Of a stretch of DNA of 64,000 nucleotides, positions 1-64,000 are shown piece after piece (position 1 is the first letter of the stretch; each line of letters opens with the position of its first letter). Location of the stretch: positions 37,538 to 101,537 of the forward strand of contig CAWCOD010000011.1 in NCBI GenBank assembly GCA_963797055.1. The letters run 5' to 3'. Source of the stretch: an uncultured Holophagae bacterium (lineage in GTDB: Bacteria; Acidobacteriota; Thermoanaerobaculia; Thermoanaerobaculales; Sulfomarinibacteraceae). The position numbers were made by a program, and so were the translations under genes. The notes beneath the pieces were generated by a model. That model was not told where the DNA came from. It worked only from the letters and a program-made list of their open reading frames with translations, and did no database searches.

Positions 1-2271
1 GGCCTGGATCGCCAGGCTCAGCGCCTGGTTGAGCGGCGCCAGCGCATCGGACGGATTGCCGCTCCGGATCAGCACCCGTCCCTGGGCGAGGTTGGCGGTG
101 ATGTTGCGTGGATCGGCTTCCAGCGTGACCCGCAGATGCTCCAGCGCGTCGTCGTAGGAGCCGTCGGCCTCATACAGCGCGGCCAGCTCGGCGTGCAGCT
201 CGGGGTCGTTGGGGTGCATCCGCAGCAGATTCTGGTAGGCGTCGAGCCCGGCCTCGAAGTCGCCCTGGAGCAGCGCGTCCTGGGCGAGGATCATGAACCG
301 CTCGGCGTCGGGCAGCCCGTCGGCCAGCTCCACCGCGCGGCGCGAGGTGTCGTCGGCCTTCTGATTCCGGCCCAGGGTGTCGTAGCTCGACGCCAGCTTG
401 GCGTGGGCGAGGGCGAAGTCTGGATCGGCCTCGACCGCGGTCTCGAAGCTCGTCACCGCGTCCAGGTTGTTGCCCTCACGGAGCTGGGCCAGACCCTCGT
501 TGTAGCGCCTCAGCGCTGTCACCGACTCGGACGACGGCAGGAAGGCCTGCTGCTCGAGCTCACGCCGGCCGGCGCGGGACAAGGCCAGCGAGCCCCGCAC
601 CTCTTCGGCGAGGCCGTTGACCGCCTCCAGAAGTTCGTCCTCGCTGGCGGCCTCGGCCTTCAGGGTCACGGTGTTGTGGCGCTCGAAGTCGCGCACGGTG
701 GCGTCGATGCGGATCGTGTCGCCGAGCTGGGCGAACTGACCCCACACCAGGGTGTCGGCGTTGCCGAACTCGGCCACGCGACGCAGCGTCACCTCCTCCA
801 TGGAGTCATCGGCCGACAGCCGAAGGTCCGAGAGGATCTGGTGGAGGCGATCCGACGACACGGTGCGCAGGCTGGCCGACTGGCCCACATCGGTGCGCAG
901 CATCTCGGCGAGACCGTCCGACAGCCAGTCGAGATCGGCGTCGCCCGAGGCGTTCTTGAAGGGCAGAATGGCCAGCGACACGGCGTCGGCCGAGGGCGCC
1001 GGAACCCCGGCGGCGGCCGCACCCTCGGGTGAGGGTTCTCCCTCCGGCCACAGCAGCACCCCGGCCGTGACCAGCGCCACCACGGCCAGCACCGCGCCGC
1101 CGATCAATCCGTACTTGAGGCGTTTGCCGCCGGCGGTGGTGGTGGGCCGCACCGCCATCATGGTGGGGCCCATGGTCATCTGGGTGCCGCCGCCGCGCCA
1201 AGCGCCGACATCCTGCAGAATCTCACGCGCCGACTGGTAACGTTTATGGGGTTGGATCTCGAGACAGCGGCGGATGATGTCGCCCACATATGGCGGCAGG
1301 TCGGGGTTGAGATCGCGCACCGGCTTCGCCTTCTCCTGGGTGCGCTTGAACATGGTGGCCATGGGGGTGTCGCCGGTGTAGGGCAGGGTGCCGGTCAGAA
1401 GCTCGAAGAGGATGATGCCCAGCGCGAAGATGTCGGTGCGTGCGTCCACCTGCTCGCCCTTGACCTGTTCAGGCGACATGTAGTCGGGTGTGCCCAGCAG
1501 CGCGCCGGTCTGGGTCATGGAGGAATCCTGCAGCGAGCGGGCGATACCGAAGTCCATCACCACCACCCGGCCGTCGGCGGCGATCATCACGTTCTGCGGT
1601 TTGAGGTCGCGGTGGACCACTCCCTCCTGATGGGCGGCGTCCAGGGCCAGGCAGATCTGCTCCACCACCAAGGATGCGTCCTCCACCGACATGGGTCCGC
1701 TCTCGCGGATCATGGCGGTGAGGTCCTTGCCCTCGATGAACTCCATGGAGATGAACTTGATGCCCTCGGCCTGGCCGAGATCGTAGATCCGCACGACGTT
1801 GCGGTGGGTGATCTCACGCGCCAGGATGATCTCCTGCTTGAAACGCGCCAGAACCTCCTCGTCGGCCTCGAACTCGGGCCGGATCACCTTGAGGGCCACA
1901 TCCCGGTCCAGCTCCAGGTCACGGGCCTTGTAGACCGCACCCATGCCGCCGATTCCGATCCGGTTGTCGATCCGGTATCGGCCGCCGAGCACCGCGCCGC
2001 GGTCGAAGATGCCCGGCTGGCCACCCGGAGACTGAGGCACGGACGGCGCCGGGGTGCCCTCGGTAATCCCCTCGCCATCCACCTTGTCGTCGAGGGCGGG
2101 CATGGCGTCGGTGGGCCAGTCGTCGAACTCGTCGCCGGTGAGGATCACCGTCTGAGAATCCTCCACCGAAAGCATGACGGTGCCATCGTCCTCCATGAGG
2201 TCCGCCCCGCACTCGACGCACAGCTGTGCATCCGCGGTGTTGGGCGTCTGGCATTTCGGACACTCGATCAT
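1..2271 (-). CDS. Ser/Thr protein kinase with N-terminal zinc ribbon, TM segment and C-terminal TPR repeats (3' end runs off the window)
   Basis: Manual minus-strand translation from ATG 2271: MIECPKCQTPNTADAQLCVECG, then IGIGGMGAVYKA, VVHRDLKPQNVM, DFGIAR, GTPDYMSPEQ, a hydrophobic TM and TPR-like helices. Absent from the ORF track because there is no stop in the window. Confidence 0.92.
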   Translation of the reverse strand, partial: MIECPKCQTPNTADAQLCVECGADLMEDDGTVMLSVEDSQTVILTGDEFDDWPTDAMPALDDKVDGEGITEGTPAPSVPQSPGGQPGIFDRGAVLGGRYRIDNRIGIGGMGAVYKARDLELDRDVALKVIRPEFEADEEVLARFKQEIILAREITHRNVVRIYDLGQAEGIKFISMEFIEGKDLTAMIRESGPMSVEDASLVVEQICLALDAAHQEGVVHRDLKPQNVMIAADGRVVVMDFGIARSLQDSSMTQTGALLGTPDYMSPEQVKGEQVDARTDIFALGIILFELLTGTLPYTGDTPMATMFKRTQEKAKPVRDLNPDLPPYVGDIIRRCLEIQPHKRYQSAREILQDVGAWRGGGTQMTMGPTMMAVRPTTTAGGKRLKYGLIGGAVLAVVALVTAGVLLWPEGEPSPEGAAAAGVPAPSADAVSLAILPFKNASGDADLDWLSDGLAEMLRTDVGQSASLRTVSSDRLHQILSDLRLSADDSMEEVTLRRVAEFGNADTLVWGQFAQLGDTIRIDATVRDFERHNTVTLKAEAASEDELLEAVNGLAEEVRGSLALSRAGRRELEQQAFLPSSESVTALRRYNEGLAQLREGNNLDAVTSFETAVEADPDFALAHAKLASSYDTLGRNQKADDTSRRAVELADGLPDAERFMILAQDALLQGDFEAGLDAYQNLLRMHPNDPELHAELAALYEADGSYDDALEHLRVTLEADPRNITANLAQGRVLIRSGNPSDALAPLNQALSLAIQA

Positions 2272-2395
2272 GGGGGCCAATGCACGCTCCCGGAGAGTAA
2301 TTCTCAGCTATAACGCATCAGTCTAGCACGCGTATTGTTGCATTTCCGTGTCGTGAATGCCTCCACAACCGGGTTCGAACGGCTATGATCGGGCC

Positions 2396-2911
2396 ATGCC
2401 GCGCAACGTGGAAATCAAGGCACGCGTACCCGATCCGGAACGGCTCAGAGGAGTGGTCGCCGACCTCGCCGACGGCCCAACCGAGCAGCTGCGACAGCAG
2501 GACACCTTCTTTGTCTGCGAGGAAGGCCGACTCAAGCTCCGCCAGTTCTCGGACGGCTCAGGGGAGCTGATCTATTATCAGCGGCCCGATGCCACCGGGC
2601 CCTCCGAATCCCGCTTCTCCAAGACCCCGGTGGACGAACCGATCACGATGCTCACCGTCCTCGGCGACGCCCTCGGCATCACCGGCGTGGTCCGCAAACG
2701 CCGCGACGTCTACCTGGTGGGCCAAACCAGAGTCCATCTCGACGAGGTGGAGGACCTGGGCAGCTTCCTCGAACTGGAGGTGGTGCTCAAGGACCATCAA
2801 ACGGCGGCCGACGGCGACGCCGTCGCTCGCAGCCTCATGGAACAACTGGGCATCGGCGACGATGACCTCATCGATGTGGCGTATGTGGATTTGTTGGAGG
2901 CTGGCGGTTAG
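2396..2911 (+). CDS. CYTH-domain protein (class IV adenylate cyclase / triphosphatase family)
   Basis: MPRNVEIKAR (ExK), QQDTFF, RLKLR, HLDEVEDLGSFLELEVV motifs. Start trimmed to ATG 2396. Confidence 0.88.
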   Translation: MPRNVEIKARVPDPERLRGVVADLADGPTEQLRQQDTFFVCEEGRLKLRQFSDGSGELIYYQRPDATGPSESRFSKTPVDEPITMLTVLGDALGITGVVRKRRDVYLVGQTRVHLDEVEDLGSFLELEVVLKDHQTAADGDAVARSLMEQLGIGDDDLIDVAYVDLLEAGG

Positions 2912-2935
2912 AGCCCCGTCCGCCCGGTAAGGCTT

Positions 2936-3109
2936 TGTAGCACGGCCGTCTCGGCTGCAGAGACACCGAAGAATTTTGAATTCTCAAGTTTGAATTCTGA
3001 ATTCCACCCACCCGGAAGAGGTGGGGTGGGAACTCAACACTGAGAATTTAGAATTAAGAACTCAGAACTCAGCACCGTCCAGTTGCAGGCCAAAGGCCCG
3101 CTCCACAAC
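2936..3109. repeat. Nested palindromic element, copy 1: REP-like ends enclosing inverted 7-mer tracts around a CCACCCACCCGG core
   Basis: Collinear with 6578-6752: tgtagcacggccgtctcggctgca, (GAATTYT)n, core, inverted 7-mers, gcaggccaaaggcccgctccacaa. Confidence 0.85.
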
Positions 3110-3113
3110 ACAA

Positions 3114-3144
3114 GAAAACGGCCGCCCGAGGGCGGCCGTTTTTC
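3114..3144. terminator. Bidirectional intrinsic terminator
   Basis: AAAACGGCCGCCC-ga-GGGCGGCCGTTTTT perfect stem with A/T tails, between convergent genes. Confidence 0.85.
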
Positions 3145-3159
3145 GCAGATTATCTCGTC

Positions 3160-5478
3160 TCAGAAGTGGAGTACCAGCTCCGCGCCGATGGTCCGGGGTT
3201 CGTTCAGCATCCCGGTGAGGTTGTTGAAGTCGATGGCGCCGCGGTTGATCTTCGTATCGAAGAGATTGCGGCTGAACAGCGCCACCTCGTGCTTGCCGCG
3301 AGCAAAGGCGTAGCCGATCCTGAGACCAACCTCGAAGCTGTCGGCCTTGAACTCCGCCGCCTCATACAGTGTGAACTGCTTCTCCGAGTAGTATGCCCAG
3401 TCCAGGGAGGCAAAAAACTTCTTGTAGGTCGGTGAGGACCGCCAGTTGATGATGCCGTTGAAGATCCAGTCCGGCGCGTGGGGCAGGCTGTTGCCGTCGA
3501 TATAGGCGAGACCGTCCACCACCGGGTCGAGCACCGTGCAGCCGCCGCCGCAGGGGGCCACCGTGAGGTTCGGATCCTTGATCTTGGTGGGGTTGTAGGA
3601 CAGACCGAAGGTGGTCAGGAAGTGGGCCGACGGCGTCCACTCGATATCGGTTTCAAAGCCGTAGCCCTCGGTCGTGTCCACGTTGAGCAGGGTAGCGATG
3701 TTGTACTCGCCGCCCACAGCCGAGACCTGCTGGCCGTCCATCTCGAAGTAGTAGCCGGTGAGGTTGAAGCGCAGCTTGTTCTGGGCCAGGATGGTTCGGA
3801 GGCCGAGCTCGGCCGAGATGATCTCCTCGGAATCAGCCACGGTGACGCAGTTGGTGGCGGGGTTGAGGCCGAACTCGAAATCCGCACAGAACAGGATCCG
3901 ACCCTGGATCGACGGCGCCCGGTAACCGGTGGCGAGCCGGCCGTAGATGTTGACGTTGGGATTGGCGGCATAGGTGAGGCTGAGATTCCAGCTGACGTTG
4001 TCGTCGTCCACCGACTCGGTGATCGGCCCATCGGTGGGCGTCTGGAAGGTCGGCCAGGGCCGCTCAGCCTCAAAGTCGCGCTCGTCGTGGGAGTAGCGGA
4101 GGCCGGCCACCGCGTTCCACTTGGCCGACAGTTGGAAGTCCAGCGAACCGAAGAAGGCGTAGGAGGTGGAATCCTGCTTCTGGAAGGCGAAGCCGTCTTG
4201 CGGGTTGCCCTCATCCAGCGAGTTGTAGCTGTAGGAGTCGACCTGCAGGTCCTCGTTGAACCAGAAGCCGCCCAACAGCCAGTTGACTTTCTCGCCCGAG
4301 GTGCTGTGGAGCCGGAGTTCCTGGGTCCACTGGTCGAGGTAGGGGATGCCGTCCGCCGACTCCGAATTGAAGGGAATGAAGCCGGGGCCATAGTTGCCCT
4401 CGCCGAGGAACGCGGCGCCGTAGCCGCCGTCGATGTCGCCGCGGCTGTACATGTCGTCGAGGCTCTCGTAGCCGGTGATGGAGGTGAGGGTGACGTCCTC
4501 CCACTTGTACTCCATCCGAACCAGGCCGCCGAGCGAGCTGGCTTCCTGCTTGTTCAACCCGTCGTAATAGACCTCGTCCCACTCGAGCGAGTCCACCAGA
4601 TTGTTGGTGCCCTGCTCGATGATGTTGGCGCGGAAGAGACGGGCGGTGCCGTCGATCTCCCAGCCGTGAACGTTGACGAGCGCGTCAAATCGCTCCGACG
4701 GCTCCCACAGGAGCTGCAGCCGCCAGGCGGTATTGTCGTATCCGCCGAGGGCGTCGTTCTCGCCGGTGTAGAGGTTGTCCACCCAGTCGCTGCGGCTCTG
4801 GTAGAGGAAGGAGGCGCGGGCCGAGAAGTGTTTGCCCAGCGGCCCTCCCACCGCGCCGGTCAGGTCCACGGTATCGTAGGTGCCGTAGGACATCCGCGCG
4901 AAGGCGTCGAACTCACGGGTGGGTTTGCGGGTCTCGAACTTGACCACGCCCGCTGTGGTATTGCGGCCGAAGAGGGTGCCCTGCGGTCCGCGCAGCACCT
5001 CGACCCGGTCGAGATCGAAAAGGGGCTGTGCCTTGACCATCGGGTTCTCGAGGACGATTTCGTCCACCACCATGGACACCGGCTGCGACGCGTTGAGATC
5101 GAAGTCCGAGTTGCCGAGGCCGCGGATGTAGAACCGCGGGAAGACCTTGCCGAAGGACGATTCGAGGATCAGGCTGGGCACTCGGGCGGACAGGATCCGC
5201 ACGTCCGGCGAGCCCGCGGAGATGACCTCGAGGTCCTCGCCCGAGAGGGTCGAGACCGACATCGGCACGTCCTGGATGTCCTGCTCGATCTTCTGGGCGG
5301 TCACGGTGATCTCGCCGACCATGGCCTCCCACTCAGGGGGAATATCGCCCTCCTCTTCCATCGTGGTGTCCGTCTCGTCAGCGGGAACATCCTGCGCATA
5401 AGAAAGGCCGCCGAAGGCGACCAGAAGCAGGGCAAATACCGCGATACTCAAAAGGCGCCCGAGTGTTGCGTGTGCCAT
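3160..5478 (-). CDS. TonB-dependent outer-membrane receptor
   Basis: Signal peptide, EITVTAQK TonB-box-like segment, plug motif RVEVLRGPQGTLFGRNTTAGVV, C-terminal Phe. Confidence 0.95.
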   Translation of the reverse strand: MAHATLGRLLSIAVFALLLVAFGGLSYAQDVPADETDTTMEEEGDIPPEWEAMVGEITVTAQKIEQDIQDVPMSVSTLSGEDLEVISAGSPDVRILSARVPSLILESSFGKVFPRFYIRGLGNSDFDLNASQPVSMVVDEIVLENPMVKAQPLFDLDRVEVLRGPQGTLFGRNTTAGVVKFETRKPTREFDAFARMSYGTYDTVDLTGAVGGPLGKHFSARASFLYQSRSDWVDNLYTGENDALGGYDNTAWRLQLLWEPSERFDALVNVHGWEIDGTARLFRANIIEQGTNNLVDSLEWDEVYYDGLNKQEASSLGGLVRMEYKWEDVTLTSITGYESLDDMYSRGDIDGGYGAAFLGEGNYGPGFIPFNSESADGIPYLDQWTQELRLHSTSGEKVNWLLGGFWFNEDLQVDSYSYNSLDEGNPQDGFAFQKQDSTSYAFFGSLDFQLSAKWNAVAGLRYSHDERDFEAERPWPTFQTPTDGPITESVDDDNVSWNLSLTYAANPNVNIYGRLATGYRAPSIQGRILFCADFEFGLNPATNCVTVADSEEIISAELGLRTILAQNKLRFNLTGYYFEMDGQQVSAVGGEYNIATLLNVDTTEGYGFETDIEWTPSAHFLTTFGLSYNPTKIKDPNLTVAPCGGGCTVLDPVVDGLAYIDGNSLPHAPDWIFNGIINWRSSPTYKKFFASLDWAYYSEKQFTLYEAAEFKADSFEVGLRIGYAFARGKHEVALFSRNLFDTKINRGAIDFNNLTGMLNEPRTIGAELVLHF

Positions 5479-5620
5479 GGGTTCCTCCCCCCAAGATTGT
5501 GATTAACTCGCCACGAAGAATAGCAGTCCATTCGGCCGGGCGCCACCTGATCTTGGGGGTGCGAAGTCGGCGTGAAGAGAGCCGATATCAGTATCGATCT
5601 CGCCCCCTGAAAACGCGACA

Positions 5621-5713
5621 CGAGTTCCGAGTTCCGAGTTTCGCATTGGACGGCTGGTGTTTTTCGAATTTCGCATTTCACATTTCGAAATTGCCGGGCG
5701 GGTGGCTGGCGGG
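5621..5713. repeat. 7-mer tandem tracts (CGAGTTC/CGAATTT/CGCATTT) next to a reverse CCACCCGCCCGG core
   Basis: cgagttccgagttccgagtttcgcatt and ttcgaatttcgcatttcacatttcgaaatt, followed by ccgggcgggtgg. Confidence 0.7.
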
Positions 5714-5794
5714 CCCCCATGTAGAATGACGGCCGCAGAAGACAATGCCGCTGAGGGCTCTTCCGATCGGTGTGCGGCGGAAAACGGAGCATCC

Positions 5795-6505
5795 ATGGCC
5801 ACCAAACACATGAACGCCAACCCCGGGAACTTTGCGGCGACCGTCCTGATGCCGGGTGATCCGCTGCGAGCCAAATACATCGCCGAAACCTTCTTCACCA
5901 ATCCTCGCCAGGTCACCGACGTCCGCAACATGCTCGGGTTCACCGGGGAGTACGAGGGTGTGCCGGTGTCGGTCATGGCCCACGGCATGGGCATCCCGTC
6001 GGTCTCCATCTACGTCACCGAGTTGATCCGGGACTACGGGGTCCGGAAGATCATCCGGGTAGGCAGCTGCGGCACGGTCCATCCTTCGGTCCGGCTGCGC
6101 GACATCATCATCGCCATGGCGGCCTCCACCGACTCGGGGGTGAACCGGATGCGCTTCGCCGGCCACGATCTGGCCGCCGTCGCCGACTTCGGATTGCTCC
6201 GAAGCGCGGTGCGCGCCGCCGAGCGACACGACATCCGATTCCACGTCGGCAACATCTTCTCCGCCGACCTGTTCTACCCGGCGCAGCCCGAGATCTTCGA
6301 TTTGATGGAACGCTACGACATCCTCGCCGTGGAAATGGAGACCGCGGGGCTATACACCTTGGCCGCCGAGCATGGCGTCCAGGCACTGGCCATCTGCACG
6401 GTGTCGGACCACATCCGCACCGGCGAGGCGCTGTCGTCCGATGAGCGCCAGACGACCTTCGACGAGATGATCTCGTTGGCCCTGGGCGCCGCGATCGGCG
6501 TTTAG
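5795..6505 (+). CDS. deoD: Purine-nucleoside phosphorylase DeoD
   Basis: [49 protein letters not shown] 5795 with GGAG RBS. Confidence 0.96.
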
Positions 6506-6506
6506 A

Positions 6507-6562
6507 CCCACAGATCACACAGATCCTCCGAGTCACGGCGCCGCCGCTCGCTCAGGATGACA
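6507..6562. repeat. CCCACAGATCACACAGAT motif fused to a reverse TGTCATCCTGAGCGAG..GGATCT REP-like palindrome
   Basis: The 18-mer recurs exactly at 38548-38565. The 16-mer recurs inverted at 9307-9322. Confidence 0.75.
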
Positions 6563-6577
6563 GGGGGTGGCGGGCTG

Positions 6578-6752
6578 TTGTGGAGCCACCGTCCCGGCTG
6601 CACGGCACCGCGGAATTTTGAATTCTGAATTTTGAGTTCTGAGTTCCAGCCACCCATCCGTTACAGGCGGGGTTGGGTGGGAATTCAACACTGAGAATTG
6701 AGAACCAAGAACTCCGCGCTCTCCGGTCGCAGGCCGGAGGCCCGCTCCACAA
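6578..6752. repeat. Nested palindromic element, copy 2
   Basis: Same order of parts as 2936-3109. Confidence 0.85.
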
Positions 6753-6829
6753 TGCCTTGTCCGGATGGACGGGCCTCTTCGTGCTTCATCGGCGATGTAG
6801 GGTATTCTCACCGCAGTCGTGAGGATCAA

Positions 6830-7453
6830 ATGACCTATCGAATCGTCGACAACTACCACCGCCAGCGGCACTTTGATTTCTTCCGCTCCTATGGCAACCC
6901 GTTCTACGCCGTCACCGTGGAACTCGACATCACCAATCTCAAGGCCTTCACCGATGCCGCTGGATACCCTATCTATCTCAACCTGTGCTACTTCTTCACC
7001 CGCGGCATGCAACCGGTTGAGGACTTCAGGTACCGCTTGCGCGACGGTGGAATCGTCCTTTATGACCGGCTCGAGGTGGCCGCGACCCTGCCGTCGCCCG
7101 ATGGGCTGTTCAGCTTCGGTTACTTCGGCTACGACGATGACTGCGCGAGTTTCAACCGTCGAGCCGAGGAGGTCAACGCCGCGATCCGACGACGGACCAC
7201 CCTCGCTCAATCCGACGAGACCAATCAGATTCTGTACACCAGCCTCCCCGCGGTCCGTTTCACCGGCTTCACCCACGCCACTCCGGAGGACACAACGGAC
7301 GGTCGGCCGCGGGTGGCTTTTGGTCGCTTCTTCAACAGGGACGGCCGGCTGATGGTCCCGGTGGGTCTCGAGGTCAACCACATCTTCATCGACGGCAACA
7401 CCGTGGGTGAACTCCTGGAGGAGGTCCAGAGTGTCTACGATGACCCGAGTTGA
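6830..7453 (+). CDS. Chloramphenicol acetyltransferase (CatA)-like acyltransferase
   Basis: RQRHFDFF, TVELDIT, SLPAVRFTGF, PRVAFGRF, VNHIFIDG (catalytic HxxxDG). GAGG RBS before ATG 6830. Confidence 0.85.
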   Translation: MTYRIVDNYHRQRHFDFFRSYGNPFYAVTVELDITNLKAFTDAAGYPIYLNLCYFFTRGMQPVEDFRYRLRDGGIVLYDRLEVAATLPSPDGLFSFGYFGYDDDCASFNRRAEEVNAAIRRRTTLAQSDETNQILYTSLPAVRFTGFTHATPEDTTDGRPRVAFGRFFNRDGRLMVPVGLEVNHIFIDGNTVGELLEEVQSVYDDPS

Positions 7454-7874
7454 AGCCGAGATCCAGGAGGTCGTCGATCGAGAGACTCGGGCCTGGGACA
7501 CCCAGGACGTGAATCTCTTGATGACGATCTTCCACCCCGACATGGTGTGGCCCTGGCCCCCAAACGCCCGGGCGCACGATCCCATGGAATGGCAGTTGGA
7601 GATCGGCCGGTTCGATGCCGATCGCTGGCGGGAAGGATGGCAGCGGCTGTTCGACAGTCACGAGCTGGTTCGGAATCAGAGAGAAACGCTGAAGATCGTG
7701 GTCTCGGAGCAGGGCGACGGCGCATTCGCGGTGGTGGATGTGGACACGTTATGGCGAGCATCCGACGGCACCGATTTCCTCTGGTGCGGCCGGGCGTGCA
7801 AGATCTACACGAAGATGCAGACCGGTTGGAAGCTCATCGCCCACACCGGCCTACTGGAATACTCCGTCGAATGA
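7440..7874 (+). CDS. NTF2/SnoaL-like fold protein
   Basis: ETRAWDTQDVNLLMTIFHPDMVW .. GWKLIAHTG pattern. Overlaps the upstream stop. Confidence 0.8.
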   Translation: MTRVEAEIQEVVDRETRAWDTQDVNLLMTIFHPDMVWPWPPNARAHDPMEWQLEIGRFDADRWREGWQRLFDSHELVRNQRETLKIVVSEQGDGAFAVVDVDTLWRASDGTDFLWCGRACKIYTKMQTGWKLIAHTGLLEYSVE

Positions 7875-8617
7875 AGCATCCGTCACCCGTCACCGCGATC
7901 CTGTGGGACTTCGACGGCACCCTGGTGGACACCTGCGCCAAGAACATGCGGGTGAACAGGCGTATCATCGAGGAGGTCACCGGCAGGCAGGCTGCCGATT
8001 TCGACGTCATGAGTTCCCAGACAATCTATGACCGTGCGCAACGGATCTCGGTCAACTGGCGTGAGTTCTACCGCCTCCACTTCGGTCTGTCCGAAGGGGA
8101 AACCGACCGCGCCGGCGCCCGCTGGACTCCATATCAGCTGGCCGACGAGACGCCTACCCCGCCGCTGAGAGGCATCCCCGAGGCCCTCGGCCTCTTCGAC
8201 GGCATTCCCCAGGGCGTAGTGTCGCAGAATTGCAGCTCGAACATCGCCGCGACCCTGTCCGGCCATGGGCTCGCGGAGTATTTCAGGTGCATCATCGGCT
8301 ACAACGAGGTGGCAAACCTCCAGCAGAAACCGGCTCCCGATGGCCTGCTGCTGGCCATCGAGGAGTTGACTGCCTTCACCTCCGGGGTGGTGATCTACGT
8401 GGGCGACCACGAGACCGATCTGAAAACGGTGAACAACGCCAACCGGGCGCTTCAGGATAGCGATCTTCCCGTCACCGTGGTGTCGGTGGCGGCACTTTAC
8501 GGCATGCACGGTGTGGACGAGAGCTGGACTGATCAGGCGGACTTCCGCGCCGAGGCGCCGCAGGCCCTGGTCGAAATCGTGCGGCGACTGGGTGAGGGAT
8601 CGGGGAGCACAAGATAG
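7871..8617 (+). CDS. HAD-superfamily hydrolase (phosphoglycolate phosphatase-like)
   Basis: Motif I WDFDGTLVDT, KPAPDG, YVGDHETD. ATGA coupling at 7871. Confidence 0.9.
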   Translation: MKHPSPVTAILWDFDGTLVDTCAKNMRVNRRIIEEVTGRQAADFDVMSSQTIYDRAQRISVNWREFYRLHFGLSEGETDRAGARWTPYQLADETPTPPLRGIPEALGLFDGIPQGVVSQNCSSNIAATLSGHGLAEYFRCIIGYNEVANLQQKPAPDGLLLAIEELTAFTSGVVIYVGDHETDLKTVNNANRALQDSDLPVTVVSVAALYGMHGVDESWTDQADFRAEAPQALVEIVRRLGEGSGSTR

Positions 8618-8641
8618 AGAGAGAGGCCGGCGCCTTTGTGG

Positions 8642-8850
8642 CGCGGCCGTCGCCCCAATGCGCTCCCCCGCGGTTACTCGCGGCCTTCCAGTTCCGCCCT
8701 TCGGGCTTCGCCGTGACAGGTCGGCAGCGGTGACCAGCCGTCACCAGCGAGCATGTCGGTGCCAGGCACCGCCGCAGATGTGTCGACCTCGTACTACGAC
8801 TCGATTTCGACGGTGCCTGGCACCGGCCCACGCGTTCGCAATGCGCCCGA
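8642..8850. repeat. Composite intergenic repeat (GCGCTCCCC module, inserted CTTCGCCGTGACA module, GGTGACCAGCCGTCACC palindrome, paired GGTGCCWGGCACC palindromes)
   Basis: Modules shared with 22541-22666, 25075-25430 and 43130-43715. Confidence 0.88.
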
Positions 8851-8897
8851 GGACCGTGATTCTTTGATCGCGCGTGGTGTGAGCTATGCTCTCGGTC

Positions 8898-9287
8898 ATG
8901 GACCCGAAAAGCCCGAACTGCCCGAACTGCGGGGCACCGTTGGTCGTGCCCATGGGCGAGACCGAAGTCCCGTGCGAGTACTGCAGCTCCCTGCTGCGTT
9001 TTGTCCCCGGAGCCGAAGAGCTGGAGGTGGTCCGCACCCGCGAGGAGATGAAACACCGCGAACGGGTGGCGGTCCAGAAACAGATCCTGCGCAACCGGCT
9101 CGAACAGGAGGAGATGGACCGTTGGCGTCAGACCGCCGCCCGCGTGGCCATCGCCGCGGTGCCCATCGTTGGTCGGACCGCCAGCCGAGCCGCTTTCGAT
9201 TCGGCCCTTCGCCACGGCGGAGGATGCACGGGTTGTGGGTGTCTTGGGCTGATCGGCCTGGTCGCCGGGCTGATTGCGTTGGTTTGA
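8898..9287 (+). CDS. Small zinc-ribbon protein with C-terminal membrane anchor
   Basis: CPNCGAPL..CEYC, charged helix, GCTGCGC plus hydrophobic tail. Confidence 0.75.
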   Translation: MDPKSPNCPNCGAPLVVPMGETEVPCEYCSSLLRFVPGAEELEVVRTREEMKHRERVAVQKQILRNRLEQEEMDRWRQTAARVAIAAVPIVGRTASRAAFDSALRHGGGCTGCGCLGLIGLVAGLIALV

Positions 9288-9306
9288 TCCCCCAGCCGCC
9301 CCGGTT

Positions 9307-9340
9307 TGTCATCCTGAGCGAGGACCGAGTTAAAGGATCT
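9307..9340. repeat. REP-like palindrome TGTCATCCTGAGCGAG..GGATCT
   Basis: 16-bp exact inverted match to 6547-6562. Confidence 0.7.
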
Positions 9341-9423
9341 GGGCGGGGGAGACACCCGAATACGGAAAGCGAAATCTAGAGATTGTTCGAACGCTCTTGT
9401 TTCTCCGGACGTTTCCTTGTTCC

Positions 9424-10062
9424 TCAAACACCTTCCTGATGGTCATCCCCGTTGGGGGCAGGAATCGATGGATAAGCCGCCAACACGAGGCGAAAGGCCC
9501 TGCCCTCGGGCGCCTCCGCGTCGTGATACTTGACGATGAGATGGGCCACGGCATCGGAAAGTTCCTTGGCGAATGCGTTTCTCTGGGACGCGTCGGCAAA
9601 CCGCACCTCGGACTCGAGCGCCATGGTGGGTAGCTTCTTCCCGGCTTCATCAGCCTGCTCCCTCAGATGGGCCACCTCTCCGATGACCTTGGATGCCACG
9701 GCCACCAGATAGCTTGACGAGAAGTGGTCCCGAACCTCCTCGGATCTGCCGCCAAGCTCACCGAGGACTTCGGGGCTGATCACGTACCGCCGGGCCGACG
9801 CACGGAGCAGCCTCTCCACGCAGTTGCCCCGCTTGCGTTCCTCCACCAGCTCCACCAGCCCAGCGTCTTCAAGCTCCCGAAGGTGGTAGTTCAGCTTCTG
9901 TCGTGGGATTCCCATCCGTCGCGACAAGCCAGCGGCAGAGTCGGGTCGTTGAAGCTCTTCGAGCAATTTGATCCGCGGGTATGGCAACAGAACGGCCACG
10001 TCGGAGGGCCGGCGTAGCAACGCCACCTCGTTGGCGTCAATGTTGCTTTGGGTCGGGAGCAT
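9424..10062 (-). CDS. ArsR-like winged-helix transcriptional regulator
   Basis: PDSAAGLSRRMGIPRQKLNYHLRELEDAGLVELVEERKRGNCVER HTH, followed by DHFSSSYL. Confidence 0.88.
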   Translation of the reverse strand: MLPTQSNIDANEVALLRRPSDVAVLLPYPRIKLLEELQRPDSAAGLSRRMGIPRQKLNYHLRELEDAGLVELVEERKRGNCVERLLRASARRYVISPEVLGELGGRSEEVRDHFSSSYLVAVASKVIGEVAHLREQADEAGKKLPTMALESEVRFADASQRNAFAKELSDAVAHLIVKYHDAEAPEGRAFRLVLAAYPSIPAPNGDDHQEGV

Positions 10063-10068
10063 GGGGTC

Positions 10069-10097
10069 AAATTATTACCGACAAAAAATTTTGTCAA
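10069..10097 (-). promoter_or_regulatory. Sigma-70-like promoter with overlapping operator; probably a leaderless transcript
   Basis: Minus strand TTGACA-17 nt-TAATTT, 6 nt before ATG. Inverted repeat GACAAAA-aa-TTTTGTC at 10080-10095. Confidence 0.7.
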
Positions 10098-10132
10098 GAA
10101 AAATTTGAAATCAAGTTGTCAACAACAGCCGG

Positions 10133-11437
10133 TCACGCCTCGATGGCATCTCCTCCGAGGTATTTCCCCAGCCGTTTGCCGAGCGCGAGGATGGTCAGCG
10201 TGGGTGGCAGACCCCAGGATTCGGGTATCACCGAGCAATCGCATACGTAGAGGCCCGTGACCCCGGTCTGGAGATTGCTGTCGACGACCTCTCCGACCTT
10301 TACGGTTCCGCCCGGATGGGTCGCCAGAATCCGCGAGGTGAACACGTGTTTGGCGCCCGCATTGTTGAGGATCCTCCGGGCATGGTCCACGCCGCGTCTG
10401 AGCCTGGATCGATCTGCCGGTGTCAGTCGCTTGCGGATGCCGCCGCGAGAGGTCAGCCAACCCTCGAGATCGTCGCGGATCTTGACCATGATGACAGCAG
10501 CGTGTTTGTGGGCGAGCAAGCGATCAAAGCGAAGGGTTCCCGACACGAAGAGCTGATACATCCATCGTGGCCAGACAAGATCCGTCAGGACGCAGCCCTC
10601 CTCCCTCAGTCGAATGCCGGTGGCCATCGGAAATTCCCGACCCCCTTCTACGGTAGGGAGCGTCCCCATCACGGCGACCAGGGGATCAAAAAAGAAGTTC
10701 CCACCGACCTCCTCACAATCGCTGGCTGCGAGAATCTCGGCCGAACCGATTCCGCCCGCCGACAGAATCACCCGCGGGGCATTTAAGCGCCGCCGCTTGC
10801 GGTTGGCCACGGCCTCTACACCAACCACCGATCCGTTTTCGATAAGCACTCGCTGCACCCGGGTCCGCGTGGCGAGCACGGCGCCGTCTTCGACCGCCTC
10901 ATCGACAAAGACACGCGACGTCCACTTGGCACCGTAGGGGCAACCCGGAAAACAGAGGTCGCAGTCGGCGCGGCACCGATCTTGAAACACGAGCTTGTCG
11001 AGTGGCCCCCAATCGTAGCCGAGGTCCCTGGCGCTGGCCATGATGGCCGTGGCAAAGGGACCAATGAGTTCCTCCTTGAGCGGGCCGTAGGGCAGTTCGG
11101 CCTTCAACTCCTGCACCTCTTCGGAAAGCTCGATACCGTAACGCTGAAAGAGCTCGAAGGGTGGATCAAAGGCCGTCGCACAATAAAAAATCGACGACCC
11201 GCCGGTGGTGATCCCCCTGCTGACCGTTGCCAGATCGGGGGTGAACGACATCCCACGCCCTGGCCACAGAAGATCACGGATCATTTGTGATGCCGTTCCA
11301 CTGACGGGCTCGTTACGACCCCGCTCCAGCATCAAGACCCGCTGGCCACGACGGCTCAGCTCCCGCGCTACCGTTGCACCCCCGGGGCCCGTCCCAACCA
11401 CGAGGGTATCGAACTCCAGATTGTCTGACTGGATCAT
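10133..11437 (-). CDS. GMC-family FAD oxidoreductase
   Basis: VVGTGPGGA, GGSSIFY, CxxCxxGCPYGAK, HPGGT, LYVCDCSVIPESWGLPPTLT. Confidence 0.9.
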   Translation of the reverse strand: MIQSDNLEFDTLVVGTGPGGATVARELSRRGQRVLMLERGRNEPVSGTASQMIRDLLWPGRGMSFTPDLATVSRGITTGGSSIFYCATAFDPPFELFQRYGIELSEEVQELKAELPYGPLKEELIGPFATAIMASARDLGYDWGPLDKLVFQDRCRADCDLCFPGCPYGAKWTSRVFVDEAVEDGAVLATRTRVQRVLIENGSVVGVEAVANRKRRRLNAPRVILSAGGIGSAEILAASDCEEVGGNFFFDPLVAVMGTLPTVEGGREFPMATGIRLREEGCVLTDLVWPRWMYQLFVSGTLRFDRLLAHKHAAVIMVKIRDDLEGWLTSRGGIRKRLTPADRSRLRRGVDHARRILNNAGAKHVFTSRILATHPGGTVKVGEVVDSNLQTGVTGLYVCDCSVIPESWGLPPTLTILALGKRLGKYLGGDAIEA

Positions 11438-11463
11438 GACCGGCCTCCCGGCTGTCGTTCGAA

Positions 11464-12911
11464 CTATCTGCGCAGATCTTTCCGAATCATCCACCGCAGT
11501 CGTTTCCCGTACGACGGGCGCAGCCCCATCAAGGCGAAGAGGTTTGTTCGCGGTGCCTCCAAGATCGCCCGGGGGTGGCTGAAGGTTCTGAAGCCGTCTC
11601 GACCGTGGAGGACACCCATACCGCTCTCCCCAACACCGCCGAACGGCAGGGCAGCCATGACCCCGTGTGCGATGACGCCATTGACGGTCACTCCCCCGGA
11701 TCGGCTCTTAGAGACAATCCTCGCCTGCTCCTTGCGGTCGGTCCCGAAGTAGTAGAGGGCCAACGGCGCCGGGTTGGCATCATGCCAGGCCAAAACGTCG
11801 TCGATGCTTTGGTAGCCCTTGATTGGGAGCACTGGACCGAAAATCTCTTCCCGCATCAATCGCAGTCCATCGTCGGGATCCACAACAAGCGTGGGAGGCA
11901 GTTTTCGAAGATCGTTTTCCAAGGGATCGTCGTCGCCGGTGTTGAGGCTCACCACCCGAGCTCCATCCCGCCGTGCCTCCGCCACCATGTCTAGGAGGCG
12001 CTGGAGGTAGTCCTGGTTGATCATCGAGGCGTAATCCGGATTATCCGCCAGGCCAGGATACAGGGTGATAACCGCCGTCCGCACTGCAGCGACGAATTCA
12101 TCCATGCGCTCAGCGGGAACCCACGCGAAGTCCACCCCCATGCACATCTGACCGGAGTTGATCAGTTTGCCGAGGACGATGTGCTCGACCGCTTGGGCGA
12201 GCCTGGCTGAACGACCGAGGATGGCCGGGCACTTGCCACCCAGTTCGAGGGTGACAGGCACCAGGTTTTCAGAGGCCGCCGCCATGACGGCGCGACCCAC
12301 CTCGGTGGATCCCGTGCAGACGAGATGGTCAAAGGGCATTTGGGCAAAGGCCTTTGCGGCAGCCACACCGCCCTGGACCACGGCGATCTCGGTATTGTCG
12401 AAGGCGGCAGCCATGAGTTCCGCCAGCAGCGCGGAGGTTATCGGCGAGTTCTCGGACGGCTTGATCATCGCCCGGTTGCCCGCCGCGAGGACGTCGATCA
12501 AAGGGGCTAGCACGAGAAACACCGGATAGTTCCATGGGCTGATGAGGCCCACCACTCCCTTGGGAACCCATCGGACCCATCCCTTGCCCCCCAGAAGACC
12601 ACCGGGAAATCCAGAGGGCGGCGTTCGGAGCGCATCCACGACCTCAGGCGACGGCGTGAATGGCGCAGCAACTTGAGGCTCGAAGCGATCTCTCCGTAGC
12701 GGGAGAAGTCTCGAGACCGGCAACCAAAATCCTCCGCCACCGCATCGGCGATCCGACCCTCGTTGTCCACCAGCATCCCAGCGAGTCGATCGAGGCGGTC
12801 AATCCGGGCGGCGGCCGAAACCTCCCATCCGGACCGGAAAGCCCGCCGCTGACTATCCAGGATGGTGCGCAGTTCCGATTGCCGACTCGACACCGCCACC
12901 GCGTCCGCCAT
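11464..12911 (-). CDS. Aldehyde dehydrogenase (coniferyl-aldehyde dehydrogenase-like) with one frameshift near 12603
   Basis: The N-terminal ORF 12507-12911 joins the ORF carrying PWNYP, LELGGKCP, catalytic GQMC, EEIFGP and PFGGVGESG. One base is missing. Confidence 0.88.
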
Positions 12912-13064
12912 CTCAGATCCTTCTTTCCCGACCCGGTCTGAATACCCGACCGCATTCGCGCTGTGTTCTGTCTGTCAAAGATATGAGCCTGGAGCTCGAC
13001 GCGCAACCCGGCGACGGCCGCGGTATGCTGGGCTCTCGAAGATCGAAGTCGGGGGTTCGAAGCC

Positions 13065-13436
13065 ATGGACGCACCATTCACCATGCCGTTCGAGACCTTC
13101 TGGGGTTGGCTGATGGCCCATCCCAATTGCATCGTGAGGGCGGGAACTCCGGAGAGCGTGCTGTACGACGACGAGGACCTGCACTGGCACTTCGCCGCCG
13201 AGGCCCCCCAGACCCTGCTTGTCCAGGTCCTGCGCGGGAAACGCCTGGTAGGCGAGCTGTTGTTGGACCCCGAACAGATCTCCCACGTTCAGGCGGTCCC
13301 CCAGGAGCGCCAGGACGAACACGTCTTCGAGCTTCTGGTGGAGAACGACAGTGAGCGCTTCGCCGCCTACTTCTTTGCTCTGGTCCACGGCTTTGAGGAC
13401 GAGGACGGCGATTTCTCCCCCGGCCGGGTGCACTGA
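13065..13436 (+). CDS. Hypothetical acidic protein
   Basis: Clean 123-aa ORF with protein-like composition (FWGWLMAHPNCIVRAGTP). No family recognised with certainty. Confidence 0.75.
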   Translation: MDAPFTMPFETFWGWLMAHPNCIVRAGTPESVLYDDEDLHWHFAAEAPQTLLVQVLRGKRLVGELLLDPEQISHVQAVPQERQDEHVFELLVENDSERFAAYFFALVHGFEDEDGDFSPGRVH

Positions 13437-13450
13437 GCCGAGGCGCTCAA

Positions 13451-14458
13451 GTGACCATTCCGGACGAGATGGTGGCCATGGTCCTGGCCGAGTCCCGGCG
13501 CCCCCTCGAGCGGCGCATAGTGGCCGTCCCGAGGCCGGACCAAGACGAGGTCCTGCTGCGGATCACCGCCTGTGGGGTCTGCCGTACCGATCTCCATCTG
13601 GTGGATGGCGAGTTGCCGGAGGTCGCGTTGCCGATCATCCCGGGGCACCAGATCGTCGGCACCGTGGTGGGGCGAGGGGAAGGCGTGCACGACCTCGGCC
13701 GAGGCACTCGAGTCGGGGTGCCCTGGCTCGGCTGGACCTGCGGCCGCTGCCGCTACTGCCTGATGGGTCGAGAGAATCTCTGCGATCGGGCCAGGTTCAC
13801 CGGCTACACTCTGAACGGCGGTTTTGCCCAGTACGCGGTGGCCGACCAGCGCTACTGCTTCACCCTCCCCGATCATTTCAACGACATGGCGGCCGCACCG
13901 CTGCTCTGTGCAGGGCTCATCGGCTACCGCTCGTACCGAATGTGTGGCGACAGCCCCGATCGGCTTGGGATTTACGGCTTCGGTGCCGCCGCCCACATCG
14001 TGGCCCAGATCGCGGTCCACCAGGGCCGCAAGGTCTACGCCTTCACCCGATCGGGAGATGTGACGGCCCAGCAGTTCGCGCGGTCGCTGGGGGTGGTGTG
14101 GGCCGGCAGCTCCGACGACCGACCCCCAAAGGAGCTGGACGCCGCCATCATCTTCGCGCCGGTGGGCCCGCTGGTGCCGGCAGCGCTCCGCGCGGTGCGC
14201 AAGGGCGGAACCGTGGTCTGCGGCGGCATTCACATGTCGGACATCCCATCGTTCCCCTATTCCATGCTGTGGGAGGAACGATCGCTGGTGTCGGTGGCCA
14301 ACCTGGAACGCCGGGACGGCGAGGAGTTACTGGCCATCGCTGCCGAGATTCCAGTTCGCACCGAGGTGGAGTCCTTCTCTCTGGAGGACGCCAACGAGGC
14401 CCTCAACCGGCTTCGGGAGGGCAGGCTGACCGGCGCGGCGGTGCTACACATCGGGTAG
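13451..14458 (+). CDS. Zinc-dependent alcohol dehydrogenase family protein
   Basis: CGVCRTDLH, PGHQIVG, CGRCRYC..ENLC, APLLCAG, GIYGFGAA. Confidence 0.95.
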   Translation: MTIPDEMVAMVLAESRRPLERRIVAVPRPDQDEVLLRITACGVCRTDLHLVDGELPEVALPIIPGHQIVGTVVGRGEGVHDLGRGTRVGVPWLGWTCGRCRYCLMGRENLCDRARFTGYTLNGGFAQYAVADQRYCFTLPDHFNDMAAAPLLCAGLIGYRSYRMCGDSPDRLGIYGFGAAAHIVAQIAVHQGRKVYAFTRSGDVTAQQFARSLGVVWAGSSDDRPPKELDAAIIFAPVGPLVPAALRAVRKGGTVVCGGIHMSDIPSFPYSMLWEERSLVSVANLERRDGEELLAIAAEIPVRTEVESFSLEDANEALNRLREGRLTGAAVLHIG

Positions 14459-14703
14459 AAAATGAGGGGGCGCCGAAAGGATCTCTGTCTCCTGCCGAAG
14501 AAGAATCGGTCAACCACAGGCAGGAAAAAAGGTCGTTCAGATGATCTCCAGTACCCGGTCTTTTCGACAAATATGGTAGAATCCCATCGAGTAGGAGGGA
14601 TTCTGTTCAGCGTCTCATCATGAGGTATGACATCAACGTAGTGTTTGAATATACGGTGGGTAGACAATACCCCCCAAATAAATAAGGAACGAGGAGGAAC
14701 AAG

Positions 14704-15430
14704 ATGGCAAAAACAAAAGTGTTCTTGATCGTGGCAGCCATGGTCGCCGTAGGGGCAGCCGGCTACCTGGTGGCCGACACCACAGAGGTCGGGCTGCGCG
14801 CTTCAGCGAATGCACCGATCATGAGCGGCATTCCGAGCCAGCTACCGCAAGTCACCCGCGGTCCCATGACCATCGAGTCGGTGGGTGAGGCCCAGTCGCA
14901 GCTGTTCTTCGACGACGGCGCCTGCGATTCCGGACTCGGCGCCGGCACCACCGTCACCGACCTGGTCGACTTCGACGTGCCCACCCAGTGCATTCAGGGC
15001 GGTCTCGAAGTTGTCGCGGTCACCAACCGCGTCAACACCGGCACCATGACGGCGTTTGCGTGGGCGCAGGCAGGAGCAACCCCGCCACCCATCGCCGGCA
15101 TGAACTCCACCCCGATCACTCCGGTTCCAGGGATTGGCCCGTGCCCCACTCAGTCGACCTTCTTCACCCAGCGGATCCTGCCGGCCGGCCTGTCCATCAC
15201 CGGCACTGCCAACTTCTTTGCCGGCGTCAAGGGCAACGCCTACAACGGCCGCGACGGCGACAGCACCCCGGCGGGGCGTATCTGGCTCCTCTGCGCCACC
15301 TGTGGCCAGACCCAGTACAGCCCGGCATTCCTGACGGGCTTTGGCCCTCGGCGGCAACTGGATGATTCGGGTGACCGTCGAGGACGCCAACTGCGTCCCG
15401 GTGGAGCTCATGGAGTTCAGCATCCAGTAG
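14704..15430 (+). CDS. Secreted Cys/Thr/Gly-rich protein ending in VPVELMEFSIQ (extra base near 15345)
   Basis: GAGGAGG RBS and signal peptide. Removing one C in ggccctc gives ..GFGLGGNWMIRVTVEDANCVPVELMEFSIQ*, followed by a terminator. Confidence 0.75.
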
Positions 15431-15457
15431 ACGGCAACCTACGAACTATTCTTCGAC

Positions 15458-15490
15458 AGCCGGGCCGATACTGGCCCGGCTTGTTCTTTC
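15458..15490 (+). terminator. Intrinsic terminator
   Basis: AGCCGGGCC-gatact-GGCCCGGCT followed by TGTTCTTT. Confidence 0.75.
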
Positions 15491-15542
15491 CAGCTTCCCG
15501 TCCGATCCGGCCATTTCCTGGCTGGTCCACCCAGGAGATTTC

Positions 15543-17305
15543 ATGAAATACCGATTTCGTCACCAGGTTGGGTCCCAACGTGCCAGCCTCTATCCCGTAT
15601 GCGCGGCAGCTTTGATGGTGGTCGCGGCGTTGTTCACATTGGGTTGCGAGCGGTCGGCGCCGGGCCCCGAGGTGGTGGCGAACTCCGATCTCGGGCAGCT
15701 CACCCGCGCCGAGTTGGACGCCTACATCATGGTCCAGCCCGAGGGCAAACGGAAACCCCTGCCCCGCCAGGAGCCGCAGGACTGGCGCCGCGAAATGGTG
15801 CAGAACCTGCTGGCAGCCCAGGCACTCGAGGCCGAGGCCCGTTCCAGCGGTCTTGCAGAGACCCACGATGCCAGCGGAACTTCTGGCCGCACGGCGCGAC
15901 ACGGTCCTCGCCGAGACGGCGGAGTCACAGTGGATCCAGCAGCACGTCGATATCACCGATGAGGACCTCCACACCTATCACGAGAATCATCCCGAGGAAT
16001 TCGGTCATGACGAGCAGATCCGCGTGCGGCACATCTTTCTGCGCGTGGACCGCGACGCCCCGACCGTCCGAACGACAGGCCGTGCGACTCGAAATCGAAG
16101 CGGCTGTGGCGGCAGATCCATGACGGTGCGGACTTTGGCGAGCTTGCGGCCGCCCATTCCCAGTCGGAGACCGCCAACCTGCAAGGCCTGATCGGCAAGC
16201 TCAGCCGGGGCACCCTTGCGCCGGCCATCGAGGACGTCATCTGGGAACTTGACGACGGAGAGGTCAGCGAGGTTGTGGAGACGCCGACCGGTTTTCACAT
16301 CTTCACCGTGGAGGACCGTCTGCCCTCAGAACAGCGATCCCTCGAGGAGGTCAGCGGGGCACTGACCCGGAGGCTGACTCGTGAGGCCACCGAAGCGGCC
16401 CTCGCCGCCTACCTGGACGAACTGCTCGAGATCTCCGGAGCCGTCTACAACCCGGAGGCGGTCCTCGAAGATGGAGACCCGGAGGCGTTGGTATTCGAAC
16501 TGGAAGACGAGATCTGGACCGCCACCGACTGGTGGACCCGATTCGAAGGCCAGCCCTTCTTCGCCCAAAGGGAGACATCCCTGGCCGACCAACTCGACCA
16601 ATTCGCCATCTCTCGGCTCGCAGTTTGGGATGGCCACTATCAGGATCTGACGAGCAGACCCCAAGTGGCCCAGCGTCTCGCGGCCATCGAACAGGCCACG
16701 ATGATCGAACTCGCCATGCAGGAACGCCGCCGCGCCGCGGTGGAGAAGATCAGTGTTGAGGGTCTGGTGGCCTACTGGGAGAGCCTGCGGCGGGTGTTCC
16801 AACAACCCAAACTCTACCACCTGAGTATGATCACCCGAAATTTTCCAGAGGATCCGAAACTCTGGTACGCGGTGTTCGAGGATCTCGACAATTTGGCCGC
16901 CGAGATCCGTCGCGGCGATCGCAGATTTCGCCGAGGAAGGCCGTGCGGATATCCGATGACGTCAGCGCCCGTTTGGGCGGGGACTTGGGTTTCATTCGCC
17001 TCGACTCGGTGGGGGAGTGGGCCGGACCCAGCACCCCGAAGGCCATCGCGGCCATGGCCGAGGGCGAAATCAGCGATCCCATGCTCATCGAACGGTTCCT
17101 CGAAAATCGATTCACCTATGGACGTGACGGCTATATGCTGGTGAAGGTGGAGGAAATCCAACAGCCTCGGTTGCTGACCTTCGAAGAGGCGCGCGACCAG
17201 GTCATCGAGCATTACATCCAAAAGGGTAGTGCGGACGTCAACGCCGAGATCCAGAGCGACGTGCTCGAGTCGATCGACGCGGTGATCTACGAAGCGAACC
17301 TATGA
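15543..17305 (+). CDS. Lipoprotein peptidyl-prolyl isomerase with two parvulin (PpiC-type) domains; about five apparent +1 frameshifts
   Basis: LFTLGC lipobox. IRVRHIFL, GADFGELAAAHS, GEVSEVVETPTGFHIF, then DFAE..SDDVSARLGGDLGF..GEISDP in successive frames. Confidence 0.8.
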
Positions 17306-19446
17306 TCAACCGAACCCTCCAGCTGTCGGTCATCGGTTGCCTGCTGCTGATGGGTTGCGACGTCGCGCCCACACCCACAAACCTTGTGATTCTGTCGCTC
17401 GACACAACCCGGGCCGATCGCTTTGGCAGCTACGGATTCTCCGCCGCACACACTCCGAACTTCGACCGGTATTCGGCCGGGGCGGTACGTTTCGAAAACG
17501 CCATCACAGCCGCCCCGATCACGCTCCCTTCCCACACCTCGATCATGACCGGCACCTACCCGGTGTTCCACGGGGTCCACGACAACGACGGCTACGTCCT
17601 CGACGACAGCGTCACCACATTGGCCGAGATCCTCTCCGGCGAGGGCTTTACCACCGGCGCGGTGTTGGCCGCGTTTCCGCTCGACTCCCAGTTCAACCTG
17701 GACCAGGGGTTCGCCAGCTACGACGATGATTTTCAGTCCGACTGGACAGACGTCGAGAACAGGGCACGTACCGCCATGTCTTTCGGCTTCCTCGAACGCA
17801 AGTCGGACCGGGTCAACATGGCCGTGGAACGGTGGTTGGACACGAACGCGTCCCAGCAGTTCTTCCTCTGGGTCCATTACTTCGACCCCCACCAGCCGTA
17901 CAACGCGCCGCCGCCGTACGACACCCAGTTCTCCGACTCGCCATACGACGCCGAGATCGCCTTCATGGACGAGAACTTCGGACACCTGATGGAGATGCTC
18001 TCGTCGAGAGGACTGATGGAAAACACCATCATCGTGGTGGTCGGCGACCACGGGGAGGGACTCAACCAGCACGGCGAGCCCACCCACGCCTCCTACATCT
18101 ACAACGCCACCATGAGGGTGCCGCTGTGGATCGCCGTCCCCGATGAGCGGGTTGCGGCCGGCTCCGCCGTCACCCCTCAGGTGCGCACCATCGATGTCGC
18201 GCCCACGGTGCTCGATCTATTGGGTCTGCCGGCCGGCTCCGATATGCAGGGGCAAAGCCTTGTTCCGCTGCTCCACGACCCGAACATTCAGTGGAGCGGA
18301 GACGCTCTCTTGGAGGCAAACTACAGCTGGTACCACTACGGATGGGCGCCGCTTCGGGGGCTGCGCAACGACCGGTGGAAGTACATTCTGGGCCCGAAGC
18401 CCGAGCTCTTTGACCTGGTTGATGACCCCGACGAGATGGTGAACCTGGTTGAACGACACCCGGAGGAGGCTGCGGTCCTTGATCGGCGCCTCACCGATTT
18501 GGTGGAGAGGACGGCATCTCCCGACCTCGGCCGTTCGGCCGCCACCGTGGTGGACGCCGAGACCCGGCAAAAGCTGGAAGCGCTCGGCTACCTGGGCGGC
18601 GGAGGCGACGCGTCGATTCGGACTGCCCCGTTCCCGGACCCGGACGAGCTGGCCGCCATGACCAACCCAATGGACCAGTGGTTGGTCATGACCTACGCCA
18701 ATTTCGCTGCGGAGTTGGTGCGGATGCAGCGGATCGACGAGGCGATCTCGATCGCTCGAGAGGGCGTCGCCATGGATCCCGGCAACTTCCGACTCCGCAT
18801 GGTGCTCGCCCGCGCCTACGCCGTCCGCGGCCTCATCGATCAGGCCTTTGAAGAACTTCACGCGGCCCGCGAGCTACAATCAGACGACCCGGAGTCCTAT
18901 GAATTGGCGGGTCACATCCGGATGGCGCAACGACGATTCGACCAAGCCCAGGAAGAATTCCGGTTGGCGGTCGAACGAGCACCGCAGGTCTCGACCCACG
19001 TCTACAACCTAGGTCTCACCTACGCCCGTATGGGCGATTTCGACGGTGCCATCAGCCACTTTCAGGCCGCCCTCGAACTTGACCCCAACAGCGAAAGCGC
19101 TATCCAGGAGCTCGCCAAGTCCTACTCCCAGGTCGGACGCTACGAAGAGGCGCGGGAGAGCTTCCAGCGCGCACTCGAACTCAACCCATACTCGCCGTCG
19201 GTGCTCTACAACATCGCCGTGTTCTACCGATATCTGGGCGAGGACGAGTTCAGCCGGAGGATGTTCCGGGCGGTGCTCCAGGTCGCACCGAACCATGTCC
19301 CCTCGGCCTGTCAGCTGGCGGAGTTGATGGACGCGGAAGGCGGACATCCCGATGAGGTCCGGATCCTGCTGGAGCGGACGATCAAACTGGCCCCGGACTC
19401 GCCGTGGGCGGAGCGCGCACAGAAGCTGCTCGAGTCGCAGTCGTAG
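17302..19446 (+). CDS. Sulfatase-like (alkaline phosphatase superfamily) hydrolase/transferase lipoprotein with TPR repeats
   Basis: LLMGC lipobox, [39 protein letters not shown]-terminal TPRs. Confidence 0.92.
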
Positions 19447-19542
19447 CTCGCGGATTTCGCCGGTTCGCTTCGGTCCGACCGTCCTCTCCGTCGGGGACGG
19501 CGGGAAACCTCGAGAGACCTGGTGTGTCGCCACTTGCAGCCT

Positions 19543-19901
19543 TCAGCCGGCCGTGATCTCCCGGACCCGGTTGTTCTCATCCACGAAGACCACAATCGGG
19601 TGATGTCTCGGCCGCCTCTTCGGCCTCGTACCTGCGCAAAGGCTGCGATGATCAGCATATCGCCGCGTTGGACCAAACGGGCGGCCGCACCGTTGACGCA
19701 GATATCTCCTGGGCCGCCAACGATGACATAGGTGGCGAAACGCTCGCCGTTGGTGCAGTTGTAGATCTCCACCTTTTCGTGGGGGAGGATGCCGGTTGCC
19801 TGCAGCAGCTCCGGGTCGATGGTGATGGAGCCCTGGTAATTGAGGTCCGCGTCGGTGACGGTGACGCGGTGGAGCTTGGCCTTGAGCATGGTCAGTTGCA
19901 T
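19543..19901 (-). CDS. panD: Aspartate 1-decarboxylase (frameshifted near 19605-19632)
   Basis: [29 protein letters not shown]. The conserved tail [11 protein letters not shown] lies in another frame, with its stop at 19543. Confidence 0.92.
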
Positions 19902-20674
19902 CAGCAGTCCTTGTCTGGTGCCAACGGAGTATTGTCGATCAACCGAACCCCGTCGATCACGACGGCGCTGAATCGCCGTCCGTCGGAATCCACCACATAG
20001 TCCACTTCAAATCCCGCGCTGGCGAGCTGTTCCCGAACACGCTGCGCATCTCCCCCGCCGGCCATCAGCTCGGGGAACCGCGCGGCACGGGCTCTGGATT
20101 CCGGACTCAGCCGCGCGTTCCGAGAGCTCAGGGCGAGTCCGTCTGGGGCTCGCACCGTGGGGCAGAGTACGATCTCCACCGGCACGAAGAAGGCCTCCAC
20201 CATGCCCCGAATCAACAGATACTGCTGGTAGTCCTTCTCACCGAAATAGGCACGGTATGGGCGCACCAGGCCGAAGAGCTTGAGCACCACCGTCAGCACG
20301 CCGTCGAAGTGACCCGGCCGGTGCGAGCCCTCCATGTGCCGGCTGAGGCTCGATTCGGTGGCGCGGTAGCGGTAGCCATCGGCGTAAATCGCGTCGTGGT
20401 CGGGCGCCAACACAAAATCGGCTCCGGCCCGACCGGCCAGCCGTGCATCCTCGGCGAGCCGCTGGGGATAGGCCTCGAGGTCCGCCACATCGTTGAATTG
20501 GGTGGCATTGACAAAGACCGAGACCACCGTGACATCGTTGTCCGCGGCGGATCGCCGTATCAACGAGAGGTGGCCGTCGTGCAGGGCCCCCATTGTGGGC
20601 ACGAAACCCACCGACCGGTCTCCCAGGTCGTTCCGGCGGTTCTGCCACTCGACGAGATCAACGATCACTGTCAT
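19901..20674 (-). CDS. panC: Pantoate-beta-alanine ligase
   Basis: [42 protein letters not shown]. Confidence 0.97.
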
Positions 20675-21462
20675 CGATAGCTCTCCTCATCAGATGGAAA
20701 ACCGCCGTCCTTCACGTCGCCGTCATAGCGGTCCAGTGCGTTGCGGATCAGGTCGAATCCGTCCAACCAGGTGCGCAGGAACTTCGGTCGGAAGTCCGGC
20801 TGCAGACCGAGCATGTCGTGCAGCACCAGCACTTGGCCCGATGTCATCGGACCGGCGCCGATGCCGATGGTGGGAATGGACAACGACTGGGTGATCGTCC
20901 CGGCGAGTTCCGACGGCACCATCTCGAGGACCACGGCGAAACAGCCCGCCTCCTCCAACCGTCGCGCGTCGTCGGCCACCTTGCGGGCGGCCTCCTCGTT
21001 GCGACCCTGAACCTTGAATCCGCCCAGCTTGTGAACCGACTGCGGGGTCAATCCCAAGTGGCCCATGACGTCGACCCCGGAGTCGACGATATGTCTGATG
21101 GTTTCCACTGTGCCGTCCGCACCTTCGATCTTGACCGCTTGAGCCCCCGACCGCACCAGCCGCTCCACCGCCGTCATGGTGTGATCGAGGCCGTGGCGAT
21201 GGGCGAGGAACGGCATGTCCACCACAACCAGCTTTTCCGGCGCCCCCCGCCGTACGGCCGAGGCGTGGAAACACATCATGTCGACATCGGCGGGAATGGT
21301 GGTCTCGTGGCCGTGCATCACCATGGCCGCGCTGTCGCCGACGAGAATCGCGTCCACCCGGCTCGCGGCGACGGCACGCGCTGACCAGTAGTCGTAACAG
21401 GTGACCATGGATATGGTTCGACCGGCCGAACGGGCGGCCGCCATTTCTGCGGAGCTCTTCAT
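20671..21462 (-). CDS. panB: 3-methyl-2-oxobutanoate hydroxymethyltransferase
   Basis: ILVGDS, VDMPF, VKIEG, GHLGLTPQ, IGIGAG..GQVLV. Confidence 0.97.
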   Translation of the reverse strand: MKSSAEMAAARSAGRTISMVTCYDYWSARAVAASRVDAILVGDSAAMVMHGHETTIPADVDMMCFHASAVRRGAPEKLVVVDMPFLAHRHGLDHTMTAVERLVRSGAQAVKIEGADGTVETIRHIVDSGVDVMGHLGLTPQSVHKLGGFKVQGRNEEAARKVADDARRLEEAGCFAVVLEMVPSELAGTITQSLSIPTIGIGAGPMTSGQVLVLHDMLGLQPDFRPKFLRTWLDGFDLIRNALDRYDGDVKDGGFPSDEESYR

Positions 21463-22190
21463 CTTCGCCTCCGTCTGACGTCGGCCTGATGGGCCGCCAC
21501 GAAGGCCCTGTAGACGCCGCTGAAATCGTCACCGGCAAGCGCCTCGAGATGGTGGGCAACGGTCCGTCCATCACCACGGGCAAGGGGCCCGGTGAGAGGA
21601 GATGCAGAGTTTTTCAGGTTGTCGGCAACCCGATCCAGGTAGGGGAAGAGCGCGCTGCGGGGCAGGCCGAGGCGCTGTTCGAAATCACCGAACGCCTTGT
21701 GCCAAAGCAGCGTGGTGAAGTTGCCCGCGATCGTACACAGCGCATGATACAGGGGCTTGTCTTCGGGATCGATCTCGAAGCTCGGGTTGGCGAGCTCCGG
21801 AAAGATCTCCCGGAACGGGGGCCGACCTCTCTCGCAGACGAAAAACATCTCGCGGTAGGCCTGGTGGTCATAAAGCTCATCCGAGAAGGTCATCAGTGGG
21901 TGAACGCCAGCAGCCGTGGTGGTCACCAGGCTGCCCGAAAAGTGGATCCAGGGAGGGTCGTCCGGACGGGCATTGTGGTCGAGAAACCCCTCGATGGCGT
22001 CATCCGAGATCAGCAGCAGAACTGCTCGGGCACCGATGACGGCCTTTCGCAAGGGCACGTCCATCGATCGCTGCCATCGTCTCCAGGCGATCGACTCGAG
22101 GTCGAAATAGTGGCCGAGGTGGCGGGAGAGTCGTCCCGCGCCGATCAGGAGGTAGGGGCCAGAGGCCTCGGAAATGGGAGAGCCAACCAT
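21459..22190 (-). CDS. Rossmann-like/DUF2520 protein (PanG-type putative ketopantoate reductase)
   Basis: IGAGRL, HFSGS, HPLMTF, YHALC..GNF, LTGPLARGD. First gene of the pan operon. Confidence 0.85.
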   Translation of the reverse strand: MVGSPISEASGPYLLIGAGRLSRHLGHYFDLESIAWRRWQRSMDVPLRKAVIGARAVLLLISDDAIEGFLDHNARPDDPPWIHFSGSLVTTTAAGVHPLMTFSDELYDHQAYREMFFVCERGRPPFREIFPELANPSFEIDPEDKPLYHALCTIAGNFTTLLWHKAFGDFEQRLGLPRSALFPYLDRVADNLKNSASPLTGPLARGDGRTVAHHLEALAGDDFSGVYRAFVAAHQADVRRRRR

Positions 22191-22193
22191 TGG

Positions 22194-22280
22194 TACCTGT
22201 CCTTTGGATCAAGTCCGGTCAGAATCGTGAGGGTCGCGTGCCGGCTGCCGTGGGGTTGCTGTCCCACACGGGATCAACAC
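22194..22280 (-). ncRNA. Candidate pan-motif-like cis-regulatory leader RNA
   Basis: Two hairpins in the 5' UTR. The second, CUGACCGGA-cuuga-UCCAAAGGACAG, has bulged As and covers the RBS region. Confidence 0.45.
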
Positions 22281-22342
22281 CACCACCGAGCAGTGTAGGG
22301 GTTCTCACACCACAAGGCAATTCGAGCGGGTGTGGAGGATGT

Positions 22343-22443
22343 AGACGTTGAACGTTGTAAGTTGAACGTTCAACGTTGGGTTCATCCGGATTTCCGTGAG
22401 ATGGACAGTGGTTGAATTTGAAATGTGAAATGAGGAGTGAATG
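22343..22443. repeat. 7-mer tandem tracts (AACGTTG; GAAATGT)
   Basis: acgttgaacgttgtaagttgaacgttcaacgtt and ttgaatttgaaatgtgaaatgagg. Confidence 0.65.
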
Positions 22444-22540
22444 TGCCATCGCGCCGCAGCAATGTGCGGTTCTGGAGCCTACCAGCGGTAGGCCCAGCGC
22501 CAGCGGCGGGGGACAGCGATCAGCGGCAGGTTGATTCCGA

Positions 22541-22666
22541 CGCGCCCATCTCCCCTGTGCGCTCCCCGAGGTTACGCGCGGCCTTCCGGCTCCGCCCTCC
22601 AGCCTTCGCCGTGACAAGCCGGCCGCGGTGACCAGCCGTCACCAGCGAGTGACCAGTGGCCGGGTC
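22541..22666. repeat. Composite repeat (filled form), overlapping the 3' end of the membrane-protein gene
   Basis: Near-identical to 25191-25282 plus an inserted module. Confidence 0.88.
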
Positions 22667-23676
22667 TCGCGACGCAGTAACTTCCCATCACGGCTGGGTA
22701 TGGCAATCAGCAATATGGTCAGCCCCGCAAAAAACAGGCTGTCGAGGACGTGTTCGAAATAGTGGGAGCCGAGCAGATAGGCGATGCTCAATTCGCCGCC
22801 TTTGGCAAAATCCGGGTGCTGGGCCAGCGACCCCACGTCGTTCGCCAGGGAGACCACCACCTGATACCCGCAGCCGATCACCAACAACACCGCCGCCGCG
22901 GCCAAAGCCAGATCGGGGGCGCTGACGGACCTCCGGCGAACCCCCGAAGGTTGTTCCCAGGCCAACAACAGGGCCGCGGGAAGCGGATAGTAGGTGAGCG
23001 GGAAGGTGGCGAGCTCGCGCACCGAGTGGGCCAGGTACCTGGGATCTCGCCACACCTCGGCCACCGCCACCAGGGGATTGGTGTTGACCAACCACGTGAT
23101 CGCCGCGGCTACACCCGCCGCTGCCACCAACCAAACCAGACCCCGTCGGCTCCAGACGACCGGTCGACCGAAGAAGGTCCGCGCGATCCACACCGTCACC
23201 GGGATCAGCAAGAACTGCAGCACGGTGCTCGGCAGATGGAGATTCCACGACCCACCCTCCACCAGGAGATCGGGCCGCTGTTTGTTCTGTCGAATGAAAT
23301 CGAGGGTGTCATCGAGTCCGAAATGGCCGACGGAAATAACGACTGAAGCCAACAACAACAGAATCACGAAGGCGGCCACAGCCGCAGTACAACGACCTTT
23401 GATGACGGGTTCAGGCACCGGGGTCATGGTCAGCCAACAGCCAGTGAACAGCAGGGCGATGGTGATCAAGACCGGCACATGCCCAAGGAAATGCGAAGCG
23501 TAAAGGGTGTTCTCGAGCAGCGTGTAGCGGCCGCTTTCGTGGACTACGGTGGTCCACAGAAACAGCCTGCCGTGATAAGCCGCCAGATAGAGATAGGACA
23601 GGGCGTAGGTCATCAGCGGCACCAGAAGCAGGAATCGAGGATCGCAGACGACCTGTTTCTTGCCCACCGACCTCAC
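22639..23676 (-). CDS. Multi-pass membrane protein of unknown function
   Basis: About seven hydrophobic segments with conserved-looking polar loops (HFLGH, GSWNLH, HSVRE, HYFEH). Coupled to the upstream oxidoreductase. Confidence 0.8.
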   Translation of the reverse strand: MRSVGKKQVVCDPRFLLLVPLMTYALSYLYLAAYHGRLFLWTTVVHESGRYTLLENTLYASHFLGHVPVLITIALLFTGCWLTMTPVPEPVIKGRCTAAVAAFVILLLLASVVISVGHFGLDDTLDFIRQNKQRPDLLVEGGSWNLHLPSTVLQFLLIPVTVWIARTFFGRPVVWSRRGLVWLVAAAGVAAAITWLVNTNPLVAVAEVWRDPRYLAHSVRELATFPLTYYPLPAALLLAWEQPSGVRRRSVSAPDLALAAAAVLLVIGCGYQVVVSLANDVGSLAQHPDFAKGGELSIAYLLGSHYFEHVLDSLFFAGLTILLIAIPSRDGKLLRRETRPLVTRW

Positions 23677-25016
23677 AGGTCACGGTCCTCACTGGCGATC
23701 AGATCCACCGTCTCGAGGCCGAAGCGCATCATGTTGTGGATCCACCCGTAGACGAAACGACCGCTCCGGCCGGTCAGGTGCAAATTCCGGAATCGTCCGA
23801 GGTACCGGTTGATCTCGGCCACAGCAGCTTCGCATTTAACGTCGAGCACCGGGTACGCGTTGGGCAGTCTGTCCGTGACCCCGCCAATGACTTCCTCGGG
23901 CCGTACCCACCCGATTTCCAGGATCCTCGACCGCACCACATCGATGAGGGATTGGTCGTCGGCTCGCCAAATCTCCTCCTCTTCGTGACACGGAATCTCC
24001 ACAAGCAGGGAGGTCTTGCCCGGCGGGGCCATGTGGGTGCTGCGGTTTCTCGGCTCCGAAATCCGTGTGAACTCGAACTCCGAGGAGGGAAAGTAGACCG
24101 TCGCAGCCCGGGTCACCGACTCCCGATCAAGAAAGAGCACCACCAGCCGCACCTGGCGGTATCGAATCGAGTCGGCCAGCGCCAGCACCTCTGGTGGCGG
24201 TGGGGGATCGAGGATCCGCAGGGTCAAGGTCAAAGGGAGGCTGCTGACCACATCGCCCACCTCCACGCGCTCACGCCCGTTGACCTCCATACCGCGGATG
24301 AGACCGTCCTCGTGCCAGAGCCGGGTGATCCTGGAACCTGTTCTGACAGCGCCCTCGCCGCATGACGCGGCCAGCGCATCGGCGATGACGCCAATGCCCA
24401 TCCTTGGATAATAGAAGCGGCCCTCCACATGGCTCTTGGACCTTCCCCTCAGCAGAGACTCCGCGATGAAGGTGCGCAGGTCGAGACCGCTCAGCCGGTT
24501 GCCGGCCACAGTCGGGGAGAGCTCCTCGGCAGGGGCGCCCCACAGCTTCTCCGAGTAGTTGAAAAGAAACCGATCCGCAATGGTTCGGCCGTACTTGGCC
24601 AGGGCGAAACTCTCGAAATCACCCGGCCGACCCCCACCCCCGAAACGGGTTCGGAGCACCTCAACACCCGCCTTGGCAAAAGTCACCGGGCCGAGGTGAC
24701 CGAACAGCTGCACCGGCGACAGGGGAAACCGAATCAGGCGGCCGTCATCGTAGATCTGACTCGGAATGTCGATGGCGTGCAGCTCGTCACCCAGCAGATT
24801 CTGAATTTCTCGGGTGATCTCGGGATCACGGTCGTGCATCCGGTGGGCCCCCGAGTCGTAACGAAAGTCGCCAACCCGGCGGGTGGCGCAGTTGCCGCCC
24901 ACCCTGTCGCCGGCCTCAAAAATCGTAGCCCTCAGCCCTCGTTTTCGAGCGTAGTATCCCACTGCGAGCCCGGCCGGGCCGCCGCCGAGGACCGTGATGT
25001 GGGACCGATGCAACAT
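23673..25016 (-). CDS. FAD-dependent oxidoreductase (protoporphyrinogen oxidase / UDP-galactopyranose mutase-like family)
   Basis: LGGGPAGL, RVGG, DSGAHR, YSEKLWG, FYYPRMG, AYPV, GRSGRF. The ORF-track N-terminal extension is repeat-derived. Confidence 0.88.
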   Translation of the reverse strand: MLHRSHITVLGGGPAGLAVGYYARKRGLRATIFEAGDRVGGNCATRRVGDFRYDSGAHRMHDRDPEITREIQNLLGDELHAIDIPSQIYDDGRLIRFPLSPVQLFGHLGPVTFAKAGVEVLRTRFGGGGRPGDFESFALAKYGRTIADRFLFNYSEKLWGAPAEELSPTVAGNRLSGLDLRTFIAESLLRGRSKSHVEGRFYYPRMGIGVIADALAASCGEGAVRTGSRITRLWHEDGLIRGMEVNGRERVEVGDVVSSLPLTLTLRILDPPPPPEVLALADSIRYRQVRLVVLFLDRESVTRAATVYFPSSEFEFTRISEPRNRSTHMAPPGKTSLLVEIPCHEEEEIWRADDQSLIDVVRSRILEIGWVRPEEVIGGVTDRLPNAYPVLDVKCEAAVAEINRYLGRFRNLHLTGRSGRFVYGWIHNMMRFGLETVDLIASEDRDL

Positions 25017-25074
25017 GGCCCCCGGACTGTAGGGAGTATGGCCTCTGGCGTCAAACTGGGAAGTTGCTCGCGTT

Positions 25075-25430
25075 CCGATCTCCATGTCGGTGCCAGGCAC
25101 CGGCGCAGATGTATCGACCTCGTACTGCGATTCGATTTCGACGGTGCCTGGCACCGGGTGAGCGCGTTCGCTTCGATTCGTCGAACCCAACGCGCCGATT
25201 CTCCCTGTGCGCTCCCCGAGGTGACTCGCGGCCTCCGGCCGCGGTGACCAGCCGTCACCAGCGAGTGGCCAGTGGCCGGGTCACCTCCCACCACAACCCT
25301 CCCGGCCCAGGCCACAATCGCTGCCGCCGGCAGGTTGCCCCCTTGAACAATGTTGGGACTCAAGGCGCTGAATGACTCATTTTGTGAGCCCCAGCATTTT
25401 AAAAGACGGCACGCCCGTTCGTCGCGCCCT
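25075..25430. repeat. Composite intergenic repeat (paired GGTGCCWGGCACC, GCGCTCCCC, GGTGACCAGCCGTCACC and co-varying hairpin modules)
   Basis: Largely an inverted counterpart of 43255-43625. Confidence 0.9.
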
Positions 25431-25496
25431 CTCCCTCCACGCAAAGGGACGGTCAGCCCACGGCTCAGTGCTCCCTGAACGTGGGGTGCGGCTAAC

Positions 25497-28106
25497 ATGG
25501 ACGCCAACATGGATCGCGACGACCCATTGCACGAAAGCCCACCCGACTTGCCATTCGCCGGCCGGGTCGCGCTGGCTTTCGGCGGGCTGATCCTGGTCTT
25601 CTGCGCCAGTCTTCTCGCCGCAGCGACGGTAGCCCTTTGGATCGGCACCCCTCCGTGGCCTGAGTCCACCCCCCTTGCCGCCCTGTTCACCTCGGTCGCG
25701 GCGATCGTCTGGGCGCGACGCATCTCTCCCAAACGGTCAATGGCCACTGCCGCCCTGCTCCTCGCGGGATCGGGCCTCACCATTGTTTCAAGCGCCGCGG
25801 TGGGAGGTGCCATTCTCGACACCAGCTTCGACGGCCAGTGGTACCACCAGGAGGCGGTCCTCAAGATCGTCGAGGGCTGGAACCCTATCCGATCGGAGTT
25901 GATGCTCGACGAATACCCCGACAACCGGGTTCGAAGGCAGGTCAACGGCTACCCCAAGGCATCCTGGCTGTGGGGTGCCGCGCTGGTCGGCTTGACCCAC
26001 CACATGGAGCACGCCAAGGCGCTGTCGATTCCGCTGATGGTAGCAGCAGCGACGATGGCCTTCGCCGCGTTGCTCGGGCTCGGACGGATTCCATGGTGGC
26101 TCGCCCTGGGCACGGCGGTGGCCGCGGCCGCCAACCCGGTGGCCATCACCCAGACACTCAATACCCAGCTCGACGGTGATCTCGCTTCGCTGCAGCTGTT
26201 GGCGGTGTCCTCGCTCATCATCTGCGGACGGACCCGCTGTCGGCGCGGAGTCGTCGTTCTCGCCCTCGCCGTCGCCGTCGGCGTCAACCTCAAGCTCACC
26301 GCCCCCGCCTACTTCATGATGCTCTTGGCCGGCGGCATGCTCGGGTTGATCCTCGTCGGTCCGCGACAGGTCCTTCGCCGTCTTATGGCTGTGTCAGCGG
26401 TGGCATTCATCATCGGTATGGCGGTGGTCGGCTTTCACCCTTATGTCACCAACACCATCCGACACGGTCACCCGCTCTACCCGGTCATGGGTCCCGAGAA
26501 GTTCATTCTCGTTTCACAGGCCGAAACCAACAGGGCCGTTTTGCTTTTTCGATCGGTCTTCTCGCCGTCACGTCAATTCGCTCGCGAAGCGGATGTGGAC
26601 CACGTCCTGATGGACAACCCCCTCAAGCTTCCGTTCACGGTGACGCAATCAGAGGTCAGGGTCTTTCTGATGCCCGATGTACGGGCCGGCGGCTGGGGTC
26701 CGCTCTTCGGCGGGCTGTGCCTTCTGGCGGTGGCGGGCCTGGCCGCCGCCGGCCTGCGGGGCATCCGCTGGCTGGTCCTGGGTCTCGCCATCACACTGCC
26801 CATATTGGTCTCCGTACTGATCATGCCCCACCCGTGGTTTGCGCGGTTCGCCCCTCAGGGGTGGCTGCTGCCGGTGGTGATCATCCCGTTGGCATGGGCT
26901 GCAGGCGGGAGACTGCCGCGGGTTCTTTCGGTGCTCGCCGCCGGCACCGCCCTGGTCAATGCCGCGATCGTGACAACCGGCTACCTTCCCGCAACGGTCC
27001 GGCATTCAGCCCTCATCGAAACCCGCCTCGACGAACTCCGTCTCCTGGGCCAGCCCCTCGTGCTGAATCTCATGCCCTTCCCCTCCAACCGCGCCCGTCT
27101 TGCTGAGATGGGCATCGCCTTTGAGGACGTCCGGGACCCGAGCTATATGCTCCAGCTGGTGCTGGGCAGATTCCAACCCCGGCTGACCGGCGCAGTGGCG
27201 GATGTTGACCGCGGAGTCCTCGATATCAAATGGATCGAGGTGCCCCAGGCAACCCACTACCAGGTGGTGATTTTACTCTCGCCTCCCGCCGGACCGGGAG
27301 GAGGAGCCCTGTCGGTGGTGCAACGATCGTTCACCGGCTCCAGCGCCGCCGTCCCCGTGGGCAACGGCGAATTCCGGGTCCTGCTCAGCCCGTGCAACAG
27401 CGTGGGCTGCGGCCCGCCAGTTGTCTCCGAGCCCATGGCCGTCTCAGGGGTCCGACGGTCGCTGCCGCTGATCGGCTCTCCTGAGGACGGCACCGCGGTC
27501 GCCGGGCCACGGGTCGTGCTGTCATGGCTGCCGGCCGAGGATGGGATCGCGACCGATGAGGACATACCTCCCACACCCACCTACAGAGTCGAGGTGAAGG
27601 AAGCTCGCACCGGCGAGGTCGTCGTCACCGGATCCACCGAGGGGGTCTCGTACCCCGTCCACCTCGTACCGGGCGGAGAGTGGATCGCACGGATCGAAGT
27701 CGTCGATTCGGAGCCGCTCAGGCAGTCCGGGACGGTCTTTTTCTACACCTCGGAACAGACGGCGCCGGAAATCGTCCAACCCGCGGCGCGCAGCGCCCTC
27801 GTGGAGGGGGAGATCGAGTTGCAGTGGTCCGGCGTCACCGGTGCCTGCGGCTACGAGTACTTCGTGACTGTTCCCGGTCGCCGCCGGCCCACGGCGAGCG
27901 GCACCACGATCTCCACCACTCGGCGGATCATCGTCACTGCGAGTGAGGCCGGTCCAACCACCTACCACGCCATCGTTCGAGCCAGGTTCTGCGATGAAGG
28001 CAGCGACGCGATGGAATTCTGGGGCCCATGGTCCTCAGAGGTCGGTTTCGGTCCGGCGGAGTTTACGGCCCTTCCGGCGGATGCGCCGGCACCATCGTCT
28101 CGATGA
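25497..28106 (+). CDS. Polytopic membrane protein (GT-C glycosyltransferase-like) with C-terminal fibronectin-III-like domains
   Basis: More than 10 TMs; loop DTSFDGQWYH..GWNP, GYPK; beta-rich repeats (IKW..ATHYQV, LSW..TYRVEV, LQWSGV..YEY). Confidence 0.7.
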   Translation: MDANMDRDDPLHESPPDLPFAGRVALAFGGLILVFCASLLAAATVALWIGTPPWPESTPLAALFTSVAAIVWARRISPKRSMATAALLLAGSGLTIVSSAAVGGAILDTSFDGQWYHQEAVLKIVEGWNPIRSELMLDEYPDNRVRRQVNGYPKASWLWGAALVGLTHHMEHAKALSIPLMVAAATMAFAALLGLGRIPWWLALGTAVAAAANPVAITQTLNTQLDGDLASLQLLAVSSLIICGRTRCRRGVVVLALAVAVGVNLKLTAPAYFMMLLAGGMLGLILVGPRQVLRRLMAVSAVAFIIGMAVVGFHPYVTNTIRHGHPLYPVMGPEKFILVSQAETNRAVLLFRSVFSPSRQFAREADVDHVLMDNPLKLPFTVTQSEVRVFLMPDVRAGGWGPLFGGLCLLAVAGLAAAGLRGIRWLVLGLAITLPILVSVLIMPHPWFARFAPQGWLLPVVIIPLAWAAGGRLPRVLSVLAAGTALVNAAIVTTGYLPATVRHSALIETRLDELRLLGQPLVLNLMPFPSNRARLAEMGIAFEDVRDPSYMLQLVLGRFQPRLTGAVADVDRGVLDIKWIEVPQATHYQVVILLSPPAGPGGGALSVVQRSFTGSSAAVPVGNGEFRVLLSPCNSVGCGPPVVSEPMAVSGVRRSLPLIGSPEDGTAVAGPRVVLSWLPAEDGIATDEDIPPTPTYRVEVKEARTGEVVVTGSTEGVSYPVHLVPGGEWIARIEVVDSEPLRQSGTVFFYTSEQTAPEIVQPAARSALVEGEIELQWSGVTGACGYEYFVTVPGRRRPTASGTTISTTRRIIVTASEAGPTTYHAIVRARFCDEGSDAMEFWGPWSSEVGFGPAEFTALPADAPAPSSR

Positions 28107-28764
28107 TTGCCGCGGCCTCTTCGGCCGTGTCGACACAGCGCGGGATCGTTATGTCTTCCGGCTTGGCGTAGGGTGGGGCATGATCCACCATCCATCGCTC
28201 GGCCCAATCCAGTAACTCGGGCCACATGGACCCAACCAGGATCAGCGGCACGCCATCGAGATGCCCCACCTGAAGCAGTTGCCAGACCATCAGTACTTCG
28301 AGAGTCGTCCCGAGACCACCCGGCATCACGACGTAGGCGTTGGACATTCGAACGAATTGATGGAGCCGTGTGAAGAAGGTCCGGTGGGTGTAGACCTTCT
28401 CGACAAAGGGATTCGCTCCCTGTTCGAAGGGCAGCGCCACCCGGATTCCCACCGAATCCGTTTCGTCCGCCGGATCTCCGATCTGGGCCCCCTCGTTGGC
28501 GGCCTGCATCAGGCCGGGGCCGCCGCCGGTGATGATGTCGCAGCCGAGGGCAGACAAGCGAACCGCCAGACGGCGGACATCGTCATATTGTGGATCGCCC
28601 GTGGCAACCCTTGCGGAGCCGAATATCGTGACCCGAAATCGATCGTCGGGAGGGGGGATCCGCGCCAGCGTATTGGCCACCGACCACAGATCGAGGAGAG
28701 CTTCCTCCACCGTGTCGAGGCTGTCGCCCACCCTCGGCCGCCGAGCGTCGTCATTCGTCACCAT
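28063..28764 (-). CDS. LOG-family (Rossmann fold) nucleotide phosphoribohydrolase
   Basis: IFGSAR, TGGGPGLMQAANEGA, LPFEQ, PGGLGTTLE. Confidence 0.92.
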   Translation of the reverse strand: MVTNDDARRPRVGDSLDTVEEALLDLWSVANTLARIPPPDDRFRVTIFGSARVATGDPQYDDVRRLAVRLSALGCDIITGGGPGLMQAANEGAQIGDPADETDSVGIRVALPFEQGANPFVEKVYTHRTFFTRLHQFVRMSNAYVVMPGGLGTTLEVLMVWQLLQVGHLDGVPLILVGSMWPELLDWAERWMVDHAPPYAKPEDITIPRCVDTAEEAAAIIETMVPAHPPEGP

Positions 28765-28777
28765 TCCTCCATTCAGC

Positions 28778-30532
28778 TCAGAGGAGTGAGCCGTCCGTTA
28801 TTGCGCCCACCCGCACCTGAAGCGAGGCAACCTGCTCGGACAACTCGTTCAGTCGGTCGCGACGTTGTTCCAGGAGTTTGCGTTCGGCACGAACGAACCG
28901 ATCATAGGGTCCGATGGTCTCACGGATCCGGGCTCGGCTCTTTTCGGCCTCGGCGGCGAACTGCCCGGCCAGAGTCTTCATTAGCGAGCCCCTCATCTCT
29001 TCGATCTTTTCCGCGAGCTCGCGCTTGGCGCGACTCCGGCGATGGGGCAGTATGAAAAGGCCGAGCGCCGCCATCGTGCCGGCCGCCACGAGACCGGTGA
29101 CATCAGCCGCGGACCCCGAGGCGAGCAGCGCGATAGTTGCGCCGAGACTCACAGCCCCCACCTCCACCAGCGCCGTTCCGGCAATCGCCTTCTGGACCCC
29201 CTCGGCGATCCGTTGAGCCTCGGCGTGTCGGTCGTAACGACCGATGCCCTCCCGCGCGGTCCTGCCGATGGTATCGAGCAAACCCGCCCGGTTTGTCTCG
29301 AATCGGCTCGGCGCGTCGCCGACGATGCGGTCGGCGTGGGCCGATCGCCGCCGGTTGACGTGCTGGACGACGGACTGCCACTGGTTGAGGTCGCTTTCCA
29401 CCAACCAGTCGATGAGCTCGTCCACCTTCTTTTCGATCTGCTGCGGGGTTTCGCCGATCACGTCTCGCGCGAAATCGGCCCGCAGCCGTTCCGACTTGAG
29501 GAGGTCCGGGAGATTGCGCAACCGCACCCGGTCATCGAAGAACTCGGTGCCCCGCTTTTCCATGGCCAACAGCAAATTGTCCATGTCGGAAAGCCGGAAG
29601 CGGAACTCCCGGTCGATGTCCTCCGCGTAGGACTCGAGCTGACGGGTGATGTCGTCGATGGTTCTGAGGTCCTCTGAAAGCAACCCGAGCTGCTCCGCGG
29701 TCTGAGATTCGTACTGATCGAGGAGATTCGACGCCACCCCCAGCGGATTGCCGAGCTTCAGGGCGACGCGACCACTCTCGTCCAGCGTGTCGTGCAGATA
29801 GACCTCGAATTCCGGGAGGCCACTGGCCTGAAGGGCCTCAGCGTCGCCGCTGGCAGTTGCCAGCTCCGCCCGGCGAGCCGACAACGGGAACACCGGCGGT
29901 GTCATATCGAGCAGCTCGCGACTGTGGTCGGCGATGTAGGTCTCGACCTGCTCCACCTCTTCGCCGCTGATCAGAATGTCCACCTTGTTGAGGACCACGA
30001 CGACCTTCTTGCCCCACTGTCGGATGCGTTCGAGAAAGACGCGTTCGCTTTCTGAAAATGGACGATCGGCCGAGGTCACGAAGACCACCAGATCGGATCG
30101 CGGCACGAACTCGGCCGTGATGGCCTCGTGACGGCGGTCCAGGGCGTTGGTGCCAGGGGTGTCCACGATGGTGAGGTCGCGCAACAACGGTGCGGGGTAG
30201 GTCAGCTCTTCGGTGGCGTCGTCCACGGGCGTCCGGATCGTATCTTCGCCGAATCGAATCAGGTTGATCCGGGAGGTCGTCGGGGTGACTCCCTCATCGA
30301 GTAACGACTCACCCAGCAGGGCATTGATGAGGGCGCTCTTGCCGGCGTTGAACTCGCCCACCACCACCAGCAGGAAGAGTTCGTCGAGTTGTGAAATGGA
30401 GTTGCTCAGGGTCCTGAGATCTTCCGCGGCGACATCGCTCGCCACCAGGGTCTCCCGGACCTCCCCGAGGACCTTCCGCTCCTCGACCAACAGCTCGTGC
30501 TGGGCTTCGTCGAGAATCTGTTCGAGTGCCAT
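28778..30532 (-). CDS. Dynamin-like GTPase
   Basis: GEFNAGKS, PTT, DTPG, NKVD, helical stalk with a hydrophobic paddle. Confidence 0.9.
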   Translation of the reverse strand: MALEQILDEAQHELLVEERKVLGEVRETLVASDVAAEDLRTLSNSISQLDELFLLVVVGEFNAGKSALINALLGESLLDEGVTPTTSRINLIRFGEDTIRTPVDDATEELTYPAPLLRDLTIVDTPGTNALDRRHEAITAEFVPRSDLVVFVTSADRPFSESERVFLERIRQWGKKVVVVLNKVDILISGEEVEQVETYIADHSRELLDMTPPVFPLSARRAELATASGDAEALQASGLPEFEVYLHDTLDESGRVALKLGNPLGVASNLLDQYESQTAEQLGLLSEDLRTIDDITRQLESYAEDIDREFRFRLSDMDNLLLAMEKRGTEFFDDRVRLRNLPDLLKSERLRADFARDVIGETPQQIEKKVDELIDWLVESDLNQWQSVVQHVNRRRSAHADRIVGDAPSRFETNRAGLLDTIGRTAREGIGRYDRHAEAQRIAEGVQKAIAGTALVEVGAVSLGATIALLASGSAADVTGLVAAGTMAALGLFILPHRRSRAKRELAEKIEEMRGSLMKTLAGQFAAEAEKSRARIRETIGPYDRFVRAERKLLEQRRDRLNELSEQVASLQVRVGAITDGSLL

Positions 30533-30659
30533 GGGGCGTACATTAGCACGATGGCGGTGGTGTTGCCCGGCGCACGAACGGTCTCACGGCTCGAGCCGTG
30601 AGGGCAACACGCCCGAATGTCACCCTCCAGGCCACGTCAACCAAAGATCGTAGAAAGAA

Positions 30660-30748
30660 AAGCTGAATATTCATTTGAAATCTAGAAATATTTAAAATTT
30701 TTCAGAAAATTTCTTGACAAAACCTATTCTTTGAATTATTTTCAAATT
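30660..30748 (+). promoter_or_regulatory. AT-rich promoter of the ECF sigma gene with palindromic operator candidates
   Basis: TTGACA (30714)-17 nt-TATTTT. TTGAA-n5-TTCAA at 30731-30745 and TGAATATTCA at 30664-30673. Confidence 0.6.
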
Positions 30749-30766
30749 CAGCGAAAGGAGCACGAC

Positions 30767-31396
30767 ATGGCAACAATCAGCACACCGACCAGTTGGGACT
30801 TCGAATCAGGGTGCCTCCCATACCGCGATCAGCTCTACAAGACAGCTCTCCGCATGACGCGGTCAACGGAAGAGACCGAGGATCTGTTGCAGGAAACCTA
30901 TCTCAAGGCATTTCAGCACTACCAGCGATTCGAGGAGGGCACCAACCTCAAGGCGTGGCTCTTCCGCATCATGAAGAACACGTACATCAACTGGTACCGG
31001 AAGCGCCGGACCCGGCCGCATCACTTCGAGTTCGACGAGCTTCAGGACGGTTTCGAAACGGCGCTGGCCGAATCCGGTCGCTACGCCGAAGAAAATCCGG
31101 AAGAAACCTTGATGTCCGAGGAGGTTGACGTTGAGGTACGCGACGCCCTGGTCGGCCTTCCCCACGACTACAAGATGGCGGTTCTGATGATCGACCTGCA
31201 GGGTCTTTCGTATCAGGAGACCGCCGATCTTCTCGGCGTACCTGTGGGCACCGTCATGTCGCGGCTGTACCGCGGCCGCTCAAAACTGGAACGATCATTG
31301 CTCAGCTTCGGCAGCCGCAACAACTACCTCAGCAGGCCTCCGAAGCGTCTTCGTGACGGTTCCATCGACTCCTCGGAGTTTTTCGCCCGGCAGTAA
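30767..31396 (+). CDS. ECF sigma-70 factor (SigR/SigH-like)
   Basis: EDLLQETYLKA, GTNLKAWLFRI, GTVMSRLYRGR. AAGGAG RBS. Confidence 0.93.
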   Translation: MATISTPTSWDFESGCLPYRDQLYKTALRMTRSTEETEDLLQETYLKAFQHYQRFEEGTNLKAWLFRIMKNTYINWYRKRRTRPHHFEFDELQDGFETALAESGRYAEENPEETLMSEEVDVEVRDALVGLPHDYKMAVLMIDLQGLSYQETADLLGVPVGTVMSRLYRGRSKLERSLLSFGSRNNYLSRPPKRLRDGSIDSSEFFARQ

Positions 31397-31448
31397 GGTC
31401 TGGATTTTGGCACCGGCGGCAGTGCTAGAGTGCGGCCGGAGGCTTGAG

Positions 31449-32162
31449 ATGCCATTGGTAGCCATCGCATCCGATCTCCGGTCGACGATTCGAACACTCG
31501 ATTTCGCGGCTCCTGTGGCCCACGTCTATCGACCGCTGGACTATGCCTGGGAAGCCCACAAGAGGTATCTCGAAACCTACGGTTCGACCCCGAAGGAGAT
31601 TGTCCTCCTTGGCATGAATCCCGGCCCATGGGGGATGGCCCAGACCGGCGTCCCCTTTGGCGAGGTGGCGGCGGTCCGGGACTGGCTCGGCATCAGCGCC
31701 CCGGTGGAACGGCCCGAAACCGAACACCCCAAACGGCCCGTTGAGGGCTTCGGGTGCAAGCGATCCGAGGTCAGCGGACGGCGCGTCTGGAGCTGGGCAC
31801 GGGACGTCTTCGGGACACCGGCGCGATTCTTCGACCGCTTCTTCGTCGTCAACTATTGCCCTTTGCTCTTTCTCGAATCCAGCGGCAGGAACCGCACCCC
31901 GGACCGGCTTCCAATATCCGAACGTCGGGCCCTCGAGAAGGTCTGTGATCTGGCCCTCAAACGGACCATCGAGACCCTTCGCCCCGCGCGGGTCATCGGG
32001 TTGGGGAACTTCGCCGAGCGCTGTGCCAAAAGGGTCTTGTCGGACTCCGCGGTCAGGGTCCACAGGGTGCTCCACCCAAGTCCGGCAAGCCCCGCCGCGA
32101 ATCGTGGCTGGGCACTCCAGGTCACAAAACAGCTGGACGAGATGGGAGTGATCGTGCCATGA
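31449..32162 (+). CDS. SMUG1-type uracil-DNA glycosylase
   Basis: GMNPGPWGMAQTGVPFG, SEVSG, NYCPL, HPSPASP. Confidence 0.93.
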   Translation: MPLVAIASDLRSTIRTLDFAAPVAHVYRPLDYAWEAHKRYLETYGSTPKEIVLLGMNPGPWGMAQTGVPFGEVAAVRDWLGISAPVERPETEHPKRPVEGFGCKRSEVSGRRVWSWARDVFGTPARFFDRFFVVNYCPLLFLESSGRNRTPDRLPISERRALEKVCDLALKRTIETLRPARVIGLGNFAERCAKRVLSDSAVRVHRVLHPSPASPAANRGWALQVTKQLDEMGVIVP

Positions 32163-32218
32163 CGGTCAATGATGCGAAAAGAGGTGAGACCGCAGCTGGT
32201 TTCTGCCATACTCTCCCC

Positions 32219-32617
32219 ATGCACTGGACCTATTCGTGCCCCCACTGCCAGGCCATGCTCAACCCGGACGAAACCGTCATTCTGCTGGCGAAACAGCAGG
32301 ACCGGGACATTCTCGTCGGTTTACACCCGCAACCGGGTAACTACGAGGTCTACCTGCCGCCGGATGTGAAAATTGCAGCTGGAACGCGGTGGAGCTTCAG
32401 CTGTCCGGTCTGCCGCCAAGAGCTCACCACCGAACTCTCCGAGGATCTCTGCGCGCTCGACATGCACACCGGCGGCGACGCCCACCGTATGTACTTCTCG
32501 AGAGTTGCCGGAAAAAAGGCGACCTTCATGGTCACAGCAGAAGGGCTGCTGAGTGACTTTGGAGTCCACGCCGACCAATACCTCGAACATATGGTGCACC
32601 TGAAGTACATGCGCTGA
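32219..32617 (+). CDS. Small hypothetical protein with two CxxC motifs
   Basis: CPHC..LHPQPGNY..CPVC. Confidence 0.75.
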   Translation: MHWTYSCPHCQAMLNPDETVILLAKQQDRDILVGLHPQPGNYEVYLPPDVKIAAGTRWSFSCPVCRQELTTELSEDLCALDMHTGGDAHRMYFSRVAGKKATFMVTAEGLLSDFGVHADQYLEHMVHLKYMR

Positions 32618-32675
32618 GGCGCCGTATCGCTCCCAAGGTGCACAGCCTCACAGCGGATCGGAGTCCAGCGGAACC

Positions 32676-33734
32676 ATGAGTCGCGTCGCGGTGCTCACGT
32701 CAGGAGGGGTCGACAGCTCGGTAGCCCTCCACCGGCTGGCCGAAGAGGGCCTCCATCAGCTCGAGGCCTTCTACCTCAAAATCTGGCTCGAGGACGAAAT
32801 GGCCTTCCTCGGTCGCTGCCCATGGGAGGAAGATCTCGCCCATGTGAGGGCGGTCTGCGACGCCGTGGGAGTGCCGCTTCATGTGATCCCCCTCCAGCGT
32901 GAGTACTTCGCCACCGTTGTGGACTACGCCATTGACGAGCTTCGAGCGGGACGGACCCCCAGTCCGGACGTCCTGTGCAATCGGACCATCAAGTTCGGCG
33001 CGTTCGCCGATCGCGTCGCTCAGACCTCCGACCTCGTGGCATCCGGCCACTACGCGCGGGTGCGGTATGAAGACGACGTGGCTCATCTCATGCGCGGCGT
33101 CGACCCGGTGAAGGACCAGACCTACTTCCTGTGCCGCATGAGTCAACGGCAGGTGGCCCGCAGCCTCTTTCCCATCGGCGAGCTCACAAAACGCCAGGTC
33201 CGAGCCGAGGCCCATAGGTACGGTCTCCCAAACAAGGACCGTCCCGACAGCCAGGGCATCTGTTTTCTGGGTCGCATCCCCTACGACGACTTCGTCGCCT
33301 TCCACCTTGGAGAGCAAGAGGGTGAGATTCGCGAGCTCGGCCACGATCGGATCCTCGGCACCCACCGAGGCTACTGGTTCCACACCATCGGCCAGCGGCG
33401 GGGTCTGGGATTGTCCGGAGGACCCTGGTACGTCGTCAAAAAGAACCCCGACCAGAATATGGTCTTCGTGGTCCACGGCTCGGCGCTCTCCAACCATCAT
33501 CGCGCCCAATTCACGGTGGGTGACCCGAACTGGATCACCGAACCACCCTCCCGCCACACCTTGGGCGTCCGGATTCGACACGGGGAACGGATAAAAAAAT
33601 GCACCGTGGAGGTCGATGCCACCGGTGCCATGACCGTGACGCTGACCGAGCCCGACCCGGGCATCGCAGCCGGCCAGTTTGCCGTGATCTACGATGGTGA
33701 GGAGTGTCTTGGAGGCGGCGCTATAGACCGGTGA
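32676..33734 (+). CDS. mnmA: tRNA 2-thiouridylase
   Basis: SGGVDS, TPSPDVLCN, SGHYA, KDQTYFL, DSQGICFLG, TIGQRRGL, GQ. Confidence 0.96.
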   Translation: MSRVAVLTSGGVDSSVALHRLAEEGLHQLEAFYLKIWLEDEMAFLGRCPWEEDLAHVRAVCDAVGVPLHVIPLQREYFATVVDYAIDELRAGRTPSPDVLCNRTIKFGAFADRVAQTSDLVASGHYARVRYEDDVAHLMRGVDPVKDQTYFLCRMSQRQVARSLFPIGELTKRQVRAEAHRYGLPNKDRPDSQGICFLGRIPYDDFVAFHLGEQEGEIRELGHDRILGTHRGYWFHTIGQRRGLGLSGGPWYVVKKNPDQNMVFVVHGSALSNHHRAQFTVGDPNWITEPPSRHTLGVRIRHGERIKKCTVEVDATGAMTVTLTEPDPGIAAGQFAVIYDGEECLGGGAIDR

Positions 33735-33842
33735 AGGAGAAGTCGTTCTTCATCTCACCGTGTCACCTTTCTTCATGTCGGCACCTGGCACCGGCCAAGA
33801 CCTCAGGACATCTTTACTGTGGGTTCGGGCCCGAAGGGGAAT

Positions 33843-34199
33843 TTAAACCGGAAGATCGAAGTACCGGAAGAGCCCGCGGCAGGGTTCGCATCGGCGGGCG
33901 TGATCGCGCCACGAACGTACATAGAGGGAGTCCCGCGACGACACTGCGAGCATCACCGGGTTGACGTGGGCACTGGTGTCGCGCAGGGAGAATTCCCGCC
34001 GGTAGCGGAAGGAGAAGGTGGGATCACGCATTTGCGTCACGAGCGTGTCCAGCGAAACACGCTGATCATCTTCGGCGGGGCCTGCGGAATCCGGCATATC
34101 AACGTTGAGTCGCCCCCGGCGAATCTCCTCGAGGCGTCGACGCCGGGGACGATGACCTCCATTCCAGTATAGATCCGCTTCCCGCCGCAAAAATGGCAC
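33843..34199 (-). CDS. Small hypothetical protein with C-terminal HxxxCxxC motif
   Basis: 118-aa ORF ending WRDHARRCEPCRGLFRYF. Weak RBS. Confidence 0.55.
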   Translation of the reverse strand: MPFLRREADLYWNGGHRPRRRRLEEIRRGRLNVDMPDSAGPAEDDQRVSLDTLVTQMRDPTFSFRYRREFSLRDTSAHVNPVMLAVSSRDSLYVRSWRDHARRCEPCRGLFRYFDLPV

Positions 34200-34335
34200 T
34201 CCCGCTGGGAACCAGGGCGAATGTGACCGAGGTCAAGTGGCCAGGTGGACTCGACACGGGAATCTTGAGGTTTTGAGTCCCTGGGGTCCAGGTCCCAAGA
34301 ACTCAGGACCTTTGGATGGGTGGCCTGAGCGGTCG

Positions 34336-35721
34336 CTATTTCCGGGAAGCGTCGTCGTCGGCGAGACCGAGCCGGTGAATCATCTCGTTGAGGGTGGTGG
34401 GACTGAGCTGGAGCAGCTTCGCCGCCCGCCGTTGAACCCCCTGGGACTGCGCCAGGGCCTCACGAATGAGACGACCCTGGTAGTCGGCCACGGCCTCACG
34501 GAAGTCCACTCCCTCCGCCGGGATTTCATCCATGGGCAACTCGAGACGCCCCCCGCCACGCATCGCTTGAGGCAATTCGTCGAGATCGATCGTGCTGTCG
34601 AGACAGAGCACCACGGCTCGTTCGACGGCGTTCTCCAGCTCCCGGACATTACCGGGCCACCTGTATTCGGCGAGTGCGTCCATAGCCTGGGGGGTGAATC
34701 CCTCCACATCACGATCGTTCTCCACAGCGTACATCTTGAGGAAGTGGGCCGCCAGCAGCGGGATATCCTCCCTGCGGTCCCGCAGCGGCGGCATCTCGAT
34801 GCCGATGACGTTGAGGCGGTAATACAGGTCCTCGCGGAATCGACCTTCCTCCACCTCGCGCCAGAGATCCACGTTGGTGGCAGCCACGAGCCGCACATCC
34901 ACCGACATGGAGTCCACCCCACCAACCCGACGGATCTCGCGCTCCTGGATGACCCGCAGCAGCTTGGTCTGGGTCTCCAGTGAGACAGTCCCCACTTCAT
35001 CGAGGAAGAGCGTGCCCCCGTGCGCCGCCTCGAACAGACCCTTGCGGCTCGATACGGCACCGGTGAACGCGCCCTTGACATGGCCGAATAGGGTGGACTC
35101 GAGCAGCTCGGACGGAATGGCGCTGGTATGCACCGGAACGAAGGGGCCATCGTGCCGAGAGCTCAGGCGGTGGACCGCTCGCGCCACGAGTTCCTTGCCG
35201 GTTCCCGACTCACCCGAGATCAGGATGTTGGTTCGCGCCGGCGCCGCCCGCCGAATCAGTTCGAAGGTTTCCTGGATCCGTCGACCCGTGCCGACAATCT
35301 CCCCCATCCCATCGAGCCGGCTTCGCAGCAACAGGTTTTCCACCTGCAAGTGACGTCGCTCCGCAGCTCGCCGCACAAGATGGAGGACCTCTTCGTTCTT
35401 GAAGGGCTTGGGGACATAGTGGAAAGCCCCCTGGCGCATTGCCTCGATGGCCGATTCCACCGACGAGTATGCTGTGATCACAACCACGGGGAGATGGGGA
35501 TCGTGGGCCCTGATCTCGGGCAAGATTTCGAGGCCCGAACGATCCGGCAACATCAGATCGAGCAGCACCACGTCGACCTCTTCGTCGCGGAGGACACGCA
35601 GGCCCTCCTCGGCGGTCATTGCGGGGTGGTAGTCAAAGCCATTATTGACCAGCAGGGTTCCGAGCACGTCCTGCAGGACGGGCTCGTCGTCGATTACGAG
35701 AACGCTACCGGCTCCGGGCAT
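34336..35721 (-). CDS. Sigma-54-dependent response regulator (NtrC family)
   Basis: Receiver domain, GESGTGKE, GAFTGA, WPGNVRELEN, Fis-type HTH. Confidence 0.96.
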   Translation of the reverse strand: MPGAGSVLVIDDEPVLQDVLGTLLVNNGFDYHPAMTAEEGLRVLRDEEVDVVLLDLMLPDRSGLEILPEIRAHDPHLPVVVITAYSSVESAIEAMRQGAFHYVPKPFKNEEVLHLVRRAAERRHLQVENLLLRSRLDGMGEIVGTGRRIQETFELIRRAAPARTNILISGESGTGKELVARAVHRLSSRHDGPFVPVHTSAIPSELLESTLFGHVKGAFTGAVSSRKGLFEAAHGGTLFLDEVGTVSLETQTKLLRVIQEREIRRVGGVDSMSVDVRLVAATNVDLWREVEEGRFREDLYYRLNVIGIEMPPLRDRREDIPLLAAHFLKMYAVENDRDVEGFTPQAMDALAEYRWPGNVRELENAVERAVVLCLDSTIDLDELPQAMRGGGRLELPMDEIPAEGVDFREAVADYQGRLIREALAQSQGVQRRAAKLLQLSPTTLNEMIHRLGLADDDASRK

Positions 35722-38369
35722 TGTTGCAGTCTTATAATGGCACACGTCCCTCCTTCGGGAGAGTTCGTGAGCGTGACCTCGCCTCCAAGCTGATCGATCA
35801 TATCACGTGTGATGGCCAGACCGAGACCGGTTCCACCGCGCTCGGTCTTGGTTGAAAAGAAGGGCTCGAAGACCTTTTCGATGATGTCCTCAGGTACCCC
35901 CGGCCCACGATCGACCACCCGGATCTCGGCCGACTCACCGCGCCCATCCACCTCGACGGTGACCCGTGAATCGCCGTCCGACGCCTCCACGGCATTGCGC
36001 ACCAGATTGCTCACCGCGAGTTCGATAGGACCCGGCGCACCCCACACGAAGATCGGTTCCACGAAACCCCGGAGTTCCAGCCGGTCGTTCGCGCCCAGCG
36101 ACCGCGCCGCATCCTGGGCGGCGCGCGCCACAACCGAGCCCAGCTCCATCGGTGAACGGCCCTCCCGGCTGCCACGGACCGCCTCGCGCAGGTTTGACAC
36201 GATCCGCGACACCCTGAAGCTCTGGTCCACCAGCTTGCCCACCAGCGAGGACCGTGGATCGTTGGAGGGAGTCATCTCACCCAGCATCTGGGCAAACGAA
36301 GCGATCCCCGTCAACGGAGTATTGATCTCGTGGGCCAGCCCCGAGGCGAGGCGGCCGAGCGCGGCCAGACGATCCTGCTCCCGGAGCCTATCCTGAAGAG
36401 CCCGCAGCTCGGTGACATCCTGGAGGACGACCACCCGACCGTTGAAACTGCCGGTGTCGAGTTCAAGCACCGACACCGCCATCACAACCCTGCGCGGCGG
36501 ATCGGATTTCGTTGTGCCCTCTGCGTTCGCCGCGTGCAGCGGCAGGCTGTCCTGCCACCCTTCGGGCAGGTGGACAAGCTCGCTCAGCCCCTGGCCGACG
36601 AGCTCGGCAGCCTCGTGGTCGAAAATTCCCGCCGCTTCGGAGTTGGCGGACAGGATCCTGCCGCCCGCATCACAGACCAGAATCGCCGCCGCCGAGCTTT
36701 CAATGATCCGCTGTGTGTTGGCGTGGAGGATCCGGTACTCCTCCGCCTGATGGCGGAGGTCGTCCAGGTATCGGGCACTTTCGAGGGCCAGCGCGGCCTG
36801 GGAGGTGAATGCAGCCACCACCTCCTGACCCTCGGTCCCGAGGGGGAAAATGCCCCGTCGCAACCCGAGATAGAGCAGTCCATGGATCGTGCCGACGCGT
36901 TCCAGCGGGATGCGCACCGTATAGCCCTCGGTCTCGAGCGAGACCTCGCTCTGGTCGGGGTACTCGTGGTCCACCACCGGAAATGGCAACCGCTCCGGCA
37001 GACCGTCGCCGGCGCCGGTGATGCGAGTGAAGCTCCCGTCGCCGCTGCGCAGGTAGCTCGCCACCAGTTCCATCTCGAGACCGTCGGTCAACGTCTGCGA
37101 CAGCTGGGTCAGCAGCTCACGGGGATCGGTAATGCGCGCCAGATCGCGCAGCGAGTGGGTGAGCAGGGCCCGCGGAGCAGGGCGGCCGTGGTGGAGCCAC
37201 TGGTCCAGAAACCGTTCCACCCGGAGCCGGATCGGTTGCAAGAGAACCACGAGCAGCACACCGGTGGCAAAGGCGAACAGGTTGCGCAGGGAGCCGAAGT
37301 CCCCGGCGTACCGCTGCAGCGTATGGTCGGTCAGGCTGAAGATCAGGCCGCCCACCACCAGAACCAGGGTCGCTGACAGGGTATCGCGGGTGATCGGTTC
37401 CAGATCCCAAAGCCGGTAGTCGGTGAGAGCGGCCAGAATGCCCAGCGGGGCCGCAGCGATGGGAAAGACCGCGAGCCACGAGAACGGCTCGTAACCGATA
37501 CCGAGCCAGCCCGCCAAAAGCACCAGGCAGGTGTATGGGGCCAATCCCACGATCAACCCCAAGGCCAGCCACTCGATCTGACGGCGCAAACGGGCGACCC
37601 GTGCCGCCGCTGTCCACCGTCGGACCTGGAGTGCTGTTCCGTACAGCAGGGCCGCACCGAACATCACCCTGAGGACGTAGGTCGCGACCTGCCACCAGCC
37701 CTCGAGATTCGGGGTCAGGGCGGTACTGGCCGCGGTCAGCACAGCCACCACCGTCAACACGTCCCAGCCCAACATGGACCGCCGACGCTCGGGAAAAATG
37801 GAGAAGAACCGCACGATGAGGAATGGAAGAGCGGTGCTCGCCGCCCGGTGGATCACCTGCAGGATCTGCTGGCCTGCCGCCGTGCGGACCGGGATGCTCC
37901 CGACCAGCACAGCCGAGACGGCCAACAGGAGAAAGGTCGCCGACTCTCTGCGACGGGTGAAGAAAACCGCCCACAGCGCACAGCCGAGACCAAAGAGTCC
38001 AACCACCGAACGGGCCAGGTACAGGCTGTCGATGGTGGGCGGCGGCGGGTGGAAGACAACCACACGTTCCGCACCCTTCGGTGATCGCACGGTGATCCTG
38101 TGTTCCTCACCCACCGACAGCGAGAAGAGGGGATCTTCGAGTCGGTTGACGGCGGTTCCGTCCACCGCGACGACGAGATCGCCATCCGCCAGACCCGCCT
38201 CCTGCGCCGAGGAGCCCGCGGGAATCGAGGTGACCCGAACACCCTCTTCGATCCAGGCAGCCGGGAAATCGAGGCGGTAGAACGACCGCACCGTTCGGAT
38301 CAGAGACGTGCCCGCCACCGCCACCGTGGCGATGAAAACGAGCAGCAGCAGCAGGCGACGGGTGAACAC
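35694..38369 (-). CDS. Membrane sensor histidine kinase (PDZ, TMs, GAF-like, PAS, HisKA, HATPase)
   Basis: AGLADGDLVVAVDG PDZ, AHEINTPL, NLVRNA, DRGPG, FEPFFSTK, GTGLGL. Confidence 0.94.
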   Translation of the reverse strand: MFTRRLLLLLVFIATVAVAGTSLIRTVRSFYRLDFPAAWIEEGVRVTSIPAGSSAQEAGLADGDLVVAVDGTAVNRLEDPLFSLSVGEEHRITVRSPKGAERVVVFHPPPPTIDSLYLARSVVGLFGLGCALWAVFFTRRRESATFLLLAVSAVLVGSIPVRTAAGQQILQVIHRAASTALPFLIVRFFSIFPERRRSMLGWDVLTVVAVLTAASTALTPNLEGWWQVATYVLRVMFGAALLYGTALQVRRWTAAARVARLRRQIEWLALGLIVGLAPYTCLVLLAGWLGIGYEPFSWLAVFPIAAAPLGILAALTDYRLWDLEPITRDTLSATLVLVVGGLIFSLTDHTLQRYAGDFGSLRNLFAFATGVLLVVLLQPIRLRVERFLDQWLHHGRPAPRALLTHSLRDLARITDPRELLTQLSQTLTDGLEMELVASYLRSGDGSFTRITGAGDGLPERLPFPVVDHEYPDQSEVSLETEGYTVRIPLERVGTIHGLLYLGLRRGIFPLGTEGQEVVAAFTSQAALALESARYLDDLRHQAEEYRILHANTQRIIESSAAAILVCDAGGRILSANSEAAGIFDHEAAELVGQGLSELVHLPEGWQDSLPLHAANAEGTTKSDPPRRVVMAVSVLELDTGSFNGRVVVLQDVTELRALQDRLREQDRLAALGRLASGLAHEINTPLTGIASFAQMLGEMTPSNDPRSSLVGKLVDQSFRVSRIVSNLREAVRGSREGRSPMELGSVVARAAQDAARSLGANDRLELRGFVEPIFVWGAPGPIELAVSNLVRNAVEASDGDSRVTVEVDGRGESAEIRVVDRGPGVPEDIIEKVFEPFFSTKTERGGTGLGLAITRDMIDQLGGEVTLTNSPEGGTCAIIRLQQCPEPVAFS

Positions 38370-38384
38370 CTCTTGAGTATAGGT

Positions 38385-38725
38385 AAGTCAGGGAGCAGGG
38401 AGTAGGGGGCAGTCGGCAGGCCCTCCATCCGCCCTCGCTATGGGGCGATGAGGCGATGAGGCTATGGGGCCATAAGATCCCGAGCCCGAGCCCGTTTCCG
38501 TTGCCGACTGCAGACCGAAGAACAAAAGCCCGCTTCCGCCCCGCAAGCCCACAGATCACACAGATGACGGGCTGAAAGGCTCGGGCCGCCCTGGCCAATT
38601 CATCGCGCCCTCCCGTCCTTCCCCCCTTCCCCACTTCTCACCCAGCCACTGGGCCGTGACGTGATTCCAGCCGATTCAGGTGAGTGGGAATTTTTGAATT
38701 CCGAATTCCGCATTTCGAATTGGGC
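38385..38725. repeat. Mosaic of short tandem tracts with 7-, 8-, 6- and 9-nt periods
   Basis: GGGAGCA/GGGAGTA, GGCGATGA/GGCTATGG, CCCGAG/TCCGTT, CACAGATCA and GAATTCC tracts in succession. Confidence 0.7.
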
Positions 38726-38739
38726 CAAGGGGCCGCGCC

Positions 38740-39744
38740 TCACTCGTCTTCGATCAAGACCTCCTCGCGGAGCATGGCACGCACCGTCAGCGCTACCCGA
38801 CCCCGGCTGTAGGGCAGGCGATCGGCCAGGGTTTCCCAACCCGTGTGTTCCACGGTCAATTCGTGACGGATCTGGTCCACAAGATCGAGATCGACGCCGA
38901 TGTCGGGCGATGGCGGCGCGCCCGTAGGACGAAGCCGCTTCCCAGCGGAAACGGTGGATTCGAATCGGTCCAACTCGTCCTGCATCCGGGCGGCCTCGAT
39001 GAGCAACGGCTGGAGGACCAGAGAGTCGGAGAGAGACGGCGGACGGCGAATTGTCCTGAAACTGAAGGTACCGTGTTCGGGCGGGTTCATGAGGATTTCG
39101 AACAGGGCCTCGGAACCTTCCAGTGCGCCACGGCTGATCGGGCCGACCCGGCGGTCGTGGGTGTGAACGGTACCAAAGGGACGACCCCGACCATCCAGCA
39201 CCTCGAGGACTCCATCGGAGTCAGAACTGACCACCGTCTGGAGGATGGTCGGCAGGTCGAAGTGGTCGATGCGACCGCCCAACTTTGTCTCCTGATGCCC
39301 GCCGAGGTTGGCGAAGGTCCCCTCCAAGCGCCGGGCCAGATTCTGGAGGTAATGCATGGACAGATCGCGGGATTCGAAGAGCCGCCTCAGGATCAGAGGC
39401 CGGGGCCACTGAAGGGTCGCCCCCCCCTCGGGGAAGCGTGCCAGCGAACTGAATGGCGTCCCGGTGATGACCTTGCTTTCCGCGAGGGTGGCACCCGGTC
39501 CCCGGTAGGCCACCGGTTCCATATCACCTCCGGAACCTCCTTGTCGGCTGATCTCCACCACCCCTTCAACCACCAGATAGAGCGCGGTGGGAAGTTGGCG
39601 CGGCCGGAAGAGAATCTCCCCGTCACGGTGGCGGAAGATCTGCGCGATTTCAGCCAAGGCCACCCGCTCTTCGTAGGCGACGGCGTGGAAAAAGCCACTC
39701 TCGGTGACGAACTTGACGAGATCAGGTTGACGCATCTTCAGCAT
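38740..39744 (-). CDS. Cyclic-nucleotide-binding domain + DUF4388-like domain protein
   Basis: GEILFR..LYLVVEGVVEI..GPGATLAE cNMP fold, LGGRIDHFDLPTILQTV..GVLEV, and a C-terminal wHTH-like segment. Confidence 0.82.
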   Translation of the reverse strand: MLKMRQPDLVKFVTESGFFHAVAYEERVALAEIAQIFRHRDGEILFRPRQLPTALYLVVEGVVEISRQGGSGGDMEPVAYRGPGATLAESKVITGTPFSSLARFPEGGATLQWPRPLILRRLFESRDLSMHYLQNLARRLEGTFANLGGHQETKLGGRIDHFDLPTILQTVVSSDSDGVLEVLDGRGRPFGTVHTHDRRVGPISRGALEGSEALFEILMNPPEHGTFSFRTIRRPPSLSDSLVLQPLLIEAARMQDELDRFESTVSAGKRLRPTGAPPSPDIGVDLDLVDQIRHELTVEHTGWETLADRLPYSRGRVALTVRAMLREEVLIEDE

Positions 39745-39819
39745 CTATCTTACCCAAATCGGGCTTTTCAAGGTGAATATCCGGGCGTCCCGTCACTGCC
39801 CGCGGATACAATAGAGCCC

Positions 39820-42165
39820 ATGGTGTCGAATCCCGCCGCCCTTCAGGCTTTCCAACGGGTCCTGACAGAAGACCTGCGGCCGCCGGCCTACCTCACTCCC
39901 GAGGAGGTGCGCGGCGGTTGGCGCGACCTGTTTCCAGAACTTGCCGCCTGCCTCCCGGCCCCCTACCCAATTTTCGGAACCGACGAAGAGAAGATCATCA
40001 CCTACGGGTATCCCATCCTGATCTCGGAGGGCATCTGGAAACTACGGCGTGAGTTGGACAAGCTCGTTCTCTTGGAAACCAAATATCGAATGGGTGGTCC
40101 CGGCGGCGGCACCACCAAGGACCATGTTGCGGCACAACGAGATCGCTACGGCCGCGCAACCACCACCATCATCGAAAACGTCCTGATGAACGACTACGGT
40201 CGGGGGCTGAGCGAGGTCTTTCTCCTCTTCCACTCCGGAGACGTGGTCCGGGGCCTCGGCCAGGTCGCGAAACAGATCCAACTCAACTGGCCCAATGCCG
40301 GTCGGGATGCCGCGGAGGAGACGCGACAATTCATCACCGGGGTCTTTGGCGAGCTGATTCAACGCGCCGTCGTGCGCGCCACCGAGTCCCTCAAACGGCT
40401 GGCCGACGGTCCCTCAGGTATCCGGATTTCTCCCGTCTTGGCGGCGGTGTGCAACGATCAGCTGTTACTGAGCGAAAGCCAAGCTCCGGCCAACCTCGAG
40501 CGACTGAGCGGCTATTTCCGCTACCGGCTCAAGCAGGACCCTCAGGGTTTTATCAGCGCCAGCGAAAAGGCCCTCCGCCGACTCGCCGATCTGATCCGTC
40601 GCCACCCGGAGATCGGTTCCCTGCTGTCCACATCCGGAGCCGGGAAGCTGCGTCTCGATCAGGTTTCCACACTGCTCGACCCGGCATTGCTCAACGCGCT
40701 GGAATCGGCCAAGTTGATCTCGACTCTCGATCTGTCGACCAAACAGGTGAGGTTTCTCCGTGAGCTCGGCCTCCGTCTCAAGAGCTTCGAGCTGCTCGCC
40801 ACCCTACGGCGGCGGATCCAACCCATGGAACGTCGAGGATCCCAGCTCGTGTTGGCCGGCGCGTCCTCGGCCACCGCGATCGCGCCGTCCACCCGCCCCT
40901 TCGACTTCGCCTCACCCGGGGTCGTGGAGTCACTGGTTCGTCGCTGTGGCCTGGTGTACGACCTGACAAATTTCACCTCCGTCCTCGAGGCGGTACGCAA
41001 GGAGGGTCGTGCGGCCGAGGAGAAGGCTCTCCAATTCATGTACGTCTTTCAGAATCGGCTCGACGAGATCCGCAGGCGGAGGGTTCTCAACTTCGAGAAG
41101 TTCCTCGGTGACGGTGCGCTCTACTCGTCCCGTCGTGCGGTTCGAGTGCTGGTCGCAGCGTGTGAGATCCAACTCGTCTACGACCACCTTCGATCCAGCG
41201 GATTCCCGTTCGATCAGGGCATCCGGATCGCCCTCAACTTCGGAACCTATCGGTTACTCCCCATGTTCAACCGCGGCACCGGACCTCTCCGCTTCGAGTT
41301 CTTCGGGCACGGAATCGTCGAGCTGGCTCGTTTGACCACCGGGAAGAGCACCCGTGAGCTCGAGGAAATCGCGGAGTTCCTCGTCCATGCCGGTTACGAT
41401 CCCGACAGGGTGGACTCATTTCTCGCTCCCCTGATGGAGGCCCGCAGCGGTCACGGCGCCGCCGGCACCCGGCGGTACCCAGCCACCATCGACTCCCGCG
41501 GCGAACTCATCAACGAGGGCGTGGTTCTGACCGCTCAATTCCTGGAGGAACTCGACAAGGACCTCGAGGGAAGCCCGGTGGGAACCGTGAAGTTCGACGG
41601 CCTCGACTGGGCGACCATCGCCCTCGACCAAAAGGACCCGGACACCATCCACGTGGGCCTCCGGCTGCTCGGCGTGGCACGGCTCAAGGGCCTGTCGCCT
41701 CAGGAGCTGGTGGAGGCCGTGGTGTGGGAGGAGCTCCCCGCGGAGCCCCGATCCGTCGGTGTCGTGCGCGACCTCCTCCAGACCCTGCGTCGTGTGGCCG
41801 CATCGCCATCTGACAGCCACGAATACGAGGATTTCGAAGAACCCGAAGAGATCATCCCGGAGAACCTCGTGGCGATCACATACCTGGACCAGGACAACCA
41901 CCGCGACTGGATCTTCGGTATGTATCGAGACAGCGACGACGTGGTGCTGAACGCCGTCCACGTCCCGATCCAGACCCCCGAACTCGGACGCGACGAGCCG
42001 TTGGAAACATGGTTGTTCAGGAATCGCCACGAGCTGGCTCGGTTGTACGAGGGCGTCCGTCGGAGTACGGTCGGTGCTCCCGCACCACTGTCGTCGCTCC
42101 GGAAACTCAACGGGTTCCTAGCCTGTTTTTTGACCGCGCCTCACAGGGCCCCAGGCCGACGGTGA
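39820..42165 (+). CDS. Large protein with a divergent class III nucleotidyl cyclase-like domain
   Basis: YDLTNFT, EKFLGDGA, IRIALNFG, FEFFGHGIVELARL, LKG. Start at ATG 39820; the upstream ORF part is antisense to the neighbouring gene. Confidence 0.75.
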   Translation: MVSNPAALQAFQRVLTEDLRPPAYLTPEEVRGGWRDLFPELAACLPAPYPIFGTDEEKIITYGYPILISEGIWKLRRELDKLVLLETKYRMGGPGGGTTKDHVAAQRDRYGRATTTIIENVLMNDYGRGLSEVFLLFHSGDVVRGLGQVAKQIQLNWPNAGRDAAEETRQFITGVFGELIQRAVVRATESLKRLADGPSGIRISPVLAAVCNDQLLLSESQAPANLERLSGYFRYRLKQDPQGFISASEKALRRLADLIRRHPEIGSLLSTSGAGKLRLDQVSTLLDPALLNALESAKLISTLDLSTKQVRFLRELGLRLKSFELLATLRRRIQPMERRGSQLVLAGASSATAIAPSTRPFDFASPGVVESLVRRCGLVYDLTNFTSVLEAVRKEGRAAEEKALQFMYVFQNRLDEIRRRRVLNFEKFLGDGALYSSRRAVRVLVAACEIQLVYDHLRSSGFPFDQGIRIALNFGTYRLLPMFNRGTGPLRFEFFGHGIVELARLTTGKSTRELEEIAEFLVHAGYDPDRVDSFLAPLMEARSGHGAAGTRRYPATIDSRGELINEGVVLTAQFLEELDKDLEGSPVGTVKFDGLDWATIALDQKDPDTIHVGLRLLGVARLKGLSPQELVEAVVWEELPAEPRSVGVVRDLLQTLRRVAASPSDSHEYEDFEEPEEIIPENLVAITYLDQDNHRDWIFGMYRDSDDVVLNAVHVPIQTPELGRDEPLETWLFRNRHELARLYEGVRRSTVGAPAPLSSLRKLNGFLACFLTAPHRAPGRR

Positions 42166-42205
42166 ACCTCCCGGCCCGAGACACGATGGCGTTAAATGTT
42201 AGATT

Positions 42206-43111
42206 TTAGCTTTCGAGGGTCTCCTCGAGGATCCTGGTGTAGCTGCCGTATCTCTCCCCGTCGATGAGGCCGTCCGCCACCGCGGTCAGGACGGCACAAT
42301 CGGGTTCGTGGATGTGGGAACAGTTGGCGAAGCGGCAGTTCTCGGCAACCCCCGCGATCTCCGGGAAGGCTCCTTCCAACTCGATCCGGTCAGCTTGCCA
42401 CAGACCGAACTCCTTGAGCCCGGGCGTGTCCACGACGAAGCCGCCGTAGGGCAGCGGCATCAACTCAGCCATGGAGGTGGTGTGGGTCCCCTTGCCCGTG
42501 GCCTCTGAGATGGAGCCCACCTTGAGCCTGAAGCCCGGATAGACCGCGTTCAGGAGGGACGACTTGCCCGCACCCGACGGACCGCAAAACAGTGTTGTCC
42601 GGGCCTCGAGACGCCGTTTCACCCGACCGAGCCCCCAGCCCGACCGAGCCGAAACCTGCAGCACCTCATAGCCAAGGACCTGATAGACGGGCAGCCAGTT
42701 CGCCAAGGGTTCCATACCCTGGTCGGTCTTGTTGATGGTGATCACGGCCTCGACGCCCGCCAGATGGCACGCGGCAAGGAATCGGTCCAACAGCCCCCTC
42801 TTGGGCTCCGGTAGCCGGGCTGCGAAAACCAGCAGCGCCTGGTCCACATTGGCCGCGATCACTTGTGGCCGAGGAGAGTTCGGCGCCCGCCGGATGATGC
42901 TGTTCGCACGGCTGTGCACCGCCACCACCACGCCCTCATCGTCCCTGATCTCCACCGACACTCGATCGCCAACCACCAGCCGGGCGGCGGGCGGTGTTCC
43001 ACCCTCCCAGTTGAGCCTTCGCCTCGAGGACACCACCATGGTCTCCTCCTCCACTTGCACCCGCACCAGCGGGCCGTGCATCGCGATGACCGTGCCTTCC
43101 AGCAGCTCCAT
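42206..43111 (-). CDS. rsgA: Ribosome small subunit-dependent GTPase
   Basis: VVGDRV, ANVD, NKTD, GPSGAGKSS, GTHTT, DTPG, CRFANCSHIHEPDC. Confidence 0.96.
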   Translation of the reverse strand: MELLEGTVIAMHGPLVRVQVEEETMVVSSRRRLNWEGGTPPAARLVVGDRVSVEIRDDEGVVVAVHSRANSIIRRAPNSPRPQVIAANVDQALLVFAARLPEPKRGLLDRFLAACHLAGVEAVITINKTDQGMEPLANWLPVYQVLGYEVLQVSARSGWGLGRVKRRLEARTTLFCGPSGAGKSSLLNAVYPGFRLKVGSISEATGKGTHTTSMAELMPLPYGGFVVDTPGLKEFGLWQADRIELEGAFPEIAGVAENCRFANCSHIHEPDCAVLTAVADGLIDGERYGSYTRILEETLES

Positions 43112-43127
43112 GGGACCGATAGTATAG

Positions 43128-43715
43128 CCGCCCACCCGGAGAGGGATGTGCGCTTGATGGGCGGGCGTTCCACTCCGGGCACCTTGAGGTTGAAAGTTGA
43201 AAGTTAAACGTTGAACGTTCCCACCGACCCACCCGGATCGTGAAAGGCACAATGGGCGCGATGATCGGGCGTGCCGTCTTTGACATTGTTGGGAATTCAG
43301 GGGACGTGATCACTCAGTAGGTGGGTCCCAACAATGTCAAAGGGGGCAACCTGCCGGCGGCAGCGGTTGTGGCGTGGCCGTGTGCGGCGGCCATGTCCGA
43401 TCCTGTACGCAGGATCAGAGGCCTTACGGCCACCCGCTGGTGACGGCTGGTCACCGCGGCCACCGGCCGCGAGTAACCTCGGGGAGCGCGACGGGGAGAT
43501 CGGCGCGACGAAATCAGTGAATCTAAGCGAACGCGCTCACCCGGTGCCAGGCACCGTCGAAATCGAGTCGTAGTGCGAGGTCGACACATCTGCGGCGGTG
43601 CCTGGCACCGACATGGAGATCGGAATACGAGGGGGGCAACCTGCCGGCGGCAGCGGCCGTGGCCGTGTGCGCCGGCCACGTCCGATCCTGTACGCAGGAT
43701 CAGAGGCCTTGCGGC
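43128..43715. repeat. Largest composite intergenic repeat, with an internal ~85-bp direct duplication
   Basis: Core motif, (TTGAAAG)n, co-varying hairpin, GGTGACCAGCCGTCACC, GCGCTCCCC and paired GGTGCCWGGCACC. 43342-43430 resembles 43632-43715. Confidence 0.9.
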
Positions 43716-46700
43716 GTGCGGACGATGGTCGGTGGCCGTGAGGCAAGCTCGTCAACCGCCTGACAGAAGCGCGCAAAGGCGGGATACTCCTCTGGCGACA
43801 CGGTCCGCGCCGGAACCTCCAGGGTCATCACCGAACGGTGCCAATCACCGTCAACTCCAAGTTCCTCCTCCAACGATCCCCAGGGGGAGCTCAGACGCCG
43901 CGGCGGACGATCCACGATCCATCCCGCCGGCGGCAGAATCTCGGTGACCACCCTCTCGGTGATGGCCATTCGGAGTTCCAAGGGGTACTCCCTGGCCGGC
44001 AGCGACGCAAGCGACGGCACCAGAGGTCTGGCGATCACCAGGCCTCGGCACACCATCCGCTCCCCTGTCCTGTCACAGGCCCCGGGCAGCCTCAGCTCGA
44101 GCCGAAGTTGGGTGTCAACCCCCGAGGTCTCCACCGAGCCTGTCACCTCAGCCGCACCCGGGAACAGGTTATTCGCCATCCGCACGAAGAGCTGCTCCAC
44201 CCGGTCCGCCGGAATACTCTCAATCTGTGCCACCAGCTGTTCCCCGTCGGAGCCCTCCAAGGGCATCACGAAGTCGAGGGAAGCGCCGCCGGCGGCGTCT
44301 ATGGATGCCGCCAAGGAGATCCTCTGACGATACGCCGGGTTCGGGAACGACGGGAGTTCGGCGAGAAAGGTCACCGGCCGATTGGGGTCGGACAGGGGGA
44401 GCACGAGACCGTCACCCCCCTGGTAGATCGGCTGGATATGGTTCACTCCTGCCAGACGTTCCTCGAGATCGATCCAGATCTGACCCGAATCCCGCTGGAC
44501 CCTCAGCAACGGTTCCCCGAAGGTCTCCAGGGTGGGCACTTCGAGATGAACCCCGGCAAGCGGCGCGGGCCGTCCCAGCACCAGATCCACATCCCAACCG
44601 GCGGCGATGAGCGCAGCGGCGATGATCCCGAGGCGGTTGCCCTCCCGACGAGAGAAGCCCTGACCCGCGGTGATCGACAGATCCATATCGCGCCGCCCAG
44701 CGGCCACCTCGTCGAGCACTCCCTCCACCAGACTTCTCACCGCCGCCTCGTCGTCGGTTTCCGCGAGAATCGGAGCGCTCCAATCGCGGAGTTCCGGTGA
44801 GGTCCGGAATACCCACAACATGCGATCCCGCATGATGTCGCCAACGTCCTGCCACGTCACCCCGAAGCTGTAGCTGACCCATGGTAGAAGATCCCGCGCC
44901 ATGGGAGACAGGGGTTCGAGGCGCAGCGGCGGTACGTCCTCATTCAGCCAGCGGATGGCATGGAGCCCATCGTGATCCCATTCCTTGCGCTGGAGACCTT
45001 CGAAGTTGCCGTCCATCATGAGGTCGACGTCGTCGGGAACCAGCAGCAGGTACTCGGAGCGACCAAAGGCCCGGTTCTCGTCGGCAAACCGATAGACGTA
45101 GGGAGACATGTGGCCTCGACGCGAGGCGCCGGTGGGGCGCACACTGGCCACATATTCCTCCTCAACCAGGTCGCCCGCGGCGACGTCTCCCAGCACCAAT
45201 CCGCCGTTTCTGGCTTCCATCTGTGCAGGCACCACCACCCGACCGTCAGGCTTGATGATTCGAATCTTCAAAAGGAAGGCGTCCGGCATCTGCTGCAGCG
45301 TCGACGCCTGACGGGCACCCACCGGCGTCACCGCTCGGCTGACCCCGTGATAGTAGTAGAGGGCCGAGCCGTCCGAGTAGACGCGCTCCACTGCCTGGTC
45401 GAGCAGCAGCATCACATCCACCCCCTCGCCGGCGGTGAACTCCACGTCACGAATATCGTCCAGATCCACTCGAAAAGGTTCAAAGAACGACGTCAACCCG
45501 CGGCTCCAGGCAAGGGTCCGGAATTGGATATTCGAAGGATCGTTCTCGAGCGCCGCCGCCAGCGTCTCATCAAGGCTCGCATCGTCGGTCGCTTCCGAGA
45601 TCAGGCGCAGGTGGTCGCAAGCGGGCAGATCGCCCCACCGCTGCGCCGCCCAATCCAGTTCCTCCCGGGCCCGCTCCATATCACCCGCACCGATCAGCAG
45701 CCTGATCCTCGCGATATCCACGGAAGGGTCATCGACCCGATCCTCGATCCGATCGAGGGCCGACACCGCTTCGTCGGCCATACACCCAGTTGCCAGTGCC
45801 TCGATCCACTGCAACCTGACCGGATCGGTGCCGGCCACCGATTGCAGCAGGTCCCTCCGATCCTCCCACAGGTCGAGGGCTTCAAGCGCCGACAACCGAA
45901 GATCCATGACGCTGGGTGATTCAGGCAGCTCCGACTCCAGCCCTTCGATGCCTTCCTCGACCTCGCCCGCCCAACCGCGACGCAACGCTTCACGAACCCA
46001 CAGCTGCCGCACCCGGGCGTCATCTCCGTTGGATTCCACAACCTCGTCGAGCACCCGCTCCAGGTCTTCAGGGCGTTGCTCACGCAGCGCGAGTGCCCGT
46101 TCGGCGAGCTTCGACCCAGGAACATCTCCGGCATACCGCAACTCATCCCGAGCCCGCTGGTAGTCTGTTTCGGGGTCCTCTCCGGTGGCACCCATCAGGT
46201 AGTACCACGCCAGGGCCAGCCGCGGCCAGGGATCTCCAGGGGCCAGGTCCACGGCCTCCTCGAGCCGGGCCAGTTGTGAACGAGGATCGCCCCGGCCCGC
46301 CGCCAACTCGGCCGCCAGCAGCACCTCGGGGACCGTCGCCTGCCCATCGTCGATCCGTTCGGCCAGTGCCGCGGAGGCGGGCGGCAGCTGAAGCTCGGCT
46401 TTGGATCCCGCCCACGGGCCTCCAACGCCCGGCAGCACCACGGCGTCCACCGGAAATCCATCGGCGTCAAACAGGCTGACACGGGCTCGCGGCGTCATCC
46501 GCGATCCCATGGAGATCCGCAGCCGGTGGGTGCCGGGTCCGAGTTCCACTCGGAACCAGTTCACCTCGGGATCTTCCCGGCCACACAGACGGAGGCGCGC
46601 GAGAAGAACATCATCCAGTTCCACGTTGAGACCGCCGCTGCCCTCCACCACCATCCAACCATCCAGGTGTTGCTCAACCGCGAAGGTCCAGGCCGCCAGG

Positions 46701-47212
46701 GAGACGCCACCGGCATCCAGAGATTCGGGCGGCGCCACCGTGGCGTCGGGTGTTGTCATGAGCAGCCGATACGGCGACCAGACATGCGTCCAGGGCGTTT
46801 CCAGCGCCGGCAGATCGTCGTCGCCGGGAACCACATTTCTTTCCAGATCAAGATCATCGAAGACGCCGAAGGGGCCGGAAATCTCCACCGGCATCAAACT
46901 GCCGTCGGGCGGCCGACCGAGGATCTCCGCCGCGATTCGGGCCATGAGGAAACCGAGTTCAGGGTCGCGAGGACGCTCGTCGAAAAGCAGTATTTCACTC
47001 GGGTCCTGGAGATGGTTGAGGCTGTCCAACCACCACAGCGCGGCACCGACCCCGTCGGCGACAGTGGGGCCCTCGGCGACGGTATCCAGTGCTTTCTGGC
47101 GCGCCTCGTGAAGGTCGAAGTCCTGATCCGCCAGGTGGATATCCCACCAATCCGCCCACCCGAGAGAGGCGGCCAGCAGTGCGACGAGAACAGCCGTCAG
47201 GCGCCGTATCAT
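43700..47212 (-). CDS. Secreted TPR + DUF3857/transglutaminase-like protein, apparently lacking the catalytic Cys/His
   Basis: Signal peptide, TPR-like helices, LLDQAVERVYSDG, GDLVE. EGNRL where the paralog has GDCKD. Confidence 0.78.
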   Translation of the reverse strand: MIRRLTAVLVALLAASLGWADWWDIHLADQDFDLHEARQKALDTVAEGPTVADGVGAALWWLDSLNHLQDPSEILLFDERPRDPELGFLMARIAAEILGRPPDGSLMPVEISGPFGVFDDLDLERNVVPGDDDLPALETPWTHVWSPYRLLMTTPDATVAPPESLDAGGVSLAAWTFAVEQHLDGWMVVEGSGGLNVELDDVLLARLRLCGREDPEVNWFRVELGPGTHRLRISMGSRMTPRARVSLFDADGFPVDAVVLPGVGGPWAGSKAELQLPPASAALAERIDDGQATVPEVLLAAELAAGRGDPRSQLARLEEAVDLAPGDPWPRLALAWYYLMGATGEDPETDYQRARDELRYAGDVPGSKLAERALALREQRPEDLERVLDEVVESNGDDARVRQLWVREALRRGWAGEVEEGIEGLESELPESPSVMDLRLSALEALDLWEDRRDLLQSVAGTDPVRLQWIEALATGCMADEAVSALDRIEDRVDDPSVDIARIRLLIGAGDMERAREELDWAAQRWGDLPACDHLRLISEATDDASLDETLAAALENDPSNIQFRTLAWSRGLTSFFEPFRVDLDDIRDVEFTAGEGVDVMLLLDQAVERVYSDGSALYYYHGVSRAVTPVGARQASTLQQMPDAFLLKIRIIKPDGRVVVPAQMEARNGGLVLGDVAAGDLVEEEYVASVRPTGASRRGHMSPYVYRFADENRAFGRSEYLLLVPDDVDLMMDGNFEGLQRKEWDHDGLHAIRWLNEDVPPLRLEPLSPMARDLLPWVSYSFGVTWQDVGDIMRDRMLWVFRTSPELRDWSAPILAETDDEAAVRSLVEGVLDEVAAGRRDMDLSITAGQGFSRREGNRLGIIAAALIAAGWDVDLVLGRPAPLAGVHLEVPTLETFGEPLLRVQRDSGQIWIDLEERLAGVNHIQPIYQGGDGLVLPLSDPNRPVTFLAELPSFPNPAYRQRISLAASIDAAGGASLDFVMPLEGSDGEQLVAQIESIPADRVEQLFVRMANNLFPGAAEVTGSVETSGVDTQLRLELRLPGACDRTGERMVCRGLVIARPLVPSLASLPAREYPLELRMAITERVVTEILPPAGWIVDRPPRRLSSPWGSLEEELGVDGDWHRSVMTLEVPARTVSPEEYPAFARFCQAVDELASRPPTIVRTPQGL

Positions 47213-50200
47213 GGAATCTCCAACGGCCGCTTGAGACGCCGTTCCGCGTCCACCAGGAATTGTCGGAACTGGGGGGCATCAGCGGCGGTCACCGTCCCGG
47301 GCACGAGCTGGAAGAGTCCTGTAACCAGGTACCCGTTGCCAGACGCGGCGTAGTCCAACGACAGGGAACCGAACTGGGTATCGAGGTCCACCGAGGACGG
47401 CAGCGATCCTGGAGGTCGTCCAAGCTCCACTTCGAGGGTCCATTCGAGGACCGGACGCGCCGGCACCAGGAGGGGCCCGCTTCGATCCCCCTTGGGCGCC
47501 AACCGTGCCGCCCAGTCCAACTCACCGGGAAATGTGCTGACACCCCCGGCGCTGAGGAGAGCGGCCCGAGCGACCCGACCCTCGATCTCCATCACCGCGG
47601 GATCTCGGCCCGGGATCATTCTCAGCTCGGACTCCTCCACCAGCTCCGCCCCGGGAAATTGGCTCTGCAACCAGCGCGCGACACGGCGCGAGTCGCGGCT
47701 GCCGGCGAAGGTCGCCCGACGGTAATCAGCCGCCTCGCCCGTATCTTCGGTTCGGATTTTCAACGGAATGAGGCCGGCCTCCGCCACACCCAGCCGGTAC
47801 TGGTAACGGGCGAAACCCGCCCCTGGTGTCGGTGTGATCTGTGGCGCGCTGTCGATTCCGTCCACCACCAGCACCTGGGCACCCTGGCACATGGCGGGCG
47901 GAGGAAAGGCCGCATGGCCGGCCGCCGTACCATCCAACCATAAGTCGTCCTCCGGGAGGTATACGATGGCGTGATTGAAATTCTCCAGCAAGGCGAGATC
48001 GGACTCGGCCACCCCGAGATCCGAAGTCCGCACCATCACCATGAGGGCAGGGATGTCCACCGCTTCGAGGAGCGCCACCAGCAACCCGGCCTTGTCCTTG
48101 CAGTCACCGATCTTGTGGTTGAGCACCCAGTCCGCGGAGAACGGTCGGAAGCGGTGTTCGCCAAACTCCAGACCCACATAACGGATATCCGTCGTCACGA
48201 AACGATAGATGCGGGCGATCCGGTCGAGGCGATCGTCCACACCCTCCGTCAGCCGCGCCGCCTTTTCCTCCACCTGCCGCGAGGCCCGTATTCGGGGAGC
48301 GGTGTGCCGCTCGTACCACACGGCCAAGTCCCCCCAATCGGGGTGATTCGAGTACACCAGATGGGGGTTGAACTGCAGCACCGGCGCCGGTGGAGAGTCC
48401 TCGGGAACCGCTTGGAGATTCAACCAACGCCAGCTCAGGGTCACCGTTCCGTCGGGATTCTCGCTGCGAACGGGAACACCGTCGATGTGCACCAGGTCCC
48501 ACACCGGAAGCAGATCCTCCGGCCCACTCAGTTCCAGCTCCGCCAATCCCACCGCCTCCGGTTGGCCAATCTGCAACAGACCACCTTTGTAGGGGCCGGT
48601 GTCGTTGCTCTCAGCCGTTTCCGACAACACCCACGCCAGTTCGAGCAGATCACCGTCGGAGAGATCAAGGAACCGAAAGACCCGCAACCGGGCGTCGTAG
48701 TAGAGGTTGATCTCCGGTTCGGCGAGCCGCGGCGTGTCACTCTGTCGTGCGTTGACCTGGGTGCCGTCCCGTCTCAGGATCCTGGCCTCGAGAATGCGCA
48801 GCCGTTGGCGCTCGGGAACATGGGCGAGGGTACGTGTCAGATACTCATCGGCCCGTGCCGCGTCTCGGATCAAGTACACCTGCTGCGCCCTGGTCTCGGT
48901 CAATTGAGCCGGCAGGAACAGCACCTCGGTGTGGTCCAGGATCCGGACCGCCGGGCTGCCCTCGGGCGCCTTGTCAGCGAGAGCCCACAGCTCGTCAGGG
49001 CGGCGCAGCCACTGGAGATCCTCGGCCGCTTCGCCAAGAAAAGACAGCAGGCGCTGAGCCCGACGATCCTGGGGCCGCAGCTCGAGGATCTGCCGCGCCA
49101 GCTCGGTGGCCCGCTCGGTCTCGCCGGCATCGAACTCGACCCTGGCCAACTCCATCAGCAGTTCCAACTGGCCGGGACATCGATCCAATCCGTCGGACAG
49201 CACGCGGCGAGCCTCGTCGCGGCTTCCCGACACCGCCAACATTCGCGACAGACGCACCCTCACCGCCACCCAATTCGGGTCCTGGCGCAGTCTCTCGGTC
49301 AGCAGCTCGAGGATCCGGGCCGAGTCGCCGCAGTCCTCGGACAGCTGCTCCTCGAACTCCAGCGTCACCATGGCTCCCGGCACCAGCCCGCTCAGTCGAT
49401 CCGTTGCCTCCTGAGCCAGGTCCCAGCGGGTCAATCCGATGGCAAGGTCGCCGAAGGTGGCTGCGGCCGTGACGCAGGCCGGAGCCGACCTGGAGAGTTC
49501 TGCCGCCTTGGGAAGGATGACCTGCCCCCACAACTCCGCCTCCTGTTCGATGATGGCGGCGTGCACCGCCGGCACCGACTCCGCCACCGCCAGAATATCG
49601 GCCGCCTCCTGGTACAGGCCCCGGGCCTGGTACCACCGAGCCAGCTCGATTCGGGCCCAGTGGAGGTCCGGATCGTATGACACCGCACCCTCCAGCAGCT
49701 CGCGTTTGGCACCGGGTTCGGCCGGCAACATCCACTCCAACAACCTCGCCTCGCCCGGGGCTTCGGTCCGCGCCGCACGGCAGACCGATCTGGTGTCGTC
49801 TGCGCCCACCGGCTGCGGGTGTCGAGCCACCAGCAAGGCCGCAAGAGAGAGGGTCGCGCCCTCTCGGCCCCGGGCCATGGCGCTTCGGAGCTCATCCTCC
49901 AAGCCACGGACCTGGGGACGATTCCGGTCGACACTCATCGCCGGCGCGGGCGGCCGGTCGACTTCACGAACCCCTTCGAGCCGCGTGCCGTCGGGCGCCG
50001 TCAGCCGCAGCCTGAGCCACCAGTCGTCGCTCTCCGAAGCCACCGCCACCACGATGAGGTTTGGTCCAGCCGCGAGCCATCCGCCAGCCACATACTGATC
50101 CTCGGCGTGTCGCAGTGGTTGAGCCGTGGTGAGCATTTCCTGGCCGTTGAGCCAGACCCGAGCAACCTGTGCCGCCCCAAGCCGTATGGCCACAGGCTGC

Positions 50201-50784
50201 TGCTGATCACTGACCACCGTGGCCGAGAGGTGGAGAAGCTGGCGGCGCGCAGGCCACGCCATGCCACTGACCCGAACCCATCCCAGAGGATCGGTGCCGG
50301 GCACGGCCCGCCACTGAGCATCATCGGCCGGTATGCGGGCCTGTTCCGGGAAATCCTCGAGTTCGCCGATGGTCATCGGCCCATGGGCCCACCATGCAGT
50401 GATGCCTCCCATGGTCCGAAACAGCTCCCTCGCGGCCGACGGCCGACCGGCCTCCACCGCGAGCATCGACCGAATCCAGCGCACCTCGTCCGACATCAAC
50501 GGATCCATCGGCCGGGCGGCCGCCAACCGATCCACCGAGCGCTCCGCCAGGCCCCAGTCTTCGAGGGTGAAACGCCAGCTGAAGACGGTGAACAGATCAT
50601 GGAAATCGGTGGGATCGAGGCCCTGCACCACGGCCGTCTCGACGTGATCCTGCACCTGCTGGTCGATGGTGACCGACCCACCCCAGACGGCGCTCGTCAA
50701 CAAAATGCATACGGTCATCACTCCCGACAGCTTCCATCGGGTCCTGGCGCCGTTTCGGTCAACTCCCAACCATCCGCGCATCAC
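47209..50784 (-). CDS. TPR + DUF3857 + transglutaminase-like protein with intact Cys-His-Asp triad
   Basis: IRYVGLEFG, GDCKDKA, FNHAI, WLDGT. Start uncertain (50784 or 50718). Confidence 0.88.
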   Translation of the reverse strand: MMRGWLGVDRNGARTRWKLSGVMTVCILLTSAVWGGSVTIDQQVQDHVETAVVQGLDPTDFHDLFTVFSWRFTLEDWGLAERSVDRLAAARPMDPLMSDEVRWIRSMLAVEAGRPSAARELFRTMGGITAWWAHGPMTIGELEDFPEQARIPADDAQWRAVPGTDPLGWVRVSGMAWPARRQLLHLSATVVSDQQQPVAIRLGAAQVARVWLNGQEMLTTAQPLRHAEDQYVAGGWLAAGPNLIVVAVASESDDWWLRLRLTAPDGTRLEGVREVDRPPAPAMSVDRNRPQVRGLEDELRSAMARGREGATLSLAALLVARHPQPVGADDTRSVCRAARTEAPGEARLLEWMLPAEPGAKRELLEGAVSYDPDLHWARIELARWYQARGLYQEAADILAVAESVPAVHAAIIEQEAELWGQVILPKAAELSRSAPACVTAAATFGDLAIGLTRWDLAQEATDRLSGLVPGAMVTLEFEEQLSEDCGDSARILELLTERLRQDPNWVAVRVRLSRMLAVSGSRDEARRVLSDGLDRCPGQLELLMELARVEFDAGETERATELARQILELRPQDRRAQRLLSFLGEAAEDLQWLRRPDELWALADKAPEGSPAVRILDHTEVLFLPAQLTETRAQQVYLIRDAARADEYLTRTLAHVPERQRLRILEARILRRDGTQVNARQSDTPRLAEPEINLYYDARLRVFRFLDLSDGDLLELAWVLSETAESNDTGPYKGGLLQIGQPEAVGLAELELSGPEDLLPVWDLVHIDGVPVRSENPDGTVTLSWRWLNLQAVPEDSPPAPVLQFNPHLVYSNHPDWGDLAVWYERHTAPRIRASRQVEEKAARLTEGVDDRLDRIARIYRFVTTDIRYVGLEFGEHRFRPFSADWVLNHKIGDCKDKAGLLVALLEAVDIPALMVMVRTSDLGVAESDLALLENFNHAIVYLPEDDLWLDGTAAGHAAFPPPAMCQGAQVLVVDGIDSAPQITPTPGAGFARYQYRLGVAEAGLIPLKIRTEDTGEAADYRRATFAGSRDSRRVARWLQSQFPGAELVEESELRMIPGRDPAVMEIEGRVARAALLSAGGVSTFPGELDWAARLAPKGDRSGPLLVPARPVLEWTLEVELGRPPGSLPSSVDLDTQFGSLSLDYAASGNGYLVTGLFQLVPGTVTAADAPQFRQFLVDAERRLKRPLEIP

Positions 50785-50877
50785 GTCAGTATCTCAGATC
50801 CTTCCCCGGGCCCTGCCCCCGTAGAACGTTATACGTCGGTCAGGGCTTCCGGGTCACAGTGTGGAGGGCGGCGAACA

Positions 50878-51050
50878 GCCGCCCGCCCACCCATTGCGAA
50901 TTGCGAGATTGCAGATTGCAGATTGCAGATTCCCCCGCCCACCCGGACCTTGTGTTCGCGCGATGATCGGGGCGTGCCCTCTCCCGATCCGGGAGGGTGG
51001 GCGGGAACGTTCAACGTTTAACGTTCAACATTGAACTTTCAACTCTTGAC
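50878..51050. repeat. Composite repeat: core motifs with (TTGCAGA)n and inverted (AACGTTC)n tracts
   Basis: Shares parts with 61081-61260 and 43180-43275. Confidence 0.85.
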
Positions 51051-51133
51051 GTTCGACCTGGTGATCGGCCCACGGCTCTCCACCAACCGGTCTGGGGTAC
51101 GATGAGGATTGACCTTCAGAAAGGGGATCGTTG

Positions 51134-52207
51134 ATGCTGCACGCGGTGATCATGGCCGGAGGATCCGGAACCCGGTTCTGGCCGGCATCGAGACGCTCCA
51201 AACCCAAACAGTTTCTCTCCCTGGTGGGTGGTGTGCCCCTGATCCGGACCACAGTGGACCGGATCCTGCCGCTTGTACCGGCGGAGCGGATCTGGGTGGT
51301 GACCACCGAGGCCACCGCTGAAGCCACCCGGGAAGTGTTGCCCGAGCTCTCCCCCGACAATGTCCTCGTGGAACCTGTGGGCCGTGATACCGCGGCCTGC
51401 GCCGGTTTTGCCGCGGTCGTGGTGCGCCATTCGGATCCCGAAGGCGTCTGTCTCGTGCTGCCGGCGGATCATGTGATCCGTGAGACCTCCCGCTTCCGGC
51501 GCGCCCTCGCGGCCGGGGCGCAAATGGTGGAAGACAACGGAGGGCTGCTGACCTTCGGCGTCCGGCCCACAAGACCCGAAACCGGCTTCGGTTATCTCCA
51601 GGTCGGCCGGGAGCACGGCCCGGTCGGCGAGTGGTCGGTCCACGAGCTGGCCCGGTTCGTGGAGAAGCCCGATTTGGAGACGGCCCGTCGATACCTCGGC
51701 GAGGGCGGCTACTTCTGGAACTCGGGGATGTTCGTCTGGCCAGTGGCGGACCTGCTGGCCGAGATCCGACGTCAGCTGCCGAGGCTCGCCGACGGGCTGG
51801 AACAGATCGCGGACGCCCTCGGCGGTGATCGCGCCGATGAAACGGTCGGGGAGGTCTATCCGACGCTGCAGAAAATCTCGGTGGACTACGGCGTCATGGA
51901 GGGCGCCAAACGTTGCTGGACGATCCCGGTGGACTTCCCGTGGTCGGACGTGGGTGCGTGGCCCGCCCTGGGTGAGCTTCTGGATTGCGATGACAGCGGC
52001 AATGCTCTGCGCGGCCGCACCGTGGCCCTGGACTGCAATGACTGCATGCTGGTCGGCGAGGGACCAGTGGTGGCGGCCGCCGGCGTCAAGGACCTGATTG
52101 TGGTAGCGACGCCGGAGGCGGTGCTGGTGGTGCCGGCCGCCGAAGCCCAGCGGGTCAAGGACATCGTCGCCGAACTCGAAGTGCGCAACTGGGACGACGT
52201 CCTCTAG
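51134..52207 (+). CDS. manC: Mannose-1-phosphate guanylyltransferase
   Basis: IMAGGSGTRFWPASR..PKQFL, EPVGRDTA, PADH, FVEKP, WNSGMF, WSDVG. Confidence 0.95.
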   Translation: MLHAVIMAGGSGTRFWPASRRSKPKQFLSLVGGVPLIRTTVDRILPLVPAERIWVVTTEATAEATREVLPELSPDNVLVEPVGRDTAACAGFAAVVVRHSDPEGVCLVLPADHVIRETSRFRRALAAGAQMVEDNGGLLTFGVRPTRPETGFGYLQVGREHGPVGEWSVHELARFVEKPDLETARRYLGEGGYFWNSGMFVWPVADLLAEIRRQLPRLADGLEQIADALGGDRADETVGEVYPTLQKISVDYGVMEGAKRCWTIPVDFPWSDVGAWPALGELLDCDDSGNALRGRTVALDCNDCMLVGEGPVVAAAGVKDLIVVATPEAVLVVPAAEAQRVKDIVAELEVRNWDDVL

Positions 52208-52271
52208 AAGATGGCGAGCGCGGCATCCGGGACCTGTAGAGGCTGACCGTCGATTGTCGCGAGCGGCTGAG

Positions 52272-52486
52272 GCTGGATGCTGGATACTGGATGCTCGATG
52301 CTGGATGCTCGATGCTCCACCCGAGTGGTGACGGCGCCAGGAGTTGATTCCCCGGACCCGCGGCTTACAGCTCTGGCGTGACACTGAAACCACAATTCGG
52401 CCGTTCCGTCTCGGATCTTGCATCTTGAATCTTGAATCTTGGATCTTGAATCTTGGATCTTGGATCTGGGCGGGCGGGCGGGCGGA
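52272..52486. repeat. 7-mer tracts (CTGGATG)x6 and (TCTTGRA)x7 plus (GGGC)n
   Basis: Directly visible tandem units at 52272-52317 and 52416-52467. Confidence 0.85.
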
Positions 52487-53863
<1,377 letters not shown>

Positions 53864-53892
53864 TGTGCGGTCTCATTTTAGCAGGAAGGGGG

Positions 53893-54192
53893 CCCCCTCC
53901 CACCCACCCAATTCGAAATTCGAAATTTCCGCCGCCCACCCGGCCAGAGGCTATGGGGCTATGAAATCCCCCGCCCACACCGTTACACGTTGCAAGTTGA
54001 AGGTTGAAAGTTCCCCCTTCCACCCGGAAGGAGCGGGCGCGTTGATCGGGCGTGCCGGGTATGACGTTGTGCGGTCGATGTTGACGAGAGATCCACAGCC
54101 ATAGGGGCCGCACAACGTCATACCGGGCAACCTCGGGGAGCGCATCGGGGAGATGGGCGCGCTGAAATCAGCCTATCAAATCGAACACGCAG
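53893..54192. repeat. Composite repeat: array of core motifs with different tandem tracts, then the co-varying hairpin and GCGCTCCCC module
   Basis: Four C-rich cores separated by (TTCGAAA), (GGCTATG) and (GTTGAAR) tracts. 17-bp perfect stem 54058-54124. Confidence 0.88.
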
Positions 54193-54193
54193 G

Positions 54194-55360
54194 TCAATCC
54201 TGGCGGCCGATGGCAGAGACGATCCAAGCCGAAAGCGACTCGAGCTTGAGCATCCCCCGCTGGGCGGCCTCCACCTCGCCGCAGCAAACCAGTGCATCCT
54301 CAAGCTCGTTGTCCGAGTACAGCGAGGCGCCCCGGAAGAGCTGACCGAGGGTCCATGGGGTGGGCAGCTTGCCCTTCTTTGCCAGCGGCGTCGGGCCATC
54401 CTCTTCGAGACGCTCGATGATCACCGGCGCGATACTGGAGGAGAACACACTTTGGTACCAGCGATCACGGCCGGTGCGGTCGGGATCAAGCTGGTCGACG
54501 AGGTCTGCGGCCACGGCCGTCCGCCGCAGATCGAGCATTTGCACCAGGAGATTGGAAACCTGGCCGCACAGGATGGCACCGATCCGGTCGGCCGCGACCG
54601 CCCGCCCCTGCCAGTCACGCACCGCCGACCCCGCCGCCGCAGCGCCGATCAGATCCAGCAGTGGTTTTGGCTCCCGTTGCAGCACGGCGTCCCGAACCAC
54701 CTCGAGGGATCGTTCGCGGGGAAAGACCAACCGCCGCACCAGTTCCTCATCCACCCCGGACGCTCCCGCCGCAGCGCCGAGGGTGCGTGCCTCGGCCACC
54801 AAACGCCGTGGGTCGAATCCGAGGCGATCGAGCAGCAGCGCTTCGGCGGCAGGCTCGAATCGAGTGTCGCCGGCCACCTTGCGGAGCAGCCCGGCCAGCA
54901 CCCGCCGCTGGTCGCCCGACAGCACCACGTCTTCCCAGGGCTTGGGACGTTCGGGCAGCGGGACCCATCGATAGCCGCCGGCGTCTTTCACGGCCTTCAC
55001 CAGCGGCCCCTTGGGTTGGCGACCGCACCAGGCACCCATCACCAGTCCAGTACCCTCGGGCAATCCCTCGGTGATCACCTCGATCAGCACCTCCGGGTCA
55101 GTTGGTTTGGGATCGTTGAGTGCACCCGCAGGGGCCGCAGCGCCCAACCATCCCCGTATTTCAGAAACCACCAGAACCCGGGTTGGCGCGAACAGGGACG
55201 GTGACCGGAGCTCCAACGCCAGGTCCTCGGGCGACGCGTCGTCGGACAGCCGTTCGACCTCAGCCCCACCAAGGGCGTCACAGGCCGCGGCAATGGCGTC
55301 GTTGAGGCTTTCCTCGACGAGGTAGTCGTTGCTGGACGCGATCAAGGCGAGCCGAGACAT
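54194..55360 (-). CDS. Divergent DNA polymerase III delta subunit (HolA)-like protein
   Basis: NDYLVEE, LRSPSLFAPTRVLVV, FEPAAEALLLDRLG, GVDEELVRRLV. Confidence 0.65.
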   Translation of the reverse strand: MSRLALIASSNDYLVEESLNDAIAAACDALGGAEVERLSDDASPEDLALELRSPSLFAPTRVLVVSEIRGWLGAAAPAGALNDPKPTDPEVLIEVITEGLPEGTGLVMGAWCGRQPKGPLVKAVKDAGGYRWVPLPERPKPWEDVVLSGDQRRVLAGLLRKVAGDTRFEPAAEALLLDRLGFDPRRLVAEARTLGAAAGASGVDEELVRRLVFPRERSLEVVRDAVLQREPKPLLDLIGAAAAGSAVRDWQGRAVAADRIGAILCGQVSNLLVQMLDLRRTAVAADLVDQLDPDRTGRDRWYQSVFSSSIAPVIIERLEEDGPTPLAKKGKLPTPWTLGQLFRGASLYSDNELEDALVCCGEVEAAQRGMLKLESLSAWIVSAIGRQD

Positions 55361-55430
55361 GTTCAGACCTGGACTACTGCGACGTCGGCGTGACAGGCGG
55401 TCGCCGAGGATCGCTCGTCAGCTGTCCGGC

Positions 55431-55784
55431 TTATAGCTCACCTCGATCCTGCAGCTCCTGGCAGTCGATGCAGTGCCGGGCCCAGGGCACCGCCTCGAGC
55501 CGCGCCATCTGCATCTTCTTGTCGCAGTTGACGCAGGTGCCGTAGGTTCCCTTTTCGATCCGATCGATGGCGGCGTCAATCCGGCGGAGAATCTCTCGCT
55601 CGCCGGCGGTCAGTTGGTAGGACAGATCAAGCGACATACTGGTCAGGGCGCGATCTCCCAGATCTGGGGCATCAGCGGCGTTGGCTTCCTTCACGCTGGT
55701 TCGAGCCTCGCGCACCCTGCCGAGGAGTTCGTCACTCTTTGCCGCCAGCCGCTTCAAGAACCGGTTCATTTCTCTGCGTCTCAT
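55431..55784 (-). CDS. TraR/DksA C4 zinc-finger protein
   Basis: DLGDRA (DxxDxA), GTYGTCVNC, RLEAVPWARHCIDC. GGAGG RBS before ATG 55784. Confidence 0.92.
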   Translation of the reverse strand: MRRREMNRFLKRLAAKSDELLGRVREARTSVKEANAADAPDLGDRALTSMSLDLSYQLTAGEREILRRIDAAIDRIEKGTYGTCVNCDKKMQMARLEAVPWARHCIDCQELQDRGEL

Positions 55785-55836
55785 CGGTCGCATCCTCCAG
55801 GCGACACCGAACATCGCGGTCGTCGCGAACCAACCA

Positions 55837-56319
55837 TTATTGTACGCGGAGTCGGTGGTATCCACCACCACCGAGAATCGAAACCGCCCGAAACAGCTGT
55901 TCCCACAGCATCAACCGAGCCAGCTGATGGGGCCACGTCATGGCGCCCAGCGAGACCCTCCGAAGAGCTTCCATCCTCAACCCGTCATCGAGTCCGAGAT
56001 CGCTGCCGACGACAAAGGCGACCCCTGGCACTCCACGATCCTCGAGTTCCCCGAGCCAGCCCGACAATCCTTCGCTCGACATCCGGTCACCGGCCTCATC
56101 CATGACCGCCAGCGACCACCCGTCGGGCACCTGTCGCCGAGCGAGTTCCGCTTCGGCGAGCAGCGCCCGTCTGGGATCGGTGTCCCGGCCCCCGGCCGCC
56201 GGTCGCAGCGCCCGGTCGGAAGCGGACCAGCGCCTGTCAACTCGCGCCCTGTAGGTCTCCACCTGTTTGGAGAAAGGGGTGGCGGACGGACGACCGAACC
56301 AGAGGACCCGGACCTTCAA
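55837..56319 (-). CDS. rlmH: 23S rRNA pseudouridine-1915 N3-methyltransferase
   Basis: FVVGSDLG, SLGAMTWPHQLARLMLWEQLFRA..GYH. TTG start overlaps the rsfS stop. Confidence 0.93.
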   Translation of the reverse strand: MKVRVLWFGRPSATPFSKQVETYRARVDRRWSASDRALRPAAGGRDTDPRRALLAEAELARRQVPDGWSLAVMDEAGDRMSSEGLSGWLGELEDRGVPGVAFVVGSDLGLDDGLRMEALRRVSLGAMTWPHQLARLMLWEQLFRAVSILGGGGYHRLRVQ

Positions 56320-56705
56320 GACCGTTCCGCAAAGCCGACCTCGTCGAGCCCGAGCTCGGCCGGAGCCACGTTGGGTGCATCGCCCCACAGGCCCTCGAGG
56401 GCATAGTAGGCACGTTTTTCCTCGGTGAAAATGTGCACGATGAGATCGCCGTAGTCCACCAGTACCCAGCCGCCCCGGCCGTCGCCTTCCACGTGCATCG
56501 GCCGCCGTCCGGCAGCCTTGAGGCGCCCCACGACACCATCCACCACGGCTGCCACCTGGCGGTCGCTGGCCGCGGAGCAGAGCAGCAGAGCATCCGCATA
56601 TGAGGTCATTTCTGTGACCTCGAGACCCACCAGCTGGAAGGCCTTCTTGTCGAGGGCCGCCTGGGCGGCGACTCGCATCACTTCGAGGTTCTCAGCGGTC
56701 AGCAT
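56316..56705 (-). CDS. rsfS: Ribosome silencing factor
   Basis: DKKA, EG..WVLVDYGDLIVHIF..RAYYALEGLW. Confidence 0.96.
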   Translation of the reverse strand: MLTAENLEVMRVAAQAALDKKAFQLVGLEVTEMTSYADALLLCSAASDRQVAAVVDGVVGRLKAAGRRPMHVEGDGRGGWVLVDYGDLIVHIFTEEKRAYYALEGLWGDAPNVAPAELGLDEVGFAERS

Positions 56706-57372
56706 CGTGACGCTCCTCGGACTCCCGCTGGTACAGGCCGTATCTTCGGATATAGGAGTAGACCTCGTGGGGCACCAGTTCCCGGATCGGCAGCCCGCTC
56801 TTCTGCCGGTTGCGGATCAGGGTCCCCGAAATCGGGAATGGCTCGTGGTCCAAAAGGTAAATAGTGTGGCCGTCGGGATCCGGTAGTTTTTCGAAGGGTT
56901 CCACCGTCCTCATGCGCTCAACGAGCTCGGGAGGCACCTTTGTTTCCAACTCGTCACCCCACATGTGAGCACGATGCAGGACCACCAGATGAACCAGGTC
57001 GGCGAGTTCTCGCCACCTCTCCCAGCTCGCAATCTGCGAGAAGGAATCGGATCCCAGCAGAAAGTACAGCACCGAGTCGGGAAAACGCTCCCGATAGATT
57101 TGGACCGTCTCCACCGTGTAGGTGAAGCCGGTGGCAAAGACCTCGTCGTCGGCGGCGAAAAACCGCTCATAGGGCAGGGTCGCCATGGCCACCATGGCCA
57201 ACCGGTGGGTCACCGGGGTCAGTTCGTCACCCTTCCGGTGGGGCGGGTTGCCCGACGGGACGAAGTACACCGCGTCGAAATGAAAGGTCTCCTGCGCCCG
57301 CACCGTGGGCACGAGGTGCCCAAGGTGGAACGGATCGAAGGCGCCTCCGTAGACCGCGATTCGACTGCTCAT
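56692..57372 (-). CDS. nadD: Nicotinate-nucleotide adenylyltransferase
   Basis: GGAFDPFHLGH, PPHR, YTVET, LLGSDS, ISGTLIR. Confidence 0.96.
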   Translation of the reverse strand: MSSRIAVYGGAFDPFHLGHLVPTVRAQETFHFDAVYFVPSGNPPHRKGDELTPVTHRLAMVAMATLPYERFFAADDEVFATGFTYTVETVQIYRERFPDSVLYFLLGSDSFSQIASWERWRELADLVHLVVLHRAHMWGDELETKVPPELVERMRTVEPFEKLPDPDGHTIYLLDHEPFPISGTLIRNRQKSGLPIRELVPHEVYSYIRRYGLYQRESEERHDADR

Positions 57373-58376
57373 GGACTCTCCCGTTCTTCGATCAACTCAA
57401 ACAGCATACCAATCAGTCGATCCACGCCCTCACCGGTCACCGCCGAAATGGCGCAGTGATCCACCCCGTGGTGTGCCGCCAACTCGGACAGCTCGGCCAT
57501 GGCTTGGTCGCGATCGCCCACCGCGTCCAACTTGGTGCCCACGAGCAGCCACGGTCGAGCGTGGAGGGTCTCGGAGTAGGCCTCGATCTCATTGCGAATG
57601 GTGACCACCCTGTCCGCCATGGATGACTCTTCGGCCAGATCCACGAGGTGGGCCAAGGCGCGACAGCGCTCCACGTGGCGCAGAAACTGGATACCGAGCC
57701 CGGCACCTTCGTGTGCGCCTTCGATGAGCCCCGGAATGTCAGCCGCAACCAACGATCGCCATTCCTCCGATGGCTGTACAACCCCGAGATAGGGCTCGAG
57801 GGTGGTGAACGGGTAATCGGCGATCTTCGGCCGGGCCGCCGAGATCCGTGACAACAGGGTGGACTTGCCGGCGTTGGGTCGTCCCACCAGCCCAAGATCC
57901 GCCATCAGTTTGAGCTCCAGCTCGAGCTCGACTTCCTCACCGACGCCCCCGGGATCCGCCTTCCGTGGCGCGCGGTTGGTCGAGGTCTTGAAGCGAGCGT
58001 TCCCCCGTCCCCCGTCCCCCCCTCTGGCGACGATCAGCCGTTGGCCGTCGTCGACGAGATCTCCCATGATCTCGTTCCGCGAAAGTTCGCGGACAACCGT
58101 TCCCGGCGGCACCGGCAGCACCATGTCAGATCCACCAGCCCCGGTCTTGTTCGATCCCTGGCCGTGACGGCCGTTCTCGGCCCTCACGATGCGGCGGTGA
58201 TGGATGTGGAGCAGGGTGTTGTAGCCCCCATCCACCTCCAGGATCACGTGGCCCCCTCGGCCACCGTCGCCACCATCCGGACCGCCGCGCGGTACAAACT
58301 TTTCTCGACGAAAGGACACGCACCCGTTGCCACCGTTACCTGCACGCACGGTCAGCCGAGCGGAGTCAATGAACAT
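57369..58376 (-). CDS. obgE: GTPase ObgE
   Basis: AGNGGNGCVSFRREKFVPRGGPDGGDGG, PNAGKST, YPFTT, DIPG. Confidence 0.98.
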   Translation of the reverse strand: MFIDSARLTVRAGNGGNGCVSFRREKFVPRGGPDGGDGGRGGHVILEVDGGYNTLLHIHHRRIVRAENGRHGQGSNKTGAGGSDMVLPVPPGTVVRELSRNEIMGDLVDDGQRLIVARGGDGGRGNARFKTSTNRAPRKADPGGVGEEVELELELKLMADLGLVGRPNAGKSTLLSRISAARPKIADYPFTTLEPYLGVVQPSEEWRSLVAADIPGLIEGAHEGAGLGIQFLRHVERCRALAHLVDLAEESSMADRVVTIRNEIEAYSETLHARPWLLVGTKLDAVGDRDQAMAELSELAAHHGVDHCAISAVTGEGVDRLIGMLFELIEERESP

Positions 58377-58409
58377 GGGTCGGCCGAATGGGGGTCAACT
58401 TTGCGTAAC

Positions 58410-58440
58410 GCGAAACGCGGCCCCGAATGTGGGCCGCGTG
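58410..58440 (-). terminator. Hairpin/terminator after rpmA
   Basis: ACGCGGCCC-7 nt-GGGCCGCGT followed by a short T run on the minus strand. Confidence 0.6.
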
Positions 58441-58481
58441 ATGGGATTTCGGTCTGTCCGAAGGCGTCATGCCGGCTGGAC

Positions 58482-58736
58482 TCAGTTGACAATCACACTG
58501 ATGAACCGACCGATTCTGCCTCGGTTCTGGAACTTGACCTGACCCTCAGAGGTGGCAAAAAGAGTGTCGTCCCTGCCGCGCTTGACGTTGCCGCCGGCCT
58601 TGAAGCGAGTGCCCCGCTGGCGAACGAGAATGGTCCCGGCCGTCACCTGCTGGCCGTCACCGACCTTGGTTCCGAGACGTTGCGCGTTCGAGTCGCGCCC
58701 GTTACGACTGGAGCCCTGTCCTTTCTTGTGAGCCAT
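58482..58736 (-). CDS. rpmA: 50S ribosomal protein L27
   Basis: [24 protein letters not shown]. Confidence 0.99.
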
Positions 58737-58744
58737 ACGTCCTC

Positions 58745-59068
58745 CTAGGCCTCGATGGCCTCGACCCGCACCCGGTAATAATCCTGCCGGTGCCCCTGGG
58801 TCCGTTTGTAGCCCTTGCGGCGCTTCTTCTTGAAAACGATGATCTTGTCACCGCGCACCGGAGCGACCACCTGGCCGCGCACCGTCACACCGTCCACCAC
58901 CGGATCACCGATGCGCACGGCGTCGCCGGTGGATACCAGCATCACCCGATCAAAGAGCAACGCGTCTCCGGACTTGAGGCCCGAAGTGGTCCGCTCTACC
59001 AGAAGCTCGTCGCCGGGACTGACCCGGTACTGCTTCCCGCCATGTTCCACAACTGCGTAGTCGCTCAT
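58745..59068 (-). CDS. rplU: 50S ribosomal protein L21
   Basis: [39 protein letters not shown]. Confidence 0.98.
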
Positions 59069-59135
59069 TGCACACCTCTCCCTCGTACGAGGGACCGGTG
59101 TTGTACCAGATTGGCGGTGTTGTGTCAATTTTTCC

Positions 59136-59460
59136 CCCTCCCTCCCGGTGAGCTGTAAGCAGTTGGCAGTAGGCTGTTGACCCTCCCGTCCTCCCCGCGG
59201 GCGTGTTGTTCGGAGGTGCCTGGCATCCCGATTCGCCGAAGTCGTCAAACGAATTCGTCTCGTTGAGTCGAATTGGTGTGCCTGGCAGCCTCACGGGAAG
59301 CGAGATGAAGATTGGGACGCGACGAAGGCTCCCCGCGCGTTTGCTTCGATTCGCTGATCCCTGCGCGCCACTCTCCCTCTCCGGGCAGGAGCGACTGTCA
59401 ACTGTCGACTCTCTCCATGAATGCCAGGTCGGCAGTTCCTCAAGTCCTCACAATCCCGGG
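59136..59460. repeat. Degenerate composite repeat
   Basis: 7-mer tracts, GGTGCCTGGCA variants and the GCGTTTGCTTCGATTCG module. 59210-59228 is an exact inverted match to 61442-61460. Confidence 0.7.
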
Positions 59461-59929
59461 CTGTCGGGGGGCGGGGCGAATCCCGACGACGTGGGCGCTG
59501 GCCGGGAGGCCCATCCTGCTCGCGGCTGCGACGGAACTGACGCCGGATCTCCTGGATCTCCTGCCACTGTTGGTCGGTGAGCACCCCCCGAACGGCGAGC
59601 AACATCTCGAAGCGTTCCGACTCCAGTGCCCGTCGTGCGTCCTGCAGACCGGCAAAGGCGGCTCGCGCGGCGGCAGATTCGAAGTCCGAGTTCGCCACGA
59701 GGTTGGCCAGTTCGAGCTCCGCTTTCTTCACGCCGGCGTTGAGGTCGATCATCCGGCGGGCGTGTTCGTAGACCTCTGTCCGGATCTCCTCCCGCTGGGC
59801 GTCGGTCAGCTCGAGCCGCTCCGCCAGCCGTTCGTTGTCCCACCACTTGCCCGGGGGAAGGTTGAAGTCCTGCGCCCCCACCGTCACGGCCAGGACCAGG
59901 ATGAAGAGGGTCAATACGGTGTTTTTCAT
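59291..59929 (-). CDS. Spy/CpxP-like periplasmic protein (C-terminus uncertain, reads into a repeat)
   Basis: Signal peptide, PPGKWW, LELTDAQR, VLTDQQW (LTxxQ). Confidence 0.82.
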   Translation of the reverse strand: MKNTVLTLFILVLAVTVGAQDFNLPPGKWWDNERLAERLELTDAQREEIRTEVYEHARRMIDLNAGVKKAELELANLVANSDFESAAARAAFAGLQDARRALESERFEMLLAVRGVLTDQQWQEIQEIRRQFRRSREQDGPPGQRPRRRDSPRPPTARDCEDLRNCRPGIHGESRQLTVAPARRGRVARRDQRIEANARGAFVASQSSSRFP

Positions 59930-59949
59930 GGTTGCCTCCCGCGCGGCCT

Positions 59950-60423
59950 TCATGAGACGTCGCCTGCAAGATAGCTCTCGAGCTCTTCCATGCCCGGGTC
60001 GATCACCTCGAAACCCGGGATGGAGTCGTCGGCCAACAACTCGTCCACCTCGGCCAGGATTTCCTCCACGGAGATGTCGGCCCCGTTGGAGGCGATCTCG
60101 GTGTGCTCGGGGCGCAGCAGCCCGACCACCGCGACCACGATCAACGCCGCGGCCGCCGCCAGCAGCGGCCGGAGCCAGGACTTCGGCTGCTTGTGCTGGA
60201 CCGCCTGTCGCTCCGGCAGCCGATGGAGGACCGCCGCCCGCTGGGCTTCCCAATCCGGCTCGCCGACGGCCATCGAGTGGCGTCTGAGCCGAATCAACTT
60301 CTCCATGGTCGCCACCTTGTGGCGGCAGTCCAGGCATGAATCGAGATGCCCACGCATATCAGGGGCGAGCTCGGCGCCGGCCACCGCGCCCGCGATCTGT
60401 TCATCGTCCAGGTGCCTATTCAT
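59950..60423 (-). CDS. Membrane anti-sigma factor with zinc-finger (HxxxCxxC)
   Basis: HLDDEQ..HLDSCLDC plus a single TM. Coupled to the sigma gene. Confidence 0.85.
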   Translation of the reverse strand: MNRHLDDEQIAGAVAGAELAPDMRGHLDSCLDCRHKVATMEKLIRLRRHSMAVGEPDWEAQRAAVLHRLPERQAVQHKQPKSWLRPLLAAAAALIVVAVVGLLRPEHTEIASNGADISVEEILAEVDELLADDSIPGFEVIDPGMEELESYLAGDVS

Positions 60424-60998
60424 CTCGCATCTCCCAACTCGGCCCGCAATCTGTGCACCGCACGGTGTAGCTGCGTCTTGACCGTCCCAACGTGCACGCC
60501 GAGCGCGCCCGCGATCTCCTCGAGTTCGAGTTCCGCGTAGAACCGAAGACGGAAGATCTCTCGCTGCCGCTCCGGCAGGTCCCGCTCGAGGAGGGCCAGG
60601 CGATCAACCGCCTGCCGCTGCATGGTCCGGTCCAACGGTCCGGCCGTATCATCGGCAAGCTCGGTGAGGATGTCGTTTCCCTCTTCTTCACCGACAACAT
60701 CGGCTTTCAGACCCTGGCGGCGGCGGCGGCGAAGTTCGTCCAGGCTGGTGTTGATGGCGATCCGCGTCAGCCAGGTGGTGAAGGCCGATCTGCCGTCGAA
60801 TAACTCGAGGTTGGTATAGGCCTTCACCAAGGTGTCCTGGGCGGCCGCATCGGCATCATCCGTTCCGACGTACTGACGACACACCCGCCATACTCGTTGC
60901 TGATGGCGCACCACCAGCTCCGAGAAAGCGTCGCGATCCCCGTTTCGAGCCCGCATGACGAGGGCGTCGTCGGACTCCGAGGGATCTCGACTGGGCAT
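60420..60998 (-). CDS. ECF sigma-70 factor
   Basis: GDRDAFSELV, AFTTWLTRIAIN, LPERQR, GTVKTQLHRA. Confidence 0.93.
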   Translation of the reverse strand: MPSRDPSESDDALVMRARNGDRDAFSELVVRHQQRVWRVCRQYVGTDDADAAAQDTLVKAYTNLELFDGRSAFTTWLTRIAINTSLDELRRRRRQGLKADVVGEEEGNDILTELADDTAGPLDRTMQRQAVDRLALLERDLPERQREIFRLRFYAELELEEIAGALGVHVGTVKTQLHRAVHRLRAELGDAR

Positions 60999-61077
60999 AC
61001 TTACTGCTCGCAACACGTTGGTTTGACGAAACCCGGCCGTTCGCGTTGACAGTCTTCCATCGCCTTCCAGGGTACCG

Positions 61078-61475
61078 CCACCCCCTCCCACCCTCCCATT
61101 GCGAATTGCGAATTGCAGATTGCAGATTCCCCCACCCACCCGGAGCGAAGTGGGAGGACGTGCGACTCCAGGCACCTTGAAGTTGAAAGTTGAAAGTTAA
61201 ACGTTGAACGTTTCCACCCACCCTCCCGGGTCGTGAAAGGGCGCGATGGGCGGGCGTGCCGTCTTTAACAATGTTGGGGCTCGCCAACTGAGTCATTCAG
61301 CCCTTTGGGTCCCAACATTGTTAAAGGGGGCAACCTCGGGTAGCGCTGTGGGGAGATGGGCGCGGTGAGGGGCCGGAGGCTCGATTGTGGCCGGCTTGGG
61401 GTCCTTCATTGCGCCCCGGTTCTTTGTCGCGCTTCCCGCGAGGATGCCAGGCACCTCCGAGAGACGCGCCCTCGG
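61078..61475. repeat. Composite repeat: cores, (TTGCAGA)n, (TTGAAAG)n, co-varying hairpin, GCGC/GGGAGATGGGCGCG and GGATGCCAGGCACC modules
   Basis: 61130-61335 is collinear with 43128-43352. Confidence 0.9.
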
Positions 61476-61499
61476 GCTAGGCCGTGGCGCCAGATTCCG

Positions 61500-62375
61500 T
61501 CACTTCGGAACGGCCACCTTGATCGCCTTTGGCAGGACCTCGAAACGGGCCAGGGGCGGCTCGAGCACCGCCTGATCACCGTCAACGTGCATCGGCAGGG
61601 GCCGATCGAAACGCATTTCGAGCCACGGTGCTTGCAGCTCGACGGTTCCCTCCATGGTGCCGAGGGTGCCCTTCATGGCCGCAAGCAGCCGCGGCACCCG
61701 ACCCAGCGGCCCGATACCAGGGACCAGTGTGGCATCCAACAAACCGTCATCCGGAATCGCCCGCGGAGCGAGGTTGAAGCCGCCGCCGCTGGTGGGTCCA
61801 CCGTGGACCGCGAGGATCGTCATCGCCCCCTCGTACCGATGGTCCTCAGTGGTGATGACGACCGGCGGTGATTCGAATCGCACCAAGGACACAAAGGCGG
61901 TTATGAGGTAGGCGGCGAGACCGCGGATCACCTTGATCCTGGCGGCGCGGGCGCTGATGTCACCGAGCAGACCCACCCCGATGGCGTTGAGAACTACGTG
62001 GTCGCCGATCCGGATGAGGTCCACCTCGCGGGAGGTTCCATCCGCCGCCGCGGCGGCGGCCTGACGCCAGTCGAGAGGAATTCCCAGGGTTCGGGCGATG
62101 TCGTTGCCGGTGCCCAGCGGCACCATGCAGAGCGTGCCGCCGCCGGCGCGCCACAGGCCCCCGGCCACTTGGTTGGTGGTGCCGTCTCCACCGACGGCGA
62201 CCACCCGCTCATGACCGTCCTCGACGGCCCGCCGGGCCAATTCGATGGCGTGCCACGGCCCCTCGGTGAAGACCACCTCCCCATCGACACCGAGCTCGCG
62301 CAACCGATCCTGATGGCCGGGCCACTCCCGTCCCAGGCGACCCCCGGCGGCTGCCGGATTGACTATGATTTTCAT
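61500..62375 (-). CDS. Diacylglycerol kinase family lipid kinase (YegS/DAGK-like)
   Basis: IVNPAAAGG, VGGDGT, PLGTGND, DDGLLD, HVDGD. Confidence 0.93.
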   Translation of the reverse strand: MKIIVNPAAAGGRLGREWPGHQDRLRELGVDGEVVFTEGPWHAIELARRAVEDGHERVVAVGGDGTTNQVAGGLWRAGGGTLCMVPLGTGNDIARTLGIPLDWRQAAAAAADGTSREVDLIRIGDHVVLNAIGVGLLGDISARAARIKVIRGLAAYLITAFVSLVRFESPPVVITTEDHRYEGAMTILAVHGGPTSGGGFNLAPRAIPDDGLLDATLVPGIGPLGRVPRLLAAMKGTLGTMEGTVELQAPWLEMRFDRPLPMHVDGDQAVLEPPLARFEVLPKAIKVAVPK

Positions 62376-62541
62376 TCACACACTCTAACAAACTTAAATC
62401 CAACGACTTCAGGGATCAGCGGGCGCACGGGTCAGCGGCGGGAGCCGATTGCCGTTCAGCCGTTTGTCCTGTCCGTGTATGCTATCCGCCGAAACCTGAG
62501 TGCGGCATGCCGCGACCGCCAATTCACAATGGGATGAGGTC

Positions 62542-64000
62542 ATGGATTTTTTCCACATTGCAATCGTGATTCTCTTCGGACTGGCCATTTCGGACCTGGT
62601 TGTGGGCGTCTCCAACGACGCGGTCAATTTCCTCAACTCGTCCATCGGCTCCCGGGTCGCACCGCGGCACGTCATCATGATCATCGCCAGTCTCGGGATG
62701 CTCGCGGGGGTGACGTTCTCCTCCGGAATGATGGAGGTGGCTCGCAAGGGCATCTTCCACCCCGAGTACTTCACCATGCCCGAGCTCATGGTGGTCTTCA
62801 TCGCCGTCATGCTCACCGACGTCATCCTGCTCGATCTCTACAACACCTTCGGCCTGCCCACCTCCACCACCGTTTCCATCGTCTTCGAATTACTCGGGGC
62901 GGCGGTTGCCGTGGCACTCCTGAAGGTCCTCCAGGCCGGAGACGCCCTGAGTCAGATCATCGAATACATCAACACCGCCAAGGCTCTGGCCATCATCGGG
63001 GGCATCCTGCTTTCGGTTGCCGTCGCCTTCGTGGTCGGAGCCGTGATTCAGTTCGCGACCCGACTCATATTCACCTTCAACTACGAATCCCGTCTCAAGC
63101 GTTATGGCGCCCTGTGGGGTGGTGCGGCCCTGTCATCGATCACCTATTTCATCCTGATCAAGGGATCCAAGGGCGCCTCATTCATCACCCCGGAGACCCT
63201 CGCCTGGATCAAGGGGCACACCGGCCTGATCCTGCTCGGGTCGTTCATTGTGTCGGCGGTGTTCCTGCAACTGTTGTTGATGTTCACGAAGGTGAACATC
63301 CTCAAGCTGATCGTGCTGGTGGGCACCTTCGCCCTGGCAATGGCCTTCGCCGCCAACGATCTCGTGAACTTCATCGGCGTCCCTCTGGCCGGACTCAGCG
63401 CCTACCAGGAGGCCGCGGCCACCTCCGACATCCTGAACACCACCATGGAGGCACTCAAACAACCTGTTCGATCCAACACCCTGTTCTTGCTGATCGCCGG
63501 AATGATCATGGTGGTAACCCTGTGGTTCTCACGCAAGGCCCGTTCGGTGACCAAGACCGAAGTCCGACTCGGCCGCCAAGACGAAGGGTTCGAGCGCTTC
63601 GAGTCAACCCTGCTGTCACAGACCGTGGTGCGGGCGGCGGCATCGCTGCTCGAAAACACCAGCCGGCTCTTCCCGCGAGGCGTCCGCCGGGCGGTCGCCC
63701 GGAGGCTCGATCGGTCCAAGTTCCGCCCGAAGCCACTGCCCGACGGTACGGTGCCGTCCTTTGATCTGGTCCGGGCCTCGGTCAACCTGATGGTCGCCAG
63801 CGCTCTGATCTCGCTCGCGACCTCGTTCAAGCTGCCCCTGTCCACCACCTACGTCACCTTCATGGTGGCCATGGGCACCTCGCTGTCGGACCAGGCCTGG
63901 GGCCGCGACAGCGCGGTCTACCGGGTCAGCGGCGTACTCACGGTCATTGGTGGTTGGTTCTTCACCGCCATGATGGCCTTTACGGTGTCCTTCACCTTCG
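62542..64000 (+). CDS. Inorganic phosphate transporter (PiT family), truncated by the window end
   Basis: Manual translation: MDFFHIAIVILFGLAISDLVVGVSNDAVNFLNS, GLPTSTTVS, AFAANDLVNFIG, KLPLSTTYVTF. Confidence 0.92.
   Translation, partial: MDFFHIAIVILFGLAISDLVVGVSNDAVNFLNSSIGSRVAPRHVIMIIASLGMLAGVTFSSGMMEVARKGIFHPEYFTMPELMVVFIAVMLTDVILLDLYNTFGLPTSTTVSIVFELLGAAVAVALLKVLQAGDALSQIIEYINTAKALAIIGGILLSVAVAFVVGAVIQFATRLIFTFNYESRLKRYGALWGGAALSSITYFILIKGSKGASFITPETLAWIKGHTGLILLGSFIVSAVFLQLLLMFTKVNILKLIVLVGTFALAMAFAANDLVNFIGVPLAGLSAYQEAAATSDILNTTMEALKQPVRSNTLFLLIAGMIMVVTLWFSRKARSVTKTEVRLGRQDEGFERFESTLLSQTVVRAAASLLENTSRLFPRGVRRAVARRLDRSKFRPKPLPDGTVPSFDLVRASVNLMVASALISLATSFKLPLSTTYVTFMVAMGTSLSDQAWGRDSAVYRVSGVLTVIGGWFFTAMMAFTVSFTF

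Follow-up and report, generated by a model that had tools for sequence, protein, structure and literature searches.

The window analysed here is a 64,000-nt stretch from the 5.04-Mb assembly of an uncultured Acidobacteriota bacterium (91.8% complete, labelled G000), and its intergenic regions carry small repeated modules joined into the elements and composites listed in Table 1. All four motifs typed out in the initial annotation were far more frequent than in shuffled sequence, and the modules are therefore real: GGTGCCWGGCACC was matched nine times at up to one mismatch (shuffle mean 0.22), a 23-mer four times exactly (0 expected), GCGCTCCCCGAGGT five times (0.16) and GCGTTCGCTTMGATTC three times (0.15). 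Thirteen sites had been named as reusing one kit of modules. BLAST of the window against its own genome showed many copies of 11 of the 13: depth peaked at 60 for the site at 59.3 kb, at 76 for that at 52.4 kb, at 24-25 for those at 2.9 and 6.6 kb, and at 85-221 for the remaining seven; the site at 38.5 kb is weak (peak 17), and the one at 5.6 kb, as its depth is 0-2, holds only low-copy 7-mer tracts. No mobilising HUH gene lies inside the window, as the annotation had stated.

Table 1. Repeat elements and composites of the window (depth, BLAST depth against the own genome)
Position	Strand	Content	Remarks
2914..3108	.	GTAG-REP, tandem 7-mer words, C-box/G-box palindrome, inverted words, second REP	depth <=25; fam0, fam6, fam9; same type as both RAYT-gene flanks outside the window
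6578..6752	.	Second REP / 7-mer-word / box foldback element	fam6, fam9, fam23
8641..8854	+	Composite: fam2 piece, fam16 (37-bp loop insert), fam33 hairpin, 75-bp doublet with right extension	depth <=199; the fam33 hairpin contains the 23-mer
8752-8826		Doublet of 13-bp palindromes, 75 bp	inside 8641..8854
22330..22666	+	Word array and fam36 (22330-22487), then fam2 - fam16 - fam33 (22529-22666)	motif matches, BLAST depth, family models
25067..25438	+	Composite: fam14, doublet 25083-25156, fam2 25170-25221, insert, hairpin slot, fam1/13 end
about 25223-25334		fam33/20-type insert, 112 bp	within 25067..25438
25333-25339, 25408-25415		Slot anchors GGTTGCC and GGCACGCC around 68-nt hairpin cassette	within 25067..25438
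38443..38541	.	Short hexamer and heptamer word arrays	weak kit member, depth <=17
43127..43715	-	Largest composite; word array then fam13/fam1 at one end	depth <=221
43267-43275, 43345-43351		GGGCGTGCC and GGCAACC, with hairpin cassette between	within 43127..43715
43348-43352, 43475-43479		AACCT on both sides of fam20 unit	within 43127..43715
43543-43609		Doublet, after fam20 and fam2; then fam14 and second partial fam20 copy	within 43127..43715
50876..51057	.	C-box, ATTGCAG-type words, C-box, fam1, G-box, AACGTTC-type words	depth <=168
52269..52492	.	Two 7-mer word arrays (fam7), G-rich box at end	depth <=76
53895..54195	-	Composite: word arrays and boxes, fam1, hairpin cassette, fam2, fam18	cassette stem differs yet remains complementary
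59185..59338	+	Second doublet family fam21: two GTGCCTGGCA-type boxes, inner hairpin between	depth <=60; 64 genome loci
61075..61476	-	Composite: C-box, ATTGCRA words, box, GTTGAAA words, fam1, hairpin cassette, fam2, fam18, fam45, partial fam21 box	depth <=215

The repeat population of the genome

The window is a local sample of about 35 small repeat families genome-wide, whose module pieces have about 20-330 copies each; the family borders come from our own segmentation and clustering and are noisy. Non-overlapping nhmmer loci numbered 207 for the doublet, 277 for fam2, 331 for fam1, 123 for the hairpin, 84 for fam20, 64 for fam21 and, after two models were merged, 217 for the GTAG-REP. 16-mers present at least five times cover 2.9% of the genome. 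Using crude ORF-based gene calls, which leave 18.7% of the genome non-coding, 127,391 of 151,524 repeat bases (84%) are non-coding, in keeping with the description of a multi-family, REP/BIME-like set of small non-coding repeats. The statement that the modules build most long intergenic regions was too strong, as with these gene calls modules made of such 16-mers occupy 10 of the 23 window gaps of at least 100 bp and six of the 11 that reach 300 bp; across the genome, 423 of 1066 gaps in this longer class hold them. No strand bias relative to GC skew was detected in any of 12 families (best p = 0.033, uncorrected); lagging-strand insertion of the IS200/IS605 type would predict such a bias.

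Order and probable nesting of the modules

The modules had been described as reused in different order and orientation. This applies to whole composites, which occur on either strand, but not to the inside of a composite, where 447 oriented neighbour types were counted among 2531 adjacencies as against 1483±15 in 200 shuffles. A single one of the four possible arrangements accounts for at least 90% of cases in 26 of the 41 frequent family pairs, and some adjacencies are almost uniform (fam2/fam4, 68/69; fam4/fam14, 74/75; fam2/fam20, 40/40). The order runs word array, box, hairpin slot, fam2, palindrome doublet, and the long composites at 25, 43 and 61 kb have a common backbone. Instead of being freely shuffled, the modules thus follow a strict order and polarity, which is best read as nested insertion at fixed points.

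Comparison of paralogous composites gave 131 insertion-like events, which suggest that units nest at fixed places: one of 123 bp next to AACCT, one of 37 bp within the loop of a hairpin, and cassettes of hairpin or doublet type in the middle of one quasi-palindrome. The printed junctions include 21 fam20 inserts and three of its short form, fam33; AACCT or ACCT is present on both sides in 21 of these 24, the irregular rows being C12:1-557, C6:32146-32667 and C9:199178-199529. Eight of 11 fam16 inserts lie in the GCGGCC..GGCCGC loop and three in GAGCCC-type word arrays. The ten doublet-unit inserts (4 + 3 + 3 rows) lie between GGTTGCC and GGCACGCC in seven cases and are flanked by GGTTGCC on both sides in three. 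Among 219 anchor pairs the slot is empty (0-2 nt) in 15, holds 60-79 nt in 121 and 120-129 nt in 19; the 'empty' slots could be deletions of the hairpin rather than unfilled targets. The 114 unique copies of the hairpin cassette have a mean MFE of -37.9 (shuffles, -22.0), and the cassette shows double compensatory changes at pairs such as UA 60 / AU 29 / CG 12 although its median pairwise identity is only 61%.

Transposase and PF05635 genes

A link to HUH tyrosine transposases, proposed earlier, stands for two module types, the GTAG-REPs with a short RAYT gene and the GGTGCCAGG head with TIRYT-type genes; no enzyme could be matched to the framework, hairpin cassette, fam20 and fam16 units. The RAYT gene (C11:35248-36003) is situated about 1.5 kb ahead of the window's first base; its score against NF047646 is 92.6 bits (cut-off 80), and REP-plus-word elements are present on both sides of it. 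GTAG- or GTGG-headed hairpins were seen by eye on both sides in all eight RAYT loci inspected (G000 and seven orthologues). Our own models detected only four pairs of GTAG-REPs in inverted orientation at a distance of 80-300 bp, so a REPIN form of these repeats is not supported. In G021, which has doublets, no short-RAYT match was found at E<=1e-10.

Inverted repeats scoring at least 18 bound 23 of 26 long Y1 loci from six genomes and none of 40 random stretches, and their head is half of the 13-bp palindrome, GGTGCCAGG. In G006, G001 and G007 the arms start with the full palindrome, which has A at its centre in one arm and T in the other, like the doublet. The Y1 genes of G000 and its congener G004 had no ends matching the doublet beyond its first 9-10 nt, and each of the four local TIRYT end sequences occurs only 2-4 times; the doublet family is an orphan in G000, since only the head is common with genes of the assembly. 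G021 has GGTGCC ends, of the ACG type, on only one of its two long Y1 genes. No gene of the assembly has the exact ends of the doublet. Five of 17 PF05635 genes are bracketed by inverted word arrays. The word arrays are linked to PF05635, a third gene class, and not to a transposase.

Comparison with relatives

As expected from the initial annotation, presence differs among close relatives. G004 has no 53895..54195 composite, the whole block being absent from its orthologous spacer, and no 61075..61476 composite, where its spacer is about 10 bp. The spacers orthologous to both sites carry different repeats in five other relatives (99-412 bp of other repeats at the 54-kb site). The 25-kb composite matches its G004 orthologue at 289/307 positions, the 112-bp insert being in G000 only; the G004 spacer at 8641..8854 holds other modules, and that at 43127..43715 is about 584 bp long with partly different modules. 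Among 41 genomes searched, the doublet is present in four (G000 and G021 among them) and the framework-plus-hairpin unit in two.

Origin of the composites

The initial observation is thus partly confirmed and its interpretation as a whole partly supported. With moderate confidence we favour a genome-wide population of several kinds of selfish or semi-selfish DNA, piled up in tolerated gaps, mostly after gene ends. It would be a rich variant of REP/BIME-type selfish DNA, because two kinds of module correspond to the ends of single-strand transposase genes. The GTAG-headed REPs would be the cognate repeats of the single short RAYT gene, and the 13-bp-palindrome doublets would be miniatures derived from the terminal inverted repeats that bound long Y1 (TIRYT-class) genes, whose ends start with GGTGCCAGG; Y1 enzymes probably move both in trans. 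A polar framework (box, fam1, the quasi-palindrome GGTTGCC·C·GGCACGCC, fam2) would offer fixed entry points: its centre may accept one of two things, a covarying hairpin cassette of 60-79 nt or a doublet unit, AACCT beside that centre the 123-bp unit, and the hairpin loop of that unit the 37-bp unit. Since each unit carries the target of the next, composites would grow by nesting, and therefore have a fixed order and polarity together with many architectures. Tandem arrays of 6-9-nt words abut the C/G boxes, bracket PF05635 genes as inverted pairs and also form the inner part of TIRYT ends, where the C-terminal HTH of the long enzymes may read them. The remaining units, we infer, transpose rather than spread through recombination.

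It is unlikely that the repeats are instead structured elements serving the host (mRNA-end hairpins, terminators, protein-binding boxes, G-rich word arrays), selected and spread mainly by recombination or gene conversion. Repeats are enriched in convergent gaps (42%, as against 27% of tandem and 21% of divergent gaps), compensatory changes keep the hairpin stem, identity between G000 and G004 is 94% in the 25-kb composite and 84-90% in the flanking blocks, and a regulatory role has been suggested for heptamer arrays of other bacteria (PMC4692102, PMC4679880). Against this, most of 11 families are unbiased toward neighbour-gene orientation in tandem gaps, only fam21 (21 vs 6) and fam2 (44 vs 67) deviating before correction; orthologous sites in relatives are without whole composites or have replacements, an Rfam scan of the window found no family at its gathering score, and the RAYT and TIRYT gene links would be left unexplained.

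Quite improbable is a MITE-like nature of some units, chiefly the 123-bp fam20, with mobilisation not by an HUH enzyme but by a DDE-type transposase making a 4-5-bp target duplication. The AACCT or ACCT on both sides of fam20, seen in 21 of the 24 within-genome junctions and in the one G000/G004 difference, looks like a target-site duplication, and to our knowledge Y1 enzymes make none; but by eye no terminal inverted repeat was seen at the fam20 ends, and a cleavage pentanucleotide common to target and element end would give an identical picture. That the modules are deletion remnants of a single long composite element of roughly 400-600 bp, with no independent families, would agree with the fixed order and shared backbone but is very improbable, given copy numbers of 57 to 331 loci, solitary units (13 doublet and 8 fam21 chains), the differing ranges of doublet and framework among genomes, precise insert junctions that recur 8-21 times, and one slot with alternative contents.

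Comparison with known systems

REP/RAYT systems and BIME mosaics of Proteobacteria are said to have been described by Nunvar in 2010 and Ton-Hoang in 2012. The selfish population favoured here resembles them in its single short Y1 gene above the NCBIfam RAYT cut-off, in GTAG-headed short palindromes that flank this gene on both sides and recur about 200 times between genes, in orthologous RAYTs of relatives with REP versions of their own, and in repeats that cluster into mosaics and are most frequent after gene ends. Unlike in the REPtrons (Bertels & Rainey 2011, PMC3116915; Di Nocera et al. 2013, PMC3733652), the REPs here are combined with tandem 7-mer words and C/G-box palindromes, few clean REPIN doublets of the GTAG-REP were found with our models, REPs share the mosaics with several types of unit unrelated to them, and the host belongs to an uncultured Acidobacteriota lineage rather than to Proteobacteria.

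The long Y1 genes resemble the TIR-associated tyrosine transposases (TIRYT, TIRtron; subclass 2.1) as outlined in passages of PMC3733652 and Quentin et al. 2018 (PMC6006769), which already report a group specific to Acidobacteria as well as repeat families derived from TIRs (dimers, clusters). Common to both are a protein length of about 320-340 aa, a Y1_Tnp domain followed by a DnaA-C-like HTH tail, 25-33-nt inverted repeats bounding the gene, and several divergent copies per genome with private ends; the GGGGTCA heads of distant homologues agree with the GGGGWSAS-type consensus in those passages. The head in the host genus differs, being GGTGCCAGG or GGTGCCACG and often a full 13-bp palindrome, two tandem 7-9-nt words follow it, and the abundant doublet shares only this head with the assembly's genes.

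The STRR of cyanobacteria are short tandemly repeated heptamers. Together with GGGAATC of Xanthomonas (PMC4692102) and TAACTGA of Beggiatoaceae (PMC4679880), they share with the word arrays here an intergenic location, 2-10 copies of 7-nt words, several word families per genome, variable copy number and enrichment near gene ends; terms for a PF05635-type gene or a transposase are absent from the Beggiatoaceae passages searched. The arrays here differ in being welded to C/G boxes and REP or TIR heads, and in bracketing PF05635 genes as inverted pairs. ERIC and the pneumococcal BOX are small intergenic repeats of sub-modules, with larger versions formed through insertion at fixed internal sites. 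The composites share this construction, but comprise many more unit types, have hairpin loops or palindrome centres as entry points, and are linked to Y1 transposase genes.

Abundance and location of the modules

The intergenic repeats of the window belong to a genuine and unusually rich repeat system of the REP/TIR type. The modules are multi-copy throughout the source genome (5.04 Mb in 27 contigs, 63% G+C, completeness 91.8%), in which the window is C11:37538-101537. Among records retrieved with one of the genome's proteins, the nearest that bear a name are MAGs labelled Candidatus Sulfomarinibacteraceae and 'uncultured Holophagae'; NCBI assigns this family to class Thermoanaerobaculia of the Acidobacteriota. 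When the window was compared with its own genome by BLAST, peak depth was 24-221 at 11 of the 13 sites named in the initial annotation, 17 at the 38.5-kb site and 2 at the 5.6-kb site. Four typed motifs gave 9, 4, 5 and 3 matches in the window, against shuffle means of 0.22, 0.00, 0.16 and 0.15. The 16-mers with at least five copies cover 2.9% of the bases of the genome and merge into 1064 repeat regions, amounting to 229 kb including flanks. A scan of the whole window against Rfam at gathering thresholds gave no matches.

According to crude ORF-based gene calls, the non-coding 18.7% of the genome holds 127,391 of the 151,524 repeat bases, and repeats are present in 423 of the 1066 gaps of at least 300 bp genome-wide; in the window, where 23 gaps measure at least 100 bp, 10 contain them. 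The proposal that the kit builds most long intergenic regions is therefore right as to a real and large kit, but about half of the long gaps are filled and not most of them. Gaps with repeats are commonest between convergent genes (42%, versus 27% for tandem and 21% for divergent genes).

Some repeats stand apart from these modules. Those found within long ORFs of the window (Table) are probably paralogous gene segments, outside the intergenic kit. The fam25/fam37 family looks MITE-like and is not related to the window modules; its 43-nt end unit occurs at 60 loci, and in its 146-bp form an internal insert of 88-90 bp recurs (six events). Elsewhere in the genome three palindrome doublets lie in tandem, which suggests that a composite unit has been amplified locally.

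Repeat families and loci of the analysis. Locus counts for families are non-overlapping profile-search matches in the source genome (G000); C numbers are its contigs unless another genome is named.
Feature	Location	Copies	Remarks
75-bp doublet of 13-bp palindrome		207 loci	192 full copies, ends at least 90% conserved
Second doublet type (fam21)		64 loci	
GTAG-REP		217 loci	after merging two models (fam6 + fam30); 180 with the fam6 model
Hairpin cassette		123 loci	
fam1		331 loci	
fam2		277 loci	
fam20		84 loci	
fam16		57 loci	
Tandem 6-9-nt words		about ten families	
C-rich box		366 segments	
Repeats within long ORFs	window 1417-1958, 34740-35278, 52876-53350		depth 6-19
fam25/fam37 family	C11:1459-1703	and about 60 other loci	all outside the window
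Tandem doublets	C2:421099-421494	three	161 bp apart
Composite at 25 kb	window 25040-25460; G004:C9:1479830-1480138		non-coding; 94% identical, neighbouring blocks 84-90%
Spacer L066	G006:C5, orthologous to window 61.1-61.5 kb		1662 bp
Short RAYT gene	C11:35248-36003		1.5 kb before window start
Cut long-type Y1 gene L003	C2:7717-8145		
Cut long-type Y1 gene L005	C9:5028-5474		
Array upstream of RAYT orthologue	L014, about 1100-1400 (G004)		

Module families and their order

Repeat regions were cut at clustered alignment end-points to give 4881 segments. Single-linkage clustering chained 4154 of these into one component, and Louvain communities were used instead, resulting in about 35 families with at least ten members (Table); the 21-nt fam14 model, which is too short, gave no nhmmer matches. 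All modules of the initial annotation map onto these families: its 23-mer corresponds to the fam33/fam20 hairpin, GCGCTCCCCGAGGT is fam2 and GCGTTCGCTTMGATTC its extension, and the GGGCGTGCC..GGCAACC hairpin is the slot (the anchor pair at the quasi-palindrome centre of the framework) plus its cassette.

The modules had been described as shuffled, and the adjacency statistics contradict this. The 2531 adjacencies fall into 447 oriented pair types, where 200 shuffles gave 1483±15, and 35% of adjacencies belong to the 20 commonest types (6% in shuffles). For 26 of the 41 family pairs with at least ten oriented adjacencies each, a single arrangement out of the possible four accounts for at least 90% of cases. 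The modules recur in the order word array – fam1 – (fam15) – hairpin – (fam20) – fam2 – (fam18) – doublet – fam14. The 1249 chains nevertheless represent 624 distinct architectures, because parts are optional and chains concatenate. The apparent shuffling is best read as nesting at fixed entry points.

Nesting and insertion junctions

Paralogous composites (chains of modules) were scanned for blocks which touch in one copy and lie apart in another. This gave 131 events with at least three witnesses, and the junctions were mostly exact. Fam20 (123 bp) accounts for 21 inserts and its short form fam33 for three; the unit follows GGCAACCT, with AACCT or ACCT repeated on the far side, in 21 of these 24 junctions, and three rows are irregular. 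A DDE-mobilised MITE would have TIRs and a target-site duplication; in these units the repeated AACCT or ACCT resembles such a duplication, but no TIR was seen by eye. Of the 11 inserts of fam16 (37 bp), eight replace the 3-nt loop of a GCGGCC..GGCCGC hairpin inside fam20/33, and the remaining three are in word arrays. Doublet units (121-153 bp, n=10) lie between GGTTGCC and GGCACGCC in seven cases and between two GGTTGCC in three.

Among 219 anchor pairs no more than 400 nt apart, 121 enclose 60-79 nt (the hairpin cassette), 19 enclose 120-129 nt and 15 are empty (0-2 nt). An empty slot is a quasi-palindrome, whose TGCC-N-GGCA core is common to the 13-bp palindrome; such slots may be unfilled targets or deletions of the contents, and either direction fits. 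Pairs of fam1 and fam2 lying 330-4000 bp apart were also considered as the ends of an autonomous coding element, but they enclose ordinary genes and one PF05635 gene, with no such element among them.

For 114 unique cassettes the mean predicted folding energy is -37.9 kcal/mol, compared with -22.0 for shuffles (median z = -5.2), and the median pairwise identity is 61%. Several pairs of the stem show double compensatory changes (e.g. UA 60 / AU 29 / CG 12; GC 70 / CG 31), which arm-to-arm correction in a DNA palindrome could explain as well as selection.

Distribution in relatives

The doublet was found in four of the 41 genomes searched, namely the source genome, G004 of the same genus, G006 (one copy) and G021, which belongs to another genus (about 80% identity); searches of five further genomes of the same genus, with a completeness of 71-98%, did not detect it. 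The framework-plus-hairpin unit is present in two of the 41, the source genome and G004 (E<=1e-5; 20 candidates scored per genome), and G003 and G007 contain matches to pieces of fam2/fam33 (73-77% identity).

The window is collinear with G004, and orthologous gaps, whose comparison the initial annotation had suggested, differ in the presence or absence of modules. Two composites, one of 295 bp at 54 kb and one of 418 bp at 61 kb, are missing from G004, whose spacers there are about 0-20 bp. The 25-kb composite has an orthologue in G004 (289 of 307 positions identical) without a 112-bp insert, which ACCT flanks in the source genome, and the 8.7-kb and 43-kb spacers of G004 hold other module sets. 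The high identity of the 25-kb composite relative to its neighbouring blocks (Table) could be due to selection or to copy correction from other copies. From the junctions and these differences between species we infer that the units are mobile.

In five further relatives the spacers measure 99-412 bp at the 54-kb site and 116-1662 bp at the 61-kb site and are filled with their own words and boxes, and in G006 also with a probable IS; each relative has its own repeats at these sites, so gains there are not polarised. Both gaps are thus hot spots throughout the genus. The longest of these spacers, L066, contains a long ORF resembling an IS transposase.

Genes associated with the modules

Two families are linked with Y1 transposase genes of published classes, and a third with PF05635 genes. 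On the question raised in the initial annotation, which CDS families are flanked by which module, GTAG-REPs flank a RAYT, inverted word arrays flank some PF05635 genes, and long Y1 genes are bounded by arms with doublet-type heads.

The genome has six Y1_Tnp matches. One is a short RAYT gene, located outside the window, whose product reaches 29.6 bits with PF01797 (cut-off 23) and 92.6 bits with NF047646 REP_Tyr_transpos (NCBIfam cut-off 80); with this protein as query it is the single match of its type in the genome at E<=1e-10. Either side of the gene carries the element type of the 2.9-kb and 6.6-kb sites, comprising GTAG-REP, 7-mer words, C/G-box palindrome, inverted words and REP. Orthologues are present in seven relatives at 46-80% identity, and GTAG/GTGG-headed hairpins were seen by eye on both sides in all eight loci (G000, G004, G007, G006, G016, G015, G012 and G011), their sequence being species-specific. 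The GTAG palindrome is also dispersed between genes (Table). By their sequence and arrangement the short RAYT and the GTAG-REPs are a classical REP-RAYT pair. Inverted GTAG-REP pairs 80-300 bp apart number only four, a count that divergent second REPs of foldbacks may escape. Just upstream of the G004 orthologue, a stretch that by eye resembles the terminus of a PF05635-type gene is followed by a GAAGAAC-type word array.

The five other Y1 matches are long genes, with no abundant modules within 1.2 kb; their private inverted repeats were found only by a dedicated scan. The full-length proteins are about 330 aa, with Y1_Tnp (43.8 bits) and a weak DnaA-C-like HTH (Bac_DnaA_C 26.2 bits, under the Pfam cut-off of 31.5); the C-terminal part also has a match to TIGR00362 DnaA (E = 4.6e-7). 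Four loci (L001-L004) are each bounded by arms of 25-32 nt, 94-100% complementary and about 1010-1030 nt apart, in which two tandem words come after an outer head of GGTGCCAGG or GGTGCCACG. Bounding arms score at least 18 in 23 of the 26 long Y1 loci from six genomes and in none of 40 random stretches. Many arms in G006, G001 and G007 have the complete 13-bp palindrome at their start, with A at its centre on the upstream side and T on the downstream side, like the doublet. Two long-type genes, L003 and L005, are truncated, with open frames of 142-148 aa, and L003 keeps its bounding inverted repeats with the spacing of a full-length gene.

Genes of this type are already published (PMC3733652, PMC6006769) as the TIRYT/TIRtron class, subclass 2.1, for which tails of the Bac_DnaA_C or HTH kind, a group specific to Acidobacteria and repeat families derived from TIRs are described. 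A long Y1 protein, an HTH tail and bounding TIRs are likewise combined here. The majority TIR head of PMC3733652, GGGGWSAS, is not fitted in this genus with its GGTGCCAGG or GGTGCCACG heads, and that paper also gives TIRs outside the consensus; homologues from Thermoanaerobaculia and Verrucomicrobiota have GGGGTCA heads, which fit it. Because the published class has TIR-derived repeats and the arms share the palindrome head, the doublet is best read as a dimer of TIR heads in miniature. The link is incomplete: unlike the abundant doublet, each TIR of L001-L004 is present in 2-4 copies, and no gene in G000 or G004 has ends matching the doublet beyond the first 9-10 nt.

The four-helix-bundle family PF05635 has 17 matches in the genome; its ORFs are familiar from the stem-forming intervening sequences of 23S rRNA. 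Five of the 17 are bracketed by inverted word arrays of the mosaic families (ATTGCAG, GTTAAAC, GAGCCC and others), with scores that exceed those of 99% of 400 random controls, and another subgroup has longer repeated flanks in common (fam42/24 and fam48/11/36). Among the papers listed by a literature search on the family, none linked it to word arrays.

Significance and comparison with known systems

Three puzzling kinds of intergenic repeat, the palindrome doublets, GTAG-REPs and heptamer arrays, are tied here to TIRYT, RAYT and PF05635 genes, in a phylum where such repeat-gene systems are barely described. A seemingly chaotic mosaic obeys a simple nesting grammar with exact entry points, which provides a practical key to annotate and align the intergenic DNA of these metagenome-assembled genomes and offers Y1 transposase biochemistry testable targets in the palindrome centre, AACCT and the hairpin loop.

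An unlikely but broader reading is that the mosaics reflect a lineage-wide habit of small cassettes entering the loops or centres of other hairpins, and that word arrays are end or recognition sequences common to RAYT foldbacks, TIRYT genes and PF05635 genes, rather than plain microsatellites. If so, STRR-type heptamer arrays would gain a mobile-element origin, and PF05635 proteins or the DnaA-like tail of TIRYT would be readers of word arrays.

No new class of system is shown, and related kinds are already published. Single-strand transposition of the IS200/IS605 type would predict an orientation bias with respect to the replication strand; such bias was not seen against local GC skew in 12 families (best p = 0.033, uncorrected), the skew being weak and the assembly in 27 contigs. 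Most families also showed no bias relative to the direction of neighbouring genes, with deviations for fam21 (21 vs 6) and fam2 (44 vs 67; both uncorrected). BIME-type mosaics are clusters of REPs in which defined linker motifs recur in regular order; the order of the modules here is regular, but most composite units are not REPs of the RAYT. A REPIN is an inverted pair of REPs at a fixed short distance, and the doublet of 13-bp palindromes has that form.

Follow-up and report, generated by a model that had tools for sequence, protein, structure and literature searches.

A predicted, very divergent class III cyclase and a probably separate, kinase-linked sensor encoded head to head in an uncultured Holophagae bacterium

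Two divergently oriented genes, here called P1 and P2, lie head to head in a 64,000-nucleotide stretch of DNA from an uncultured Holophagae bacterium (the window). The explanation that we consider probable is that P1 is a divergent class III cyclase, that P2 is a separate sensor linked to a histidine kinase, and that the head-to-head order is lineage-specific synteny. P1 and P2 are genuine conserved genes. Altogether, 281 homologues of P1 were found at E ≤ 1e-3 (among 8000 candidates scored) together with 169 representatives among 1.84 billion proteins, and 184 homologues of P2 were found. The open reading frame of P1 is enclosed by a longer open frame that starts at 38845. The pair and the parts of P1 are located as follows:

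38740-39744, minus strand: P2, 334 amino acids; cNMP-binding-like domain, PATAN/DUF4388 domain and small helical C-terminal domain
39745-39819, no strand: spacer between P1 and P2, 75 bp with the called starts, with back-to-back −10-like hexamers
39820-42165, plus strand: P1, 781 amino acids; predicted divergent class III cyclase-homology-domain protein (open reading frame, translation, AF2 model and fold matches)
39820..40869, plus strand: N-terminal domain of P1, residues 1 to ~350, mostly helical (DSSP of the model)
40897..41739, plus strand: cyclase homology domain (CHD) of P1, residues ~360-640
41347..41481, plus strand: helical insertion in the cyclase domain, residues ~510-554, ~45 amino acids
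41803..42162, plus strand: C-terminal domain of P1, residues ~662-781, ~120 amino acids

P1 matched no Pfam, NCBIfam or PADLOC model, and searches of PDB sequences with phmmer and hmmsearch did not detect it. In the AF2 model (pLDDT 90.4), residues 370-636 align with the CHD of Rv1900c (1ybu_B) with a Z score of 19.1 and an rmsd of 2.0 Å over 161/163 residues (VIA-align). Similar values were obtained for CyaB of P. aeruginosa (3r5g_B, Z 19.1, VIA-align) and for Ma1120 of M. avium (Z 18.9, VIA), and P1 has the fold of 1ybu, 3r5g and 4wp8/5d0e across the entire domain (Z 18.9-19.1, rmsd 2.0-2.9 Å). The top Foldseek matches listed were all class III adenylyl or guanylyl cyclases (E 8e-7, prob 1.00). 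In a wide fold search, class III cyclases came first (Z 15-19), followed by Pycsar cyclases (13-15) and then by GGDEF/Cas10 proteins (9-11). Comparison of P1 with 10 canonical CHDs by hhalign gave a Prob of 73.8% and an E of 2.9e-5 with the register as expected. The Pfam cyclase model PF00211 had no hit on P1 at E ≤ 1 and found in the whole genome only a canonical gene on contig 9. The link to class III cyclases comes from a predicted structure and a modest profile score, Pfam's model being blind to P1; the model confirmed the cyclase fold, and it is reasonably likely that P1 is a very divergent class III cyclase. This agrees with the sequence-only reading, which had proposed a cyclase-like protein.

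The P1 domain differs from class III cyclases by the ~45-amino-acid helical insertion (helices 510-523 and 528-543 in the model), and the structure alignments comprise ~160-180 aligned residues over a span of 267 residues. In a further difference, the flanks of ~350 and ~120 amino acids are not assigned to any domain family. The claim that both terminal regions are unrecognised held for Pfam, NCBIfam and the ESM Atlas, which returned no usable hit for the N-terminal domain and sub-threshold leads only for the C-terminal one; in the fold searches, matches to the cyclase domain took up the lists, and the N-terminal domain was barely probed. The C-terminal domain is preceded by a low-pLDDT linker (666-673). 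The P1 family has two length forms of ~778 and ~670 amino acids, and according to the alignment the shorter forms stop before the C-terminal domain and lack it.

The active-site residues of P1 were mapped by aligning its profile with those of canonical cyclases in related genomes, and conservation was counted in an alignment of 65 P1 homologues (alignment A2), the sequences compared being 24-89% identical to P1:

40960..40962, plus strand: D381 in YDLTNFT, first metal-binding Asp, opposite the Asp in 'FADIVGFT'; 65/65
41098..41112, plus strand: K427 (purine-contacting Lys) to D431 (second metal-binding Asp), EKFLGDG, aligned to 'DKFIGDA'; each 65/65
41224..41226, plus strand: R469, Arg of the strand-4 motif (GIRIALN), aligned to 'vRvAi'; 65/65
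41296..41331, plus strand: E493, V500, E501 and R504 in FEFFGHGIVELARL, aligned to 'DYTVLGNTVNIAARL'
41686..41688, plus strand: K623 in LGVARLKGL, counterpart of the terminal conserved Lys (LG...LKG); 64/65

The three motifs named from sequence, YDLTNFT, EKFLGDG and FEFFGHGIVELARL, were located at D381, at K427/D431 and at E493/V500/E501/R504, and the same mapping reproduced the earlier observation that two Asp, the Lys and the Arg are kept and that Asn is replaced by Val. P1 shares the two metal-binding Asp, the Lys, both Arg and the terminal Lys with class III cyclases; for the terminal Lys, hhalign of the P1 composite domain places 'LG~a~LKGL' opposite 'lG~~~l~Gls' of the canonical CHDs. 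P1 deviates from these enzymes at the second base-specifying position, which is usually Asp or Thr and is Glu in 61/65 sequences (Asp in 2, Gln in 2), and by an invariant Glu501 (65/65) after the Val. The position of the catalytic Asn is occupied by Val in 58 sequences, Ile in 5, Ala in 1 and Leu in 1. The Asn-Arg transition-state pair is therefore incomplete, with the Arg (R504) present in 65/65 and the Asn in 0/65. In one alternative profile register, the invariant N565 falls on the catalytic Asn. From alignment and topology, V500, E501 and N565 are placed in the putative active site. Judged from the aligned family, the missing Asn is a family-wide trait of P1 and not decay. With Val at this position next to an invariant Glu, the family lends itself to study as a natural experiment on the role of the Asn.

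In class III cyclases, the base-specifying pair is Lys with Asp or Thr for ATP, and Glu with Cys or Ser, among others, for GTP. The pair in P1, K427 and Glu493, is neither the canonical ATP nor the canonical GTP pair. Like other class III enzymes, P1 would most likely work as a head-to-tail homodimer, in which one chain would contribute D381 and D431 as ligands of two metal ions and the other would bind a purine NTP by its base and phosphates through K427, E493, R504 and K623. The combination of Lys with a carboxylate suggests ATP as the most likely substrate; the Lys/Glu pair is unusual, which makes this assignment tentative. The product would be a 3′,5′-cyclic nucleotide.

P1 could also lack catalytic activity and act as a sensor that binds nucleotides or as a scaffold. 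A comparable case is PDB 6yii, an ATP-binding protein of P. aeruginosa that resembles class III cyclases and is among the fold matches (Z 12.7). The transition-state Asn is absent from all 65 sequences, the Pfam cyclase model does not recognise P1, and the gene context is housekeeping and not signalling. However, the scores of canonical active cyclases (Z 15-19) exceed that of 6yii, and the two metal-binding Asp, both Arg and both Lys are invariant or nearly so at 24-89% identity, as is typical of an active site that works. In addition, excerpts of one report (PMC4215837) describe Ma1120 as an active cyclase with a natural Ala164 at the Asn position, in which the A164N exchange lowered activity. 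Ma1120 and P1 both lack the catalytic Asn and keep the Arg; P1 has Val or Ile where Ma1120 has Ala. The pseudoenzyme or scaffold pair suggested earlier is weakened by the invariant catalytic residues and, as far as the excerpts go, by active Ma1120, and we regard a non-catalytic P1 as rather unlikely.

The distribution of P1 is that of a core gene. It was found in 76/77 genomes of the host's family, and it is nearly universal in many families (27/28, 20/20 and 48/48 genomes in three of them). In the class, at least 123 of 201 sampled genomes contain it, and in the phylum at least 18 of 301, only one of these 18 lying outside the class; these class and phylum searches scored part of the first-look candidates, which makes absences there soft. 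RsgA is among the neighbours of P1 in the window, YifB/ComM lies directly upstream of P1 in 35/46 loci without P2, and purC lies directly downstream in 14/20 distant loci. In this Acidobacteriota group, P1 is a core gene that is passed on vertically and is mostly present as a single copy. It exists alongside a canonical cyclase, since a PF00211 cyclase is present in 21/21 related genomes. A conserved cyclase-fold gene is thus present in much of a group of Acidobacteria that is abundant in the environment but little studied. Pfam, NCBIfam and sequence comparison with solved structures all miss the family, and because annotation is blind to it, surveys of cyclic-nucleotide signalling there under-count cyclases.

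P2 combines a cNMP-binding fold with a PATAN domain and is followed on the same strand by genes of a two-component system:

39301..39744, minus strand: cNMP-binding fold of P2, residues 1-148
39445..39486, minus strand: degenerate phosphate-binding cassette of P2, L87-S100; Gly replaced by Ala88, Glu89 kept, Arg replaced by Phe98
38953..39282, minus strand: PATAN (DUF4388) domain of P2, residues ~155-264; Pfam match 157-258
38743..38934, minus strand: C-terminal helical domain of P2, residues ~271-334
35694..38369, minus strand: PDZ-PAS-HisKA-HATPase histidine kinase (Pfam), directly downstream of P2
34336..35745, minus strand: NtrC-type sigma-54 response regulator (Pfam Response_reg, Sigma54_activat and HTH_8), overlapping the end of the kinase gene

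The cNMP-binding domain of P2 is recognised by Pfam (PF00027, 30.7 bits, cut-off 27.5) and by Foldseek (E 3e-9). In the AF2 model (pLDDT 85.5), it aligns with the CNBD of SLC9C1 (9ydf_A) with Z 18.1 and an rmsd of 2.1 Å over 130/131 residues, and with Clr (Z 17.6), the PycTIR CNBD (Z 17.4) and many CRP, PKG and HCN domains (VIA wide). Residues 1-148 share the cNMP-binding beta-roll and C-helix of CRP/FNR regulators, with Z 14-18 against CRP, Clr, HcpR, DNR and the KCNH CNBHD. In contrast to the CRP/FNR proteins, the Gly of the cassette is not kept and the Arg is replaced by Phe or Leu; in a phmmer alignment, 'FGEL...PRTSS' of M. tuberculosis CRP is opposite 'LAES...PFSSL' of P2. The letters LAE...TPFSS correspond to A88, E89 and P97, F98, S99 and S100. 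In all 25 aligned members of the P2 family, Phe or Leu takes the place of the Arg, and in three of them Ala replaces Glu89. CNB-homology domains that do not bind cNMP exist.

The output also differs from that of CRP/FNR regulators, as a Crp-type HTH was not detected in P2 with Pfam and a PATAN domain is present instead (PF14332, 31.4 bits, cut-off 25). The Pfam search, run with the whole protein, found no HTH family at E ≤ 1. The C-terminal three-helix domain (helices 286-298, 303-309 and 314-326 in the AF2 model) had no Pfam hit. Excerpts of a preprint (bioRxiv 10.1101/2021.06.11.447907) describe PATAN, that is DUF4388/PF14332, as a protein-interaction output domain, which in Synechocystis PixE binds PilB1 and PilC. 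P2 shares this domain with the cyanobacterial PatA-type regulators but has as sensor an N-terminal cNMP-binding-like domain and not a C-terminal receiver (no Pfam match to Response_reg), and pilus genes were not found beside it within the window. Pfam, the structural match (Z 18.1) and the CRP alignment thus bear out the description of P2 as a cNMP-binding and DUF4388 protein that has lost the cassette Arg. Papers with both 'DUF4388' and 'cyclic nucleotide-binding' were not found in a literature search.

P1 is by far the older gene and the more widespread of the two: at least 123/201 class genomes contain P1 and at least 15 contain full-length P2, and 76/77 genomes of the host's family contain P1 and 51/77 (9/24 genera) contain P2. 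In the 51 family genomes with P2, the two genes are adjacent in 46, apart in four and undetermined in one. The genes adjoin in 34/35 loci with a P1 identity of at least ~52% and room upstream. The kinase lies directly downstream of P2 in 34/34 P2-bearing loci; genome G492 has P2 without the kinase, and in three loci the kinase adjoins P1 without P2. Where P2 lies away from P1, the cluster of P2, kinase and NtrC gene is kept in 3/4 genomes, the NtrC-like regulator following the kinase in the relocated clusters. Every genome with P2 comes from a single family, throughout which the block of seven genes is syntenic as a whole, so that neither the P2-P1 nor the P2-kinase adjacency is independent evidence. 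On balance, it seems likely that P2 is a lineage-restricted, sensor-like adaptor that goes with the two-component system and not with the cyclase. P2 would then be the younger protein, a sensor of the cNMP-binding fold without the Arg for the cyclic phosphate and fused to a PATAN output, belonging with the downstream PDZ-PAS histidine kinase and NtrC-like regulator. Lineage-specific synteny, rather than a dedicated pairing of cyclase and receptor, would account for its position beside P1. Neat head-to-head order does not by itself make two genes a functional module; here, the stable partners of P2 are on its other side.

The presence of P2 next to P1 in 46/50 decidable genomes may still allow a functional link. 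In a dedicated pair, P1 would make a non-canonical nucleotide signal that is sensed by the P2 pocket, and P2 would act through PATAN, perhaps on the kinase or NtrC. The head-to-head genes with back-to-back −10-like elements, the adjacency in 34/35 loci (P1 identity at least ~52%) and in 46/51 family genomes with P2, and the deviation of both proteins at ligand contacts (Asn to Val and Asp to Glu in P1, Arg to Phe in P2) are consistent with such a pair, as is the match of P2 to the cUMP-binding PycTIR domain (Z 17.4), which is tied with many cAMP and cGMP domains. Against it, P2 is unlinked from P1 in four genomes (by 109 kb in genome G485), the block is syntenic in a single family, where inheritance alone may account for adjacency, and P2, in losing the Arg, has lost the principal contact to any cyclic phosphate. 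The catalytic columns of P1 are identical in lineages with and without P2, many lineages being without it, which argues against co-divergence. A dedicated pair is therefore unlikely. The sequence-only reading had seen a co-diverged module; the greater age and width of P1, its unchanged catalytic columns and the three of four separated P2 genes that keep kinase and NtrC speak against this. That the messenger is other than plain cAMP or cGMP and is read by the P2 pocket and relayed through PATAN to the PDZ-PAS kinase and the sigma-54 regulator is a speculative proposal that we consider quite improbable. It derives from the Lys/Glu base pair and the Val-Glu replacing Asn, which would alter base or ribose handling. 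If true, this would be a three-tier circuit not described before, in the genera with P2.

A Pycsar-like anti-phage pair of a pyrimidine cyclase and a cNMP-activated effector, a defence role raised earlier from the sequence, is very unlikely: the gene make-up is similar, with a cyclase-fold gene beside a gene for a cNMP-binding fold (excerpts of PMC11224242 describe Pycsar as a cyclase with a receptor protein that has a cNMP-binding domain), and the fold matches are weaker but real (P1 to PycC Z 13-15, P2 to the PycTIR CNBD Z 17.4), but PADLOC models gave no match at E ≤ 1 for either protein, and purine cyclases match P1 better than PycC. A TIR or membrane effector domain is absent from P2, in which Pfam finds only cNMP_binding and DUF4388 and the AF2 model has no other domain of effector size. 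P2 is missing from most P1-bearing genomes, and P1 is not a patchy island gene but lies amid housekeeping genes, is inherited vertically and is near-universal and mostly single-copy.

The spacer between the two genes contains two −10-like hexamers:

39807-39812, plus strand: TACAAT, 7 nt before the ATG of P1
39752-39747, minus strand: TAAGAT, conserved −10-like hexamer, 2 nt before Met1 and 11 nt before Met4 of P2

The 75 bp reported for this divergent spacer apply to the called starts. P2 probably starts at Met4 (39735), because its closest homologues are 331 amino acids long and begin with MRQPDL and because the −10-like hexamer lies 11 nt before Met4; P2 would then have 331 amino acids and the spacer 84 bp. 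A consensus promoter scan gave 0 sites. TA[C/T/G]AAT is present close upstream of the P1 start in 23/24 orthologous spacers, the remaining one being due to an error in the start coordinate. Its distance to the start (window counted) is 6-7 nt in 20 spacers, and 3 nt in three spacers whose start coordinates are only estimated.

Two divergent open reading frames were found where the sequence-only reading had placed them, with annotated starts 75 bp apart, and all motifs it had quoted are present in the encoded proteins:

38740-39744, minus strand: P2, open reading frame of 334 aa with Pfam cNMP_binding and DUF4388 domains
39820-42165, plus strand: P1, open reading frame of 781 aa

Pfam returned nothing for P1, and NCBIfam and PADLOC returned nothing for either protein. 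Searches of PDB chains with the P1 sequence and with its profile found chance matches only (E of 0.08 or more). In the ESM Atlas the N-terminal part had no usable match and the C-terminal part only leads below 0.8. An exhaustive phmmer search of 1.84 billion representatives recovered only 169 relatives of P1, all of them members or fragments of its own family. Among 8000 candidates scored for each protein, 281 were full-length homologues of P1 and 184 of P2. P1 was modelled with AlphaFold2 from an alignment of 65 sequences that are 24-89% identical to it, and the model has a mean pLDDT of 90.4. Every top match listed by Foldseek for this model is a class III cyclase of the adenylyl or guanylyl type, the best at E 8e-7. 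VIA-align superposed it on the cyclase domains of Rv1900c (Z 19.1, rmsd 2.0 Å, 161 of 163 residues), Pseudomonas aeruginosa CyaB (Z 19.1) and Ma1120 (Z 18.9), in each case inside model residues 370-636. In a wide fold search of 48,161 representative chains that did not depend on Foldseek, purine cyclases scored highest (Z 15-19), followed by the pyrimidine cyclases of Pycsar (13-15), a cyclase-like protein that binds ATP (12.7) and the palms of Cas10 and GGDEF proteins (9-11). From these matches the P1 domain is modelled as a full class III fold, split by a two-helix insertion (residues ~510-554), which bears out the cyclase fold proposed earlier. P1 thus belongs to the class III cyclases by fold but fails two of their features at the sequence level, the family model and the catalytic Asn, and its architecture is new.

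To map the active site we used as canonical reference 10 of the 21 cyclase domains from PF00211 genes of related genomes; the other 11 were set aside because a stop codon interrupted their extended translations. Since such a canonical gene is present in all 21 of these genomes, P1 is an additional cyclase and not the sole one. Aligned with hhalign, the canonical profile matched the P1 core over 140 columns (Prob 73.8%, E 2.9e-5). In this register D381 and D431 correspond to the two metal-binding Asp, K427 to the purine-contacting Lys, R469 to the strand-4 Arg, E493 to the base-specifying Asp/Thr position, V500 to the catalytic Asn and R504 to the transition-state Arg, which reproduces the mapping read from the sequence (Asn replaced by Val, Arg kept). 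K623 (LGVARLKGL) aligned with the terminal LG...LKG motif. In the 65-sequence alignment D381, K427, D431, R469, E501 and R504 are each invariant, K623 is found in 64 sequences and E493 in 61 (two have Asp, two Gln). Position 500 is Val in 58, Ile in five, and Ala and Leu in one each; Asn occurs in none of the 65.

When the insertion (510-552) is cut out, a second register brings the invariant N565 (GELINEG) onto the catalytic Asn. We rejected this register: helix 497-507 comes after the strand 4-5 hairpin, as its counterpart does in canonical domains, the distance from R469 to V500 is 31 residues compared with 29 in canonical domains, and the residue four positions after V500 is the invariant R504, but that after N565 is Val. 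From sequence and model we infer that V500, not N565, holds the catalytic Asn position. An enzyme that lacks the Asn need not be dead, since the active cyclase Ma1120 is reported to carry Ala164 here while keeping Arg168, and its activity is described as drastically reduced by the A164N exchange (PMC4215837). P1 resembles Ma1120 in lacking the Asn and keeping the Arg, and Ma1120 is among its best structural matches; by this analogy P1 is probably an active nucleotidyl cyclase. The Lys together with the carboxylate would make ATP its most likely substrate.

P1 was detected in 76 of the 77 genomes of its own family. The class and phylum runs scored only part of the first-look candidates, so that absences there are soft; with this proviso P1 occurs in 123 of 201 genomes of the class sample (three of the class genomes counted for P1 are unpublished), usually as one match per genome, and in 18 of 301 genomes of the phylum sample, just one of these outside the class. 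It is near-universal in many families of the class (27 of 28, 20 of 20 and 48 of 48 genomes) and absent or nearly so in three (0 of 27, 0 of 19 and 2 of 29). Our literature search found no publication on an adenylate cyclase in Thermoanaerobaculia. The main value of the locus lies in a cryptic cyclase family that spans the clade, is overlooked by current annotation and has an unusual variant of the active site. The family comes in two lengths, ~778 aa and ~670 aa, the shorter form being without the last ~130 residues. A conserved HRAP/HRSP motif ends the long forms (P1 residues 776-779, window 42145-42156). One related genome (G504, contig 27, 564676-566972) has its P1 homologue in two matches, to profile positions 5-272 and 303-749, which could reflect a frameshift or a broken gene.

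The neighbourhood of P1 shifts with phylogenetic distance but stays housekeeping. In the window it includes MnmA, RsgA and two large TPR/transglutaminase-type proteins. Among the 46 loci without P2 in other genera of the family and in the sister family, 35 have YifB/ComM, a Mg-chelatase-like AAA+ protein, directly upstream of P1 on the same strand (L040, L048, L079 and 32 others), often with an overlapping stop and start, frequently of 4 bp. A PhoH/PIN gene often follows in the YifB-P1 loci of genera without P2. In the window's own genome YifB is on a different contig. In the distant families (L136-L150), which carry the ~670-aa form, purC (SAICAR synthetase) is the next gene downstream, with the same orientation, in 14 of 20 loci, and six of the 20 have an M17 leucyl aminopeptidase upstream; both may be plain synteny. 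YifB, PhoH/PIN, RsgA, P2, the PDZ-PAS histidine kinase that lies 3′ of P2 and the NtrC-type sigma-54 response regulator after it were all missing within ~5 kb of P1 in these 20 loci. Downstream in the window two very large genes, for a 1170-aa protein with no Pfam match (43700-47212, minus strand) and a 1191-aa protein with TPR, DUF3857 and a transglutaminase core (47209-50784, minus strand), keep their order with RsgA and P1 across P2-bearing loci. A dynamin-family GTPase of 584 aa (28778-30532, minus strand) adjoins an 869-aa protein without a Pfam match (25497-28106).

In P2, the Pfam domains cNMP_binding (residues 39-103) and DUF4388 (157-258) both score over cut-off. The AF2 model (pLDDT 85.5) begins with a cNMP-binding domain (1-148), which a flexible linker joins to DUF4388, and three helices form a small domain at the C-terminus. 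Solved cNMP-binding domains match residues 1-148 with Z up to 18.1. Against Mycobacterium tuberculosis CRP, phmmer set LAES...PFSSL opposite FGEL...PRTSS. The Arg position of the cassette is Phe or Leu in all 25 family members aligned, the Gly position holds Ala, Gly or Ser, and three members have Ala in place of the Glu, so that the canonical cyclic-phosphate contacts have been lost throughout the P2 family. The degenerate cassette noted from the sequence alone is thereby extended to the family, and P2 cannot be counted as a canonical cNMP receptor. DUF4388, also called PATAN, is described in Synechocystis PixE as the output domain through which PilB1 and PilC are bound (bioRxiv 10.1101/2021.06.11.447907). 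P2 has no receiver domain and is thus not a PatA-type regulator. No publication on DUF4388 combined with a cyclic nucleotide-binding domain was found in the literature search, and this uncharacterised cNMP-binding-like/PATAN fusion is of further value. A second DUF4388/PATAN domain in the same genome (contig 3, 93077-93559) lies inside a protein of ~800-900 aa that is kept in many genomes across the class, also in families without P1.

The sequence-only reading had inferred that P1 and P2 form either a co-diverged module with a non-canonical nucleotide signal or a pseudoenzyme/scaffold pair. Pair and neighbour counts over loci were made with tblastn. P2 is head-to-head with P1 in 34 of 80 public loci: it lies beside P1 in 34 of the 35 loci with a P1 identity of at least ~52% and upstream room, and in none of 43 more distant ones. 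Of the 77 genomes of the family, 51 have P2, and these represent nine of its 24 genera. By coordinates it adjoins P1 in 46 of these 51 genomes, is apart in four (G485, G486, G488 and G492) and is undecided in one, where both genes are at contig ends. Full-length P2 was found in only 15 of 201 genomes of the class sample, a count in which absences are likewise soft and which takes in two unpublished genomes; none of our statements depends on any single unpublished genome. All 34 P2-bearing loci have the kinase as the next gene downstream of P2. In G485, where P2 is 109 kb from P1, and in G486 and G488, P2 is followed by kinase and NtrC-type regulator on the same strand although it is away from P1, and YifB precedes P1. 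Exceptions are three loci with the kinase beside P1 without P2, and G492, which has P2 without the kinase. On balance, the stable partners of P2 are the kinase and the regulator, and its head-to-head position is lineage-specific. The P2-bearing loci all belong to one family in which a seven-gene block is syntenic, so that gene order is weak evidence for any functional link. As the catalytic columns of P1 are the same in lineages with and without P2, and P2 is unlinked in four genomes, a co-diverged module is not borne out.

That the two proteins form a Pycsar anti-phage pair, as also raised earlier, is very unlikely: Pycsar effectors, as defined in the reference we used (PMC11224242), carry a TIR or membrane domain and P2 has neither, PADLOC matched neither protein, and P1 has the distribution of a core gene. 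The earlier interpretation is borne out in part: it holds for the fold and the residue changes, but not for a module or for defence.

The aligned spacers contain conserved -10-like hexamers, which were read by eye and not taken from a consensus promoter scan; that scan gave no sigma-70-type site in 38500-42400. The elements are:

39807-39812, plus strand: TACAAT, -10-like hexamer, 7 nt to the P1 ATG
39747-39752, minus strand: TAAGAT, -10-like hexamer, 11 nt to P2 Met4
38376-38381, minus strand: TATACT, -10-like hexamer, 6 nt to the kinase GTG
38370-38739, minus strand: P2-kinase intergenic stretch of ~370 nt, no Rfam match

The P1 hexamer is kept in 23 of 24 orthologous spacers. P2 probably starts at Met4 rather than Met1, since its nearest homologues are 331 aa long and begin with MRQPDL, and the hexamer is too near Met1. 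The distance of just 6-11 nt between hexamer and start codon in all three genes suggests leaderless transcripts for P1, P2 and the kinase. Rfam gave nothing at E<=0.1 in 38000-42600. In the three relocated clusters inspected, the P2-kinase gaps are ~330-390 nt, near the length found in the window.

Follow-up and report, generated by a model that had tools for sequence, protein, structure and literature searches.

What kind of element maintains the pairing of its two arms rather than their sequence? The question is raised by three hairpins in a 64,000-nucleotide stretch of DNA (the window) from an uncultured member of the Acidobacteriota. A sequence-only reading of the window had placed three perfect stems at 43278-43294/43326-43342, 61263-61278/61311-61326 and 54058-54074/54108-54124, all enclosed by a constant frame, and had reported an imperfect inverted copy elsewhere; the coordinates and letters of the stems proved exact, and both the frame and the inverted copy were located where it had put them.

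The three good copies lie on the plus strand, each with a left frame, a hairpin cassette, a right frame and one or more upstream modules. In copy 1 the left frame (43254-43275) reads GGGCGCG-N5-CGGGCGTGCC, its last four bases, TGCC, pairing with GGCA of the right frame, and the 69-nt cassette (43276-43344; subfamily GTCTTTGACATTGTTGGG, 17-bp stem, z −4.12, 90.2 bits) differs by one letter from a cassette of a relative, G004. The right frame starts with GGCAACC (43345-43351) and is immediately broken off by a second repeat element of ~124 nt nested behind AACC (43352-43478; TGCCGGCGGCAGCGG...GCGAGTAACC), to resume at 43479-43507 as TCGGGGAGCGC-N3-GGGGAGATCGGCGCG; the upstream module (43158-43253) holds a left-frame remnant, a GTTGAAA-type heptamer array, a C-box (CCCACCGACCCACCCGG) and a linker. 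Copy 2 has a left frame at 61239-61260 and an uninterrupted right frame at 61329-61368 around a 68-nt cassette (61261-61328; subfamily GTCTTTAACAATGTTGGGG, z −4.82, 102.4 bits) with identical counterparts at C2:137329 and C6:497182; its upstream module (61151-61238) is 89% like that at 43158-43247, yet the cassettes that follow differ. In copy 3 a left frame (54035-54056) is followed by a 69-nt cassette (54057-54125; subfamily GGGTATGACGTTGTGCGG, z −5.16, 105.1 bits) and an uninterrupted right frame (54126-54165; GGCAACC-TCGGGGAGCGC-N3-GGGGAGATGGGCGCG), and together with three upstream heptamer arrays with C-boxes (53893-54034) it forms a ~295-nt mosaic that G004 lacks at the same gene junction.

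Folding of the three good copies is far above that of shuffled sequences (z −4.1 to −5.2; 0 of 200 shuffles as good), and a covariance model, R1, matched them at 43254-43361, 54035-54143 and 61239-61346 with 90-105 bits. The inverted copy (frame and cassette, 25323-25429, minus strand, next to a nested ~113-nt element that spans roughly 25213-25332) reached 56.8 bits and folds no better than shuffles (z −0.93). At 50958-51000, where the frame had been thought to carry a different hairpin, we find a left frame only (50958-50979, plus strand, a variant containing an additional G), and behind it a C-box and heptamer module in reverse complement. R1 gives no match at 50958-50979, a hairpin cassette is missing there, and the small hairpin folds like random sequence (z −0.13, equalled or bettered by 85 of 200 shuffles).

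Collecting all copies from the 5.04-Mb genome (G000) with nhmmer yielded 210 loci, 180 of them full length (97 plus, 83 minus), with E-values of 1e-16 to 1e-27 on the window's contig, far beyond chance. By crude gene calls, 167 of the 180 lie outside genes. The left-frame motif CGGGCGTGCC occurs 356 times genome-wide, and lone arms are rare (35 candidate loci, mostly weak, against 180 paired copies). Most right frames (134/180) are uninterrupted, as in copy 3; the nested element interrupts 25, and in 22 of these the frame resumes, after exactly 128 nt in 15. Two genomes of the same genus (92% and 94% complete) contain zero copies, and other genera of the host's family retain the frame in a diverged form. 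These are lineage-specific mosaic intergenic repeats, very abundant, fast-changing and non-coding, which fill gene gaps in a group of uncultured sediment Acidobacteriota. Assignment to MITEs was rejected on both terminal features and parentage: the arms might be taken for terminal inverted repeats, but the flanks, GTGCC on one side and GGCAACC on the other, form no direct repeat of the target-site duplication type, and within this genome no two arms bracket a gene, as they would in a parent insertion sequence.

That pairing is what is maintained was borne out in two sets of copies. A set of 37 diverse copies has 92.5% of its cells paired, compared to 32-47% in slid controls, with changes on both sides in 14 of 23 pairs and 0 of 500 shuffles scoring as high. 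The covariation held with more copies: in 92 from metagenome contigs and other genomes, 94.7% of cells are paired, both sides have changed in 12 of 23 pairs, and 0 of 500 shuffles matched either the paired share or the covariation score. Counted over distinct arm pairs, of which there are also 92, the cells are 1357 Watson-Crick, 150 G.T, 34 A.C and 115 other, and at arm positions 2-4 all but 3 of 276 cells are Watson-Crick or T.G. As G.T greatly exceeds A.C, one particular strand folds; both arms are constrained to pair on that strand, with G.T tolerated. Stems measure 16-20 bp across the family, and the arms are not palindromes, except for an ACA-N-TGT core that some subfamilies have. Within subfamilies the arms are more constrained than the loops (diversity 0.028 vs 0.080). 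The left and right linkers are conserved in sequence but not mutually paired: their mutual information is at most 0.22 bit and shows no Watson-Crick pattern.

The loops, earlier described as variable, are not freely so but turned out to be tied to their stems: loop type and stem type are inherited together within subfamilies, and loop orientation relative to the frame is fixed (539 plus matches, 0 minus). A guide or spacer role, which had also been raised, was rejected, the loops matching other family copies only in the genome, while phages, plasmids and viral contigs yielded no match.

Perfect stems of 16-20 bp in many copies could also arise with no selection on pairing, if one arm were recopied from the other by intrastrand template switching (quasi-palindrome correction), for which hairpins are known hot spots. 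Correction of this kind would, however, remove wobbles, and T.G is retained at each of positions 2, 3 and 4 in 41-45 of the 92 distinct arm pairs and, among independent copies, in 40-43 of 86-88. At position 1 a conserved G.G mismatch is likewise kept in 45 of 92 arm pairs, the same mismatches persist in copies demonstrably derived from one another, and the decayed copy at 25323-25429 has been left uncorrected. Arm-to-arm conversion, one of the options of the sequence-only reading, is an unnecessary assumption that poorly fits wobbles persisting at three positions, and we give it very little credence.

Strong covariation, with G.U-type wobble tolerated on one strand only, would also be expected if the copies were structured small RNAs or RNA modules (a stabiliser, processing site or attenuator) acting as an RNA hairpin in transcripts, and in the three good copies the plus-strand fold is indeed more stable than that of the minus strand, by 7-10 kcal/mol. 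The remaining evidence argues against an RNA. The search of Rfam that had been proposed gave 0 matches at gathering score in the window, and at E up to 1 over 11 loci it gave three miRNA hairpin matches of 23-26 bits, as opposed to gathering scores of 59-90; around copy 1, neither a sigma-70-like promoter nor an intrinsic terminator was found. The copies follow no orientation rule (read in element orientation, 94 of 179 upstream genes are co-directional, and 114 of 179 downstream genes run antisense into the element), and the three good window copies are antisense to the flanking genes on both sides. Moreover, entire mosaics found in one species are missing in a related one, and an orthologous copy, that at 25323-25429, has decayed. 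An RNA gene is quite improbable.

Comparison of cassettes and flanks showed the ~69-nt cassette to be an independent unit that has been copied to many sites, swapped and deleted, and is shared between species. Its left linker is GGGCGCG-N5-CGGGCGTGCC and its right linker GGCAACC-TCGGGGAGCGC..., and the same linkers also connect heptamer arrays with the C-rich box, palindrome doublets and the ~124-nt element. The cassette and its two flanks show no correlation with one another (r 0.04-0.06, 10011 pairs), and cassette subfamily is independent of either flank: cassettes at least 90% alike share 0.61 of variable flank positions upstream and 0.52 downstream, versus 0.53 and 0.48 for unrelated pairs. 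Modules meet at GTGCC|, CAACC|T and TAACC|T junctions, and CC precedes at least 155 of 198 TCGGGGAGCGC modules; at the left junction, CC is followed by G or A (CC|G, CC|A) instead of the T of CC|T. Twelve frames are empty, nearly all of them copies of one larger composite, and no event was observed in which the cassette by itself had been excised or inserted.

A conserved outer part, a variable inner part that preserves pairing, one functional strand and retained unpaired bases are features that the cassette shares with integron attC sites, to which it had been likened. However, attC sites stand in cassette arrays beside an integrase, whereas the hairpin copies are single and dispersed between genes; they lack the attC core-site consensus RYYYAAC/GTTRRRY, and the genome has just two Phage_integrase-family (tyrosine recombinase) loci. 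An attC identity is thus not supported.

Turnover of the modules is evident between relatives. The rsgA spacer holds a ~585-nt mosaic in G000 and G004, with different cassettes, and is 125-140 nt long without any cassette in G001, G002, G003 and G007; elsewhere G000 has lost a 196-nt block. The modules are BIME-like in being mutually independent and in filling orthologous sites differently. At 25323-25429, G000 carries about 7 uncompensated changes, while the G004 ortholog is intact (102.5 bits) and free of the nested element, providing an orthologous empty site. At C10:204201-205017 of G000, the flanking mosaic is almost identical to that of the orthologous site in a relative (contig L277), but a ~150-nt tract that begins midway in the 5′ arm and takes in the right frame has been replaced, giving a chimeric cassette that is found at two further loci. 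At least one cassette exchange was a gene conversion from another copy, the ends of the replaced tract lying inside conserved blocks; neither end is at a CC| junction, which counts against cleavage there. Of 40 cassettes sampled in G004, 11 have an identical counterpart in G000 and 22 one that is at least 95% alike, the share of identical ones being biased upward because the 40 come from the top of a ranking by a model built from G000 copies; syntenic genes of the two genomes are just 79-83% identical. This sharing and the decay at 25323-25429 both bear the mark of selfish DNA.

Could the cassette instead be a DNA structural element that serves the host, such as a protein-binding or cruciform site akin to the IHF- or gyrase-binding BIMEs, kept by host selection and homogenised by gene conversion only? 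Gene conversion is established, linkers conserved without mutual pairing fit protein recognition, and the diverged frame is retained in the other genera. In addition, the arms of one orthologous pair (C5:150457 vs L287/L315) are better preserved than its flanks, so some host-level constraint is conceivable. Against this stand the lack of any copy in both congeneric genomes and the sites occupied in one species and empty in the next, and a preference for T.G over A.C is unexpected for a site bound as duplex. We consider host service as the explanation unlikely, and a host benefit of the cassette family is unproven.

The family is probably best explained as a selfish, BIME/REPIN-like mosaic repeat module, not an RNA gene. 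It would spread through gene conversion, perhaps aided by single-strand cleavage of the RAYT type. The hairpin would form in single-stranded DNA, and only copies able to fold would propagate; lineages that multiply would therefore keep their pairing, and an old resident copy could decay. RAYT-type HUH (Y1) enzymes may, less certainly, add cleavage and strand transfer at the CC| junctions. Six Y1_Tnp loci are present in the genome, and both of those tested pass NCBIfam REP_Tyr_transpos. None of the six is flanked by hairpin arms, with no arm within 3 kb except for unrelated full copies near two; the C11 RAYT is flanked by a GTAG-type REP and the other Y1 loci by CCTGGCAC-type motifs. The same mosaics also contain GTAG-type REPs and a RAYT, and Y1 genes are equally present in the two same-genus genomes without the family (G001, 7; G006, 13). 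Insertion of IS200/IS605 is strand-specific, whereas copy orientation here has no significant link to GC skew (odds ratio 1.64, p 0.13).

Cassettes of 68-71 nt are shared unchanged by genomes that are just about 81% identical. Frames might even be docking sites, and hairpins the cassettes, of a dispersed, strand-specific single-stranded DNA exchange with its own putative enzyme, operating between sites and species; we regard this as a rather doubtful possibility. If true, Acidobacteriota would have a new class of REP-like mobile DNA, its elements defined by a conserved linker and not by a transposase-flanking REP.

Among the options first offered, the single-stranded DNA, REPIN-like one fits best: strand-dependent G.T wobble, copy number, subfamilies of identical copies, turnover and RAYT genes speak for it, and what it lacks is the GTAG tag and a RAYT flanked by the element. 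Like REPINs, the cassettes have two conserved inverted arms around a less conserved spacer and fold, when single-stranded, into a long hairpin; compensatory changes are frequent, extragenic copies number in the hundreds, pairs vastly exceed lone arms, and RAYT genes are in the genome. Unlike REPINs, they carry no GTAG at the foot of the hairpin, their arms are not REP palindromes, no RAYT is flanked by the arms, and the cassette always sits within a conserved frame common to other modules. Identification of the arm with a GTAG-tagged REP palindrome was accordingly rejected, the flanks being CGGGCGTGCC and GGCAACC, without GTAG or CTAC.

The BOX elements of Streptococcus pneumoniae (boxA-boxB(n)-boxC) resemble the family in their modular build, their dispersal between genes, their stable predicted hairpins and a module number that varies; we know of no sequence relation between them and the hairpin family, nor of a constant frame around a covarying cassette in BOX. 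With the BIMEs of Escherichia coli, as described in the TnpAREP study (Ton-Hoang et al., 2012; PMC3333891), the family shares hairpin units and linker motifs in many combinations, a number and make-up per locus that vary between strains, retained stem mismatches, and CC| junctions resembling the CC|T sites cleaved by TnpAREP. The two differ in sequence, phylum and modules (here heptamer arrays, C-box and 69-nt cassette), the cassette hairpin is much longer than a REP, and the role of an enzyme is putative here. Acidobacteria also harbour terminal inverted repeats with TIRYT/RAYT-like genes which (Di Nocera et al., 2013; PMC3733652) match in phylum and in combining Y1 transposase-like genes with moderately abundant inverted-repeat families; those repeats flank the transposase gene, whereas 0 of 6 Y1 loci are flanked by arms here.

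In kind, the hairpin family belongs with REP/BIME, REPIN and BOX, found in other bacteria. Small hairpin repeats of the REP, BIME and REPIN type have been described chiefly in Proteobacteria, and there is still debate over their mode of spread; an uncultured acidobacterial lineage here offers a very clean case, with hundreds of copies, unusually clear covariation, strand-specific wobble, freely reassorting modules, a resolved gene-conversion tract and cassettes identical across species whose genes differ by ~19%. It constitutes a natural data set on whether repeats persist by selfish copying, exchange between species or service to the host. For annotators it is a warning not to call an RNA gene from strong covariation alone. 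Mosaic repeats also reshape operon junctions: two mosaics of the window, of 295 and 428 nt, are missing from G004, and they split two junctions that are tight in that relative.

Re-reading the sequence returned the three perfect stems, the inverted copy and the conserved frame at the coordinates claimed for them by the sequence-only reading, the good copies occupying window positions 43254-43361 (copy 1), 54035-54143 (copy 3) and 61239-61346 (copy 2), all on the plus strand. RNA folding of these three gave z-scores of -4.1, -5.2 and -4.8 (0 of 200 shuffles equally good), and their plus strand was 7-10 kcal/mol stabler than the minus strand. The helices that RNAfold drew between the left and right frames were rejected: among 112 copies the variable positions of the two frames shared at most 0.22 bit of mutual information, with no Watson-Crick pattern and hence no covariation, so that the structure comprises the stem of the hairpin cassette (the ~69-nt module between the frames) plus four pairs, TGCC/GGCA. 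The inverted copy (25323-25429, minus strand) is present, but its fold does not rise above shuffles (z -0.9). The separate hairpin reported at 50958-51000 fared worse: the small hairpin in 50950-51010 is chance-like (z -0.13), and the site holds a variant left frame only, with a C-box and heptamer module in reverse complement behind it. A weak match to the hairpin model at 59199-59301 on the plus strand (34.7 bits, E 7.5e-4) is possibly a further decayed copy.

That pairing is kept rather than sequence, as proposed from the three window copies, was borne out by covariation both among copies of the source genome (G000) and in an independent set from metagenomes and other genomes; the arm pairing is genuine. 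When arms were indexed from the frame, 115 of 142 anchored copies were in register and yielded 92 distinct arm pairs, whose positions 1-18 comprised 1357 Watson-Crick, 150 G.T, 34 A.C and 115 other cells; a conserved G.G at position 1 accounts for 45 of the last class, and positions 2, 3 and 4 were Watson-Crick or T.G throughout, save in 3 of 276 cells. The excess of G.T over A.C argues that one particular strand folds, that reading GGGCGTGCC...GGCAACC. In an alignment of 37 diverse representatives from G000, 92.5% of 851 cells were paired and both sides had changed in 14 of 23 pairs; sliding the partner by 1-3 columns left 32-47% pairing, and none of 500 shuffles, which ignore relatedness, reached any of five measures. 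The independent set (92 matches, 88 of them distinct; 80 loci came from metagenomes and 13 from other genomes) showed 94.7% pairing in an alignment fitted to the model and hence biased towards the structure, with double changes in 12 of 23 pairs. In 500 shuffles of this set, again ignoring relatedness, the paired share, the number of double-change cells and the covariation score were never equalled; the pair count was reached by 2 of 500 and the number of pair types by 13 of 500. Diversity inside subfamilies was 0.028 in the arms and 0.080 in the loops.

The hairpin family is real and far exceeds what chance would give. A profile made from 106 seed copies found 210 loci in the G000 genome (5.04 Mb, 27 contigs, 62.9% G+C; the window is C11:37538-101537), 180 of them full length (97 plus, 83 minus), and 167 of these 180 lay outside crude gene calls (3125 ORFs picked on their GC3, which together take up 72% of the genome). 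At 90% identity, the 142 full copies in which a regular expression found both anchors fell into 75 clusters, the largest with 14, 14 and 10 members; stem type and loop type are inherited jointly in these subfamilies, some of which hold several identical copies. The cassette behaves as a separate unit. Among 284 copy pairs with cassettes at least 90% alike, sharing of the variable left-frame 5-mer was 0.61, barely above the 0.53 of unrelated pairs, and that of the variable right-frame 3-mer region 0.52, against 0.48 in unrelated pairs. Identical 68-nt cassettes can sit beside 5-mers with 3 of 5 positions different, and left-flank, cassette and right-flank similarities were correlated at just 0.04-0.06 across 10011 pairs. 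All 539 matches between loops were same-strand ones, with 0 on the opposite strand, so that the orientation of the cassette in its frame is fixed. Arms seldom occur alone: blastn-short gave 35 candidate loci, mostly with 14-15 of 20 letters matching.

The left frame, GGGCGCG-N5-CGGGCGTGCC, is common to other modules besides the hairpin: CGGGCGTGCC occurs 356 times in the genome and is followed by a cassette in 159; elsewhere it precedes ACTCCGGGCACC with an array of heptamers and a C-box, a GGTGCCAGGCACC-type palindrome doublet, or GGGCAACC directly (12 cases, of which 11 belong to a single composite). Most copies carry an AT-rich heptamer array fused to a CCCACCCACCCGG box on the upstream side. 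The right frame, GGCAACC-TCGGGGAGCGC-N3-GGGGAGATGGGCGCG, is found in 134 of 180 copies, and a word ending in CC precedes the TCGGGGAGCGC module in at least 155 of its 198 occurrences. Together these modules make up intergenic runs that we call mosaics. In the window, AT-rich 6-7-nt tandem arrays with the C-rich box CCCACCCACCC(GG) lie at 2964-3108, 6606-6752, 50876-50947, 53893-54034 and 61081-61238; their motifs vary by site (GTTGAAA, ATTGCAG, AATTCGA, GAATTCT and others), and the box, with four C-runs on one strand and G-runs opposite, is G-quadruplex/i-motif-like. REPIN-like doublets of the 13-nt palindrome GGTGCCAGGCACC / GGTGCCTGGCACC, ~45 nt apart, lie at 8752-8826, 25083-25157 and 43537-43611, and 12-mers of these doublets reach up to 372 copies in the genome.

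A second element of ~124 nt is nested behind the AACC of the right frame in 25 copies; the frame resumes in 22 of the 25, and the gap is exactly 128 nt in 15. In the window this element (TGCCGGCGGCAGCGG...GCGAGTAACC, ~113-128 nt) sits precisely behind AACC at 43352-43478 and at about 25213-25332, and its own end repeats AACC. The orthologues of copy 25323-25429 are a clean filled/empty pair, with the nested element in G000 and an uninterrupted frame in the same-genus genome G004, and just a 14-nt remnant is kept at C19:86964. The variable 5-mer of the frames as a target-site duplication was ruled out on the sequences.

Comparison of orthologous sites showed how these mosaics differ between genomes. 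At the rsgA locus a mosaic of ~585 nt is found in both G000 and G004, with different heptamers, cassette subfamilies and cassette numbers, and the same locus in four further genomes of the genus (G001, G002, G003 and G007) is a mosaic-free spacer of 125-140 nt. The genes around copy 3 are ~35 nt apart in G004 as against a 295 nt mosaic in G000; those around copy 2, a diacylglycerol-kinase-like gene followed by an ECF sigma factor gene with a GTG start, are about 10-20 nt apart in G004 and enclose a 428-nt mosaic in G000 (61079-61507), into which the kinase-like reading frame extends by ~9 codons up to a new stop. At window 22666, 196 nt of G004 are missing from G000, a block that spans a cassette and a left frame as well as a C-box, a heptamer array and a piece of the nested element; TC microhomology at this junction indicates a deletion. 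Metagenome relatives with flanks 85-94% identical likewise had a mosaic where G000 is without any (L243) or different modules at the site of a G000 mosaic (L256). A resident copy can also decay: copy 25323-25429 and its G004 orthologue differ at ~7 of 68 positions, on par with their flanks (88-90% identical), and the G000 changes are uncompensated (56.8 bits, vs 102.5 bits in G004).

Replacement within a resident copy is seen at G000 C10:204201-205017, which is collinear with metagenome contig L277 across 824 nt (coding flank ~88% identical). From the heptamers and C-box through the left frame to letter 15 of the 5' arm, the two mosaics differ at one position, and the palindrome doublet on the right is again almost identical; the intervening ~150 nt, made up of the remaining cassette and the right frame, differ all through. 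The relative has a cassette of the ACTTTT...CGG type, and that of G000 is a chimera whose 5' end is of that type and whose loop and 3' arm are GTCTTT...GGGAACCAAGG-type; the same chimera recurs at C19:29612 and C19:37095, while C19:489395 holds a similar one. The tract is the mark left by gene conversion, with another copy as donor and with ends in shared sequence. Between genomes, 11 of 40 sampled G004 cassettes, a biased sample from the top of the ranking by R1 (the covariance model of frame and cassette), were letter-identical to a G000 cassette (six subfamilies) and 22 were at least 95% alike, compared with 79-83% identity over 17 kb of syntenic, mostly coding DNA. Since loops are free to differ between subfamilies, constraint on every letter is unlikely, and we infer that cassettes were exchanged between the lineages recently or spread very recently from masters common to both. 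Together with the decay of a resident copy, this is read as a selfish signature. Window 22480-25222, which is 90-97% identical to G004 contig C9 against 77-84% for the remaining syntenic 60 kb, possibly reflects recent recombination between the two lineages. A counter-example is C5:150457, whose arms differ at 1 of 36 positions from L287 and at a few from L315, with loops differing at ~8 positions and flanks by 10%.

A search of 31 genomes with R1, scoring at most 124 candidates in each, found at least 124 matches in both G000 and G004, 87, 67 and 66 in G002, G003 and G007, 6 in G005 (71% complete) and 0 in both G001 and G006 (92% and 94% complete), all of the same genus. Other genera of the family gave 1-6 weak matches each in 5 of 11 genomes, and the 12 genomes from the second family of the order gave 0; in copies from distant genera the frame is kept but diverged, and the arms are new yet covarying. 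The loose pattern CGGGCGTGCC-N60-80-GGCAACC found 119 stretches in public genome contigs, 80 of which were scored with the model and were mostly chance matches; named records among them included at least three strong true matches, titled uncultured Holophagae bacterium (two) and Candidatus Sulfomarinibacteraceae bacterium, and a weak one, Thermoanaerobaculales bacterium. The metagenome scan also gave 119 stretches.

The proposal that the loops act as guides or spacers was rejected on a loop search of the genome and on searches of phages (copy 1 as query), plasmids (copy 3) and viral contigs (frame and arm pattern), which gave no match. The 123 distinct loops had 536 hits in G000 inside family loci and 193 outside; among 40 outside matches listed, 38 were of 15-17 nt at E 0.005-0.09, and the other two, of 25 and 21 nt, came from one loop. 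Against an RNA gene, there was no Rfam match, and no promoter-like or terminator-like site was found around copy 1. Two RNA-library runs of one study held contigs at least 90% like repeat modules, including a cassette of another subfamily; these matches are contigs from libraries of a kind that may contain DNA, the genome has ~180 copies, and none of the contigs lay over flanking genes. The 180 copies followed no orientation rule relative to genes (60 convergent, 54 antisense to both neighbours, 34 sense to both, 31 divergent, 1 at a contig end), and orientation relative to GC skew (63:34 vs 44:39) showed no significant replication-strand bias (p 0.13). All three good copies of the window run antisense to both flanking genes, so that an operon transcript would carry the strand with A.C mismatches. 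Close to copy 1, a 1170-aa ORF without a Pfam match (43700-47212, minus strand) adjoins a 1191-aa TPR / DUF3857 / transglutaminase-core protein (47209-50784).

By the features tested, the hairpin family is outside REPIN, MITE, attC and any Rfam family, and it is apparently an undescribed lineage-specific variant of the known mosaic intergenic hairpin repeats. Full-text searches on intergenic or palindromic repeats of Acidobacteria/Acidobacteriota turned up no description of it. Bertels and Rainey (2011; PMC3116915) defined REPINs and noted compensatory changes, and GTAG and CGTC repeats, as well as Acidobacteria RAYT-like genes flanked by long inverted repeats, were described by Di Nocera et al. 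(2013; PMC3733652); passages of the Ca. Sulfomarinibacter naming paper mention transposases and no such repeats (PMC8528874).

Candidate enzymes were sought among the six Y1_Tnp loci of G000, and hairpin arms flanked a Y1 gene at none of the six. Two Y1 proteins were tested and both passed the NCBIfam equivalog for REP-associated tyrosine transposases (90.8 and 92 bits; cut-off 80). One RAYT gene (248 aa, REP_Tyr_transpos 92 bits) lies at C11:35248-35994, ~1.5-2.3 kb upstream of the window start, in a textbook REPtron (35228-36113) with the GTAG-type REP GCAGGCGGGACGCCTGC and CTAC on both flanks; this REP recurs in many mosaics. The other Y1 genes, including those of 333 aa, have CCTGGCAC-type motifs on their flanks; these are related to the numerous GGTGCCAGGCACC doublets. 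Genomes free of the family also carry Y1 genes (7 in G001, 13 in G006), and because such genes are everywhere in the group a phyletic link is uninformative. G000 had no TnpB domain above cut-off, and as candidates for an integron-like integrase only two tyrosine recombinases. E. coli TnpAREP requires its DNA to be single-stranded, together with GTAG and a REP whose stem holds a mismatch, and it cuts at CC/T and joins the cleaved ends (Ton-Hoang et al. 2012; PMC3333891); the mosaic junctions GTGCC/, CAACC/T and TAACC/T look like such sites, by resemblance.
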